From the NCBI RefSeq assembly GCF_001194135.2, contig NC_068995.1, positions 35,727,235 through 35,791,234 of the forward strand: a stretch of 64,000 nucleotides of DNA, written 5' to 3'. How positions within the stretch are numbered: position 1 is the stretch's first letter; every line of letters begins with the position of its first letter. A program made the translations under genes and the position numbers. The notes beneath the pieces are model-generated. The model made no database searches. It saw nothing but the letters and a program-made list of their open reading frames with translations, and had not been told where the DNA came from. Positions 1 through 64,000 of the stretch are shown here, in pieces. This DNA comes from Octopus bimaculoides. Lineage: Eukaryota.

Positions 1-6
1 TATATA

Positions 7-37
<31 letters not shown>

Positions 38-49
38 GTACATATATAT

Positions 50-88
<39 letters not shown>

Positions 89-132
89 TATATGTATGTA
101 TATATATATGTACATATATACATATATATATA

Positions 133-500
133 CTAGCAGCTAAACCCGGTTTCACCCGGTCTGTTTCAATAATGTGTCTGTGATTGTTTTCGGTTAGGCA
201 TAATCTATAACACTGTTTCTCAGCCTGATCATTTAGTGTCCCGTTTCGATTGGAGCCTCCAGCTGTATGAAGATTTCACCCAGTCCTGTCAGAAAATGGC
301 TTCGGGAGTTGTGAACAAAGAATTTGTACGTAGTCTGTTTGTGAGAGCTATTGTATTGGACGCCTGTCTAATCATTAAAAGATTTATTTAATTATCAGCA
401 TAGAAAGAAATTATACATTAATCGCAATTTGTGTAAGCAGTTTTGTCCGTAAAAATTTTATTTGCAGAGAGCAGAAATTGAAAGATATATGAAATGGACG

Positions 501-545
<45 letters not shown>

Positions 546-547
546 GC

Positions 548-578
<31 letters not shown>

Positions 579-720
579 AGAGAGAAAGAAAGAGGGTAAG
601 AAAGAGAGATAGAGTGAGGGAGTGAAGTTGTGCGTCATTGACTTACGTTGGCTGGCACGGCAAGTACGAAGCTTTTGAGGCGGCGATCTTTTGAAGTGGG
701 CGTCGAATGAAGAAACATGG
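133..720 (-). mobile_element. Helitron-like 3' terminus, probably non-autonomous
   Basis: The minus strand ends GACCGGGTGAAACCGGGTTTAGCTGCTAG|T: a short hairpin, then CTAG, then host T. Confidence 0.55.
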
Positions 721-1899
721 ATAGTTTTATGACTGAACTTCTTTTGNNNNNNNNNNNNNNNNNNNNNNNNNNNNNNNNNNNNNNNNNNNNNNNNNNNNNN
801 NNNNNNNNNNNNNNNNNNNNNNNNNNNNNNNNNNNNNNNNNNNNNNNNNNNNNNNNNNNNNNNNNNNNNNNNNNNNNNNNNNNNNNNNNNNNNNNNNNNN
901 NNNNNNNNNNNNNNNNNNNNNNNNNNNNNNNNNNNNNNNNNNNNNNNNNNNNNNNNNNNNNNNNNNNNNNNNNNNNNNNNNNNNNNNNNNNNNNNNNNNN
1001 NNNNNNNNNNNNNNNNNNNNNNNNNNNNNNNNNNNNNNNNNNNNNNNNNNNNNNNNNNNNNNNNNNNNNNNNNNNNNNNNNNNNNNNNNNNNNNNNNNNN
1101 NNNNNNNNNNNNNNNNNNNNNNNNNNNNNNNNNNNNNNNNNNNNNNNNNNNNNNNNNNNNNNNNNNNNNNNNNNNNNNNNNNNNNNNNNNNNNNNNNNNN
1201 NNNNNNNNNNNNNNNNNNNNNNNNNNNNNNNNNNNNNNNNNNNNNNNNNNNNNNNNNNNNNNNNNNNNNNNNNNNNNNNNNNNNNNNNNNNNNNNNNNNN
1301 NNNNNNNNNNNNNNNNNNNNNNNNNNNNNNNNNNNNNNNNNNNNNNNNNNNNNNNNNNNNNNNNNNNNNNNNNNNNNNNNNNNNNNNNNNNNNNNNNNNN
1401 NNNNNNNNNNNNNNNNNNNNNNNNNNNNNNNNNNNNNNNNNNNNNNNNNNNNNNNNNNNNNNNNNNNNNNNNNNNNNNNNNNNNNNNNNNNNNNNNNNNN
1501 NNNNNNNNNNNNNNNNNNNNNNNNNNNNNNNNNNNNNNNNNNNNNNNNNNNNNNNNNNNNNNNNNNNNNNNNNNNNNNNNNNNNNNNNNNNNNNNNNNNN
1601 NNNNNNNNNNNNNNNNNNNNNNNNNNNNNNNNNNNNNNNNNNNNNGGTATTTGAATATATTTTAGAATTTAAGGATTGGAGAAAACGCATGTTATAATTG
1701 CATACTTTATTCCTTGAGAAGGTTACAATTTTAATATCAAAGATATTAATATGGATCACACAGGTTGTAATCCTTTGAAACATATGTAGGAATAAAGTAT
1801 GCAATTATAACATGCGTTTTCTCCAATCCTTAAATTCTTATATATATATATATATATAATCGTTCACATAACATTTATATATATATGCCTTATGTGGAG

Positions 1900-2825
1900 A
1901 TGATGATTTGAAAACGGAAAACGAAACTTAAGCGTCGTAAGTCAAAAAGTGTTATCCTCTTTAGGCCTTAAATGATAAGGCTGGAAGGATATCAAGTCAG
2001 TCAGGAATAGGTGGAATTTTCCAATTCTTCAGAATATATTTATACATATGAATGCAACCAGTGAAAATCTCTGACTTGGAGTTCAATAGAGAGTTAGGGA
2101 TCTTAGATCTGAACAGGATCTGCGCTCTTTCAGCCAAACAAAGTTTACATTTATTCGATCCATTCACACAAGGTATGGATTTTTCAATTATTTTCCATTT
2201 AATCACATGCGGTGTTTCGTTATGTCTCAAAGTCCATACATAGCTAGCCAACTTAGTAGCTTTTCTTTTGTCCCTATGTCGGAAGGAGGCCATGTGATTG
2301 CCATAGCGATTGCTAAATTCTCCTTCACATAATCCAATATAGGTCTTTTTATCAGTTATATTATTATTTAGGGTTGCAGTAACTTCTGCTTTATAAGATA
2401 GTTTTACTCTTACATCGTTGATGTAAGCCTATTCCTGACTGACTTGATATATTTCCGGTCTTATCATTTAAGGCCTAAGGAGGATAGCACTTTCTGACTT
2501 TTGACACTTTAGTCTCGTTTTCCGTTTTTCGTTTTCCGTTATTTACTGTCTGCGTTTTCTATATGTAACTACTCAATGATACTAGAAAATATTCAATAGG
2601 CGTTCTGTGAAATTATCATATAGCTGCTGCCCAAATATGAAGAATATCATTACACATAGTCAACATCAAAAACCTGAATCCAGCTGCAACTGTCGCGACC
2701 CAGGGTCCTTTCCACTTGACCAACGATAGAAGATTAAATCTATCATATATAAGGCAGAAGTTACTACAATCCTAAATAATAATACAACTAATAAGAAGAC
2801 CTATATTGGATTATGTGAAGGAGTA
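1900..2825. mobile_element. Penelope-like element 3' end (GIY-YIG) with an internal inversion and inverted terminal repeats
   Basis: Minus ORF 1997..2293 reads LASYVW..IKWKII..CKLCLAE..LLNSKSE. Plus strand 2670-2822 reads [22 protein letters not shown]. Inverted repeats lie at ~1910-2010 and ~2430-2540. Confidence 0.85.
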
Positions 2826-2840
2826 CAGTGCTTGTTCAGC

Positions 2841-2910
<70 letters not shown>

Positions 2911-3039
2911 TGTGTGTGTGTGAGTGTGTGTGTGCGTGCGCGTGCGTGGGTGTGTGCGTGTGCGTGTGCGTGTGTGTGTGTGTGTGCGTGTGTGTGTGTG
3001 ATTTTATCTTTGTATGTTGTGGTGTGTGTGTTTGCGTGT

Positions 3040-4200
3040 GTCTGAGATGATTAAAATAATGTCTTTTAGGACATTCTAGTAGAGCTCTGTAGTGTTATTT
3101 ATGCGTCTAAGTATTTGGAGATGGATTTTGTGCATTGACAGGGTTTGTGATATTTAAAAGTTGTTGCAATACCACATTGCTCCTTTGCATATCCAGTTAG
3201 TTTTTCATTTTGGGGATATATTTAGTTGTATAGGCGGCTTGGTAGTATGACTATGTATGACTCGTTATCATGTATAGTGTATTGTTTTGTGTTATGGAGA
3301 GATTGGTGGGAGCGATCCCTCCATCAAATAAAAATAATCATTCTTACAGGTGTTGGTGGTAAGAAGTTGGGGCGTTGAATTTAGTAGATGCTATTTTAAA
3401 TATTTTGTGTGGAGCCATGTTTCTAAATGATTTAAGCTGGATTACAGTAGTTGAGCAAAAATGTCTGGAAAATGGGGGAAGGATGTTCATGTCATCAATA
3501 TTTGAATATGTCTGCTCGTCGTTTTGTGGGAGTGTAGATGGATCTTTTAGATATGGTTTGAAAAGAGTAGGTGTAAGGAGAGACTCTAGTGGTACTCCTT
3601 GTAGGAATTTCCAGATTCTGAAAATGTTTTGCACACTGAATAGATTTGACAGCCTAACAGACAACATTTCATGTCGTTTCTTAAGACGGTGTTCAGCATT
3701 TTCTGTGAATGGGAAGTGAGAAAGTGAGTTGAAAACTTTACTGAATGTCGATGGCAGTTAGAATGGTATATATGTGAGGGTTATTTTGCTTTTTGTCTTT
3801 TTTCTTTTGTTATTGAAGCTATCATGTATTTTTCTGTCAGGTTTGTGCTTAGTACACTAGTTTAGTATGGTGGCCTAAATCCGTAATGTAATTTGGATTA
3901 GAGGATTAATGGGTTAATGAGGTCAAGAATTATCCTTTCTTGAATTTTATAAGGTGTACACAGCTGGGAAATGGATATATACGATATTACTACATTGGGT
4001 ATTTGTTGGTAGAACGAACGTATTGCTCTCAATTTTGACGAGGAATGAATGCAAGGGAGTGTATTGGTACATATCAGAGGAGCAGTCCTTTAATTCTACC
4101 TGGAGAAAGGGAGAGTGTCCGGAGAGGAAATTGGTCTGTATTTTGAAGTGCCCTGATCCTCCTTAAGTGGTGGTTTCCATTACTTTATATGTGTACCTGT
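3040..4200 (-). mobile_element. Degenerate PLE/RT-like remnant
   Basis: Broken minus-strand frames with RT-like fragments (YSNIDD..., LTVRLSNLFSVQNI) next to other PLE pieces. Confidence 0.45.
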
Positions 4201-4359
4201 TGGTTTTTAAACGAACATAAATTTTTTATATTTTTGTCTTGTACTGTTTTTTTGCACTTCTTTGTTCATTGTTTTTGTATATCTCAACACGTTTTGCAAT
4301 TCTTTTGTATAACATGTATTGTATTTTTTGTAGTATGAGGCCACTGTGGTCACAAAAGA

Positions 4360-4360
<1 letters not shown>

Positions 4361-4436
<76 letters not shown>
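4361..4436. repeat. (GTA)n microsatellite running into an N gap
   Basis: Directly visible. Confidence 0.95.
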
Positions 4437-5828
4437 NNNNNNNNNNNNNNNNNNNNNNNNNNNNNNNNNNNNNNNNNNNNNNNNNNNNNNNNNNNNNNNN
4501 NNNNNNNNNNNNNNNNNNNNNNNNNNNNNNNNNNNNNNNNNNNNNNNNNNNNNNNNNNNNNNNNNNNNNNNNNNNNNNNNNNNNNNNNNNNNNNNNNNNN
4601 NNNNNNNNNNNNNNNNNNNNNNNNNNNNNNNNNNNNNNNNNNNNNNNNNNNNNNNNNNNNNNNNNNNNNNNNNNNNNNNNNNNNNNNNNNNNNNNNNNNN
4701 NNNNNNNNNNNNNNNNNNNNNNNNNNNNNNNNNNNNNNNNNNNNNNNNNNNNNNNNNNNNNNNNNNNNNNNNNNNNNNNNNNNNNNNNNNNNNNNNNNNN
4801 NNNNNNNNNNNNNNNNNNNNNNNNNNNNNNNNNNNNNNNNNNNNNNNNNNNNNNNNNNNNNNNNNNNNNNNNNNNNNNNNNNNNNNNNNNNNNNNNNNNN
4901 NNNNNNNNNNNNNNNNNNNNNNNNNNNNNNNNNNNNNNNNNNNNNNNNNNNNNNNNNNNNNNNNNNNNNNNNNNNNNNNNNNNNNNNNNNNNNNNNNNNN
5001 NNNNNNNNNNNNNNNNNNNNNNNNNNNNNNNNNNNNNNNNNNNNNNNNNNNNNNNNNNNNNNNNNNNNNNNNNNNATATGTATATATAGAGAGACACAGA
5101 GAGAGAAAATATATATATTGCATTTATATATATTTCTGAGGTTATAGTTATGTTTCTGCATCAAGTGAACGGCAAACAACTAATAAGAAATTGTTATCCG
5201 GTGAGAAAGAGACAACATTAAATTTAATTATTTATATCATTTTAGTAATTTCAGTAGACAAGTCTGAACATATCTTGTTAGATTTTGTCAACAAAACATA
5301 CTCTTTCTCATAATTAACTGCAGTGATTTTTTTAATGTATTATATTTTCACGAATGCTCACATGATATATATAGAAAAGGGTGGAAAGATAATTTCAGGG
5401 CGATTTTAATACCTGACTAAAACATAGCCAGAAATATATTTGACATGCGGATGGTATTTCTCTGTTCAGTCTGAACATTTGAACGTCATCAGAAGGTACG
5501 AAAATCAGTTGTTAAAGTACTCAAATAATGTCATCCTAGAAGAAACGATTGAGCAGACTGTCTATAGCAGGTTTAAGAAATGAATGAAACTCAGCAAGAG
5601 TGACAAGAAATGAAGAGGAAGCTTTATCGATTTAACCTAAATTGAGAGGGTATGTAGCTTGCTAGTTAAAAGAGGATAAAAAAGGTGAAGGGACAACAGT
5701 TGTGTGAACTTGGTGCTTGTACTGTGATGGTGTCATTCGGCAATATGCTTTTTTATTACAACAGGCTTTGAATTATTGTGTGGCAACAACATGATTCAGC
5801 TATATAAGAAATATTTTAATGTGGATTT

Positions 5829-6030
5829 ATGGCGGTGAGCTGGCAGAATCGTTAGCACGCCGGGAAAATGCTTAGCGGCATTTCGTCTGTTATTACGTTC
5901 TGAGTTCAAATTCCGCCTTTCATCCTTTCGGGGTCGATAAAATGAGTACCAGTTGAGTACTGGGGTCGATGTAATCGACTTACTCGCTTCCCGGAAATTG
6001 CTGGCCTTGTACCATAGTTTGAAACCAATG
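5829..6030 (+). mobile_element. tRNA-derived SINE family A. Other copies: 18035-18250 (+), 40547-41625 array (+), 54690-54903 (-), 61400-61560 (-)
   Basis: GGCGGTGAGCTGGCAGAA head, B-box GAGTTCAAATTCC, shared body repeated across the window. Confidence 0.85.
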
Positions 6031-6886
6031 TTCTAATGTGAGCCTTACTTGAGTTTTGTGAACAGACGGGAAATAATCAGCGCTGGAGTATCTTATGGTG
6101 CTGAAGAGAAATTCAGTTTTTTTTTTTTGTTTCTGAGCAGATTTGGCAGTGCGTTCTATGTTAGGTTACAAGGAATTGTGATATCTAGCGATTTAAGAGT
6201 TTTATTTTTTTATATTTGCACTTTGCTACCATATATATGTTAATGAGACAGGAATAGTTGAGAAGTGTTTTGGAGAGAAGCGTTATTGGATGCATACGAG
6301 TTTGAGGCAAATATGAGGATGTTTTTCAATGTATGTGATACTAACAAAGTCATCTTTATGGATATTGTACAGTGTGCGTGCAAGCATTTAAGATGATAAG
6401 TCAGGGTTGTTTGGAATATGAAAATGTAAAATATTCATATTGGTAATTATTCCAAATTGTCAAGATAGTTAAGAAAGGCAATGGAATGGACCTCTAAACC
6501 AGTTGTATCAGTGTGGAAGAAGGACAATGACCAAACGACGTAGGAGTCATTGGGATCCACCGATAGGATGATTTCAGGGAGATGGGGTTAGATATATCAC
6601 ATGCGATACGAGTAATCCTTTCTACTATAGGCACAAGGCCTGAAATTGGGGGGGGGGGGGTAGTCGATTCGAGGAATTTAAGGGTGATAGAGATGAAATC
6701 AGAGGAATGAAGAACAAATACTTTGGATGTGTGGAAGCCTTTGTTGCCGAAATCTGTTTGAGAAATATAAAGTTTAATCAGTGATTGGTTTAAAATAGAG
6801 TCAGAGATTTGTGTGACTGAGAGCAGTAAGACAGGTGACTTATTTATCAGTAAAAAGTAGTTGAGGTTTAACTAGGAGAGCTGACC

Positions 6887-7037
6887 ACACCAGAGTAGCT
6901 AGAGGGAGAAGAGGGAGCATAAGAGTTCCTCGGACGGCACTTTATGGGGTGGCACCTCTTTTTGGTCTGCTGTAGGCAATATGTACGTTTTGTGGAGGCC
7001 AAGGACGGCAAATTGAAGGGCTACCCTGGGCGACACA
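6887..7037. mobile_element. Short hAT-like MITE
   Basis: Imperfect TIR cacCagAgtagctagag / ctctagctacgctagtg. Confidence 0.4.
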
Positions 7038-7513
7038 TACTCTAGCTACGCTAGTGCCTGACCATGAATGTTTATATACAAGACTGAGAATTGTGCTGAA
7101 GACTTTTCAATAACTCGTAATAATATTTCAATACATTAAAGTTGTTTGAACTTTTCTAATACACTGTGTTCTGCATAAATCATCTATTCATATTTAATCA
7201 CGCCGACAATGAACACACACTATGAAAATTAACTTTGCCATTACAACAATGATGTGGTTTGTGTTTGATTCAAATAAGGCGCGCACTAATCTCCCTTCGT
7301 GGGAGGAGTGGGAGTATATACACCTTGATGGGAGGCATTTCAGTATAATCTTATTTTTCTATTTGCAAAAAGAGCAAGATGTGTCTCAGATTCACAACGA
7401 AGATATTTAAAACTGTAATTTAATTATCTTCACTATTTGATTTCTTCCCTTTGTAGTTACCGCCTCCAGATATGTGTGTATGTGTACCCTTTCTTTTATT
7501 TGCTTGTCTAACG

Positions 7514-7810
7514 AAGGGGTTTTCAAACTGTGGTCCGCGGACCACAGGGGGTCCGCAAGGACAAGACAGGGGGTCCGTGGACAGCAAATACTTGTTATGG
7601 GCAATTTGATTTTATATATGTTTTTTAATCGAAATCTTTTAATTGACAATAAACCTATTTGTTAAATACTGTTAAATAAATAAATGTAAAAATATATGTT
7701 ATTTTAAGCAAATATTTATGTATAAATTTCATAAGCGTTTATAAAGGGGTCCCTAAGGTAAAGCCTGAAATATAAAGGGGTCCGCAAGTCAAAACGTTTG
7801 AAAACTCCTG
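7514..7810. mobile_element. hAT (Charlie-like) MITE
   Basis: TIR GGGGTTTTCAAAC / GTTTGAAAACTCCTG with repeated GGTCCGC subterminal motifs. Confidence 0.7.
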
Positions 7811-8550
7811 GTCTAACGGACCCTCTTCCTACAAAAGTATGAATTGTTCCCACCAGTGTGTATATGGTTCCGGGTTCATTCCCACTGCGTGGCACCTTGG
7901 GCAAGTGTCTTCTATTATAGCCTCGGGCCGACCAAAGCCTTGTGAGTGGATTTGGTAGACGGAAACTGGAAGAAGTCCGTCGTATATATATATGTATATA
8001 TATATGTATGTATGTTTGTGTATNNNNNNNNNNNNNNNNNNNNNNNNNNNNNNNNNNNNNNNNNNNNNNNNNNNNNNNNNNNNNNNNNNNNNNNNNNNNN
8101 NNNNNNNNNNNNNNNNNNNNNNNNNNNNNNNNNNNNNNNNNNNNNNNNNNNNNNNNNNNNNNNNNNNNNNNNNNNNNNNNNNNNNNNNNNNNNNNNNNNN
8201 NNNNNNNNNNNNNNNNNNNNNNNNNNNNNNNNNNNNNNNNNNNNNNNNNNNNNNNNNNNNNNNNNNNNNNNNNNNNNNNNNNNNNNNNNNNNNNNNNNNN
8301 NNNNNNNNNNNNNNNNNNNNNNNNNNNNNNNNNNNNNNNNNNNNNNNNNNNNNNNNNNNNNNNNNNNNNNNNNNNNNNNNNNNNNNNNNNNNNNNNNNNN
8401 NNNNNNNNNNNNNNNNNNNNNNNNNNNNNNNNNNNNNNNNNNNNNNNNNNNNNNNNNNNNNNNNNNNNNNNNNNNNNNNNNNNNNNNNNNNNNNNNNNNN
8501 NNNNNNNNNNNNNNNNNNNNNNNNNNNNNNNNNNNNNNNTATATATATAT

Positions 8551-8730
8551 AGGCGCAGGAGTGGCTGTGTGGTAAGTAGCTTACTTACCAACCACATGGT
8601 TCCGGGTTCATTCCCACACTGCGTGGCACCTTGGGCAAGTGTCTTTTACTATAGCCTCGGGCCGACTAAAGCCTTATGAGTGGATTTGGTAGACGGAAAC
8701 TGAAAGAAGCCCGTCGTATATATATATATA
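8551..8730 (+). mobile_element. SINE family B with a central (TA)n tract. Other copies: 7855-8000, 12286-12596 (-), 15770-16030, 31940-32535, 47040-47945, 53635-53760, 61780-62145 (-), 62530-62945 (-), 63565-64000 (-)
   Basis: tRNA-like head GGAGTGGCTGTGTGG..GGTTCA(T/G)TCCC, CCTTGGGCAAGTG core, 3' (AAAGAG)n tail; ten or more near-identical copies. Confidence 0.9.
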
Positions 8731-8983
8731 TATGATTAATTCATTCAAGTTTCTCTCATACTAATTTACTTATTCGTTCATGATGACGTGACAGCGGGTT
8801 TTTGCGTTGTTCAGTCATTATTATACAATCAGTATTGCATAGTCATTGTTTATATTTATATTGTCAAACTTGTTGAAGGATGTATTTAACCCGTATGTTG
8901 TTGAAATGGCTGCAACTAAGGAATAAATGTGATACCCATACTTTCATTCTTTTGCCCATTATATATCAAAATATTGGCAGATA

Positions 8984-9295
8984 GTGAAAGCGCATGGCTC
9001 AGTGGTTGAAGCATCGGGCTTACGATCGTAAGGTTGTAAGCTCGGTCCCAGGACCGGGCTGTGTTGTGTGCTTGAGCAGGACACGTTATTTCACGTGGTT
9101 CCAGTTCACTCAGCTGTGCCAAGCTGTACCGGCCTTTGCCTTTCCCTTGAACAACTTCAGTGGCATGGAGAGAGGAGGCTGATATGCAAGGGTGACTGCT
9201 GGTCTTCCACAAACAACCTTGCCTGGACTTGTGCCTGAGAGGGGAACTTCCAAGGTATAATCCAATGGTCATTCGTGACAGAAGGGGGTCTTTAG
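8984..9295 (+). mobile_element. SINE family C (second copy 32611-32900)
   Basis: GCATGGCTCAGTGGTT A-box head, TTGAGCAGGACAC core. Confidence 0.75.
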
Positions 9296-9307
9296 AAAAA
9301 TAGATAA

Positions 9308-9338
<31 letters not shown>

Positions 9339-9395
9339 TCGTATATGTCTGTGCTTCTCTCTCTCACTCTCTCTCTCTCTCCTCTTTATCTCTCT

Positions 9396-9459
<64 letters not shown>

Positions 9460-9539
9460 ATATACACAGATATATCAAATATATGTATATATAGACCTTT
9501 TTGCCATGATAGATCGCTGACCACTACATTTATATTTTT

Positions 9540-9700
9540 CTCTCCTTGTTTTTCTCCTTATTTCTTTCTGTGTTCCTTTCAGTTGAAGAGCGTAGCTCGA
9601 AACGTCAAAGACTTTCTCTATTCCCGAGCGTTAAACTAATACATCCACTTGTTGTTTACACCATCTGTCTTCGTCTGTTGTTGTTTTTTTTTCGTAAATT
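9540..9700 (+). mobile_element. PLE terminal-repeat fragment with a minimal hammerhead-like motif; the same family occurs inverted at 29010-29160
   Basis: CCTTT-CAGTTGA-A-GAGCgtaGCTC-GAAACGTC-AAAG. Confidence 0.65.
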
Positions 9701-10772
9701 CTCCCATATATATGCACATAGTTATACATATAATAATACGTACGTGTGTGTGCGTTTGTGTATGTCATTCTATTTGCGTGTGTGCTCGTGTTATATGAAC
9801 GAGTATAATCTTCGAGTCTATATAGGTAACCGCTCTTAAAAACGAGTCAAATAAACAAAATTTGCCTCTTCAGACACTTGAAAAGAAAATGAATGAGTCA
9901 TGGATTGTGAAGTCATATTTCATACAATTTTTTTCTCAAAGTTAAAAAGAAAACAATCTACACATAATAATTATCAATTGTGCAGCCTCTAAGTAACCAG
10001 CCTTTAAGTAATCAGGGTTTGAATCAGTTGAACGGTCTATATGTTATTCAATTTATCTAAAACAGTTAACAAAATACAACGGGCTGAATCAACATTTGCT
10101 CGAATCAACATTTGCTCGAATCAACAATTATTCGAATCATAATAGATATTAGAATTATTAGAACAAATCTAAAAAATTAAAATAAGGTTAAAGTGTCACG
10201 TTGTAAAGATATATGTAGTATGTATCTGTCATGTTAATGGTTGCCATCTAAAACTAATGTTTTAGACAAGCCGTGGGAAACTTTTTCGAAAACGGGGTTA
10301 CATGGGACATGGTCTGTCACCATTACTGCACGGGCTGCATTACTAAAAAAAAGACTCACGGTAATTTTTCGTTAGCATGTCATTCAGAAAGTCCCAGGAT
10401 CTGCAGTTTGTCCATGACTGTTTTAGACTGTCAATATACATATGGCAGACATTCACACTCACACATACGTATACGTATGACTCTATGTGTGAGTGTGTGT
10501 GCGTGTGCGTGCGCGTGCGCGTGTGTGATAGCGTATAGTTGCCCATAACATGAGACTATATATTGTAAAGTATTTCAATTTTAAGAAGCCTTTTGTTCCT
10601 ATTTTTATTTCAGTATAACTGACAATATAACCTTTACTTGTAGTTTGAATATTTACTTACAATTCGGTTAATTCGAGCAAATATTACCGCCTTTAATTTT
10701 TTGGAGCAGCAGTTTTTTACCATCTGTGTTTCAATCAACTGTTTTCAATAAATTGACCAAGAAAATCTAATA

Positions 10773-10984
10773 TATACGAGGGGATGCTGAAACTTTCCAA
10801 GCTTTAAGGGTATCGCGAAAGGCCTGGCTAGAAGCCCAATCTTCCGAGTTCTTTTACAGAGCTTAGAAAAACTGAAGGACTGCTACAATAAGTATGAAAG
10901 GAATATGTCGAATAAAACCATAATTAACTTATACTCCTGTATTTTCTTTTACCCAAAACCAGGAACTTTTCGACTCCCCCTCTA
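10773..10984. mobile_element. ~215-bp mariner MITE (second copy 18706-18925)
   Basis: TA-CGAGGGGATGCTGAAA TIR; the internal sequence matches a transposase 3' end; two similar copies. Confidence 0.8.
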
Positions 10985-11429
10985 ATTTTATCTTATTTCC
11001 ATATTATTGTCCATGATATCATTTCAGTTGAACTTCAATTTATCAATTACGGTTTCTTTTCATTTAAATGATGTTGTTTCGGTTGCTGAATTATCTTTGT
11101 TATTAATATAGTTGTTGTAGTTGCTGTTGTTGTTATGGTGGTTCTTTCTGTGAGAATGCTGCAGCATTATGATTGTCGTCATCGTCGTCATCGCCACCGC
11201 CGCTGTCGTTCTATAATCATTTACTCAAGCTCAGTTCTGACCGACCAACTTCTAGAATCAATGGCGTTTCCAGCCGTAACTTTCATGTCTGTTTGTCTCA
11301 GACAGCGTGTCTAAAACTATTTTATGAAATGTGTCCCTTCTTTTCAACAAGTACAGTTGTGACTAAAGTGACAGAGGGTGCTAGTAAGCACCAGCATTGC
11401 TAGAAATAAGAGTCACTTTAGTGACAACT

Positions 11430-11890
11430 GTACTTAACCGTTTTCGAAACCAGTCAACGTTTCCTATGGTGTCCTATATAAGGCTGACGAGGTGACTTAA
11501 GTTCTTTAACCCTCAGTGATATGCAGGGTAATGTAATTTTTACCAAAAAAATGGATATGAGAGGAAAGCATTTAATATGAGGTTTTATTTATAATTCGAT
11601 ATGGGCTCCAGGTGTCGCCACCAGCCTCTGGAGTTGCCCCGGAATTGCGCCAACTGATTTCACCAAGAACTCTGGTGAGATGGAAGCCACTTATCTTCTC
11701 ATATTCACCCTTCAAGTTCTTCCAAGGTCTTTGGTTTGGTACAGTAAGACTTGTTCCTTTAACCAACCCCAAAGAAAGAAGTCACAGGGTGTTAAGTCGG
11801 GACTCCTGGCTGGCCACTCATGCAGACCACGACGATCTATCCATCTCCTGGGGAATTTGGCATCTAGTCATTCATGAATGACACGAGCAA
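11430..11890 (-). mobile_element. Tc1/mariner (maT/rosa-like) transposase C-terminal remnant
   Basis: Minus frame reads LDAKFPRRWIDRRGLHEWPARSPDLTPCDFFLWGWLKEQV. Confidence 0.85.
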
Positions 11891-12419
11891 TACTATTATA
11901 GGTTAAATTCTCTTACTTCAAAAATCGAACACAAAAATTTGAGAAAAAAATTACAATGAATAAATAAATTATAAGTATTTTAAAATAAAGAGTTACTTTT
12001 CGATCACCCTGTTTTTGTATGTATGTATATATATATATACATATANNNNNNNNNNNNNNNNNNNNNNNNNNNNNNNNNNNNNNNNNNNNNNNNNNNNNNN
12101 NNNNNNNNNNNNNNNNNNNNNNNNNNNNNNNNNNNNNNNNNNNNNNNNNNNNNNNNNNNNNNNNNNNNNNNNNNNNNNNNNNNNNNNNNNNNNNNNNNNN
12201 NNNNNNNNNNNNNNNNNNNNNNNNNNNNNNNNNNNNNNNNNNNNNNNNNNNNNNNNNNNNNNNNNNNNNNNNNNNNNNNNNNNNNTCTCTTTTGCCGAAC
12301 TGCCAGGTTACGGAGACATAAACGCGCTAACACCGGTTGTCAAACGGTGGTGGGGGACAGACACTAACACAAAGACACACATACATAGATACTCGCGCAC
12401 GCGCGTACACACACACGCA

Positions 12420-12450
<31 letters not shown>

Positions 12451-13420
12451 GATAGGCTTCTTTCAGTTTCCGTTTACCAAATCTACTCACGAGGTTATGG
12501 TAGGAGACACTTGCCCAAAATGCCACGCAGTAGAACTGAACCCGGTACCATGTGATTGGGAAGCAAGCTCCTTACTACACAGCCACGCCTGCGCCTATTG
12601 TATTTTTTTTGGTCAGTTTTTTTTTTCTCTCTTTGCTCCTGACATTTCTGTTATCGCTGTTTGTTGCTAATGCTTTTATTATTATTTTGTTATTTTTTTT
12701 CATTCTTGTGTATTTTTCATTCCCACTGACGTTGTTTGTTGTAGTTGTTGCTCGTGTTCTCTTTTTCTTTTTTTCTTTTTTTTTTTTTTTCAAGTGAAGC
12801 ACACCCTTGTCTCAGTAGCGTTGCACTATGGAATTATGTCTAAAACTATTATCACCAGGAAACCCTCCTCCCGTCACCTCTGTGTTAACTAGGTGGGTCT
12901 CCATTTCTTGAGTAAACAATTCAATTAATAAGGAAAATTTGATCTCTGCCATAATTTAACACCCAAGAGACATCAGATTACGTTAGGACAATGTTTGGAT
13001 GTCAGGATGTCATAAGATAGAAAAAAATATTTTGATAAGAAATGACTGACTCATAAATGAAAGAAGGCACGCGATGATACACAGACGCATATAATATATC
13101 ACATTTATTACACATAAGTACGTGCGCTAACACCCCACTCCACACACACACACGAATCTTTCTGTGTGTTTATCTCTGTGAGTGTTATCGTCTTTTAACT
13201 TTCACGTTTTAACTTTTATTTCTTTCAGTAATTGGACTGCGGCTATGCTGGAGCACTATAAAAACGTCTTACGGTTGAATATTAAAGAAAAAAAGGCAGA
13301 TTAATTAATTGACTCAGTAAACATTTCAACAGAAAGTAAAGTCCAGACAAGAGACATCTTATTAATTAATCCCCTACTCGCTAATTATCAATTAAACTTT
13401 CGAAATGCCACTTAACCTTG

Positions 13421-13630
13421 TACAGTAATTCCTCTCCATACCGCGGTTCACCAATCGCGCACTCAGTACATCGCGGATTTTTCTGGCTAACATATGTAAA
13501 TTTATATCACGGACTCTTCAGTATATCGCGGGTTTCTGCAGCCGATAGGTATTATATTTTTTTAGATTTTAATTATTTCTGTTAGGAGGTTTTGGAACGT
13601 AACAACCGCGATGGTCGAGAGATTACTGTA
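13421..13630. mobile_element. pogo/Tigger-type MITE (related fragment at 46788-46960)
   Basis: TA|CAGTAATTCCTC ... GAGAGATTACTG|TA. Confidence 0.75.
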
Positions 13631-13729
13631 TATCAAAAAGTATGCAGTAATTACTTCGTTCGCAAACTCACGATACATATGCAGTGATTACGTTCATTAA
13701 ACGTGTTACCTCATCAGTGACTATATATG

Positions 13730-13811
<82 letters not shown>

Positions 13812-14494
13812 CAATAAATCGCAGAGCCAAATACAACGAACAAGAGCTGGTTTTATTATTATAACCGTTCGCACAATAACAATCCAATACTCCAATGCAG
13901 AATCAATAACGAGACTAACGCTCTCACAGTTTGACCTCAACTGTCTTCTGGCTCTTCAATTTATAAGACTCGTCCAGTCCACTGACTATCAGGTGCGGAG
14001 GTATCAGTTCACTCCACAACAAAACTTATCATTGAATCTTTGTGTAGGTTTTGAAATTCATATAATAAGATGGCAATGATCTTTCTTCCGAGGTTAGAAT
14101 CTAGAGAGAGTGCGTAATAATTACCGCTATTAATTGAGACGTTGGTTTATATAAGAACATTGAGGCTAGGATATGATTTATTCTTATGAAATCATTTATC
14201 TTTTCACATTTACCTTTTGTTTTAAACATTGGACTGCAGCCATGCTGGGGCACCATTTTGATGGGTTTTGTGTCGAATAGATCGATTGCTGTACTCATTT
14301 GCTTTTTTATTTTTATTTTCAATCCTGATACTTATTTTATGGGGACTCTTTTGTTAAGCCCCTAGGTTACAGGGTATAAACAAACCAATAGCACTTGTCA
14401 AGCAGTGGTTCGGGACAAACACACACACAGATACACGCATATATACATATGTTGTTAAATGCTCGAAATACGAGAGTAGAAAAACAGCCAACAA

Positions 14495-15165
14495 CTGATA
14501 AATGGTCAACCAGAGTTATTCGATAGGGTTTATGTCAGGAGAAAAGGGTGATCAAGTCATGAGTGATTGGCTTGTGATTTCCAAAGATCCGAGTTACGAA
14601 ATTGAAGCTTTGGCTGAATGCAAAGGAGCATTGTCATGCATAAAAATCAATCGCCGTCGAAGTGAGAATGGTAGATCATCTAACCATGCTGCTAAATGCT
14701 CCTTCAGAAACGCAGCGTAGGAGTTGCTGATGGATTTGACACCTTCCGGCACTCGGAAAGGCCCGGCAAGTTCATTTCCTATGATTCCCGCCCAAAAGAA
14801 GACCCCGACCACTGCCTTGTTGACGCCGAATGCGATGCGAGCGAGGGGTTTCAAGAGGTACCCAAACTTTGGCCCATCCGTCGGGGCCATCCAGAGTAAC
14901 TCTGGCCTCAACCGTGAAGAGGACAACTTGGAAATTGATCTTCGTGTACTTCCGTGCCCAATCAATACGCTTCTCTTTGTAGTTCTTGCTTCGGATGGTT
15001 CTAGCGATGCACTTAACACTTCTGGCCATCTTTTAAGGATCCTACACCAGGTGCTTTTGGACAAAGGAGCAACCCCAGCACTTTCAAATATGGCAGCACT
15101 TGAGGTCTTTTCTTATTTGTCTACCAATTTTTCGGATGTTTACGCTGGGATACACTTCTTCTCTT
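14495..15165 (-). mobile_element. Tc1 (DD34E-type) transposase pseudogene, truncated by a gap
   Basis: KRIDWARK..VLFTVEARVTLDG; FWAGI; IFMHDNAPLH; WSPFSPDINPIE; frameshift and stops present. Confidence 0.9.
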
Positions 15166-15765
15166 NNNNNNNNNNNNNNNNNNNNNNNNNNNNNNNNNNN
15201 NNNNNNNNNNNNNNNNNNNNNNNNNNNNNNNNNNNNNNNNNNNNNNNNNNNNNNNNNNNNNNNNNNNNNNNNNNNNNNNNNNNNNNNNNNNNNNNNNNNN
15301 NNNNNNNNNNNNNNNNNNNNNNNNNNNNNNNNNNNNNNNNNNNNNNNNNNNNNNNNNNNNNNNNNNNNNNNNNNNNNNNNNNNNNNNNNNNNNNNNNNNN
15401 NNNNNNNNNNNNNNNNNNNNNNNNNNNNNNNNNNNNNNNNNNNNNNNNNNNNNNNNNNNNNNNNNNNNNNNNNNNNNNNNNNNNNNNNNNNNNNNNNNNN
15501 NNNNNNNNNNNNNNNNNNNNNNNNNNNNNNNNNNNNNNNNNNNNNNNNNNNNNNNNNNNNNNNNNNNNNNNNNNNNNNNNNNNNNNNNNNNNNNNNNNNN
15601 NNNNNNNNNNNNNNNNNNNNNNNNNNNNNNNNNNNNNNNNNNNNNNNNNNNNNNNNNNNNNNNNNNNNNNNNNNNNNNNNNNNNNNNNNNNNNNNNNNNN
15701 NNNNNNNNNNNNNNNNNNNNNNNNNNNNNNNNNNNNNNNNNNNNNNNNNNNNNNNNNNNNNNNNN

Positions 15766-15838
<73 letters not shown>

Positions 15839-16310
15839 GTATATATTTGTGTGACTGAGTTTGTTCCCTCCCCACTATCGCTTAACAACCGATATCGGTG
15901 TGTTTACATCTCCGTAACGTAGCAGTTCGACAAATAAATACTAGGCTTGTAAAGAATAAGTCCTGAGGTCAATTTATTTGACTAAATGCGGTGCTCCATC
16001 ATGGCCGCAGTCTGAAACAAGTAAAAGAATAAAAGAATATATATTTGTGTGTTTGTGTATATGTGTGTGCATATATGTTTGTATGTATGTATGTATGTAT
16101 GTATATATATAGCTATGTCGGTAAGGAAGAAATATATATATATTTCATCCAAGTGTAAATTTTGTATTATTTGATTTTCTGTGTGAAATTTTTCTAACAG
16201 GAAATTTCTTATATGTTTATCCAACAATTTTGTGATTCCCATTAGCAAATGAGATATATGTCATAGCGAATAAACAATACCCAAAAATTTCCAGATTCCT
16301 ATTTTGTTTC

Positions 16311-16341
<31 letters not shown>

Positions 16342-16544
16342 CATACATACATACATACATGTAATGCGAAATCGTCAATAATCAGGCTGTATCTGCGACC
16401 AATAGGGAGCTTATCTCACTTCTTAACTAATTATAATAACGCTTTTGTTGGCTATTGAGTTGTTTTGACTCTTATTTCTAGCAATACTGATGCTGATTAA
16501 TGCCCTTGTTCACTTTAGTGACGTATATATTTTTGCCTATATAC

Positions 16545-16945
16545 AGGGTGCGATAGGTAAATTCTCACAATTTGATAGTTTTAATTTCGCGTATGTGCAT
16601 TCTTTGTTTTTGGTTTTGTCGATTACACAGTATAGTAGGGTCAGTTTGGCACCGTCTGTGAGAAGAACAGCACCGTGAAGCTATTCACTCTGCCAGAAAT
16701 TTAGCAGTTGAGTGAGAGACCAGCAAAACTCCTTGTAACACCATTCACCAACTTAACAGGGGGGACCGTGCAGAGGAGTTGCAGGAGATTCCGAAGTCAT
16801 CTGGAGGCCGTGGTTGAAGCCAATGGTGATTTTATTGAATAAATTTACTCAAGATATTTTAATGTAATTTTGGTAAATATATCTTAAAATGAGATGTCAG
16901 TGTTACTTTCATCTTTGCGTAATCTAGACGACAGTATATTCCACC
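16545..16945 (+). mobile_element. Internally deleted maT/DD37D-like element
   Basis: TA|CAGGGTGCG ... CGCATCCTG|TA. Encodes the transposase tail CRRFRSHLEAVVEANGDFIE*. Confidence 0.75.
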
Positions 16946-19409
16946 GCATCCTGTATGTATATATATATATATATATNNNNNNNNNNNNNNNNNNNNNNNN
17001 NNNNNNNNNNNNNNNNNNNNNNNNNNNNNNNNNNNNNNNNNNNNNNNNNNNNNNNNNNNNNNNNNNNNNNNNNNNNNNNNNNNNNNNNNNNNNNNNNNNN
17101 NNNNNNNNNNNNNNNNNNNNNNNNNNNNNNNNNNNNNNNNNNNNNNNNNNNNNNNNNNNNNNNNNNNNNNNNNNNNNNNNNNNNNNNNNNNNNNNNNNNN
17201 NNNNNNNNNNNNNNNNNNNNNNNNNNNNNNNNNNNNNNNNNNNNNNNNNNNNNNNNNNNNNNNNNNNNNNNNNNNNNNNNNNNNNNNNNNNNNNNNNNNN
17301 NNNNNNNNNNNNNNNNNNNNNNNNNNNNNNNNNNNNNNNNNNNNNNNNNNNNNNNNNNNNNNNNNNNNNNNNNNNNNNNNNNNNNNNNNNNNNNNNNNNN
17401 NNNNNNNNNNNNNNNNNNNNNNNNNNNNNNNNNNNNNNNNNNNNNNNNNNNNNNNNNNNNNNNNNNNNNNNNNNNACTGTTTTTAGTCTCCATAAGCACT
17501 TCTTATAACTACTGTTTTGCTATGTTAATGCTTGGAATAAATGAAGAGTAGAATTTTCTTCATGTGATACCATAGAATATATTTTTCACTTAAAACTTTG
17601 AAGTTATGATATAAGTTTTATGCAAATGAATAATTTATGTAGCTTTTTGAGATATGAGAAATAGAGTGGCAGTCACTTGCACAAACCCGTCACCAAAAGT
17701 ATTTCGGATTTACGATCGCAGAAAGTTGCTGTCGTAAGAGATTTAACAATTGACAACCACTTGGTTTGGAAAGTAACAAATAAAGCGTTATTTGAGTCGC
17801 TCGAAAGGGATATTGGGTGTTTTAAGCAATTCCACATGTAAGCATAAACCGTTTGGAAACAATGAATAATAGTTCACTTGATAAAGTATTAAAAAGAAAA
17901 AAATTCTGCTGATGACTAAAGACAAATTTTATTACGTTGCTTTTTATTCTAATTGTCACAAGCAGTTCATTTGTTACTTATTATATTTCATTATAGAAGT
18001 TAGAAGAAATCATTATTATTAGTAGAAAACAAAAATGGCAGCGAGCTGGCAGAGTCGTTACTACGCCAGGCAAAATGCTTAGCAGTATTTTGTCCGTCGC
18101 TACATTTTGAGTTCAAATTCCGACGACGCCGACTTTGTCATTCCTCCTTTCGAGATCGATAAAATAAGTACCAGTGAAACACTGGAGTCTTTGTAATCTA
18201 CTTATCCCCTCCCCAAAAATTGTTGGGCTTGTGTCAAAATTTGAAAATATTATTAGAAAAGAAATCTTTATAGAAGTTAGAGAGAATGACTCTTATTAGA
18301 ATGTGTAAAATATTTATCTATCGATAGCACAGTTTATCTCAGAATTTGGTTTACTGGATTGTCTCCTGGTTTTACACGTAAACTTCAATGACGAGCGCAG
18401 ATGGATTCAACAAAGATGGGAGGTTAGATGTTGACTCAACAGGTCGAACACATGGAAGATATAGGCTTAGCACGACCATTGCAGTCCGATGAAATCTATA
18501 TTTGTTTTTGCTATGACCCTCACCGGAATTTACAGAAATGCAGGAACAAACAGGGTTGCGAATAAAAAAAAAACAGGAAAAATGGCATACTTCCGTACAA
18601 CAGTTCTTATATAAACTGCTGCATATTGGCCATCAAAATTGTTTATACAGAACAGTCAATTCCAACTAGTTGTTTGACTACTTTGCTCCATATGGTTGAC
18701 TAAGTCTACGAAGGAGTGCTGAAAAGTTCCTGGCTTTAAGGGTATCGCGAAAGGCCTGGTTACAAACCTAACCTTCCCAGTTCTTTTACAGGGCTTAGAA
18801 AAACTGAAAGACTACTGTAATATGTGTGTGAATTTGAGAGGGGAATATGTCGAATGAAATCATAATTAATTGATCCTGACGTATTTTCTTTTACCCAAAG
18901 CCAGGAACTTCTCAGCACCCCATCATATATGATGACAACTAAAAGTAACATCAACAAAACTGAATTATAGATTGGTTATGGTCGAGGTAGATATTATTTT
19001 ATTGTTCTTTCATGGAAAAAGCTTTATCAAAATTACCATATCTAGAGTTTCTAGTGTTTAAGATACTTTTTCAGGTCTTTCATGGAACATTGAATTATTC
19101 ATTTTTGATATTTTTCTTTTGTTCTGGTCATGTCTTTGTCGTCATAGTCCTTACCTCAAAACACAGATATATTATAACGGAGTTCTCTAATGAATGCAAT
19201 TTTCAAGCCTCAGTTATTTCTGTATTTATTGGGCTTGTTTCTGTATTTATCAGAACTATAGAGATCTAATCTACCTCCAATATAATGATTTTGGTTCAAT
19301 GCTGGTGACTCAATCCGGTGTTTTACTACAGAAACTACAGAACCACCTTCGTCGTTGCTAATCGTTGTGTTCGGTACATTTCCTCAAACTTCTATATTTC
19401 TACTTTCAG

Positions 19410-19445
19410 CTTTTTTCATGTCCTGCACTGAAGTTACTTCGCAAG
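19410..19445 (+). CDS. 36-nt exon (xFFMSCTEVTSQ), probable end of the signal peptide
   Basis: Acceptor tctatatttctactttcag, strong donor CAAG|gtaag, phase 1 matches the next exon. The 5' boundary is uncertain: the frame is open back to 19289 and other acceptors exist at 19331/19340. Confidence 0.6.
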
Positions 19446-20635
19446 GTAAGCTCTTGTTTTTTGCTTCTTTTGCTATTTGTTTCTATTTCCAAATAACTAT
19501 GTGGCGCTTCGTTGTTTTAACTGTTTGCTCTTTTTTCCTTTAGAGGGGGATGGGGTGGTCACATTCCGTTTTTATATGCTCACTTTTTTTTGTGTATCTA
19601 TTCTATTTTTAATTTGGCTTTTTCAGTAGAACCTTGTGACAGTTACACGGAAATAGACGCTTCATCAAGACGTATTACAGAGGATTATGATACTCACTGC
19701 GACAATACGCTATCAGAAAAATGGTACCGCTTTATCATTGGTAAACAGTCAGCCATTATTCCAACTCAGTGCATTAAGGTAAAAAAACAATTTTTTTCTT
19801 ATTTATTTTATGCATTAGCTCGAGTCGTTAAAACGCTACACAAGAGATCACCCTCACACAAACTAGGCCCGTAGTTGGCATGACATGTAACAGTTTTAAG
19901 TTGAACTACAATTCTCACTCTTCTTCAGAATTTTCAGAAGGTGAAATCAAAGATCTTTAACTAACTACATCCACGAACTAAAAATCAAATCCATACTTTG
20001 TAACCAGCAGGGGAAAATTCTACCTAGTACTAGACTGAATTCCCAAAAGTGAAAACCATGCAACAAGTGCACGAAAGATAGATCGAAAGTCATATTCTAT
20101 AGACACCTCACAGAAAAGAGCTACTGAAAAGACTACCACCTGCATGCACAGAACCTATAGGAATATGAAATTTCAATTTTTCTTGTTCACTAAACGGAAG
20201 CACTCATCTATACCACTTCTGCCCTCCCCTAAAGACATACTCTCTTTCATATCTGATTTTGCTGATCTTTCTTTCTTCCACTGAATCACTTTTCCTTTCC
20301 TTTCTTGTGTCTACACTACTTATTTCCTATTTACAGTCACTTCTACTCACATACTAGCCCAACATGTACCTACACACACACACAAACACGCACACACATA
20401 CACACAAACACATATATACATACATGCATACATACATACATACATACATACATACATACATACATAAATNNNNNNNNNNCACACACAAACACGCACACAC
20501 ATACACACAAACACATATATACATACATGCATACATACATACATACATACATACATACATACATACATACATAAATACATACATACATACATAGATACAT
20601 GCATCCATCCATCCATACATACATACATACATACA

Positions 20636-20671
<36 letters not shown>

Positions 20672-21213
20672 TGTATATAACTTACTTGGAAATGGATGCG
20701 TGGCGTTCAATCATATAATATAAATAATATTTAAATATATTTGCATACATACATACATATATGGACATACATATATATGTATATACACATGCATATATGG
20801 ACACAGGACACCACTGAACGTAGAAAACATGAAATACGGAAACAACATAAAACACGAAATACGAAAACATGGAATACGAACTTTTTTCGAACAACGAAAG
20901 AAACAAATGGAAAACAAGACAAGCAACATGAAAAAACGAGCCTTCATCAGTTGTCGGCTGTTTTTCTACTTCGTATTTCGAGCATACGAAGTAGAAAAAT
21001 AACCGACAACTGATGAAGGGCCGTTTTTCCATGTTGCTTGTCTTGTTTTCCATTTGTTTCTTTCGTGTTCGAAAAAAGGTCCTATTCCATGTTTTCGTAT
21101 TGTTTACGTTCTTTGGTGTCCTGTGCCCATATATGCATGTGCACAGGACACCATATATATGTATGCACATATACGCAGGCACATATATGTATGCATATGA
21201 TTTATATATTTTT

Positions 21214-21257
<44 letters not shown>

Positions 21258-21296
21258 GCACACGCATATATATATATATGTATGTATATATATGTG

Positions 21297-21327
<31 letters not shown>

Positions 21328-22988
21328 AAATTCAATAATAGGACGAATTCTTTTACAAGAATTTATCAAGTAGCTAGCGCGAAAAAACCTCATAAGGGAA
21401 AAAATCCATCATTTATTCCCGAAATATATATTAATATTTATATAAGGGCACTACTATACAATAATGCCTCACGCTATGAGGGACACTAAGGTCAGACTAC
21501 CATAAAAAAGCACATTTTTACCGAACGCGAGGAAATGCAACTCTCAAAGCCAACCCCTTAAAAACAGACTAAATTATTATTAGGGATAAAAATCCAAATT
21601 TACAGGCAAAAATTCAATTAAATTAAATTTATTAAAAATTTGAATTAAATTAAGTTTCACAGTATAAAATATAACTATATAGTTTTAGCGAAAAGAATCA
21701 AGGTTCATGAACTCATCAATGAAAATCCACTGTCACATATAGAAAAATTAATAAGTAAAAGTGCAATAAATAAGTATAATATAATACAAAGTAAATATCA
21801 TAAGATAATGATAATAAAACGACTACGCGTGTTTCATAACCAAATTTTCAAATAGAAAAAATATTTACATCGATTAAAACTATCGAAAATCAATTCTATT
21901 CAAAAATATAGCTAATCTTCAGGTCAAAATAAAACAATAATAGTAATAAAAGAATGTATATATCAACTAACAATAAATAACAAATGAATGTATATAAAAT
22001 GCTTATATTAAGATAGAAAAATATTATTTAAAATATCAAAATTATAAACGTTCCATAATTAACTTTACGTTTATTATAATATAAACTAACAGGAATATTA
22101 TGTGCAAAAAAACTCATTTTAATGAATCTGAATCTTTCGTTTAAAATACAATTTAAACGAAGTTTTAGGTTAAAATAATAAAAATTGAAGTAACACTTAT
22201 CTAAATGATGCAATAGTTTAAACTAAAAGATTTTAGACTAAAACGTTTATTAGAAAATATTGCGTAAAGAAAAAGAATAGAATAAATAGATATAAAAACA
22301 TGAACGAAAATTTTATTATGAATGAAAGATTAAACTTTATATAACTTAAACCATAATAAAACAATTAACTATATTGCACAATCAAAGAAATTAAATAAAA
22401 AGACTACCCATTTATCCCATAAAACAAAAAGAAATATTAAACAGTATTAATGGAAAAAATTCAACCCTAATCTAATCGAAGTCTTGGTTTAGGCTAAGAT
22501 GATAAACTTACTACTATTAATTTAGTGTTAAAAAAGGTATCGACTAAAATTATCATTAAAAATCAATTGAATTAATATAAAAATACATATTTTTTTCAAA
22601 CAATGATATAAAATCATTAGAGTAAGGGAATAATCAATTAGTTAATTAATTAATTATTGGATTCTTACAGCTGTTTCTGAGATATCCTAAGTGATAGGTT
22701 AGTCCCAAGTGACTGGGTAGTCCGTTAACAGAGATAAGGCGAGTATGTATGAAAGTTCTAGACAGGGACTTCAAAGTTTATATACATACATATATATATA
22801 CTCGCCTTGTCTCTGTTGACGGACTACCCAGTCACTTGGGACTAACCTATCACTTAGGATATCTCAGAAACAGCTGTAAGAATCCAATAATTAATTAATT
22901 AATTACTCCTTTACTCTTATTAAATATTCTAAATGACTTGAGATACTCGTCCTGCCTTGGTCTTTGTTGTCCTTTTTCTTCTAATATA

Positions 22989-23023
<35 letters not shown>

Positions 23024-23236
23024 GTGTGTGNNNNNNNNNNTATATATAAGGATAAGACCGTTATTTAAAAGAACGACCATATCAAGTGGCCAGCGTAGGA
23101 AGTAAAAGCTTATATTGTAATACTTGTTATCAAAATTCAACCATGGTGGTGTCTCTTAGATACCTTTAATTATAATTTCAATAATGATTATTATGTATAT
23201 ATGTATGTATATGAATATGTGTGTGTGTGTGTGTGT

Positions 23237-23303
<67 letters not shown>

Positions 23304-25700
23304 TATGTATTATATATACATATATGTATGCATGTATGTATGTATGAATGTATATATGTATGTATGTATGTATGTATGCATATGCTATAGTTAATAGAGC
23401 AAACAGTAAACGGTTGTCATTGCAGACTAATTAACCCTGCAAAATCAGAAATTGGTATAATTATTAAGAAAATTCTTTTTAAGAATTAATCCTAAAGTTA
23501 GATAGGCAACTAATTTAGTACAATGGTCCAATAGTATAGAAGTTGTTAAATGGGTTAAAGTAATTAAAAATAAGAATAAAGCCAGATTTATACAATTCGA
23601 TATTGTATATTTCTATGCAGGCGATTATACAGAGATTAGCGAACAAGATAAGGATATAATCCTCCACGCTAGAAAGACCTTACACTTACTCTTTAGCGAG
23701 AACGCAGAGTGAGTCAAGACAGCAGATACAGAGAGTTCTTTCGATGTGAGCATGGGGTCATATGATGGAGCAGACATATGCGATCTCATTGAAATATTCC
23801 TGCTCGACACGTTAGGAAAAGCCTTTCCTGGTGTATATTTAGCTATTTATAGGGACGATGCTCTAGCTTTAACTAAGAATTCCAATGGACCAGCGCAAGA
23901 TCGTTTAAGGAAGGATATTATCCAACTTATGAAAACATTCGATCTTAAGATAACGATTGATGCCAACCTGACGGTTGTCAATTTCATAGACGTATCTCTA
24001 TATTTGCAAGAGAATATTTACAAACCCAATAGAAAGCCTAACGATAGACTTAATTATATTAATGTAGATTCCTGACACCACCACCCACCACCCATAGTGT
24101 TTAAGAATTTAGTTAAGAATATTAGTAAGAGGATTTCTAGCCTCTCCTCCAATATAAACATTTTTAATAATGTTTCCCCCTATATAACAATGCCCTCAAA
24201 ATGGATTTAAAAAAGAAATAGGTTACACCCCTACTATTAGACCAGAAATAAAGAAAATGAGACGTAGACGTAGGAAAATTATCTGGTTCACATCCCCTTA
24301 CTCCCCGAAGTGACCTTTAATATAGGTAAATATTTCTTGTCACTTTAGAAAGACATTTTCCAATACATCACAAATATAGAAAAAGCTCTTTGATAGGCAC
24401 AACCTCAGAATTAGCTTTAGTTCCACCCCAAATTTTAAAAGCATAATCATGCACAATACAACACAACACCACGAAGCCAGCTGTTTCTGCAGGAATAAAG
24501 ACTTGTGCCCACTAAATAGAGCTTGTATGACCGAGGCCATTATTTATGAAGCTACTGCAAATTCTGTCAACACTAATAATACAGTTTCATCCAAGTGATA
24601 TATGGGTCTCATAGAGGGAAGTTTTGAAGCAAGATTTAACAATCACACCTTGAGATACTGGAATAAACGAAAGACTACTAAATTATCCAGTTATATATGG
24701 TTTTTAAAAGAACAAGGTATCAACTAGAGTATTTACTGGAAGATCTTAGCCAAGTGTAACCCTTATACCAACGGTAGAGGCAAGTACGGCCTTTGTAACA
24801 TGGAAAGATGGCTCATTAGGAAAAGTTCCTTATACCACACTACATGCTTAATTTCAAGAACTGAACTCTTTCGATCATGCCCACATGTCACAAAATACTT
24901 GTTGCGATTTTGAGCCCCCAAAAGCAACGGCTAGAGTCACATTTCTACTATGTTCCTGCACAAACTTTTCCATACGTTTTAACTCCCATTAATTTCTAAT
25001 TTATATTTGTTGCTGTATTATATTTTTTACATATATTAATATATTCTTTTCCTGTTTACATGTGTGTGTGTATGTAAGTAAATGTATGTATATATTTTAT
25101 ATGTATGTGTGTGTGTATATAAGTGTGTGCGTGTATGTATGCATATGAGTGTAGGACTGTGTCCATGCATATGTGCGATTTTCATGTAAGTACATCCGTA
25201 TATGTTTATATATGTATATGTTTGTGTGAGTCTGCGTATACAAGTTTCGTGTGCGTGTGTACGTATGTAGACGTTGTGAATGCAGGTGTTTTATGTCCTC
25301 GTAACTTTTCTATATATTTTTATCTTTTCTTCTTCTCTTTTTCCATCAACTAGAGTTACTTCCCTTGTATTTAACGGTTTTTCATAACGTCTGTTGCCAT
25401 TAATATCCGACGAGAATGTACAGTAGCTCTTCGCTCCGACATTCGAAACTCTGAGTATTAATAATGACAATCGTTTACTATTTGCCCTATTAATTATAGC
25501 ATATAAAATAATCCTCTATTTCTACAAATATCGAGGTCTTTGATTTGTTTGGACTTCTTAAAAAAGAAAAGAAAATTGGAAAAGTCATAGAAGTATAGTT
25601 TGGGGAATGTTTAATAATTTTGTTACAGTGATTTAAAATATAACCGATTTTGATGTGTCCACCTTATCAAATATTAGAAAGAATTTTAAAGAGAAGAAAA

Positions 25701-25792
<92 letters not shown>

Positions 25793-28700
25793 GCACATAC
25801 ATATATATATATATATAAAGTAACAAACTAAGGAAGAAAATTCCTTCGAAGGGGTGTGTAAAACATCCAATTCACTGCTACGTCAGTTGAATACCACATA
25901 AATATGGGTATAATTCAAATTACAAACAATATATTAAATAGAGAGATATAATTAACAATCGAATAATTTATTTATATTTATCTATAATATTATAATATAA
26001 CATAATATATTATGCATTTACAACATGAGATAGCATAAAAAAACATATTTAAAAAACCACCAGAAAAGCCAACAATTTGTTTCGACTTATAAACATTCTT
26101 TGATATATAAACAATTCAATTCTCTTTATAAGCCTCATCAGAGCCAACGGTTTGAGGATAGACCAAATTCCTCTCACATGGAATTTCGTCTATCTTCAAA
26201 CCACTGGCTCTGATGAGGCTTATATAAGGGAATTGAATTGTTTATATATCAAAAAATGTATGTAAGTCGAAACAAATTGTTGGCTTTCTTTGGTTTTTTT
26301 AATAATTATGTTATATTATAATATAAATAAATTATTGGATTGTTAAATGTATCTGTCTATTTAATTTAATGTTTATATGTATGTATGTATATATATATAT
26401 ATAGTTCAAAAACACAATAACAAAAAAACANNNNNNNNNNNNNNNNNNNNNNNNNNNNNNNNNNNNNNNNNNNNNNNNNNNNNNNNNNNNNNNNNNNNNN
26501 NNNNNNNNNNNNNNNNNNNNNNNNNNNNNNGCTGATAACTTAGAAAGCCTAATCGAAATATTTCTAACTAAATTATCAATTATACTTCTAGGGTGGTTAC
26601 TCCATCTACTTATAGATTTCAAATTAGTAGACGGTTTATGGTACGGTCTATACGTATCGTTTTTTGTATCAAGTGTCACATCTAAATAATTAGCTAGCGA
26701 AATATCATCGTAAGTGACACTCATTCCCATCCTACTAAAAAATCTAGATAACCTACCTTTAAGTCTCTGCAAACATTGGGTAGAATAATTCCTAATATAA
26801 ATAAGACAATCGTCCCTATATAAACCGCCCCTAACCATAGGGAATTGATCAGCCAATTCATACAAAATATAGGAACCCACAACATCCGCTATTTGAGCTG
26901 AGTCAGAACTTCCCATAGGAACATCGAAAGCATTAGGAGTATCTTTACGAATCCAAATCTTATCATTAAAAGAAATAAAGGACTTCCGAGCAGCTAACAC
27001 TACTTCTATTTCATCCCTAGTAAGCCCTGCCTTGTTATGGAAGAACCAAAGAGCCTTATTAAGTACGCTAGGGTTAATAGAAGCATAAAAATTTGAAATA
27101 TCAAACTGAATAAATTTAGCATTACATTTGTTTTCAATAGAACGAAACCACTCAATAACCTGATCAGTACTAGACCATAAATTCAAAAGTAATCCATCAA
27201 TAACTGTTAAACTCGAACTGCACTCTTCAAAACTTGCACTCAGAATAAGGACAAGGTAAAATTATTATCTACTTTTATAGCAAGTTGATGCAGGTAGTTT
27301 ATCCCGTACCCCTCCGACTTTTAATTCATGCAATTGAGAAAACCGCATTATTTGTGGGATAACCATATATATATATATATACAGGTTAGTTTTATTCGAC
27401 ATACCATCCTCTTAAACATGTGTGAGGAGTGTCAATGCAAAGAAAATAATCATAATTTTTATTAAACACTTTTGTTTTTTTTTCAGAACGATTTCTGTGG
27501 TACGAAACTGGGAATGTTTATCGATATGATGAATCAGTCTTTTCCCTCAACAGGAAACACGATTACCGTTACAGCATGTTCATCGTTCGATATCCTAGGA
27601 AAATGGGACTGCTGTGTGCTATCCAAGCGTATCGAAATGCGACGTTGTCCCGGAGATTTCTTTATCTATAATCTAAAAAAGACGGATAGATGTCCAGTCG
27701 CTTACTGTTCCATGTTGCGTAAGTACCAAAGAAACGTTTTCAAAGAATAACTTCCTAAAATATCAATCCAGAAAGCAAAATGCTTTGTTCTCTCCTTGAG
27801 CCTCTTCCCTGTTGTTTCTAAGGTTCCAATGACAATTGGTACCACCTCATTTTTTCTGCAACCCCATAATCTTCATCAGTGAAACATTGTCATGTATGTA
27901 CTTTCAAAATACTAGGTGACTGGAAGACGAAAGATTTTCAGTGAAAAATATAATTTAAAATATATTTAAAATAATGGCGGGTGAACATTTTAAATTATGC
28001 CTTCTACATGAAGAACATAGTTAAATAGAGTCTAACGTACTTAAATGTAGTATAGAAAAATTTGTTACTAAATTATTAGTTTAATGTCTTTAATGTTATA
28101 GGGGTTTTTTCATATTTATTAGTGATTTATATTTCATTTAGAATAACTTACTTCGAATATTCTAACATTACTGTTGATCTTTCAGGATTTTTCGGATATT
28201 ATTTTCTGAACGAATTTATAACTACCCAAATAAAAAGTAATACCTGACGCCATTTTGACTGTAAATGAAAAACATGACACAAATGATATGATGTAATAAA
28301 TGCTGGGCTGAACAATAAAAACAGCTAGAGTTCGCATACTTCTTCATTTCAAACCTAAAATCGGCTGTTAGTTCAGAAAATGAAAAGACAAAACAATGGT
28401 CTTGAAACATCGAAAATTAACTGATAAAGATTAAATATAAAAGAGTTTAATAATAGCATGTAAATATTGGGTTGAAAAAACCCTTTGTACAGAAAACTCG
28501 AAGGCTGCCTGTGTTCAATGGTAGACTGCCTGTCATGTCTACGTGAAATGTGAAATCGTATCCCACGGGCAACCATCGATTTTTTCTATCCAAAGGAGTC
28601 TTTTTTTTTCAACCCAGTATGCAAAGAGAATTTTCAATCGAATATTTACATGATATCATTTACAGATTTGCGTGATGTTCTTTGAGGACCAATGCCTCAA

Positions 28701-28886
28701 ACAATATGTATTACATGTTCTCTGAAAGTTTATAAAATTCTTACAAAAATAACAATAGATAATAAAACTGGAACAGTAGTATTTTCATTTATTCGTGTCG
28801 GAAAGCAGAGCTGTTTCTCCACATATATAAAGTTGTCTTCAAGAGAGTGAGAGTGAGTGTGTGCGTGGACACGTATGTGTTTATGT

Positions 28887-28923
<37 letters not shown>

Positions 28924-29824
28924 TGAGTGTATGTGTGTGTTGCATGTGTGTGTTGCATGTGCGTATCGATAGGTGTATATAAGCAGGATGTATACATAGT
29001 GAGAATTTACAAAAAACATGACAAAGACGGGTGTGTAAACAACAAACAGATGTATTAATTCAACGCTCGGGAATAGAGAAAGTCTTTTACGTTTCGAGCC
29101 TACGCTCTTCGACAGAAAGGAACACAGAAATAAACAGGGAGAGAAAATAGAAAAAGATTTAGTGGCCAAATAATATATATATATGCATATATACATAAGT
29201 ATATGTACATACTTACATCTACACGTACATATATGTGCATATGTGAGCACAGGATGTCATGAAACGTATACAACAAAAAATACAAAGTACGAGTATATGG
29301 AATATGAACTATTTTTTCGAACAACGAAAGACACAAATGGAAAACAAGGCAAACAACATAAAGAACGACCCTTCATCAGTTGTTGGCTGTTTATCTACTC
29401 TAGTATTTTGAGCATTTATATATATATANNNNNNNNNNNNNNNNNNNNNNNNNNNNNNNNNNNNNNNNNNNNNNNNNNNNNNNNNNNNNNNNNNNNNNNN
29501 NNNNNNNNNNNNNNNNNNNNNNNNNNNNNNNNNNNNNNNNNNNNNNNNNNNNNNNNNNNNNNNNNNNNNNNNNNNNNNNNNNNNNNNNNNNNNNNNNNNN
29601 NNNNNNNNNNNNNNNNNNNNNNNNNNNNNNNNNNNNNNNNNNNNNNNNNNNNNNNNNNNNNNNNNNNNNNNNNNNNNNNNNNNNNNNNNNNNNNNNNNNN
29701 NNNNNNNNNNNNNNNNNNNNNNNNNNNNNNNNNNNNNNNNNNNNNNNNNNNNNNNNNNNNNNNNNNNNNNNNNNNNNNNNNNNNNNNNNNNNNNNNNNNN
29801 NNNNNNNNNNNNNNNNNNNNNNNN

Positions 29825-29872
<48 letters not shown>

Positions 29873-30978
29873 TATGATAATAATGTTAGAGATAAAATCC
29901 AAATTTACAGGGAAAAATTCAATTTAATTTAATTTATCAAAATTAAAATTAAATTGAATTTCATAATATATAATATATAAATATATAATTTAGAGAAAAA
30001 AAAACACAATTATTGAATTCAACCATGAAAATCCACAATCACATATAGCAAAATTTAATAAGTAAATACATATATATATATAATATGGATTTGTAGGGAA
30101 GGATTCGTGACAGACGAACTGTAGACAGATACTGCGCTGCAGGCTAACTAGGCAGTTGGTCATTAGGAAAGAAAAGGACTTCCGGGAGGAGAACGAAAAC
30201 AGAAGAATGTCAGCATCGAGCGTGGAACGAATCTGAGAGAACTATGCAAAAATAACTGACGACTTAGGCCCTATTGTACCTAAAATAATAAACCTTTGGT
30301 AAATGTATTCTCGTCTCCACTAGTTTGTTTGTGTATAGCTTAACAAAGTTATAGGTAGCTAATTCGCAATTTTCCAACCTAAAGGCAGAAATATATACAT
30401 CAGTAAAGTGAACAATGGCACTAATCAGCACCAGTATTGCTAGAAATAAGAGCTAAAGCAACTCAATATCTTAATGGCTTTTATTTCTAGCAACACTGGT
30501 GCTGATTAGTGCCCTTGTTCACTCTAGTAACGTATATATTTCTGCCTCTAGATAGTAAAATTATGAATTAGCTACCCATATTATTTATAATTCTCACTTT
30601 ATCGTTTACGAAATCAGCATATGATTTCAATGGAGATCTTATACGCTGACAAGGCGGTATGAGTTTAACCCTAGGCGCGGTGAGAGCACTAAGATGCGTT
30701 AAGCATCAGAATGCAAAATCATCGGTGATCTACCTTTATCTGCGGCCGTAGTGGGGGTGGGCTTGTCTCCCTTGTCAGCTCGTGAAGATAGTGCTTTCTC
30801 TTGTTATTGAGCTGTCTTGGCTCTTATTTCTAGCAATGCTGGTACTGATTAATGCCCTTGTTCATTTTAGTGATGTATGTATGTATATATGTGTGTGTGT
30901 GAGTATACATGTATATATACACATGTATACACGCACACACACACACACACCGACACACACATACACATACACACACAC

Positions 30979-31040
<62 letters not shown>

Positions 31041-32300
31041 GTAATTAAAATAAGAATTCGGTAAAATCCTTGAAGTATGGTATGCAAAGCTCGTCCAAAG
31101 TTATTGGCTACCAGATGTCATCATACAGTGAAAATGCTCTTGTTACTGGATATATATCAGGAATTCCATAGCATCCGTAGAGTTTATGTAAATAGATAAA
31201 ATAATAGATAATGGATTAAGTGACATTCTTTATTTAAAATCACTGCAAATGTTTCGGCACATTTTTGTACTTGTAGTACATTGGTGAGATAATATAATTA
31301 ACATATTGTGTAATCACTATTGCCCATCAAAGATGCAAGATGTGTTTCTTCGGGTGACTCTTTTATATAAATCATTCGTTAGATCATACTGTAATTTTAC
31401 TCAGTGTGAGAATGAATACCCAAAGTAGTATGCTATTTTCAATAATTTTAAGACAAAATTTAACCCATATGAGCAGTATAGTGACAGGCAAAATATAATT
31501 ATTGTAACCTTATTTAGAGGCTGAATCAGTTGTAGAATCGAGCCAGATGTTTTGTTGTGAAAGGGAATAAGTAATTTAGATCCTTCAAGAAAACAGTTAA
31601 ACGCAGAAATGGTCACTCTTCATCACTTTATCACGCTCTAATTCCCAAATACTTAATTTTGTTTTTCATTATATATATTTACACACACACACACGCACAT
31701 GCACGCGCGCGCGCGTACACACGCTGCGATACCCATTGGTAAGATCAGCTGTAATGGTTCTATATAACCATAAACTTTGATTTATTTAATTAAGCATATG
31801 TATATATGTAAGCATAAACACACACACACACATACACACACACATGTATGTGTATATGTATATATACACACACACATATATATATGTGTGTGTCTGTATA
31901 TATATATTTATATATGTGTATATATATATATATATGTATGCGCAGGAGTGGCTGTGTGGTAAGTAGCTTGCTTACCAACTACATGGTTCCGGGTTCATTC
32001 CCACTGCGTGGCACCTTTGGCAAGTGTCTTCTACTATAGCCTCGGGCCGACCAAAGCCTTGTGAGTGGATTTGGTAGAAGGAAACTGAAAGAAGCCTGTC
32101 ATATATATGTATATATATATATATATATTTAGAGGCTGAATCAGTTGTAGAATCGAGCCAGATGTTTTGTTGTGAAAGGGAATAAGTAATTTAGATCCTT
32201 CAAGAAAACAGTTAAACGCAGAAATGGTCACTCTTCATCACTTTATCACGCTCTAATTCCCAAATACGTGCGGTTAACACAACCCCACTATTTACTGACT

Positions 32301-32335
<35 letters not shown>

Positions 32336-35052
32336 ATATGTTTTTGTGTCTGTGTTTGTACCCCCAACATCACTTGACAACCGATGATGGTGTGTTTACG
32401 TCCTCGTAACCTAGTGGTAGAGACCAATAGAATAAGTACTAGGTTTACAAATAATAAGTCCTAGGGTCGATTTGCTCGACTAAAGACGGTGCTCCAGCAT
32501 GGCCGCAGTCAAATGACTAAAACAAGTAAAAGAGAGTAAACGAAAAGATATATATATATAGAGAGAGAGGGGGGAGAGGTGGATCTATTTATATATATAG
32601 ATATATAAAAGTGAGGATGCATGGCCTAATGGTTAAGGTGTTGCTTGCAAGATCGTGGTTTCAATTCCAAGACAGGGTGGTGCGTTGTGTTTTTGAGCAA
32701 AACACTTCATCTCACGTTGCTCACCATCACTTAGACACCAGACATGTGGTACACCGTGCATCTGTTCAGGCAGCGATGATTTGATGGAAGATGTGTGCTA
32801 ATGTACAGCACATACATTTGATCACAATAAACAAATCATTTGTGCAGGTCGTTCGACAAAAGCTGTACGCATATGTCATCTTCGAGGGGAGAGTTCATCA
32901 TATATTAATATATATATATATATGGAAGAATACCAATAGACCAAAAAAATTAATGCGCAATATAAGGCAAGTTTACGAACAATTGATTAAATCCAGTGAT
33001 CAAACGTAACGGTTAGTGTTGGCTGAATAAATAACGTACCGTAACCAAGAAATGAGCAAAAATGAAAGACAAGGAAAAATAAAGGTATTCAAAACTATAT
33101 AATTTAATACGATATAACATCAGGCCAGCACTGATTTATCGGAGTTGATCAGAATGAAAGAGCATTTATCATTTGAAAATAAATATTTTTATATCAGAAA
33201 GACAAACCTTGAAACGTAGCAGTGACACGTTTTACAGATATTCTGGAGATATAGTGTGTTACGTATTGGTGTGTATGTGTATTGTAGTTTGACATGCAGG
33301 CAGGCCATTAGACAGGTAAGTAGGCAGACAGGTAAGATGGACGGACAAGAGAGGGGAGGAAGAGAGGGCTGGATGAGTGAATGGATGAGTGGATGCATTC
33401 GTACATATACGCATTAATAATCAAGAATCTGGGTAGCCAAAGAAATTGAACTGCTCAGGAGTAAACTTTCTAGCTAAGATGAATTATCTAAAGAAAACAA
33501 AGTCAACGCAAGAAAAGCCAGAACAGTACAAGCATAAATTAGTTGATATGGATGAAGTAGTAAAACCCCAAAGAGTTAGTAAAACAAAATTTACAGCTTA
33601 AGTCACTACGCTTCGTAGGTTTGATAAAAGAAATGACTTCTACAGACAAAACAAAATATTCAAAACAGATCGTGGAAAGATTTTACAGAGAACTTAGAAA
33701 GAAACGATAGAATTTAAGGAAACCGCCTGAAATGCATGAGAAAATTTCTGCAGAAGCATAAGGACTAATAATAATGGATTTAATGAAAATTGTGAATGGA
33801 TCACAAGTGGATAACAAGGAATGGTGAATGTATAAGAAAAATGTGGAAAGGTATCACCATCAAGGAACTGAAAGAAGCCTTTTCAAAGGCTCTTAAATGG
33901 AAATCCCCCGGGAATGATAGGATAAAAAACATTTAGTTGAATGCTCAGGCAACATCACACAAGCAATTATCTGAATGTTTTTCTGACATAATGAAAAGCC
34001 CAGAAAAAGCGGCATCTTGGCTAACTCAAGGGATAACCTATGTACTGCCTAAAAATGACGAATCTGAAAATACGAAGAATTACAAGCCTTACTACCACTT
34101 ACAAAATATTGACAGCGATTCTAATAGAGCGCGCATACCAATTTCTTGAGCAACAAAACATTCTTCCTGCAAAAGGGTTACTATAGAAATTTCTGTGGTT
34201 GTGAAGATCAACTTCTGATTAACCGAATGATACTCAAAAAGCTGCTCCTCAAAAAGCTGCTCCTCAAAAAGCTGCTCCTCAAAAAGTTGCTCCTCAAAAA
34301 GCCATAATCTAAGTACAGCTAAGGATACATTACCGCAAGGCATTCGATCATGTATTTCACCCGCGGATCGTAAAAGCTCTAGATTAGTACAAAATATCAC
34401 CAATTATTAAAGGTTTTCTTCACCAAAGTATGGGCACGTGGTACACAAAATTGCACCTCACTCATAATAAAAGCATAAGTACATCTGGCAGTTTTAAGAT
34501 TAACCGAGGCATATAGCAAGGAAACTCATTGTCCCCATTACTTTTTTTGCTTAGCATTCATATCCTTGTCACATGAATTGAAGAACCATATAAAATATGA
34601 ATACAAATTATTTGATAGAACCATCTCACACTTCTTTTATATTGATGACCTCAAGCTACATGCAAAAAATGATAATGATCTGAAGAGATTACTAACAACT
34701 GTGAAAAGTTTTATTGACAATATTAACATGGAATTTGACTTGCACAAATGTGCTAAAGCATTTAATCGGGGAAGACTCATACAAAATAGTGGTTATGGGC
34801 CAATACTCCTCTGTTGAAGCAATGTTTTTCTTCTTGGCCACAAGTTTGCTGGTGCCATGACATAAGTAGCTCCATATGACAACCTGATCTCTCGTGAAAC
34901 ATTTGTATAAATGGCTTTCTATAAAATGTAAACGTCTTGTACCAGTAACTGACTATGAAGTCACTTTTTGATGTATTTCCATTATGCAACTTTCCTACAG
35001 CAAGCGTGAAAGTTTTACCACTAATGTTAGTGCAGTACTCCACATACATACA

Positions 35053-35084
<32 letters not shown>

Positions 35085-38000
35085 CGACACACACACAGGC
35101 ACATACACATGAGACACACACTCACATACATACATACATACATACATACATACATACATACATACATACATACATACATACATACATACATACCCCTGAG
35201 CCGCATCGGCAACGCAGACAAGACTTCCCTCACGTTCGATCTTCCGATGGCGAAAACTGTTGCTGAGAAGGAGAAGACAGTGGAAATCATTACGACGGGT
35301 CACGAGAAGGACCGTTTTACGGTGATGCTGGCTTTCATGAATGACGGAGGAATGCTGCCACCGTACGTCGTCTTCAAGCGGAAGACACTACCCAAAGACG
35401 CTAACTTTCCGGAAGGGATCATCGTTCGAGCCCAAGCGAAAGGTTGGATGGACCAGGTACTTAACGAGGAATAGCTTCAGGTAGCGTGGGGGTGGCGCAT
35501 CAGTGGATTGCATCAGAGAAGGAGTCTCCTGGTTCTGGATGCATTCAGATGTCACAAGTCAGAAGAAACCAAGGCGAAGATACGTCGTCTGAACGTCGAA
35601 GTGGCAATGATTCCCGGGGGAATAACATCCCTTTTTCAACCCTTTGATGTTGCAATCAACAAACCGTTTAAGGACCTTCTCAAGCACCGCTGGGAGGATT
35701 GGATGGCCAATGCACTGAAGGAGACGACAAAGACCGGGTGCACGAAGAAAGTCGACTTGGGGACGATCTGCGAGTGGATCCTGAAGGTCTGGCAGAAGAT
35801 TCCAGAAGACATCATCAGGCGGGCTTTCTTAAAGTGCTGCATATCCAACGCGCTCGACAGCACAGAAAATGACATCTCGTGGGAAGACGACGCCATCTCT
35901 CCCGACTCTTCTGACTCCAGCGATGACGACGATGAGCTGGTATATGCAGACGATCAACTCTACGAAGTCTTCAACGAGTTGCCTGATGACGAAGAGTTCT
36001 TAGGCTTTGAGTGAAGTCTCCACCCATTAGGGTCGGTCTTTTTAGGACCACACATTTTCAAGAAAGAATATAAACGTCGCAATATGAATAAATCATATAA
36101 ACAAACATAAAAAGACCTTCTCTTATTATCTCTTGCATTTAAAATCTGGACGTTATCTTCTTCTATTAATGATTCTGAATATTAATGATTGCAGTCAGAA
36201 ACGTTTAAGTATGAAATCATCATGAAATTGAATTTTGTATTCATCCCGCATTTCTCCCTTTTCATTAGTCCCAGTTTTTTCCCGGTTTCCCCCACGTTTT
36301 TCCCCCATCGGGGACCGAAAATCTGGGTGGGGGTTTATACACGAGTGCGGCTTATACACTGGCAAATCAAATACGGTAATTAAAGACAAGACAGAACATA
36401 GATTCAGCGGGACAAATGGACAGAGATATGGACATGTATGTACACACACATATACACACACTCACGCACACGCCCGCACGCACCTACGCACGTGCACGCA
36501 CGCACACACGCACGCACACACACACACACACACTTGTGGAAGAATTACATTGTAAGAATTTAACCCATTTCACTGGCGTGCAACAAACACTAGAATAACA
36601 CGTGATATACTTTGCGGAACAGCGAAATGGATTTCAGTTAAGATATTGGAATATCTTGCCTATTGTCTTTCCCATTAGTGTTTGGAACTTAGCACAATAC
36701 TCTAACAAAACACTAGCCAGCAAGTTTTAAAGCATTTAAAACCACCTTTCTATAGTATTTATATTTTTACAGAGATAGAATGGGCCGTTAATATTTAGAT
36801 ATTTTGCCAAGGACATAGTTCAGAAGTTCAGAATTGCTATAACAGGCATATGAAACTAAAGATTTCAGTTGACGACATAATATACTGCAGATTTATTTAA
36901 CTTCTCCGCTTTCGAGATACTTCAGTTCCAACTGTAATTATTTAATAACGTTAACACATTGCCTTCGGTAACTGCCTATTTGACGTTCGTAAAATCGAAT
37001 TTACATTAGATTCCATTTCATTTCAACTCGATTAGCATGTCTCGTAGATACCCTACTAATCCTCATTTTATTGTGAATCCAAACGAAATGCAGATAAGAA
37101 GATAATCAATGAAAAGCATACAATTGCGCCACTGGCTCGATCTTTGTCAGATTCAGCGAATTGTATCTTTTGGTGCGCCCGCCACGGATTGTTGAAGAAT
37201 TTTTACATGTACCTAGGGTGAAACTCTTTTTAAAATAAGTCTAACATATTTCCTCACTTTTTACCCGCTGTTCGCAGTGTGTATCATTTCTAATTATGAA
37301 ATGTTTTATTGGAATAAACTGTTTGGCTCACTATGATTTTACGAACGTCAAATAAGAAATTATCTTATTTTCATATCTTCTATGCTTTAATGATTTCTAG
37401 ATGCATATCGTTTACTCTATTATTTCATATCGTTTACTCTATTATTTCATAGAAAATGAGCTTCCTCACGATAATTATACAATCCTTCATGGTGCTGGGG
37501 TAAATGAAACTTCACCGTTTGTATCAACAAAAGATATGATTAAAGGTAAGTCTATCTCGAGAACTGATGGCTCTTGTAATAAAAGAAAGGCTATCTTTCG
37601 ATAAGGGTACACGGGAAACGAAACTATTCGGCAATTTTCCTAAAAAGTATTTATTTTCTTAATTTATTTTTTAGCCGATGTTTATGTAATTGTTTTGTGT
37701 ATGCATTTATGTATTTATTTGTGTATGTATATTTGTGTAAGTATTGTATATATGTGTGTATTTGTGTATGTGTAAACACATACATATACAAATATACATA
37801 CATGCATAAAAATACATGTACTAACATACACAAATATACGTACAAACACACATACACACACATATGTACACACAAAATACATAAATATAGCGATTCGACT
37901 TGGGGACGATTTGCGAGTGGATCCTGAAGGTCTGGGAGAAGATTCCAGAAGACATCATCAGGCGGGCTTTCTTGAAGTGCTGCATATCGGTTTATCATCT

Positions 38001-39080
38001 TTCTTTATCATCAATTCTTTATCATCAATTCAAAGTAATAGACGTACATGCACAAATATACATACATACACACACATAAACAAATATATTATATACAGAA
38101 AAATACATAAGCATAATCGATTTAGCTGAAAAACAAAAGAAATATATACACATACATATACAGATATATATACATACATATATACATACATACATACATA
38201 TATACATACATACATGCATACATACATACATAAAAATACATAAGCGTAAGCAATTCAACTGAAGAAAAATTAAAGAATTTTTTACGGAAATTGCCGAAGA
38301 AATAATTTCATTTTCCGTGTACTAAAAGAAAAACTCAAAATGTTTGTTTTATCCTGTAAGTAATTCGTTCTGTGCATGTTTATATATTTGTATATCTGTT
38401 TTTTATGGAAACGTGTGTATATTTATATGGAAACATGTTGGTATGTATATTTGTATGGAAACATATTTGTATATTTATGTTTGTCATACATTTTCAAAGA
38501 GTAAAAAAGCTGAACAAACTTGAATCTTTCATATCTAATCAATTTATTGTACAGTAAAGTTTTGCATATTTCATTGATTTTTCCCTCTTTAGTTTTCATG
38601 AATGATCATACGCACACACACACACAAACACGCATACGCACACATGTATAAAAGATAAAATAACCCACGATCAGATACTAAAAATACATGTACGCCAGTT
38701 GCATGCATTAAGTTACATTCAAACTTAAGCCCACAAATACATATATTAACTTAATGCTTGTATGCTCTGAATTCTTTTGAACTCTCTTCACATAAACAAG
38801 GAAGGGTTGTTACACTGTTAGTGACAGGGTGGAAATGTGTAACAACGAACTTCATAGAACATAAAACAAAAACAAATACATGATACTAAAGCTCTAAGTG
38901 TCAATCTTGCAAAGATGATACTTTGAAACGTAGAAAGTTACCAACTAACACTTTGCAAATACAATCATTAAGTTAACGCTGAAGTATGCAAGAGTTTTCA
39001 AAGTTTCAACATGTAACCGTTACATGCATACATACACACATACATGCATGCAGGCATACATACATACATACATGCATACA

Positions 39081-39111
<31 letters not shown>

Positions 39112-42100
39112 TAGGGTTCTCAAAACCTGAAAGAAAAAGGCTGATTAGAAGACTACAGATTCAAGCCATCAATGGAACTGTAAAGATATGTAAAACTTTC
39201 CAAAAATTTAGCACATAAATACATATGCATGCATCTAGACATAAAAACGCATCCATAAAACAAACATACAAATCTGCGCATACACTAACACCAAATACTG
39301 CACACACACACACATATGCACAAATACCTAGATGATGTTGATAAAAGTTCCAATGAAGGAGCCTTGAATCTATGTTAGAGTCCGGCTCTTTCTCTATGGA
39401 CAAGAAATACAGAAATGAAACTGATTGATAACATACATACATGTCTAGACATGCAACTGTATGCATGACAATACATACATAAAACACTCCAAATATTGCA
39501 GATATACACGCATACATGCAAAAATACCTAGTTGATGTTGTTAAAATTCCAATAAGGAGTCTTGGATCTAGGTTAGAAATCGGCTCTTTCTCTATTGGCA
39601 AGAAATCTTGAAACAAAACTGAATAATGACATATATACGCATGTGCATGCTCACACACGTACGCACGCATGCATACACACACACACACACACACACATAC
39701 ATACATACATACACACACACATGGTCAAAAGTCAACTCGTGACTGAGTACGACCACTTCCTAAACTCAGTAAGTCCGTACAAACGCTTCGAGAGTTCACG
39801 AAGTTGTTGTGCATGAATTTGCTTTGAGTAGATAAAGTGTTACACAAAAATGTTGCGTCCCCGTAACTTAGAGGTTCTGCAAAAAGTGATCGATAGAATA
39901 AGTACCAGGCTTACAAAGAAAATAAGACAAGAAAATAGTAAAATTATTATACGTGTTCTAATCCCCAAATCATCAAATGGATAAGATTTAAAGTTCCTGT
40001 GAATGACATTTGGATCCAAGTGATGGATCATTTAAGAGTTGTTCATGATTATTCAAAGTAGTGATTAATATATTGAACTTAAATATCTTACACGGCATGC
40101 CCATCAAACAAATATAGTTTTGCTTTTTGTTTTTTCGTTTTTTAATTATTATTGCTCTAATTTTTTTCTTTCAAGAAAATATATTAACCCTTTTTTTTTT
40201 CTTTTAGACCTAACGACTTTGGAGACGCCTGTCATAAGCTCAATAGGTTCAAATGCTCATAATTTAACTACTACAGAAATTCAGGCCCAAAATTTCGTCA
40301 CAGTAAATCAAACGGAAAAAGATGTACATGTAGAAAGTGCAACTAGATTTAATGTAACAACAGACTTGCCCAACAGCTCCGTTACAAATATCTTAGTCAC
40401 TAAAACAAAGAAAGGAAGACGTAATGCCACTGTGACTGCAGTGAAAACCACCACAGAAGACGAAGATTCAGCACTTAGAAGCTTCGGCAGTGGAGAAGAA
40501 AAGGAAACGGGTAATTATTGAATATTTCAATATTTATTGATCGATTAAGGCGGCGAAATGTTTAGCGGTATTTCGTCTGCCGTTACGTTCTGAGTTCAAA
40601 TTCCGCCGAGGTCGATAAATTAAGTACCAGTTACGCACTTGGGTCGATGTAACCGACTTAATCCCTTTGTCTGTCCTTGTTTGTCCCCTCTATGTTTAGC
40701 CCCTTGTGGGTAATAGGGAAATAAGAAACGTTAGCACGCTGGGTGAAATGCTTAGCGGTATTTCGTCTGTCTTTACGTTCTGAGTTCAAATTCCGCCGAA
40801 GTCGACTTCGCCTTTCATCCTTTCGGGGTCAATAAATTGAGTACCAGTTGCGTACTGGGGTCGATCTAATCGACTGNNNNNNNNNNNNNNNNNNNNNNNN
40901 NNNNNNNNNNNNNNNNNNNNNNNNNNNNNNNNNNNNNNNNNNNNNNNNNNNNNNNNNNNNNNNNNNNNNNNNNNNNNNNNNNNNNNNNNNNNNNNNNNCG
41001 GCGAAATGTTTAGCGGTATTTCGTCTGCCGTTACGTTCTGAGTTCAAATTCCGCCGAGGTCGATAAATTAAGTACCAGTTACGCACTTGGGTCGATGTAA
41101 CCGACTTAATCCCTTTGTCTGTCCTTGTTTGTCCCCTCTATGTTTAGCCCCTTGTGGGTAATAGGGAAATAAGAAACGTTAGCACGCTGGGTGAAATGCT
41201 TAGCGGTATTTCGTCTGTCTTTACGTTCTGAGTTCAAATTCCGCCGAAGTCGACTTCGCCTTTCATCCTTTCGGGGTCAATAAATTGAGTACCAGTTGCG
41301 TACTGGGGTCGATCTAATCGACTGACCCCGTCCCCAAAAATTTTGGGCCTTGTGCCTAGAGTAGAAAACAATATTTATTGATCGATTAAGGCGGCGAGCT
41401 GACAGAAACGTTAGCACGCCAGGCGAAATGCTTAGCCATATTTCGTCTGTCTTTACGTTCTGAGTTCAAATTCCGCTCAGGTCGACTTTGCGTTTCATCC
41501 TTTCGGGGTCGATTAAATAAGTACCAGTTACGCACTGGGGCCGATGTAATCGACTTAATTCCTCTGTCTGTCCTTGTTTGTCCCCTTTATGTTTATCCCC
41601 CTTGTGAGCAATAAAGAAAGAAAGAAATATTTATTGATCGATTGTGTTTCATAATTTTTCATCCATATGCTTGTGTCTCTCGGTTATTTATGCAACCTGG
41701 CAACCTAGTTTCAAACAAACTTAGTCATGGTTACACAAAAAGTGATGGTTACACAAAAAAGTGATGGTCAAACAAAAAGTGATGATTACAAACACGACTC
41801 ACGTCACAGAAAATCACCAAAGACTACTGGCTCGGTACCATTAATCTGATTTGCTCTGTGCCTTATTGATTTTCAACTCTATTTCTTTTATCTCCCTAAA
41901 TGTATATAAAATACTGTCTGAATCTGACTCTGACCTTAATATATACAAATTATCATGGCAAAATTAAAACTTGTCAATAATTTATAGTGGCTGGGTCTCC
42001 AAATCGTATGAATACGAGGGGTACCCAAAAGAAACTGAAATTTTGCAATACTTTTTTTATTCACTTACTTTTATGTCTACACTTTTACCGCCTTCAAAGT

Positions 42101-45100
42101 ATTCTCTATTTGAAGCAATGGCTTCGGTTCAGATGCGTTTACCACTGTTCGAAACAGCCCTGGAAATCTTGCCTTTTAACACCTCCGTCGTTTTCTTCTT
42201 CACCTCTTCCATATCTGCTAATTCCGTAGCACCAGCTTTCATCACCAGTGATGACGGTCCTCCAAGATCAGTTCATGAATTTTTGTGATGTTTTCATGGC
42301 AGCGTCTTTGTAAGCTGTTTGAAGCATGACAACTATTTCGGTCGCCGTTTGCCCCAGCAGAAAGTAAAATTTCACGGAAGCACGCTGTTCGTTCGTTTCA
42401 GCCATCGCAAAAATCGACTAACAAAAGAGAAGCACTGCCAAATAAATACGCACCACGTGGCAGTACGACATCACACGACGACGCCGGTCGGTAGACTGAT
42501 GCCTGAGGGTGGCGTTAAGTGGTGTCTAGCGGCGGAACCCTGAACGACAACAGACTTGTGCCACAGAGAACGTTTTCGGTTACTTTTGGGTGCTTCCTCG
42601 TATAGAGCGCCTTTGTTTACCCTCGGTTTCTGTAAAATTAAAGTTGGAGATAAACCTCCCGGATATGATACTGGTCTCTTGAAAGTAATTTTTCGTATGG
42701 GAGAACTGAGCTAAGTGCTTTAAACTACGGAATTCATCAGCACTGTTATAGTTTCCTGCATTGAATTTTACCACCAGGAACGAGAGAGTACGTATGTTGT
42801 CACTTGACCAGCTATAAATAACAACCAATCATTCATTTACGAAAATAATATCTTTGATAATGTAATCTTAAACTCTAAAACATGGGGTAGTCACGTTTGG
42901 AAAGCCTTTGATCTTAGGTTCGGTCAGATTTGACCCGGGCCAAAACAACGACAACAACAACCGAGATACAGACTTAGGTCTAACTGGACTCAAGCGAGCG
43001 TCAGTGACGACACAACAACTCCTCACCTCTTGTCCAGTGGATCGATTCTAGGATATACATACGTCTTGTCCTCTTTAGGACGCTTAGTGTAATATATTAT
43101 AAATTAGAAAATTCAATCCACAGATACAATACTATTTTTTCTTAGGGATTTTACATCTATCAATTATCTATCTATCTATGCCAGCTGACATTGTTTTAGC
43201 CTTCAATTTCAAAATTGATAAACAAAAGTTGTAGCGAAAGTATAGAGCGCTTCAAAAACAAAAACAAAAGAACAAACATAAAGCATAACGATAAAAATAC
43301 TTTTTGAGTTAATTCAAATAACATTGGAAAAAGAAACGAACCAATTTATCTGAGAACTTAGTATATATATAAATAAATAAATATATATATANNNNNNNNN
43401 NNNNNNNNNNNNNNNNNNNNNNNNNNNNNNNNNNNNNNNNNNNNNNNNNNNNNNNNNNNNNNNNNNNNNNNNNNNNNNNNNNNNNNNNNNNNNNNNNNNN
43501 NNNNNNNNNNNNNNNNNNNNNNNNNNNNNNNNNNNNNNNNNNNNNNNNNNNNNNNNNNNNNNNNNNNNNNNNNNNNNNNNNNNNNNNNNNNNNNNNNNNN
43601 NNNNNNNNNNNNNNNNNNNNNNNNNNNNNNNNNNNNNNNNNNNNNNNNNNNNNNNNNNNNNNNNNNNNNNNNNNNNNNNNNNNNNNNNNNNNNNNNNNNN
43701 NNNNNNNNNNNNNNNNNNNNNNNNNNNNNNNNNNNNNNNNNNNNNNNNNNNNNNNNNNNNNNNNNNNNNNNNNNNNNNNNNNNNNNNNNNNNNNNNNNNN
43801 NNNNNNNNNNNNNNNNNNNNNNNNNNNNNNNNNNNNNNNNNNNNNNNNNNNNNNNNNNNNNNNNNNNNNNNNNNNNNNNNNNNNNNNNNNNNNNNNNNNN
43901 NNNNNNNNNNNNNNNNNNNNNNNNNNNNNNNNNNNNNNNNNNNNNNNNNNNNNNNNNNNNNNNNNNNNNNNNNNNNNNNNNNNNNNNNNNNNNNNNNNNN
44001 NNNNNNNNNNNNNNNNNNNNNNNNNNNNNNNNNNNNNNNNNNNNNNNNNNNNNNNNNNNNNNNNNNNNNNNNNNNNNNNNNNNNNNNNNNNNNNNNNNNN
44101 NNNNNNNNNNNNNNNATATATATATATATATATATAATTTCAACCACTACAAAGTACTTTTTTAAATGTTAAAAGAGAATTCCATTTTTTACAGCCTGGA
44201 AAGAGAAATATTCCATACCCAATTCGACAGTTTCACCTGCTGCTTCCCATAGAACGAGTATAACACCAGTTATAACGGCTTTCGAGAAGACAGTAACGCC
44301 AAATCAAACAATTACGGTAACAGAAAAAGTTTTGTGAATGTCTTATAGTAAATATGCAAGCGTCTGAACAATGTTTACTGCGAACCTTTTTCTTTTATTG
44401 TCTTACAGTTGTACCTACACATATGTAGAGAAGGTTAGAATCACGTCGGTGTCACCAAATGTAACAAGTTATGTTACGATTAAATTGTTCAAACTCGTCG
44501 TAATATGTGTAAACATCTAAAGTTGATCTTTTTAGATATTTCCCTGGATCTGAACTCTTCTTATAAACCTTACCAAATCCCAACGAGAAATTTTCCTATA
44601 TACATAAACGGTCTTGTCACCCACTGTAGTATTTAAAAACCCGATAGCTAACATTAGTACCAGAGTTTCTAATTTCATTTTCTCTAAAGAAATTTTCGAG
44701 AAGGCAGCCTCCTACTACAACAATGCTCTAGCCAATAATATCTTTAAGGATAAATTAATATATAAACCCTCTAATGTTAATCGGAATAATAATAATAATA
44801 ATAATAAAATACTGGGCTAAACTAAATGCGAAAGAAATAGACAGAGAAAAATCCCAGCAATGGCTGAGAAGCTCAGGACTCAAAGCAGAGACTGAAGGAT
44901 TTTTAATTGCTGCACAAGACCAAAGCCTCCCCACCAGAAATTACCAAAAACACATAATGAAAAGAAATATAACAAGTAACTGTAGAATATGTGGAGATCG
45001 ACAAGAAACAATAAATCATATTATCTCTGGCTGCCCAGTCCTGGCTAAGAAGGAATATATTCACAGACACGACAGAGCTGGGACCTATATACACTGGAAG

Positions 45101-45753
45101 CTATGCCAACATTATGGAATAACAACAGAAAAAAGATGGTATAGACACACGCCAGAAAAGGTCACAGAANNNNNNNNNNNNNNNNNNNNNNNNNNNNNNN
45201 NNNNNNNNNNNNNNNNNNNNNNNNNNNNNNNNNNNNNNNNNNNNNNNNNNNNNNNNNNNNNNNNNNNNNNNNNNNNNNNNNNNNNNNNNNNNNNNNNNNN
45301 NNNNNNNNNNNNNNNNNNNNNNNNNNNNNNNNNNNNNNNNNNNNNNNNNNNNNNNNNNNNNNNNNNNNNNNNNNNNNNNNNNNNNNNNNNNNNNNNNNNN
45401 NNNNNNNNNNNNNNNNNNNNNNNNNNNNNNNNNNNNNNNNNNNNNNNNNNNNNNNNNNNNNNNNNNNNNNNNNNNNNNNNNNNNNNNNNNNNNAAAACAG
45501 AAACAATTCCTATCATAGTAGGTGCCTTAGGTATAATAAAAAAAATATTCAGACAAATACATAACAAAAATAGCAGGACTTACAAATATATATAACATAC
45601 AGAAAATTGCACTACTGGGTACTGCACACATTCTACGCAAAACACTTTCAATACAGTAAACATAAGAGCACCACAGCAAACCACAGCACATACCCAAGGC
45701 GCACAGAGCTGCGCTCGGTAGTGAAGTGAAAGCACGTTATAAAAATAAAACTA

Positions 45754-45808
<55 letters not shown>

Positions 45809-48800
45809 GATCTAAAATAGATCTAGAAAAAATGATTTGGTTCGCCCCTACCTTTTCCCTTAATGTAAGAACTAACATACGTAAAAGATTCCTGTATCTC
45901 CAAAACAAGCGTTTTCCAGAAAATCACAGGTACAGGAAAATATTTAGCTGGCACTCAGTGAAATTATCATGCAGCTGCTGTCCCAATATGAAAAGCATCA
46001 TTACACAAAAACAACACCAAGAGCCCACTTCCAGTTGTAACTGTCGAGACCCAGGAACCTGTTCACTCGACCAGGGATGTATGATTAAATCCATCATATA
46101 TAAAGTAAAAGTTACAGCGATAAGAATAGCTATATCGGACTATCTAAAGGCGAATTCAAAAATCGCTATGTTAATCACATATCTTCCTTCTGACACAGGG
46201 ACAAAAGTAAAGCTACTAAGTTGGCTAGCCATGTATGGGGTTTGAAGTCGAACGCCACACCACATAGGATAAAGTGGAAAACAGTCGAAAAATCCACACC
46301 ATATATATGTTAACGGAACAAAAAATAATGTAAGCTATGCGTAGCTGAAAAAACTCAGAGCCTTTTCAGATCTAAGAACTCTAATACACTGCTGAATTTG
46401 CGATCAAAAATTTTCAGCGGTTGTAAGCATATGGCTAAGTTCCTGTTGACGAATTGGAAAGTACCACCCTCTCTGAATTGAACAATTGTACCACAGACTC
46501 TAAGCCATTATCTTTTCAGTCTTATAATTTACGGTTTAAGGAGTAATAGTTCTAATCCTCTCCTTTTACTTCTTTCTGTTTTCTTTTTCGCTTTCCATTT
46601 TTTCAATTTTCCCCTTTTTATATCTACTTCTTTCTCGCCTTTTCTCGTTTTTTCCTTTATGCTATCGACCCATTTTTAGTTTGTTATGCTATGTGGGCAG
46701 TACCCGAAGCTTGTGCTAGGATACCAGACGTGTTAAAAAATACTGTCATGCTCTCAGTACATGAAACTTATATATATATATATATATACAGTAAAGCCCC
46801 GATATACGAATTAATTTGTTCCCGGATCGTAAAGCGAAAACTCGAAAGCAGAGCGATAATTTTCCATAGTAGCAATGTTATAAATCGTAATTCGTTCCCG
46901 GAAAAATATTTTGCCTATAAAATTTATAATACTCGTAAATAAATGGTAATAAAACAACTGTAGAATGTCAAGAATATTTCATGTAAATTGAAAAAGAATG
47001 GTAAGATCATTTATAATAAAAAATATTATTATTATAAACGTTGCTCTGGGTTCAGTCCCACTGCGTGTCACATTGGGCAAGTGTCTTCTACTATAGTCTG
47101 GGGCTAACCAAAGCCTTGTGAGTGGATTTGGTAGACAGAAACTGAAAAGTTCGTTGTGTGTGTGTGCGTATCGCCTCCAATTGACAACCGGTGTTGGTAT
47201 GTTTACGTTCCTCAAAACTAGCAGTTCGGCAACAGTACCCGATAGAATAGGTACAAAGCTTAGATCTATTTTAAAACGGGGGCCACATTTTTCATTAATG
47301 TTTTACGTAGTGTTTTTGGTACGGAAAGACTTTCAAACTTCGTATACTTATCTATTTTGTGTTATAGAACAGAAAAATATTTTTGTATTCGAATTTATTT
47401 CATGTAAAAAATTGTCTTATTTCGATAATTTCAACCAATCACTGACAAGTATTCAGTTGTTTATATTTACTCCTTTGGCTGATTAAGCGATGTAAAGCGT
47501 ATTTAATCTCCATACCTTCGTTTTATTTGCTTTTTTCATTTTAAATTTGCTTTAACCCTAACCCTAACCCTAACCCTAGGGTTAGAGTTAGGGTTAGGGT
47601 TAGGGTTGATTGCTTCAGAATCGTTTGTTTATGTAGTCGGCACTTAATGTATATCGGCTGAATGGACGTCAGTGATTGGTTGAAATTACAGAAATACGAC
47701 AACTTTAGCATGGAATAACTTATGGATTTCTTTTTTTTTTAAGAAGACTAAGAGAAAAAGATGTTTTATATGACACATTCTACCAGTGTTCCAAGTTTCA
47801 AAGTGTTTCGTTAATGAAAAATGTGGCCCCCGTTTTAAAAAAGATCCCAAAGCTTTTTTTAAAAAGTCGGTTTGTTCGACTAAAATTCTTCAAGGTTGTG
47901 CCCCAGCATGGTCACAGTCTGGCGTCTGAAACAAGTAAAAGAATACACACACACGCACACGCATATAAAATTATTTTCCCATTTGGTTTTCTCTTTTTAT
48001 CCTTAACGTCAATCCGTTCTGTTTCTCTCTCCCCAACAGGCTGAACCATCACAGGACATCTTCCAAGAATATTTGGCTCTGTTTATCATTTTAATGATAA
48101 TTGGGTTTCTTTGTCTTATACTCCTACTATCCAGCTGTATGTACCTCTATTGCCAACGCCATTCGGGCCATTGGGATCGGGCGTTAGCCGAACAGGTGAG
48201 ACAAATTGTTTCCTTTTTATTCTCAGTTTCCCCGACCTTTGAATATGAAAGCATATGTACGTGTGTGTGAAAGAGAGAGAGAGGGGGGAAAGGGAGAGAG
48301 AGGGAGAGAGAGAGAGAGAGGGGGGGAAGAATGTGTGGAGCAATTTTTTGTGTATGAGCGTGTGTGTGAGAGAGAGTTCTTTTTAGTCCCGTGTGTTTAT
48401 GAATTATATATAAAGCCTACATTCTAGACTGTGTAAATGTCTGCGTGTGTGTGTTTATGAGAGAAAGAGTGAGTGAGTGTGAGTGTGAGTGCGTGCGTAT
48501 GTATTCGTGTGTTTGTAGCAAGTGACACCTGACAACTTCCCCCAATGCTAACAACTATTCACAAAATCATTCGATTTATTATTTGCTTCATTACTGACAA
48601 GAGACGTCATCAATGATTTACGAACGAAAACAATGAACGATGTACAGAAACATCGTTTCGTAGTGTCTTTGTTTTGCTTTCAATGTAAACGAACGAATAT
48701 ATTTCCTCTTTTCTTCTCCGTCTACTACTCCTCATTATTATTTTCTATATTATCATCACCCACTTCATCCTCATCTTTCTCACTACTACAACCACAACCA

Positions 48801-49698
48801 CCACTAGGGTCGTGTTGTCGTTGTTTGTACTGTAATGTAGTGACAATATCGAATTCATTTTATAGTTTTTAGTAATAGTTTTATTTACATTTTACTTTAA
48901 TACACTTGAGGAAAATATACGCCTCATCAGCATCACCCACCTTTTCTATGGATCTATATCTCTGGTAGCTTTGTGTTAGTGTAAGAAATAATTGTTATCT
49001 CTTGTTCTTACTTTTGTAGTCAATATTGCCACTAACAACTGGGAAATGAAAACAATATTTCTTTCTTTGGTTTAAAGACTTAAAACAAAAAGCATTCTCG
49101 TGTGCTACTAGATATTAAATGCTGTGCAGATTTCCGTTGTAAAGATGGTTTTTGTTGTCATTTTGTGGTTTCTTGAAGAGGGTGCAAGTATTGAAAGAAT
49201 TGAACAGGTGTTCCAGTTATTATTGCTGTCTTATTTCTCCTCCTGTTACATATTTCTAAGTGCTCTAATCCACTATGAGTGATACCAATTTTTTCCAGTC
49301 TCCTTAAGCAACATTTTGAGCTCTGGGTATAGCAATTATAAAGTATTTGTTTCAATGAAATGCAGCTCTTCCAGCTACAAGTAAGTTCAATGCAATCAAA
49401 GCTATTAGAAGAGCTACATACTATAACAATAACACTGTTTGGCAATGCCAGGTTAAGCATAAACCCACTGGGCAGTGGATTGAGCAATCTTAGGGAACTA
49501 GGGGCCTGGTGCTAAACTATGTATGCTATGGTTGAGTATGCTGGATTCCTAATGCATTACTTTGTCCTGGGGCCTATAATGCTGACAAGGTGAAAGTATT
49601 TATCAGGAGTAAATTGTGAGTACCCCTAGCATGAAAAGATATTAACAATGAAACATTTGGTTCAGTGATGCAAACAGGAAAATAGAACTCAAAACGAG

Positions 49699-49730
<32 letters not shown>

Positions 49731-51376
49731 GAGAGAGAGAGAGAGATTTTTTTATTAGTTTGGTAAGTGCCAATGTACAAAACACTTGGCCCTTGAATCA
49801 CTCTGTAATTTCGGCCAGTTATTAATAAAGGCCATTGCCAGTACCGTCTGACTGGCCTTCGTGCGGGTGACACGTAAAAGCACCCACTACACTATCTGAG
49901 TGGTTGGCGTTAGGAAGGGCATCCAGCTGTAGAAACTCTGCCAAATCAGATAGGAGCCTGGTGTAGCCATCTGGTTTCACCAGTCCTCAGTCAAATCGTC
50001 CAACCCATGCTAGCATGGAAAACGGACGTTAAACGATGATGATGATGAGGAAACATTTGAAAATTTATAACAAGTAACAGGTATATCCAGCCAGAACTTT
50101 CTTGGATCCAATAATATAGAGAGATACAGGTTGAAATGGTTCACCTTCTTGCATAGACAGTTGGTTATAGCAAGATGACTGCTTGATCTAAAATCAAATA
50201 CATGTATAATAGGAGGAATGAGAATGTAAATAAGGAACAATGGATTTAATGAATAAGTGAATGGGGGCTATTGACCCATTTACAAGTTCAACAGAATGGA
50301 AGCAGAAAAAGAAGTTGAATTTTTAATTCTAGCTGATAAAATATTCATAACAGATACAATGACTTAAAAATGTGTGCGTGACCTCACCTGGTTTAAGGAA
50401 AGCACAAAATATAGTTCCATATATGACATTGCCAGCAGATCTAATATCATTTAATGTGCCAAGAATCAGAACTAATTTTTATCTTGAATTTGTAGCATTT
50501 GAGCCAATAATTTTCTGATAAAATCATCTACTCTTAATATTTTTGCTTGAAATTTAAGTGAAATTCTATTTTAACTTGGATAGTACATCTGTGGTTCCAA
50601 TTACCTCTTGTTGATGAATTATTGATAATTTTGAGTAATTGGTTAAATTAACTTTCTTATTTAAACTGCTTGTGTCTGAGTTGTATTTGTAGGTATAAAA
50701 TTTAGTATTCAAATTATGTTCATCTGACCATAAACTTACTTTGATCTTTTCTGTTTGACTTTCACTTTTTGAAATTTTAGAATTAGGTAAAAATTTTCAA
50801 ATTTGGTATATTGATGTCATTTTTCATGCTGAATCTGATATTGTTACTCACTTGTTCCAGAAAAGATCCATTATTAACTGTCTAGATCATTAATTGATAA
50901 TATTACTCCTGCACTCTTTTTTTTATCATCATATGATTTATTTATACCTGATCCAGTTAGTCATTAAATGGTTTTCATTACAAGTATCATTTAAATATCA
51001 TACAACTTCTATAATTGACAATATTCATTTTTCTATCTATTGATGTTTCATTTTACAGTATCATGTGACTGTAGTCCCTCGACGAGATGCTTTGATTAAC
51101 GAAAGCCCCTACAGTGATGACGTTATCATTCATGATGAGAAAGAGGACAAATTGGGGAACAGCCTTGGCAGTTCTTATCATGGTGTCAATCCAGGTAACA
51201 ACCTATCCTACTCAAATAGCATCAAAGCAATCAATGACCTGAATAATTTGACCATGAGAAGCCATCCTAATGACTTCAACTCGCAGCCACTTGATGGAAC
51301 TGAGGGCCTAGTCATACCTATTGACCAGTTCAGACCTGAAAAAGACACTATGAATATTGAAGACACAATTTTATGA
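19410..51376 (+). CDS. Spliced gene, 5'-incomplete: D8C/D10C (UMOD/GP2/OIT3-like) domain + mucin-like stalk + TM + cytoplasmic tail, ~470 aa. Exons 19410-19445, 19627-19778, 27487-27718, 37453-37545, 40208-40510, 44195-44316, 48040-48195, 51059-51376
   Basis: Hand splicing: every junction is GT..AG with matching phases (1,0,1,1,1,0,0). The exons sum to 1412 nt with no internal stop and end at TGA 51374-51376. Confidence 0.88.
19627..19778 (+). CDS. D10C N-terminal exon: (V)EPCDSYTEIDASSRRITEDYDTHCDNTLSEKWYRFIIGKQSAIIPTQCIK
   Basis: ttttcag|..AAG|gtaaaa. The PC-x-Y...CD...WYRF...IP..C pattern is typical of the UMOD/GP2 decoy module. Confidence 0.92.
20786..21142. repeat. Long foldback inverted repeat (~170-bp arms, 7-nt loop TTCGAGC at 20977-20983)
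   Basis: The arms are visibly reverse-complementary. Single-arm copies occur at ~14460-14510 and ~29290-29415. Confidence 0.9.
21530..21860 (-). mobile_element. AT-rich dispersed repeat, probably a PLE terminal repeat; homologous copy at 29885-30070
   Basis: Both places share GATAAAA(A)TCCAAATTT..TGAAAATCCAC..CACATATAG..AATAAGTAAA. Confidence 0.55.
22642..22902. repeat. Near-perfect inverted repeat (~105-bp arms, ~50-bp spacer)
   Basis: TTAATTAATTATTGGATTCTTACAGCTG... against ...CAGCTGTAAGAATCCAATAATTAATTAA. Confidence 0.92.
23600..25470 (+). mobile_element. Penelope-like element: degenerate RT + GIY-YIG + terminal repeat
   Basis: MGSYDGADICDL..IYRDDAL..VNFIDVSL..YKPNRKP; IWFTSP; later CN.CP.N.AC...IIYEA, then WKILAKC..NGRG. 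Confidence 0.92.
25920..26385. repeat. Long inverted repeat of a PLE terminal repeat (loop TCTCACAT 26172-26179) with a hammerhead-like core in each arm
   Basis: The arms are reverse-complementary and each has CTGATGAGGCTTATA...T(A/G)TAAGTCGAAAC. Confidence 0.85.
26531..27240 (-). mobile_element. Penelope-like RT with an uninterrupted frame of about 218 aa before a gap
   Basis: FIQFDISNFYASI, PMGSSDSAQIAD, GLYRDDCL, YLDVTLD, YRPYHKP. Confidence 0.93.
27487..27718 (+). CDS. D8C core exon: NDFCGTKLGMFIDMMNQSFPSTGNTITVTACSSFDILGKWDCCVLSKRIEMRRCPGDFFIYNLKKTDRCPVAYCSML
   Basis: tttcag|..TTGC|gtaagt. The CGT...AC...CC...CPG.FFIYNL...C..AYC motif is diagnostic of D8C. Confidence 0.93.
30351..30580. 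repeat. Inverted repeat (~105-bp arms) of a dispersed family also at 11385-11420, 16460-16535 and 30815-30875
   Basis: GCACTAATCAGCACCAGTATTGCTAGAAATAA / TTATTTCTAGCAACACTGGTGCTGATTAGTGC. Confidence 0.85.
33400..34800 (+). mobile_element. Dong/R4-clade LINE RT remnant
   Basis: KWKSPGND.I; WLTQGITYVLPK..NYKP; NLSTA; ISHFFYIDDLKLHAK..MEFDLHKCAK; many stops. Confidence 0.88.
35192..36380 (+). mobile_element. pogo (DDE_1) transposon, 5'-truncated, with the right TIR
   Basis: IGNADKT..TGHEKDRFTVML..GWMD; one stop at 35472-35474; LLVLDAFRCH..IPGG.T..QPFDV.INKPFK. The end reads ..CGGCTTATACAC..AATACGG|TA. Confidence 0.93.
37453..37545 (+). CDS. Symmetric phase-1 stalk exon (Q)NELPHDNYTILHGAGVNETSPFVSTKDMIK
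   Basis: ttatttcatag|..AAAG|gtaagt, 93 nt, in frame between its neighbours, two N-glycosylation sequons (NYT, NET). Confidence 0.75.
40208..40510 (+). CDS. Thr/Ser-rich stalk exon (D)LTTLETP...TKKGRRNATV...EDEDSALRSFGSGEEKET
   Basis: cttttag|..ACGG|gtaatt, 303 nt, five sequons (NLT, NQT, NVT, NSS, NAT). Confidence 0.88.
40529..41643 (+). repeat. Tandem cluster of SINE-A copies with an 18-bp target repeat present three times
   Basis: AATATTTATTGATCGATT at 40529, 41370 and 41626. Confidence 0.85.
42015..42600 (-). mobile_element. Internally deleted mariner with both TIRs
   Basis: TA|CGAGGGGTACCCAAAAG ... CTTTTGGGTGCTTCCTCG|TA. The minus frame reads QRASVKFYFLLGQTATEIVVMLQTAYKD. Confidence 0.85.
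44195..44316 (+). CDS. Stalk exon (A)WKEKYSIPNSTVSPAASHRTSITPVITAFEKTVTPNQTIT
   Basis: catttttttacag|..ACG|gtaaca. This phase 1-to-0 exon is needed to join exon 40208-40510 to the TM exon. Confidence 0.82.
44480..46560 (+). mobile_element. Degenerate Penelope-like element interrupted by a Dong LINE
   Basis: FLDISLDL..YKPY; NISTRVS..EIFEKAASYYNNAL; resumes with IWFAPTFS..SCNCRDP..IIYKVKV. Confidence 0.85.
44805..45810 (+). mobile_element. Dong/R4 LINE 3' end (CCHC knuckle + RLE region) with an (AAT)n tail
   Basis: WLRSSGLKAETEGFLIAAQDQSLPTRNY..CRICG..ETINHIISGC..YIHRHD; PIIVGALG; ends in (AAT)n. Confidence 0.92.
47262..47847. mobile_element. Merlin-like MITE inserted in a SINE-B, 8-bp TSD CAAAGCTT, containing inverted telomere-like repeats
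   Basis: ~27-bp TIR (A/G)GATCT.TTTTAAAACGGGGGCCACATT; TSD at 47254-47261 and 47848-47855. Confidence 0.7.
48040..48195 (+). CDS. Transmembrane exon AEPSQDIFQEYLALFIILMIIGFLCLILLLSSCMYLYCQRHSGHWDRALAEQ
   Basis: ctctctccccaacag|..CAG|gtgaga, hydrophobic run of about 23 aa, juxtamembrane Cys. Confidence 0.9.
49833..50047 (+). mobile_element. SINE/LINE-tail family D ending in (GAT)n. Other copies: 54440-55080, 57270-57402, 58295-58799 (-)
   Basis: Shared GGTTGGCGTTAGGAAGGGCATCCAGCTGTAGAAAC..CCCATGCTAGCATGGAA..(GAT)n; RTE-like tail. Confidence 0.8.
51059..51376 (+). CDS. Terminal exon, cytoplasmic tail YHVTVVPRRDALINESPYSDD...EKDTMNIEDTIL*
   Basis: ttttacag| acceptor in phase 0; coincides with supplied ORF 51065..51376. 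Confidence 0.87.
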   Translation, partial: YHVTVVPRRDALINESPYSDDVIIHDEKEDKLGNSLGSSYHGVNPGNNLSYSNSIKAINDLNNLTMRSHPNDFNSQPLDGTEGLVIPIDQFRPEKDTMNIEDTIL

Positions 51377-52154
51377 GTAAGTGCTCACTGTGAGCACCAG
51401 ATCAGCAAACACATTGTCAATGACAAAGAGTTAATCCTTTGACAATTCTTCAGTTTAAATCATCAGGAATAATTATCTCAAAACTACAAAGAAAACAAAA
51501 ACATACCAAACTACACAGCTACCACAACTACTACTTCTACTGTCACTATTATTACTGCGATACAACGATTTCTGTTGCTGTGGCAACTAATTTACTTCAG
51601 CTACATCAACAACATCATTATCAACAACAACAACATACAATAATAATTAATGGTTTCCAGTATTGGAAGGGCGCACAGCACCAGAATTTTCAACTCAAAC
51701 TACTCCAAATTTTAGTTAGTGTATCCACATAAATGTAGTCCTGACCAGTTAGTTTGTACTGGTATCGAGTCATATAAGTCGTAATAATAAAGTCAAACCA
51801 AATAGATACAACCGTCTCATTTTCTTTCAATACTGTTCATTGGTACATCTTCCCCACTACCTCACTATATATATATCCTCTTCTTTTCTCTCTCTCTCTC
51901 TCCCTTCTTTCTTCCCCTAACTTAGTAACTGATTTACGATTCTGACCATAGATACTGAAATATTTCCATCAATTGTTTCATATTTTGAAATGTTTTAACC
52001 GTGGAAGGTCTAACATTAAATGATTTCAAAATATCACTATTTAGTTTGACTTCTTTATTACAGCTTCATATATGTGTGTGTGTGTATATACACACACACA
52101 CATATATATATATATACATATATATATACATACATACATATACACACACACATA

Positions 52155-52195
<41 letters not shown>

Positions 52196-52677
52196 ATATA
52201 TAATATATGTATATATACAGCAATCTCCAGTGTCATTCAACAGTTACTTTCCAGAAAGCATTTCTATTGCATGGAATCCAGAACCTGATATAATTTTTTT
52301 CTTTGGCTTTCGAGTTAAAATTTGAAATGTATTCCTCCACAAATTTTTTTAAAAAAGAAAAAAAAACATTAAGAATAAAACCACTTTTATAATCTTAACC
52401 AGAGTTTCCACAAGACAAAAATCCTTGTGTGTATGTGTGTGTGTGTGTGTGTGTGTGTTGTCTGTGTGTGTGTGTGTGTGTGTGTGGTCTGTGTGTCCAT
52501 ATGTATATATATACACACACACATATGTATGCATATGTGTACAGATGCATACACACATGCACATATATATATGTATTCATATTATACATGTATATATGTC
52601 TATGTATATGTATCTGTGTGTATATATATGTAAAATATATGTATTTATATATGTGTGTGTGTGTGTATGCGCGTGTG

Positions 52678-52728
<51 letters not shown>

Positions 52729-53762
52729 TCATACATACAAATTACTGCCATAGAACAATATGGGATTTTTGACAGTAATCATAACAATTACTTTAATCTG
52801 CTGATCATTCCAAGACACTTTCAAAGAAAGCTTCATACTTTTTTTTGTTTATGGATTTGTTTTGCAAGATTCCTGATGTGAAATCATGTATTGAAACAGA
52901 TATTGTTATATTTGGGGATGGTCTTTTTTTTCTCTCTTTTCTTTTGGGCCTAGTAACCACAGGCACTGTATAGCGGTTCTCCATGGCAGCTTTAATATTA
53001 TTCTTATTTTAGAGTCCTTACTTTCCTTTGTCCTTTGTTTGAAATCTAACAAAAGAACACTGAGATAAGAATAGTAATAATGAAGCTGAAGTGAGGAACA
53101 AATATACAGTGCATGTGCTTATTTGGAAAGAAAAAAATGAACATCTCATTCATACTTTTTCTTATTCAGTAAATTTGTACATTTTTGCATTTAATTTCTT
53201 TTCCAAGTAATTTTATATCAACAACTGCTTTTCTTTTTGTTTCTCAGACACATTTTTTTTATGTTACTTGAGGTTATAATTTTTGATTTTAGTCATTACA
53301 AGATGCATCTTTAAGATGGTTTTTTTATATATATTTTATCTTCGCTTGTAATTTTGAAATAGGAAATACTCAGTTTTAGCTAAACTGAAGTTGCACATAA
53401 ACCTCACTTGACATTTTTATGTATTATATTTATTTTTAATAAAACTACTAGCTTATAATTATTCTGCCTCACTTTTTAACATCATTATTTTATATTATAT
53501 ATAAATATATACATACACAAGCACACAAAGTAACACATTTGTGTGTATGTGTTTATACATCTTCACTCACACACACATTCAAACATTACATATTTGTATA
53601 AGTGTATACATACATCCACACACATACACATCCTAACCACATGCTTCTAGATTCAGTCCCACTGTGTGGGACCTTGAGCAAGTGTCTTCTACAATACTCT
53701 CAGGCTGACCGAAGCTTTGTGGATTTGGTTGACAGAAACTGAAAGAAGTCCATTGTATATTT

Positions 53763-53824
<62 letters not shown>

Positions 53825-53879
53825 GCATGTGTATTGGACTTCTTTATATATTGTCATCTTGTTAGAACTGACTAAAGTC

Positions 53880-54270
53880 TATTCTAACAAAATGACAAAA
53901 AAATTTCAACAAGTCTTAATTTATTAATATTGTTGAGAAATAACTGATATAAGAACAAAGTCATTGGAGTATAGGAGCTTCCAAAGCCAGTCAGTCTTAA
54001 CTTCTGTTATGGCCTGGAGAACTATGATCAACAAGAGGGGGCTGAGAACCGATTCTTGATGAACTCCTACTTGTACACTAAATTCCTTGCTATACTCATT
54101 GCTGACTTTCAACTTACAGCATCCCTGTACAAGGAATGTATTCTCCCTTCTATCACCTTTTCATACACTTTCTTCTAACACCTTCATGGTCATGCCCTTT
54201 CTATTCAACTCCTTTGCCAACAACCATCACGTAGTTGTCTACCACACACTTTTTTTTCAGTTAAACTCCC
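53880..54270 (-). mobile_element. RTE-clade LINE RT remnant
   Basis: SKEFSVQVGVHQESVLSPLLLIIVLQAIT..LLYSNDFVL. Confidence 0.85.
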
Positions 54271-57200
54271 TCTATAAACTCCTACAATAAAAATCTGCAT
54301 AGTGAAATAAATAGTAATACTAATGTTAAAATAAGCATCAGAATGTTATTGGCTATCTAACACCATTCATTCTTTGGTACTGGCACTGTTTTTGTCATTA
54401 ACTCATTTGTCTGTGGCCCATTTCATCTGAGTGGAGTCAGGTGGACTTTTTTCTGGATGCAGTCTATGAAGTCTGCAGATGAAGCAACAGTAGCACCATG
54501 CCAGTGCAGAAGAAGCACCCCATTGTGGAATTTACTTGAGCTAGGTGCATTGCTGTACTCAGGAAGACCTGCCCACCACAACAGAATTGGAATCCTAAAA
54601 CCAAGGCATTGGTGTGGGTGCTGGTGCCATGTAAAAAGCACTGGTGATGGTGCCACATAAAAAGCACCTAGCATACTTATTTCTTTATTGCCCACGAGGG
54701 GCTAAACATAGAGGGGACAAACAAGGACAGAGGGATTAAGTCAATTACATCGACCCCAGTGCGTAACTGGTACTTAATTTATCGACCCTGAAAGGATAAA
54801 AGGCAGTCGACCTCGACGGAATTTGAACTCAGAATGTAACAGCAGACGAAATACCGCTAAGCATTTCGCCCGGCGTGCTAACGATTCTGCCAGCTCACCG
54901 CCTAGTATACTGTGGAGTGATTGGTGTTAGGTAGAGCATCTAACCATACAAAACAAACCAAAACAGACTATGGAACCTGGTGCAGCACCTGGCCTTAACA
55001 GTTCCTGTCAAGCTGTCCAACCCATGCCAGTATGGAAAATAGGCGTTAAATGTTGATGAAGATGCAGATGATGATGAGGAAGAGGATTGTTAAAGGGGTG
55101 GAGAAGGGGCTGAGCCATTTTATGGTTTGGAGAAAAAAAGATCAGCCTTTGTGAGAAGTGGCAAAAGGCTGTACTGGAGAAAACACTCAAAAGTATGGAC
55201 ATACACCGAACTCAAAAGTATGGATGTACAAACAATAACAGTGATGGTAATAGGGATGTTTAATATTGACTATTGGATACCTCTCAGCCATTTGCTCATA
55301 ATATGACCTGTGAAATTGAAGATAGAAACACACTTTGTGTATGTATTCCATCCTCCAGCTAATCAACACTCACCTATATAGTTGTCCATCATTTTCTTTC
55401 TCTTTTCCATTACTCCTGCCTCTATAACACTCTCTCTCTCCCCATCTCAGATTATTTTCTCATTATTGAAATCTGTTGCTCTTGTACTCTTCTATTATTT
55501 CCGCTTCTATCAATTGGCCTCTCTCTCTCTTTCACACACACACACACACACACTTCCGTTAAACTTAACCCTATTTTCCTCTCGCTACTACCATTCAGTT
55601 CGACTCTCATTACTCTTGCTTCTATAGCTCTTTCACACACTTTCTTCTGATACACTCCTGGTCACACCCTTTCTATTCTAACCCTTTACCAACAACTCTC
55701 ATGTAGTTGCCTACCATACACTCCCTTGTAGTTGCCCACTATACACACTCATGTAGTTGCCTACCATACACTTTGTCTTTATCCTTTTTCTATCAAATTC
55801 CTACTCTAGCTCTCATGTTTACTCTCCCTTCTATCACTTCCTTACTCCCTCGTCATCATATCCTGTATGGAAAGAAAAGAACAATATAGGGAAAAGAGGA
55901 ACCTCTAGTTTTCCTAGGGTTAAGAGTCAACCTCCATGTTGTTGACAGACAAATGAAAAGACAACAAAGAGGCTGCTTTAATCTTGTCAAGAACAATTCA
56001 AAATCTAACTAGGACTGGTAGCAAGTTAAAATGCATTCAGTTCACTCTATAAAACATTGGTGATCCAATGAAGTCAGTTGTGAAAATCAAGTAAAAAAAA
56101 TGTACAAGTAAAACAGACTTAATTGTACATTTGTACATTTCATAATCCCCAGTCAGTCTAGGAGGGCAGTAAATTCAAATAAGAACTGACTCTAGTTGTA
56201 ATCACCATTGTCAGTGGCAGTAACAGCAGTGGTGGAGGTGGCAGCAGCAGCAGTGGTGGTAGAGGTGGCAGTAGCAGCATTGTTTAATGTTTACTTCCAT
56301 GCTCGCATGAGCTAGATGGATTATCACAGTCAGTTTTGTTCAAATTTACTACCCTCCAAAGTAGGTTGGGGGATCATATCTCACTCAAACATTTCAATTT
56401 TGCTTTGACTTGGTTTCTATTGCCAACCACTTTAGAGTGAGCTAGATGTATTTTATCAGGAGATTGTCATGTTCTAGACAAAACTGTAAGGTCTTCTCAA
56501 ACCCAGCTTATCTTCAATCATTTGCCAATCATTTTACAAAGTGTACTAGGTGCATTTTTATCAAGGCACTGGCATTAGTGAAGTTCCCTTGTATTCTGTA
56601 AGACCAGAAAATCTTCAATACTCAATCATGTATCTTCTCACTCAAGGCAAAGTATCTGAGAACATGAGTAAAAGAGGAAACAGTGATAGAAGAAGAATCA
56701 GGATGGAAGTGAGTGTCAAAAGTTACAAGATTATGATGGTAGAAACAGAGTGGCTTGAGGGTGAGCAAGATATAGAGTGATGAGTATTAATGGAGATGGG
56801 TAATGGTATATGATGGATGGCAATAGACAGTGGCTTGGGAGAGAGGAGGTGATGACTGACAGTACACAAAAGTGTATTGTGTATCGTCTTCCTTGTGTGT
56901 AGTCTTCCATCAGAGTAATACAGCAAACAGAAGAGAGGGGGAGTAGTGATAGGTGTAACGATGGCTCGAGAAATGATGCCTTCTTTAGTCGCATTAAAAT
57001 AATTATAAAGCAAATAGAAGACATTTAGAGTAGAATGAGGGTGATTGATGGGGAGAAGAATAATAGAAAGAAAGAAGAGTGATGGAAAGCTGAAGGAGAT
57101 GAGAGGATATCAAACATGGAAGGGAGGCAGCAGATGTAGACTTGACAGGGACCAATTGGGCAAGGGACCCAAACATGTGCATATAAACATATGCATACAA

Positions 57201-60090
57201 ACACACACATGCATTTATACATATACTTTTAGTCGTTTGTGAAAACATGTCTGATCATGGGGAATATTATCTTGCCTAGAAATAGGCATGGGTTGGTGAC
57301 AGGAAAAGCATCCAGCTATAGAAAATCTGCTTCAACAAATTCTATCTGACCCATGCAAGCTTAGAAAAGTGAACATTATAATGATGATGATGATGATGAT
57401 GTGGTGGAATAGAAAAGATCAGCAATAACATATGTAATAGAAATGCTGATGGTAGATGTATGCATGTGTATGTGTGTGTGTGTACACACGCATGCATATA
57501 TGTATATGTGATAAACTGTTTTGTTCAGTGATCAAGTCTTTCTGCTTGAGATTTATTCTTATCTTACTTTCTGAACAATAATGTTTTATTCTTATCTTAC
57601 TGTCTAAACAATAATGCTGAAATTTCTACTTTTTGCTTGCGGAAAAACAAAATAAAGGTCACAGTTGATTGAATAACAAAAAACATTTCTACCATTATCA
57701 TCAATAGCAGCAATAACTCTTGTTTTGAATAATTGTTAATGGTTTTGTTTTGTTTTGTTTTTTTTCTTACTGAAACATAAACCCATTCTTTGTGAAATAA
57801 GAGAGCTCAGTTGATAAACAACAATATATTAATGGTCGTTATTTACTCCTGAAACATGAAATGTAATTTACCCTTTTTTAAGATTTGAAACATAGATATA
57901 TATTGGGATAATATATATACTCAAGTAATACATACTCACATGATGCATTCTCAGATAATATGTACTGAGATAATACATACTCTGATATGTACTCAAATAG
58001 TTTGTACTCAGATAATATAAACATGGAAGAAAGTTGTCTTTGGCACTTTGAAAATCATAATTTCTTCAAGGCATTTGGATTTTTCCAAATGACCACCCTC
58101 CAACACCACTAGCAATACAGAGAGATGAAGTAAAGAAGATATCACAATTAGAAATATATAACAAGGATCATATGCGATATGAGCAAAACCATAAAATAAC
58201 ATGATTCATAATTTCCAGCCACAATTAGAAATGTTATCACAACTGTCTAATCTCATCAACTACCATCATATCAGAGCCTAGATATTTAATAACATCATCA
58301 TCATCATCATCGTCGTCGTTTAACGTCCACTTTCCATGCTAGCATGGGTTGGACGACTTGACTGAGGACTGGTGGAACCTGATGGCTACACCAGGCTCCA
58401 ATCTGATTTGGCAGAGTTTCTACAGCTGGATGCCCTTCCTAACGCCAACCACTCCGAGAGTGTAGTAGGTGCTTTTACATGTCAGCGGCACGAAGGCCAG
58501 TCAGGCGATACTGGCAACAGCCATGCTCAAAATGGTGTATTTTATGTACCACCCGCACAAGAGCCAGTCCAAGGACACTGGCAACGGTCTCGCTCGAAAG
58601 TCCTTACACATGCTGCGGGCACAAGTGCCAGAAAGGCGACGCTGAGCACAGGTGCCATCACGATTTCGCTTGCCCCAACAGGTCTTTGCAAGCTGAGTTT
58701 CGTGTCCAATGAAGGAGACGACGTTGGTATGGGTGCCAGTCATCGAGTTTAGTTTGATTTCCATTTCACTTGCCTCAACAGGTCTTCGCAAGCAGAGTTT
58801 TTCCAGCCACAATTAGAAATGTTATCACAACTGTCTAATCTCATCAACTACCATCATATCAGAGCCTAGATATTTAATAACAACAACAATAATAACAGTC
58901 ATCATCAATTTATGATATTAAATATTCCCCAACAGCTGAACTTCTATGAAAGGTAATTTAGCCTTCTATTTGTCTATTCAGTCGGGCAATTTGCCAGGAT
59001 CAATACAACTCTTCAACACCAGATGTCCCAATCTTCCATAACAGTTTTTATATCCTCAACTTGATGTCCACTGTGTTCCACAAGTTCGTCAATATATGCT
59101 CTTCTCGGTCTGCCAATATTTGTATGTCTATGTATGAGTTTCCAGAAAAGGCGACTGATGGATATTTCATCTTAGTTTCTCCAGCAGTGTTATGCATAAT
59201 ATGTTCTTTTTCTGATTACCAAGGTGATGGTAGAAAGACTGCCGTATGGTCACTGCTTTGTAGATTGTTGCTGCCAAGAAAGTCCGAGAATTGTATGAAG
59301 CTTTCTTGTGTATGTACCGTCAACAAATTAAGTAGCAGAAATTTACATTTTAGGATCTAAATAGCATCCAACCCTTGATTTTGTTAAAGGAGGAGACTTC
59401 AGGTTATCTCCATTTGATTACTTTATCTTGGAGTAATTTTAATCAAATCATGTGGAAAATTTAACAACATATGAAATATTTTAATTACAAAAATGAGAAA
59501 AGATCAAGAAATGAATGAAAAGAAAGAGACAATGGAAATAGTAAGTTTAAAATTCATCAAAATGTATTGCTTATGCATGTCTCCACTGGTTTTATGAAGA
59601 AACTAAGTACTCAGTAGATAATCCACTTGTTTATCAAGGTCTTAAGTACTCACTGGATATCACAGAATCAGTTGTTCTATTGAAGTTGTAACATATCAGC
59701 AAGATGTGAAGAGGTCAATAGTTACTTGGAGGAATAAAGTACAGTAAACAGGTCATAGTACCATTAGCTGTGTTAAGAAGTAAACACTGACTAGACGTTA
59801 CAGAAGTCTATCAATGAAGTAGGTATTGACTAGATGTTATGAAGATACCAACTTCATTAAAGAAGTAGATACAACCATTAATTCTTTACAATATAAAAGA
59901 GAAACAGATCTACAAAGAAATGTATAATCGTCATTTTACAGAGCACAAGAGTTTGCTTTGGTGTTCTATTTGAAATATATATTGTCTGTAAGTCAGGTAT
60001 GTGAAGTTATAAAAAATAAACCAGCTGGAGTTGAATTATCGAAAATAAAGCATAATTTTAATATACAAAGTTATTGGTGAGGTCACAGTT

Positions 60091-63000
60091 CTATCCAGGT
60101 ATGTAGTTCTTGGATATAGTTAAATTAGAAGCTGTTGATAAATTTTCATCTGCTGACAGATTCCTCTTTGCAACTCCAGCATGAATTAATTCATCAGCAA
60201 TGTTCTTCTCTGGTATCTGATATGTGTCATAAAGGTCAATATACATGCGCCTGCACATTCTACAAGAAAGAAAAGGACAAAATCAATACAAAATTAATCA
60301 AAGAAAAGAGATATAGGAAGAAATACACTAGAATTATTATTGTTATATTTTAAAAGATAGATTCATTGACTTGGAATTCCTTTAATTCATGATTTATCTC
60401 TTCTTGGCTGGATCTGGATGGCTCATCACTCCATTATTATGTATCTGAGACACATTTCTGGAATATGATGCTAGACTATCAGTAATTTTGTTACCTAAAG
60501 ATTACATAAGTTGGAGCTCCACCAAATTACTATTTCAACCATTCAGTTACTTCTTATGAACATAAACTTATTCATGTGAATCTTCTAGTTTCCACAACCC
60601 ATTACTCGCTTTTCACTAAGAGAGGTGCAGGTTATGTCAAGTTAGGTAAGATCTGAACCACAAAATTCCAGCATTCACATTATTTACCAATGCTCTTGAC
60701 TTTTATAAGTTATTATTTATTGGTTTACATGCATTTCTCATGCTGTCTCTAACAGGAAGACAATGACCGATCTGGAAGGCCTACCACAAGCATCACCCCT
60801 GGAAATGTGGTACTGTGCATCAGGAATTTGTCTCCCAGAGCCAGACCATAAATCAAGAGTTCTACTGCAACGTTTTGAAGTATCTGAAGGAGGACATTTG
60901 GCAAAAGTAACCAGATCTGTGGAGCACTAAGAATTGGATTCTTCATAACGACAATGCACCCTAGCACCAAGTCTCCTCACACGTGAGTTTCTCGCCAAAA
61001 GCAACATGGTATCACTTCCACACCCACCCTATTCACCAGATTTAACACCTGCAGACTTCCATCTCTTCTCCAAGATGAAGATGCAGCTCAAAGGTCACCA
61101 TTTTAACACCACTGTCAAGATCTAGAGTGAATTGCAGAAGGTCCTTGACTCACTTACGGAAAACGACTTGGAGGCCAGATTCCAAAAGTGTCAGGAATAC
61201 AGGAACCAGTCTATTGCTGCACAAGGTGACTATTTCAAAGGAGATGATGTTAAAACTTAGGTAAATAAGTTAATTTTTATTAGACAAAACTAATCAGGGA
61301 ACGTTTTGATACCATCTCGTAAACTACAAGATAATACATAATTATTTTAAAACAATATAAATAAACAAACATTACATTTGAGAGAATAATTTGAATACTA
61401 AAGGGTTAAATCAACTCCCAGTGCTCAATTGATACTTATTTTATCAAACCCAGAAGGACAAAAGGCAAAGTCAGCCTTGGCAGAATTTGAACACCAAATG
61501 TAAAGATGGATGAAATGCCACAAAGCATTCTGTCTGGCATGTTAATGATTCTGCCTTAGCTATAATAGTCATATTGATAGTTATCAATTATATCACCATG
61601 CGAAGATTACTATCAACACATATCAAGTGATATCAACACAGAAATAGCATAAACAATAAAATGGGTATAACAGAAAAATCCCCAAGAGAGTAATCTTAAT
61701 ATCTTTAGCTAATGTTGTAATATGAAAGTCATTAATAAAGCAGCTAACTGGCAGAAATGACATTGGGGCTCATTTCTTGATGGGTTTTAGTTGAACAAAT
61801 TAACCCCAGTGCTTATGTTTTTTTTATGTCTGGTACTTAAAGAACATTGGTCTCCTTTGCTAAACCACTAAGTTACGAGGATGTAAACAAACCATCAATG
61901 AGTGTCAAGTAGTGGGGGGGGGGTGACAAACACAAACACACACACACATAAACATATACACACACACACAAACATATACACACACAATGGGCTTCTACAT
62001 AGTTTCCATCTAATAAATTTATTCACAAGACATCGGTCAGTCCAGAGCTAAAGTAAAAGACAATTGCTCAAGGTGCCACACAGAAGGACTGAACCACAAA
62101 GCACATGCCTGTAATGCAAGCTTCTTAATCGCACATCTATGCCTAATAAGAAATAATATAAATGATATTAAAAAAATGAGTTGCAACAAGACAAAAATGG
62201 TAATAGCATTTTTTTCAAGACTGTCATTATTAAATATTACAAATACAAAATACTGTAAATAAAATATTTACTTACATGGCTTTTATAGATGCAACTAATA
62301 CTTTATCATCAACCAATTCCAGAAAATAATCCCTGAAACAAAAAGGAATTAGAGGTATTTGTTTTCTTATCATCTTCAAAAGATAGCGGAAGAGAATATA
62401 ATATATCTCTAAAGAGGACAAATAGAATAGAATTAAGAGAGCTGATATGTACAGCTGATATGAAAAGTTTAGAGGAATGTATAGTTATTTGATAGGTTTC
62501 TATGAGAATGTACTATAGTTTTTCTACTCTTTACTCTTTTACTTGTTTCAGTCATTTGACTGCGGCCATGCTGGAGCGCCGCCTTTTTTAGCCAAGCAAA
62601 TCGACCCCTGGACATATTCATTGGAAGCCTAGTACTCATTCTATCGGGCTCTTTTGCCGAACCGCTAAGTTACAGGGACGTAAACACACCACCATCGGTT
62701 GTCAAGCGATGTTGAGGGACAAACACAGACACACAAACATATACATACACATACATATATATATATATATATACATATATACGACGGGCTTCTTTCAGTT
62801 TCCGTCTACCAAATCCACTCACAAGGCTGGGGTCGGCCTGAGGCTATAGTAGAAGACACTTGCCCAAGGTGCCATGCAGTGGGATTGAACCCGGAACCAT
62901 GTGGTTGGTAAGCAAGCTACTTACCACACAGCCACTCCTGCACCTATACAATATTTGGTGATATTTTCTTTCATATGTTGCAGTCTAGTAAATGAGACAC

Positions 63001-63279
63001 ACCTAGAGCAACTGCATATCATATACAGCAACAAAAACATCAATATGATAAATCTTTTTTTAATTTATTCAGCATAATATCAATAAATAAAGCAAGAAAC
63101 TGAAATCCCATTGGTGCTTACTTGGCTTCTTGGGTCCATAAACCATTATCAGAGGCTGAAACTATTCCATTAAGACAACATTCCACAGACTGGTGTGGAA
63201 GATGTGTAAACTGAGGGGCCAGTGACTGTATGTTACTCTCTGGAATCCACTGAACATTTCCAAAATCAATGAAGAATAC
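60091..63279 (-). CDS. 3' part of an extended-Tudor (Tudor + SN-like) domain gene. Exons 63279-63122, 62332-62276, 60259-60091: VFFIDFGNVQWIPESNIQSLAPQFTHLPHQSVECCLNGIV...WTQEAKDYFLELVDDKVLVASIKAIMCRRMYIDLYDT...NIADELIHAGVAK...NYIPG*
   Basis: Three GT-AG exons with matching phase 2. VFFIDFGN aromatic-cage motif, LP.Q..EC.L and W...A...F..LV extended-Tudor pattern. The gene continues beyond the window. Confidence 0.9.
60750..61320 (+). mobile_element. mariner (DD34D) 3' remnant in the last Tudor intron
   Basis: WILHNDNAP; LPHPPYSPDLTPADFHLFSKMK; AQGDYFKGD; ends ..ATACCATCTCG|TA. Confidence 0.88.
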
Positions 63280-64000
63280 CTGCAAAGAGCAAAAGATAAT
63301 GCATGACTTGGTGAGAGAAATTTTCTTTCTTGTAAATTCCTATAATGGTAGGATAGGTTGAAAGGTTCTACAGTTCTGCTTACTTAATGCTATATTTTCT
63401 GACACGTAAGTTGAAACTTTTAGACCAAAATTTACAGCTAAAAAAAAAAACAGGTACATCATCTTATACAACAAGATGTCTTTGGAGGACCAAAAATACT
63501 ATGTGAACTGAAGCAGAATTTGGAAAAGTAGTAATGATGTCTGAATGTTTACACTCTCTCTTTACTCTTTACTCTTTAACTTGTTTCAGTCATTTGACTG
63601 AGGCCATGCTGGAGCACCACCTTTAGTCGAGAAAATCGACCCCCAGGACTTATTCTTTGTAAGCCTAGTACTTATTCTATCGGTCTCTTTTTGCCGAACC
63701 GCTAAGTTATGGGGACGTGAACACACCAGCATCGGTTGTCAAGCGATGGTGGGGGGACAAACACAGACACACAAACACACATACACATNNNNNNNNNNNN
63801 NNNNNNNNNNNNNNNNNNNNNNNNNNNNNNNNNNNNNNNNNNNNNNNNNNNNNNNNNNNNNNNNNNNNNNNNNNNNNATATATATATATATATATACATA
63901 TATATACGACAGGCTTCTTTCAATTTCCGTCTTCCAAATGCACTCACAAGGCTTTGGTCGGCCCGAAGCTATAGTAGAAGACACTTACCCAAGGTGCCAC

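What the first reader, a model, noticed from the sequence alone, without database searches (positions are those of the whole stretch)
19410..51376. Uncharacterised receptor: stand-alone D10C decoy domain on a glycan stalk with a signalling-type tail
In vertebrates the D8C/D10C module sits in GPI-anchored or secreted ZP-filament proteins (uromodulin, GP2) and acts as a decoy for the bacterial adhesin FimH (established). Here all 10 Cys are visible, but there is no ZP or EGF domain. Instead there is a ~175-aa stalk with nine sequons, one TM helix, and a ~120-aa cytoplasmic tail. This layout suggests a microbial-recognition or adhesion receptor able to signal (inference).
Basis: partly seen in the sequence, partly recalled or inferred. 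Interest (0 to 1): 0.78.

Follow-up and report, generated by a model that had tools for sequence, protein, structure and literature searches.

The report
Octopus membrane protein with uromodulin-type head
This is a real octopus gene, shared with other octopuses and cuttlefish, for a single-pass membrane glycoprotein. Its outer tip is the same fold as the bacteria-trapping domain of human uromodulin and GP2, but it lacks the parts that make that domain a decoy, and its function is still unknown.

Summary
Eight canonical GT-AG exons on the + strand (19410-51376) splice into residues 13-481 of Octopus bimaculoides RefSeq LOC106883806, annotated "uncharacterized protein". All N gaps in the span are intronic. 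The first exon (MITKYIFLFPL) lies 12 kb upstream of the window.

The protein has:
- one D10C domain, with all ten Cys aligned to the GP2 crystal structure (E 6e-12);
- a stalk of about 180 aa with nine sequons;
- one TM helix;
- a 120-aa tail.

No ZP or EGF was found in the window, in the gap-free O. vulgaris locus, or in spliced cuttlefish mRNAs.

The "decoy" reading is not supported. [quoted passage not shown] Neither groove sequon (UMOD N275, GP2 N65) is present in any of the seven cephalopod orthologues.

TM plus tail is the most conserved part (dN/dS 0-0.08). It ends in IEDT[IV]L, a class I PDZ-ligand pattern, and has no detectable relative outside cephalopods among 1.84 billion proteins. 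The D10C head evolves near neutrality (0.68 and 1.40).

My best reading is a scaffold-anchored surface recognition or adhesion glycoprotein. This is a new architectural variant of a known domain family, and its function is untested.

The parts
19410..19445 (+). Exon 2 of the gene (my E1). It encodes the end of the signal peptide, (A)FFMSCTEVTSQ, and ends in phase 1.
   Evidence: Acceptor cag|CT and donor AAG|gtaagc. Matches RefSeq residues 13-23. The first exon is outside the window.
19627..19778 (+). D10C N-terminal half (Cys 1-3: EPC, HCD, QCIK). A NAGNAG acceptor at 19627 or 19630 gives isoforms X1 (with Val) and X2.
   Evidence: tblastn is 100% identical to P0001. This is the fastest-evolving coding exon (dN/dS 1.43 against O. 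vulgaris).
27487..27718 (+). D10C C-terminal half (Cys 4-10) with the NQS sequon. Ends in phase 1.
   Evidence: Aligns with GP2/UMOD through C10. The CIK|N intron position is shared with the bivalve Solemya velum.
37453..37545 (+). Stalk exon NELPHDNYTILHGAGVNETSPFVSTKDMIK (two sequons).
   Evidence: I missed this exon in my first model. I found it through the RefSeq protein. Splice sites tag|AA and AAG|gtaagt.
40208..40510 (+). Main stalk exon, Thr/Ser-rich, with five sequons.
   Evidence: O. vulgaris has a 25-aa in-exon insertion here. dN/dS 0.91.
44195..44316 (+). Membrane-proximal stalk exon (two sequons). Its acceptor is 79 bp after the gap at 43392-44115.
   Evidence: It aligns weakly with the alpha/beta juxtamembrane domain of the cuttlefish orthologues.
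48040..48195 (+). Extracellular juxtamembrane QDIFQEY, the TM helix, and the start of the tail (YCQRHSGHWDRALAEQ).
   Evidence: Hydropathy peak at 334-361. 94-100% identical across coleoids. No non-synonymous change in either species pair.
51059..51376 (+). Cytoplasmic tail exon (105 aa) ending IEDTIL, plus the TGA stop codon.
   Evidence: dN/dS 0.09. Motifs.

Best explanation
Shown. The span is most of a functional, transcribed, coleoid-conserved gene, O. bimaculoides LOC106883806. It encodes a type I membrane glycoprotein built as signal peptide, one D10C domain, an N-glycosylated Thr/Ser-rich stalk of about 180 aa, one TM helix and a 120-aa cytoplasmic tail.

Inferred.
- The D10C head is held away from the membrane on the stalk and acts as a protein-level ligand-binding or adhesion surface. 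Its two variable loops (C1-C2 and C4-C5) change quickly between close species, while the Cys frame and the C7-C10 core do not change.
- The invariant TM and juxtamembrane helix, and the conserved last ~28 residues ending in a class I PDZ-ligand pattern (T-[IV]-L-COOH), tie the protein to membrane partners and a sub-membrane PDZ scaffold. That would fix its location, possibly relay occupancy, or drive endocytosis through the conserved S-x-Y-x-G-V motif.
- It is not a UMOD/GP2-type glycan decoy.
For: Gene and architecture.
- Canonical splice sites, and a translation identical to RefSeq.
- Orthologues in O. vulgaris, Argonauta hians, Acanthosepion pharaonis, Sepia esculenta and one unnamed decapodiform-like transcript.
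- Intron-free full-length ORFs in 10 independent SRA runs. At least two of these are S. esculenta larval RNA-seq.

D10C head.
- Pfam hit above the cut-off.
- phmmer against GP2 7p6r gives E 5.9e-12, with all ten Cys aligned.
- Foldseek hits with E below 0.1 are only GP2 and UMOD, for both models.

Selective regime.
- O. bimaculoides against O. vulgaris: D10C 0.68, stalk 1.09, TM plus tail 0.08.
- Cuttlefish pair: D10C 1.40, TM 0, tail 0.04.
- Head against TM plus tail, Nd:Sd, Fisher p 1.2e-6.
- TM is 94-100% identical between octopods and cuttlefish, against 46-50% for D10C and about 20% for the stalk.

Tail.
- C-terminal IEDT[IV]L and S-x-Y-x-G-V are present in all seven orthologues.
- The class I PDZ consensus [S/T]-x-Phi-COOH is established knowledge.
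Against: - There are no expression, localisation or binding data for any member.
- The PDZ-ligand and YxxPhi/ITIM-like motifs are short and of low specificity.
- dN/dS above 1 in the head is not significant (p 0.34). Relaxed constraint explains it as well as adaptive change does.
- The AF2 models are of low confidence (mean pLDDT 40 and 45). I could not test whether the variable loops form one surface.
- A frozen TM helix could reflect oligomerisation or trafficking rather than signalling.
Confidence: 0.45

Rival explanations
1. This is a microbial-recognition molecule that works like UMOD/GP2. The D10C presents a glycan that traps bacterial lectins (or binds microbes directly), and the tail signals the encounter.
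For: - Clear D10C homology to the FimH-binding module.
- The head evolves fast and the tail is frozen, as in many immune receptors.
- One sequon equivalent to GP2 N122/UMOD N232 is kept in octopods.
- Other D10C proteins (zebrafish omcins) are linked to antibacterial defence.
Against: - The decoy function in UMOD/GP2 needs the beta-hairpin plus a high-mannose glycan in the hairpin/D10C groove. The hairpin is absent, and both groove positions are non-sequons in all seven orthologues.
- The retained sequon corresponds to the solvent-exposed complex-type glycan that is not the FimH target, and it is lost in most cuttlefish sequences.
- There is no polymerising ZP module to give multivalency.
- The tail has no ITAM, TIR, death or kinase domain.
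Confidence: 0.17
2. A transmembrane-mucin or podocalyxin-like glycocalyx protein. The glycosylated stalk is the working part (anti-adhesive or barrier, apical-domain organiser). The tail links to PDZ/ERM scaffolds. The D10C is only a cap.
For: - The stalk is 27% Ser+Thr with nine sequons and evolves neutrally (dN/dS 1.09).
- The C-terminus is [E]-D-T-x-L, like podocalyxin DTHL.
- Cuttlefish orthologues carry an alpha/beta juxtamembrane domain, the position where TM mucins carry SEA.
- Pfam CD34_antigen gives sub-threshold hits in three decapodiform orthologues (E 0.0026-0.037).
Against: - All homology tests were negative. CD34_antigen scores 14-16 bits against a cut-off of 26.3, and there is no hit in octopods.
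- BLASTP, hhalign (probability 1.9%) and shuffle tests (p 0.43 and 0.15) against the human podocalyxin tail were negative.
- There is no Pfam SEA hit. Foldseek ranks SEA 46th, at E 0.54.
- The stalk is short and proline-poor (5%) for a mucin.
- The invariant Cys frame and the frozen C7-C10 core of D10C argue that the head is functional.
Confidence: 0.2
3. A precursor of a soluble D10C protein. The ectodomain is shed by stalk cleavage, or an intron-3-retaining transcript yields a secreted D10C-only product. The secreted form would be the active agent.
For: - UMOD and GP2 are released from the membrane (established).
- Reading through the exon-3 donor gives only 11 more codons (RKYQRNVFKE) before a stop, in both Octopus species.
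- The Solemya model ends 20 aa after C10.
Against: - The strongest purifying selection is on the TM and tail, which makes no sense for a mere pro-region.
- The dibasic KKGRR in the stalk is not conserved in O. vulgaris (TRKGGR).
- No transcript evidence for intron retention was available.
- The conserved read-through may only reflect the close relatedness of the two species.
Confidence: 0.08
4. Not a real gene: chance ORFs, a pseudogene, or a mis-joined annotation across assembly gaps.
For: - Seven gaps in the span remain unresolved in the public assembly.
- An older UniProt model (A0A0L8I7S4) fused a repeat-derived first exon to the stalk exons.
Against: - Eight exons with canonical sites and an intact frame.
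- A colinear orthologue at a gap-free locus.
- Full-length spliced mRNAs in cuttlefish.
- dN/dS of 0-0.08 on the TM and tail.
Confidence: 0.02

Closest known systems
D10C (D8C) domain of human GP2 and uromodulin, the 'decoy module' (PDB 7P6R/7P6S/7P6T, 7PFP)
   Same: - Homologous domain. phmmer E 5.9e-12 to GP2 and 2.8e-9 to UMOD.
- All ten Cys align, as do the D/E-P-C start, the W-Y-R-F motif, the CC pair and the terminal YC.
- These are the only significant Foldseek hits.
- The sequon equivalent to GP2 N122/UMOD N232 is kept in octopods.
   Different: - No beta-hairpin precedes D10C.
- There is no sequon at the GP2 N65 or UMOD N275 groove positions.
- There are no EGF domains, no ZP module, no GPI anchor and no polymerisation.
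- Instead there is a stalk, a TM helix and a 120-aa conserved tail.
Other D10C proteins: OIT3/LZP, VWDE, zebrafish omcins
   Same: They carry D10C domains outside UMOD and GP2. VWDE shows that D10C is not strictly tied to a ZP module.
   Different: OIT3 and the omcins keep the EGF plus ZP module, and the omcins are GPI-anchored. VWDE is a secreted VWD/EGF protein. As far as I could find, none has the D10C-stalk-TM-tail layout.
CD34/podocalyxin sialomucins and PDZ-binding transmembrane mucins
   Same: The resemblance is in layout only: glycosylated stalk, single TM helix, and a tail ending in acidic-D-T-x-L (podocalyxin DTHL binds NHERF PDZ domains). A juxtamembrane folded domain is present in the decapodiform orthologues.
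   Different: - No demonstrable homology.
- The head is a Cys-rich D10C rather than a mucin domain.
- The stalk is short and proline-poor.
Solemya velum KAL5015505.1 (bivalve D8C protein)
   Same: It is the closest non-cephalopod D10C, at 48-53% identity, with the same intron position inside the domain.
   Different: The model ends 20 aa after C10. No cephalopod-type TM or tail was found within 10 kb downstream. Its architecture is unknown.

Membership tests
D10C / D8C_UMOD domain family (Pfam PF23283) | Profile match above the curated gathering score | tested here: met
   34.4 bits against a cut-off of 27, covering profile positions 1-88 of 88. All six orthologues tested also pass.
D10C / D8C_UMOD domain family (Pfam PF23283) | Ten conserved cysteines in register with GP2 C1-C10 | tested here: met
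   The phmmer alignment to 7p6r pairs every Cys. All ten are invariant in 8 sequences, including Solemya.
D10C / D8C_UMOD domain family (Pfam PF23283) | Three-dimensional fold like the GP2 crystal structure | tested here: inconclusive
   Foldseek top hits are only GP2 and UMOD (E 3.8e-7 to 5.5e-7, TM 0.5-0.66). However, rmsd is 6-7 A and the models are of low confidence (pLDDT 50-75 in the domain).
D10C / D8C_UMOD domain family (Pfam PF23283) | Disulfide connectivity C1-C8, C2-C9, C3-C6, C4-C10, C5-C7 | not testable with these tools
   Needs a solved structure or mass spectrometry. The connectivity is taken from PMC8930769.
UMOD/GP2 FimH decoy module | Disulfide-bonded beta-hairpin (Cx-Cy) packed against D10C | tested here: not met
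   Only about 4-10 residues lie between the signal peptide and C1. There is no Cys pair there, and squid and cuttlefish have no Cys there at all.
UMOD/GP2 FimH decoy module | N-glycan sequon in the hairpin/D10C groove (UMOD N275 or GP2 N65) | tested here: not met
   GP2 CQNYT corresponds to CDSYT. UMOD YNLT corresponds to YNLK (octopus) or YKLK/YHLR (decapodiforms). None of the 7 orthologues has a sequon at either site.
UMOD/GP2 FimH decoy module | EGF plus ZP polymerisation module and GPI anchor or release | tested here: not met
   - No Pfam EGF or ZP in any orthologue.
- No EGF-like Cys pattern on the + strand of the window or of the gap-free O. vulgaris locus.
- A TM helix plus a 120-aa tail takes the place of a GPI signal.
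UMOD/GP2 FimH decoy module | Binding of type-1 fimbrial lectin through high-mannose glycan | not testable with these tools
   Needs glycoproteomics and binding assays.
CD34/podocalyxin family (Pfam PF06365) | Profile match above the gathering score | tested here: not met
   No hit in the octopod proteins. The decapodiform orthologues score about 14-16 bits against a cut-off of 26.3.
CD34/podocalyxin family (Pfam PF06365) | Homologous cytoplasmic tail | tested here: not met
   - BLASTP gave no tail alignment.
- hhalign probability is 1.9%.
- Shuffle tests give p 0.43 and 0.15.
- The human tail was recalled from memory. Its numbering was cross-checked against PMC12922080.
CD34/podocalyxin family (Pfam PF06365) | C-terminal D-T-x-L PDZ ligand | tested here: met
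   IEDTIL or IEDTVL in all 7 orthologues and in fragment P0010. This is a motif only, not evidence of descent.
SEA-domain transmembrane mucins | SEA domain next to the membrane | tested here: not met
   - No Pfam SEA hit.
- The cuttlefish juxtamembrane beta-alpha-beta-beta-alpha domain gives only generic ferredoxin-like Foldseek hits, with SEA 2e7v at rank 46 and E 0.54.
- In octopus the region is predicted to be disordered.
ITAM/ITIM-type immune receptors | ITAM (YxxL/I x6-12 YxxL/I), or ITIM ([SIVL]xYxx[IVL]), in the tail | tested here: inconclusive
   No orthologue has an ITAM. One ITIM-like S-x-Y-x-G-V is conserved in all 7, but the pattern is common by chance and no phosphorylation data exist.

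The most novel reading that the evidence does not exclude
A coleoid-specific receptor family. A rapidly diversifying D10C head binds ligands directly as a protein surface rather than as a glycan presenter. It is coupled to a lineage-restricted, invariant TM-juxtamembrane-tail module that signals or sorts. That would make it a previously unrecognised class of invertebrate recognition receptor (immune, self/non-self or gamete). It would also be the first evidence for what a D10C fold does outside ZP filaments.
Probability: 0.2. Interest if true: 0.7.

Novelty: new variant of a known kind. Interest (0 to 1): 0.42.

Why it matters
D10C is medically important because UMOD mutations there cause kidney disease. 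Its only described role is as a scaffold that presents a glycan on ZP filaments. Here the same fold is used alone, at the tip of a membrane-anchored stalk, without the hairpin or the groove glycan. That gives a natural test of whether the fold has a binding activity of its own.

The contrast between a near-neutrally evolving head and an almost invariant TM and tail marks the gene as a candidate surface recognition molecule. Octopods and cuttlefish have no amino-acid change in the TM segment. Cephalopod immune and adhesion receptors are poorly known.

The gene is already annotated as uncharacterised, and nothing here shows function. The value is as a lead, not a discovery.

Tried and rejected
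1. First gene model. It lacked the 93-bp stalk exon at 37453-37545 and had several off-by-one splice coordinates. I corrected both against the RefSeq protein.

2. Signal-peptide first exon. I searched the window for MITKYIFLFPL by peptide pattern and by blastn with the O. vulgaris exon. It is absent. It lies 12.1 kb upstream of the window. The intronic 'IFLLS' resemblance just upstream of 19410 is also present in O. vulgaris and was not pursued further.

3. Resolving the gaps. I hoped the chromosome-level assembly would do this. It contains the identical N runs, so I used the gap-free O. vulgaris locus instead.

4. CD34/podocalyxin homology. This was prompted by the DTxL end and a weak Pfam hit. 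I rejected it as homology after BLASTP, hhalign and shuffle tests.

5. SEA identity of the cuttlefish juxtamembrane domain. Not supported.

6. Exhaustive profile search with the juxtamembrane, TM and tail region against 1.84 billion representatives. It returned only cephalopod sequences plus one weak 81-aa TM-only hit.

7. The search for homologous proteins timed out three times on the podocalyxin query and once on the D10C alignment. This exhausted the cap. As a result, the planned survey of D10C architectures across molluscs could not be run.

8. Look-up of isoform X2 failed. Isoform X1 worked.

9. Literature searches for the gene identifiers and for D8C in molluscs found nothing relevant.

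10. Solemya locus. No cephalopod-type tail lies within 10 kb downstream.

Full report
**What the window is.** The 64-kb window is AT-rich (35.5% GC) and has 14 N runs. It is 100% identical to Octopus bimaculoides chromosome CM046615.1 of assembly GCA_001194135.2, and it carries the same gaps.

**Checking the observation.**
- My first splice model was open throughout but lacked one exon.
- A protein search returned RefSeq "uncharacterized protein LOC106883806" isoforms X1 and X2 (481 and 480 aa). It also returned orthologues from O. vulgaris (505 aa), Argonauta hians (510 aa), cuttlefish-type transcripts (541-545 aa) and a bivalve D8C protein.
- Mapping these proteins back to the window showed the missing 93-bp stalk exon at 37453-37545.
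- The final eight exons are 19410-19445, 19627-19778, 27487-27718, 37453-37545, 40208-40510, 44195-44316, 48040-48195 and 51059-51376. They translate exactly to residues 13-481 of isoform X1.
- Isoform X2 uses the second AG of a NAGNAG acceptor, at 19630.
- The first exon (MITKYIFLFPL) is not in the window. It lies 12.1 kb upstream of window position 1, beyond a 5.9-kb gap. In O. vulgaris the same exon is 30.5 kb upstream of the second exon.

**Gap test.**
- Seven N runs fall inside the span. The six listed by the program are joined by 45170-45493.
- All seven are inside introns, and the exon phases match across each gap-bearing intron.
- The gaps are unresolved in the public assembly, so I used independent evidence.
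- The O. vulgaris locus has no N at all. Its protein is colinear with the window's exons, apart from a 25-aa insertion inside the main stalk exon.
- The cuttlefish orthologue occurs as an uninterrupted 1.6-kb ORF on 2.3-2.7-kb contigs from ten different sequencing runs. Papers identify at least two of these runs as Sepia esculenta larval RNA-seq. These contigs are therefore spliced mRNAs.
- None of these proteins has an EGF or ZP match.
- A 6-Cys EGF pattern scan of the + strand of the O. vulgaris gene range and of the whole window found nothing.
- A cassette exon specific to O. bimaculoides and hidden in a gap cannot be absolutely excluded, but nothing suggests one.

**Anatomy (isoform X1 numbering).**
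- Residues 1 to about 23 form a hydrophobic N-terminus. I infer a signal peptide.
- Residues 26-148 form the D10C domain, with Cys at 27, 48, 72, 78, 105, 116, 117, 128, 143 and 148.
- Residues 149 to about 333 form the stalk. It is 27% Ser+Thr and 5% Pro, with nine sequons.
- Residues 334-361 are the only strongly hydrophobic segment. AF2 predicts it as one long helix running into the cytoplasm as far as residue 375.
- Residues 362-481 form the cytoplasmic tail.
- Pfam finds D8C_UMOD above threshold and nothing else.

**The head is a true D10C.**
- A sequence search of the PDB hits the GP2 decoy-module crystal structure (E 5.9e-12) and uromodulin (E 2.8e-9).
- Every one of the ten Cys is in register, along with the D/E-P-C start, W-Y-R-F, the CC pair and the terminal YC.
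- The AF2 models are poor because only eight sequences were available (mean pLDDT 40 and 45).
- Even so, the only Foldseek hits with E below 0.1 are GP2 and UMOD D10C, for both the octopus and the cuttlefish model.
- The intron that splits the domain (CIK|N) is at the same place in the bivalve Solemya velum.

**It is not the decoy module.**
- According to Stsiapanava et al. 2022 (PMC8930769), the FimH decoy is a bipartite module. A Cx-Cy disulfide beta-hairpin packs against D10C. The high-mannose glycan that FimH binds (UMOD N275, GP2 N65) emerges from the groove between them.
- In the cephalopod proteins no hairpin can exist. Only a few residues precede C1, and there is no Cys pair.
- The GP2 N65 position reads CDSYT in octopus and CKNYQ or CKNYR in cuttlefish.
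- The UMOD N275 position reads YNLK in octopus and YKLK or YHLR in the decapodiform-type sequences.
- None of these is a sequon in any of the seven orthologues.
- The one sequon kept in octopods (NQS) aligns with GP2 N122/UMOD N232. That is the exposed complex-type glycan, which is not the FimH target.
- There is also no ZP module to make a multivalent filament.
- The paper lists VWDE as a D10C protein, so D10C is not strictly bound to ZP proteins.
- The zebrafish omcins, which are linked to antibacterial defence, keep EGF plus ZP and a GPI anchor.

**The TM and tail are the most conserved part and are lineage-restricted.**
- Identity between octopus and the cuttlefish-type proteins is 94% for the QDIFQEY-TM-juxtamembrane block. 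It is 60% for the tail, 46-50% for D10C and about 20% for the stalk.
- A profile of the juxtamembrane, TM and tail region was searched exhaustively against 1.84 billion representative proteins. It found only cephalopod sequences and one weak 81-aa TM-only hit.
- The tail has no Pfam domain and no ITAM.
- It has one S-x-Y-x-G-V motif, which is both ITIM-like and YxxPhi. It has an invariant C-terminal block, DG-x-EGLV-x-PIDQ-x-x-PEKD...IEDT[IV]L.
- The last three residues fit the class I PDZ-ligand consensus (the consensus is established knowledge).

**Selective regime.**

| Region | O. bimaculoides vs O. vulgaris | S. esculenta vs a close cuttlefish |
|---|---|---|
| D10C | 0.68 (first D10C exon 1.43, second 0.37) | 1.40 |
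| Stalk | 1.09 | 0.59 |
| Juxtamembrane domain | not computed | 0.20 |
| TM | pooled with tail | 0 |
| Tail | 0.08 (TM plus tail together) | 0.04 |

- These are Nei-Gojobori dN/dS values.
- The head and the TM plus tail differ strongly in Nd:Sd (pooled Fisher p 1.2e-6).
- dN/dS above 1 in the head is not significant (p 0.34).
- Against the more distant decapodiform sequence, synonymous sites are saturated (dS 1.25 in the TM block), yet there is no amino-acid change in 36 TM and juxtamembrane codons.
- By eye, replacements in both pairs cluster between C1-C2 and in the C4-C5 loop. The C7-C10 stretch (RCPG-F-IY-L...DRCPV-YC) does not change (sequences).

**A lead that failed.**
- The DTxL end, the glycosylated stalk and a weak Pfam CD34_antigen hit in the decapodiform orthologues (E 0.0026-0.037, 14-16 bits against a cut-off of 26.3) suggested kinship with podocalyxin.
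- I recalled the human podocalyxin tail from memory. I checked its numbering (C483, R495, G532, W538, N544, DTHL 555-558) against PMC12922080.
- BLASTP found no tail alignment, hhalign gave 1.9% probability, and shuffle tests gave p 0.43 and 0.15.
- The resemblance is one of layout, not of demonstrable descent.
- The cuttlefish proteins have an extra beta-alpha-beta-beta-alpha domain next to the membrane (pLDDT 65-74). It gives only generic ferredoxin-like structural hits and no SEA match.
- In octopods the corresponding stretch aligns weakly and is predicted to be disordered.

**Most likely mechanism.**
- Shown: this is a transcribed, conserved type I membrane glycoprotein with a D10C head, a glycan stalk, and an invariant TM and tail.
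- Inferred: the head is a protein-level binding surface whose loops change quickly. The stalk holds it above the glycocalyx. The TM and juxtamembrane helix and the C-terminal PDZ ligand tie it to membrane partners and a cortical scaffold, with possible endocytic or phosphotyrosine control at the conserved Tyr.
- I give this about 0.45.
A podocalyxin or mucin-like glycocalyx role gets about 0.2. A shed or secreted D10C precursor gets about 0.08. An artefact gets about 0.02.

**Novelty and verdict.**
- The gene is already in RefSeq and UniProt as uncharacterised. UniProt labels the orthologues "UMOD/GP2/OIT3-like D8C domain-containing protein".
- I found no paper on it.
- The domain is known. 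The D10C-stalk-TM-tail architecture and the cephalopod-restricted tail are not described in anything I could reach.
- I rate it a new variant of a known kind, of moderate interest.

Noticed in passing
window 19624-19632: There is a NAGNAG tandem acceptor (cagTAG) at the start of the first D10C exon. It explains RefSeq isoforms X1 (481 aa, with Val24) and X2 (480 aa).
   Followed up: yes
window 27719-27753: Reading through the donor of the second D10C exon adds only RKYQRNVFKE before a stop. O. vulgaris has the near-identical RKYQRNFFKE followed by a stop. Intron retention would give a secreted D10C-only protein of about 160 aa. No transcript evidence was available.
   Followed up: partly
window 35753-35845 and 37890-38036 (+): Two copies of a repeat encode RLGDDLRVDPEGLGEDSRRHHQAGFLEVLHI. 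The older UniProt model A0A0L8I7S4 used the second copy as a false first exon and so missed the D10C domain.
   Followed up: partly
window 26531-27186 (-), 34566-34817 (+), 35109-36014 (+), 44774-45169 (+): The introns contain transposon remnants. There are two reverse-transcriptase fragments (RVT_1), a pogo/Tigger-type DDE_1 transposase split into two ORFs, and a zf-RVT fragment. They help explain why intron 3 is 7.7 kb here, against about 1.7 kb in O. vulgaris.
   Followed up: partly
window 14594-15064 (-): A 156-aa ORF looks like the C-terminal part of a mariner/Tc1-type transposase (...FMHDNAPLHSAKA...), judged by eye. Pfam gave no hit at E 0.01 or below.
   Followed up: partly
window ~60091-61376 and beyond (-): The next annotated gene, about 8.7 kb downstream on the opposite strand, encodes a 1117-aa Tudor-domain protein. 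It was not examined.
   Followed up: no
window 19394-19409; L001 40498-40513: The last bases of intron 1, read in frame with the next exon, give IFLLS, which resembles the end of the exon-0 peptide IFLFPL. The same is true in O. vulgaris. This may be chance or a trace of an older continuous first exon.
   Followed up: no
L004-L015 (cuttlefish/decapodiform mRNAs), protein residues ~300-385: Decapodiform orthologues have an extra folded alpha/beta domain next to the membrane. Octopods appear to have lost it or let it degenerate into stalk. It is under purifying selection (dN/dS 0.20) and has no identifiable family.
   Followed up: partly
window, many sites (e.g. 20305-20710, 35000-35300, 39024-39718): Abundant microsatellite-like (TATG/CATA)n and (CA)n tracts create long spurious ORFs of the YIHTYIHT or CMYVCMYV type on both strands. 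Several gaps are flanked by them.
   Followed up: no
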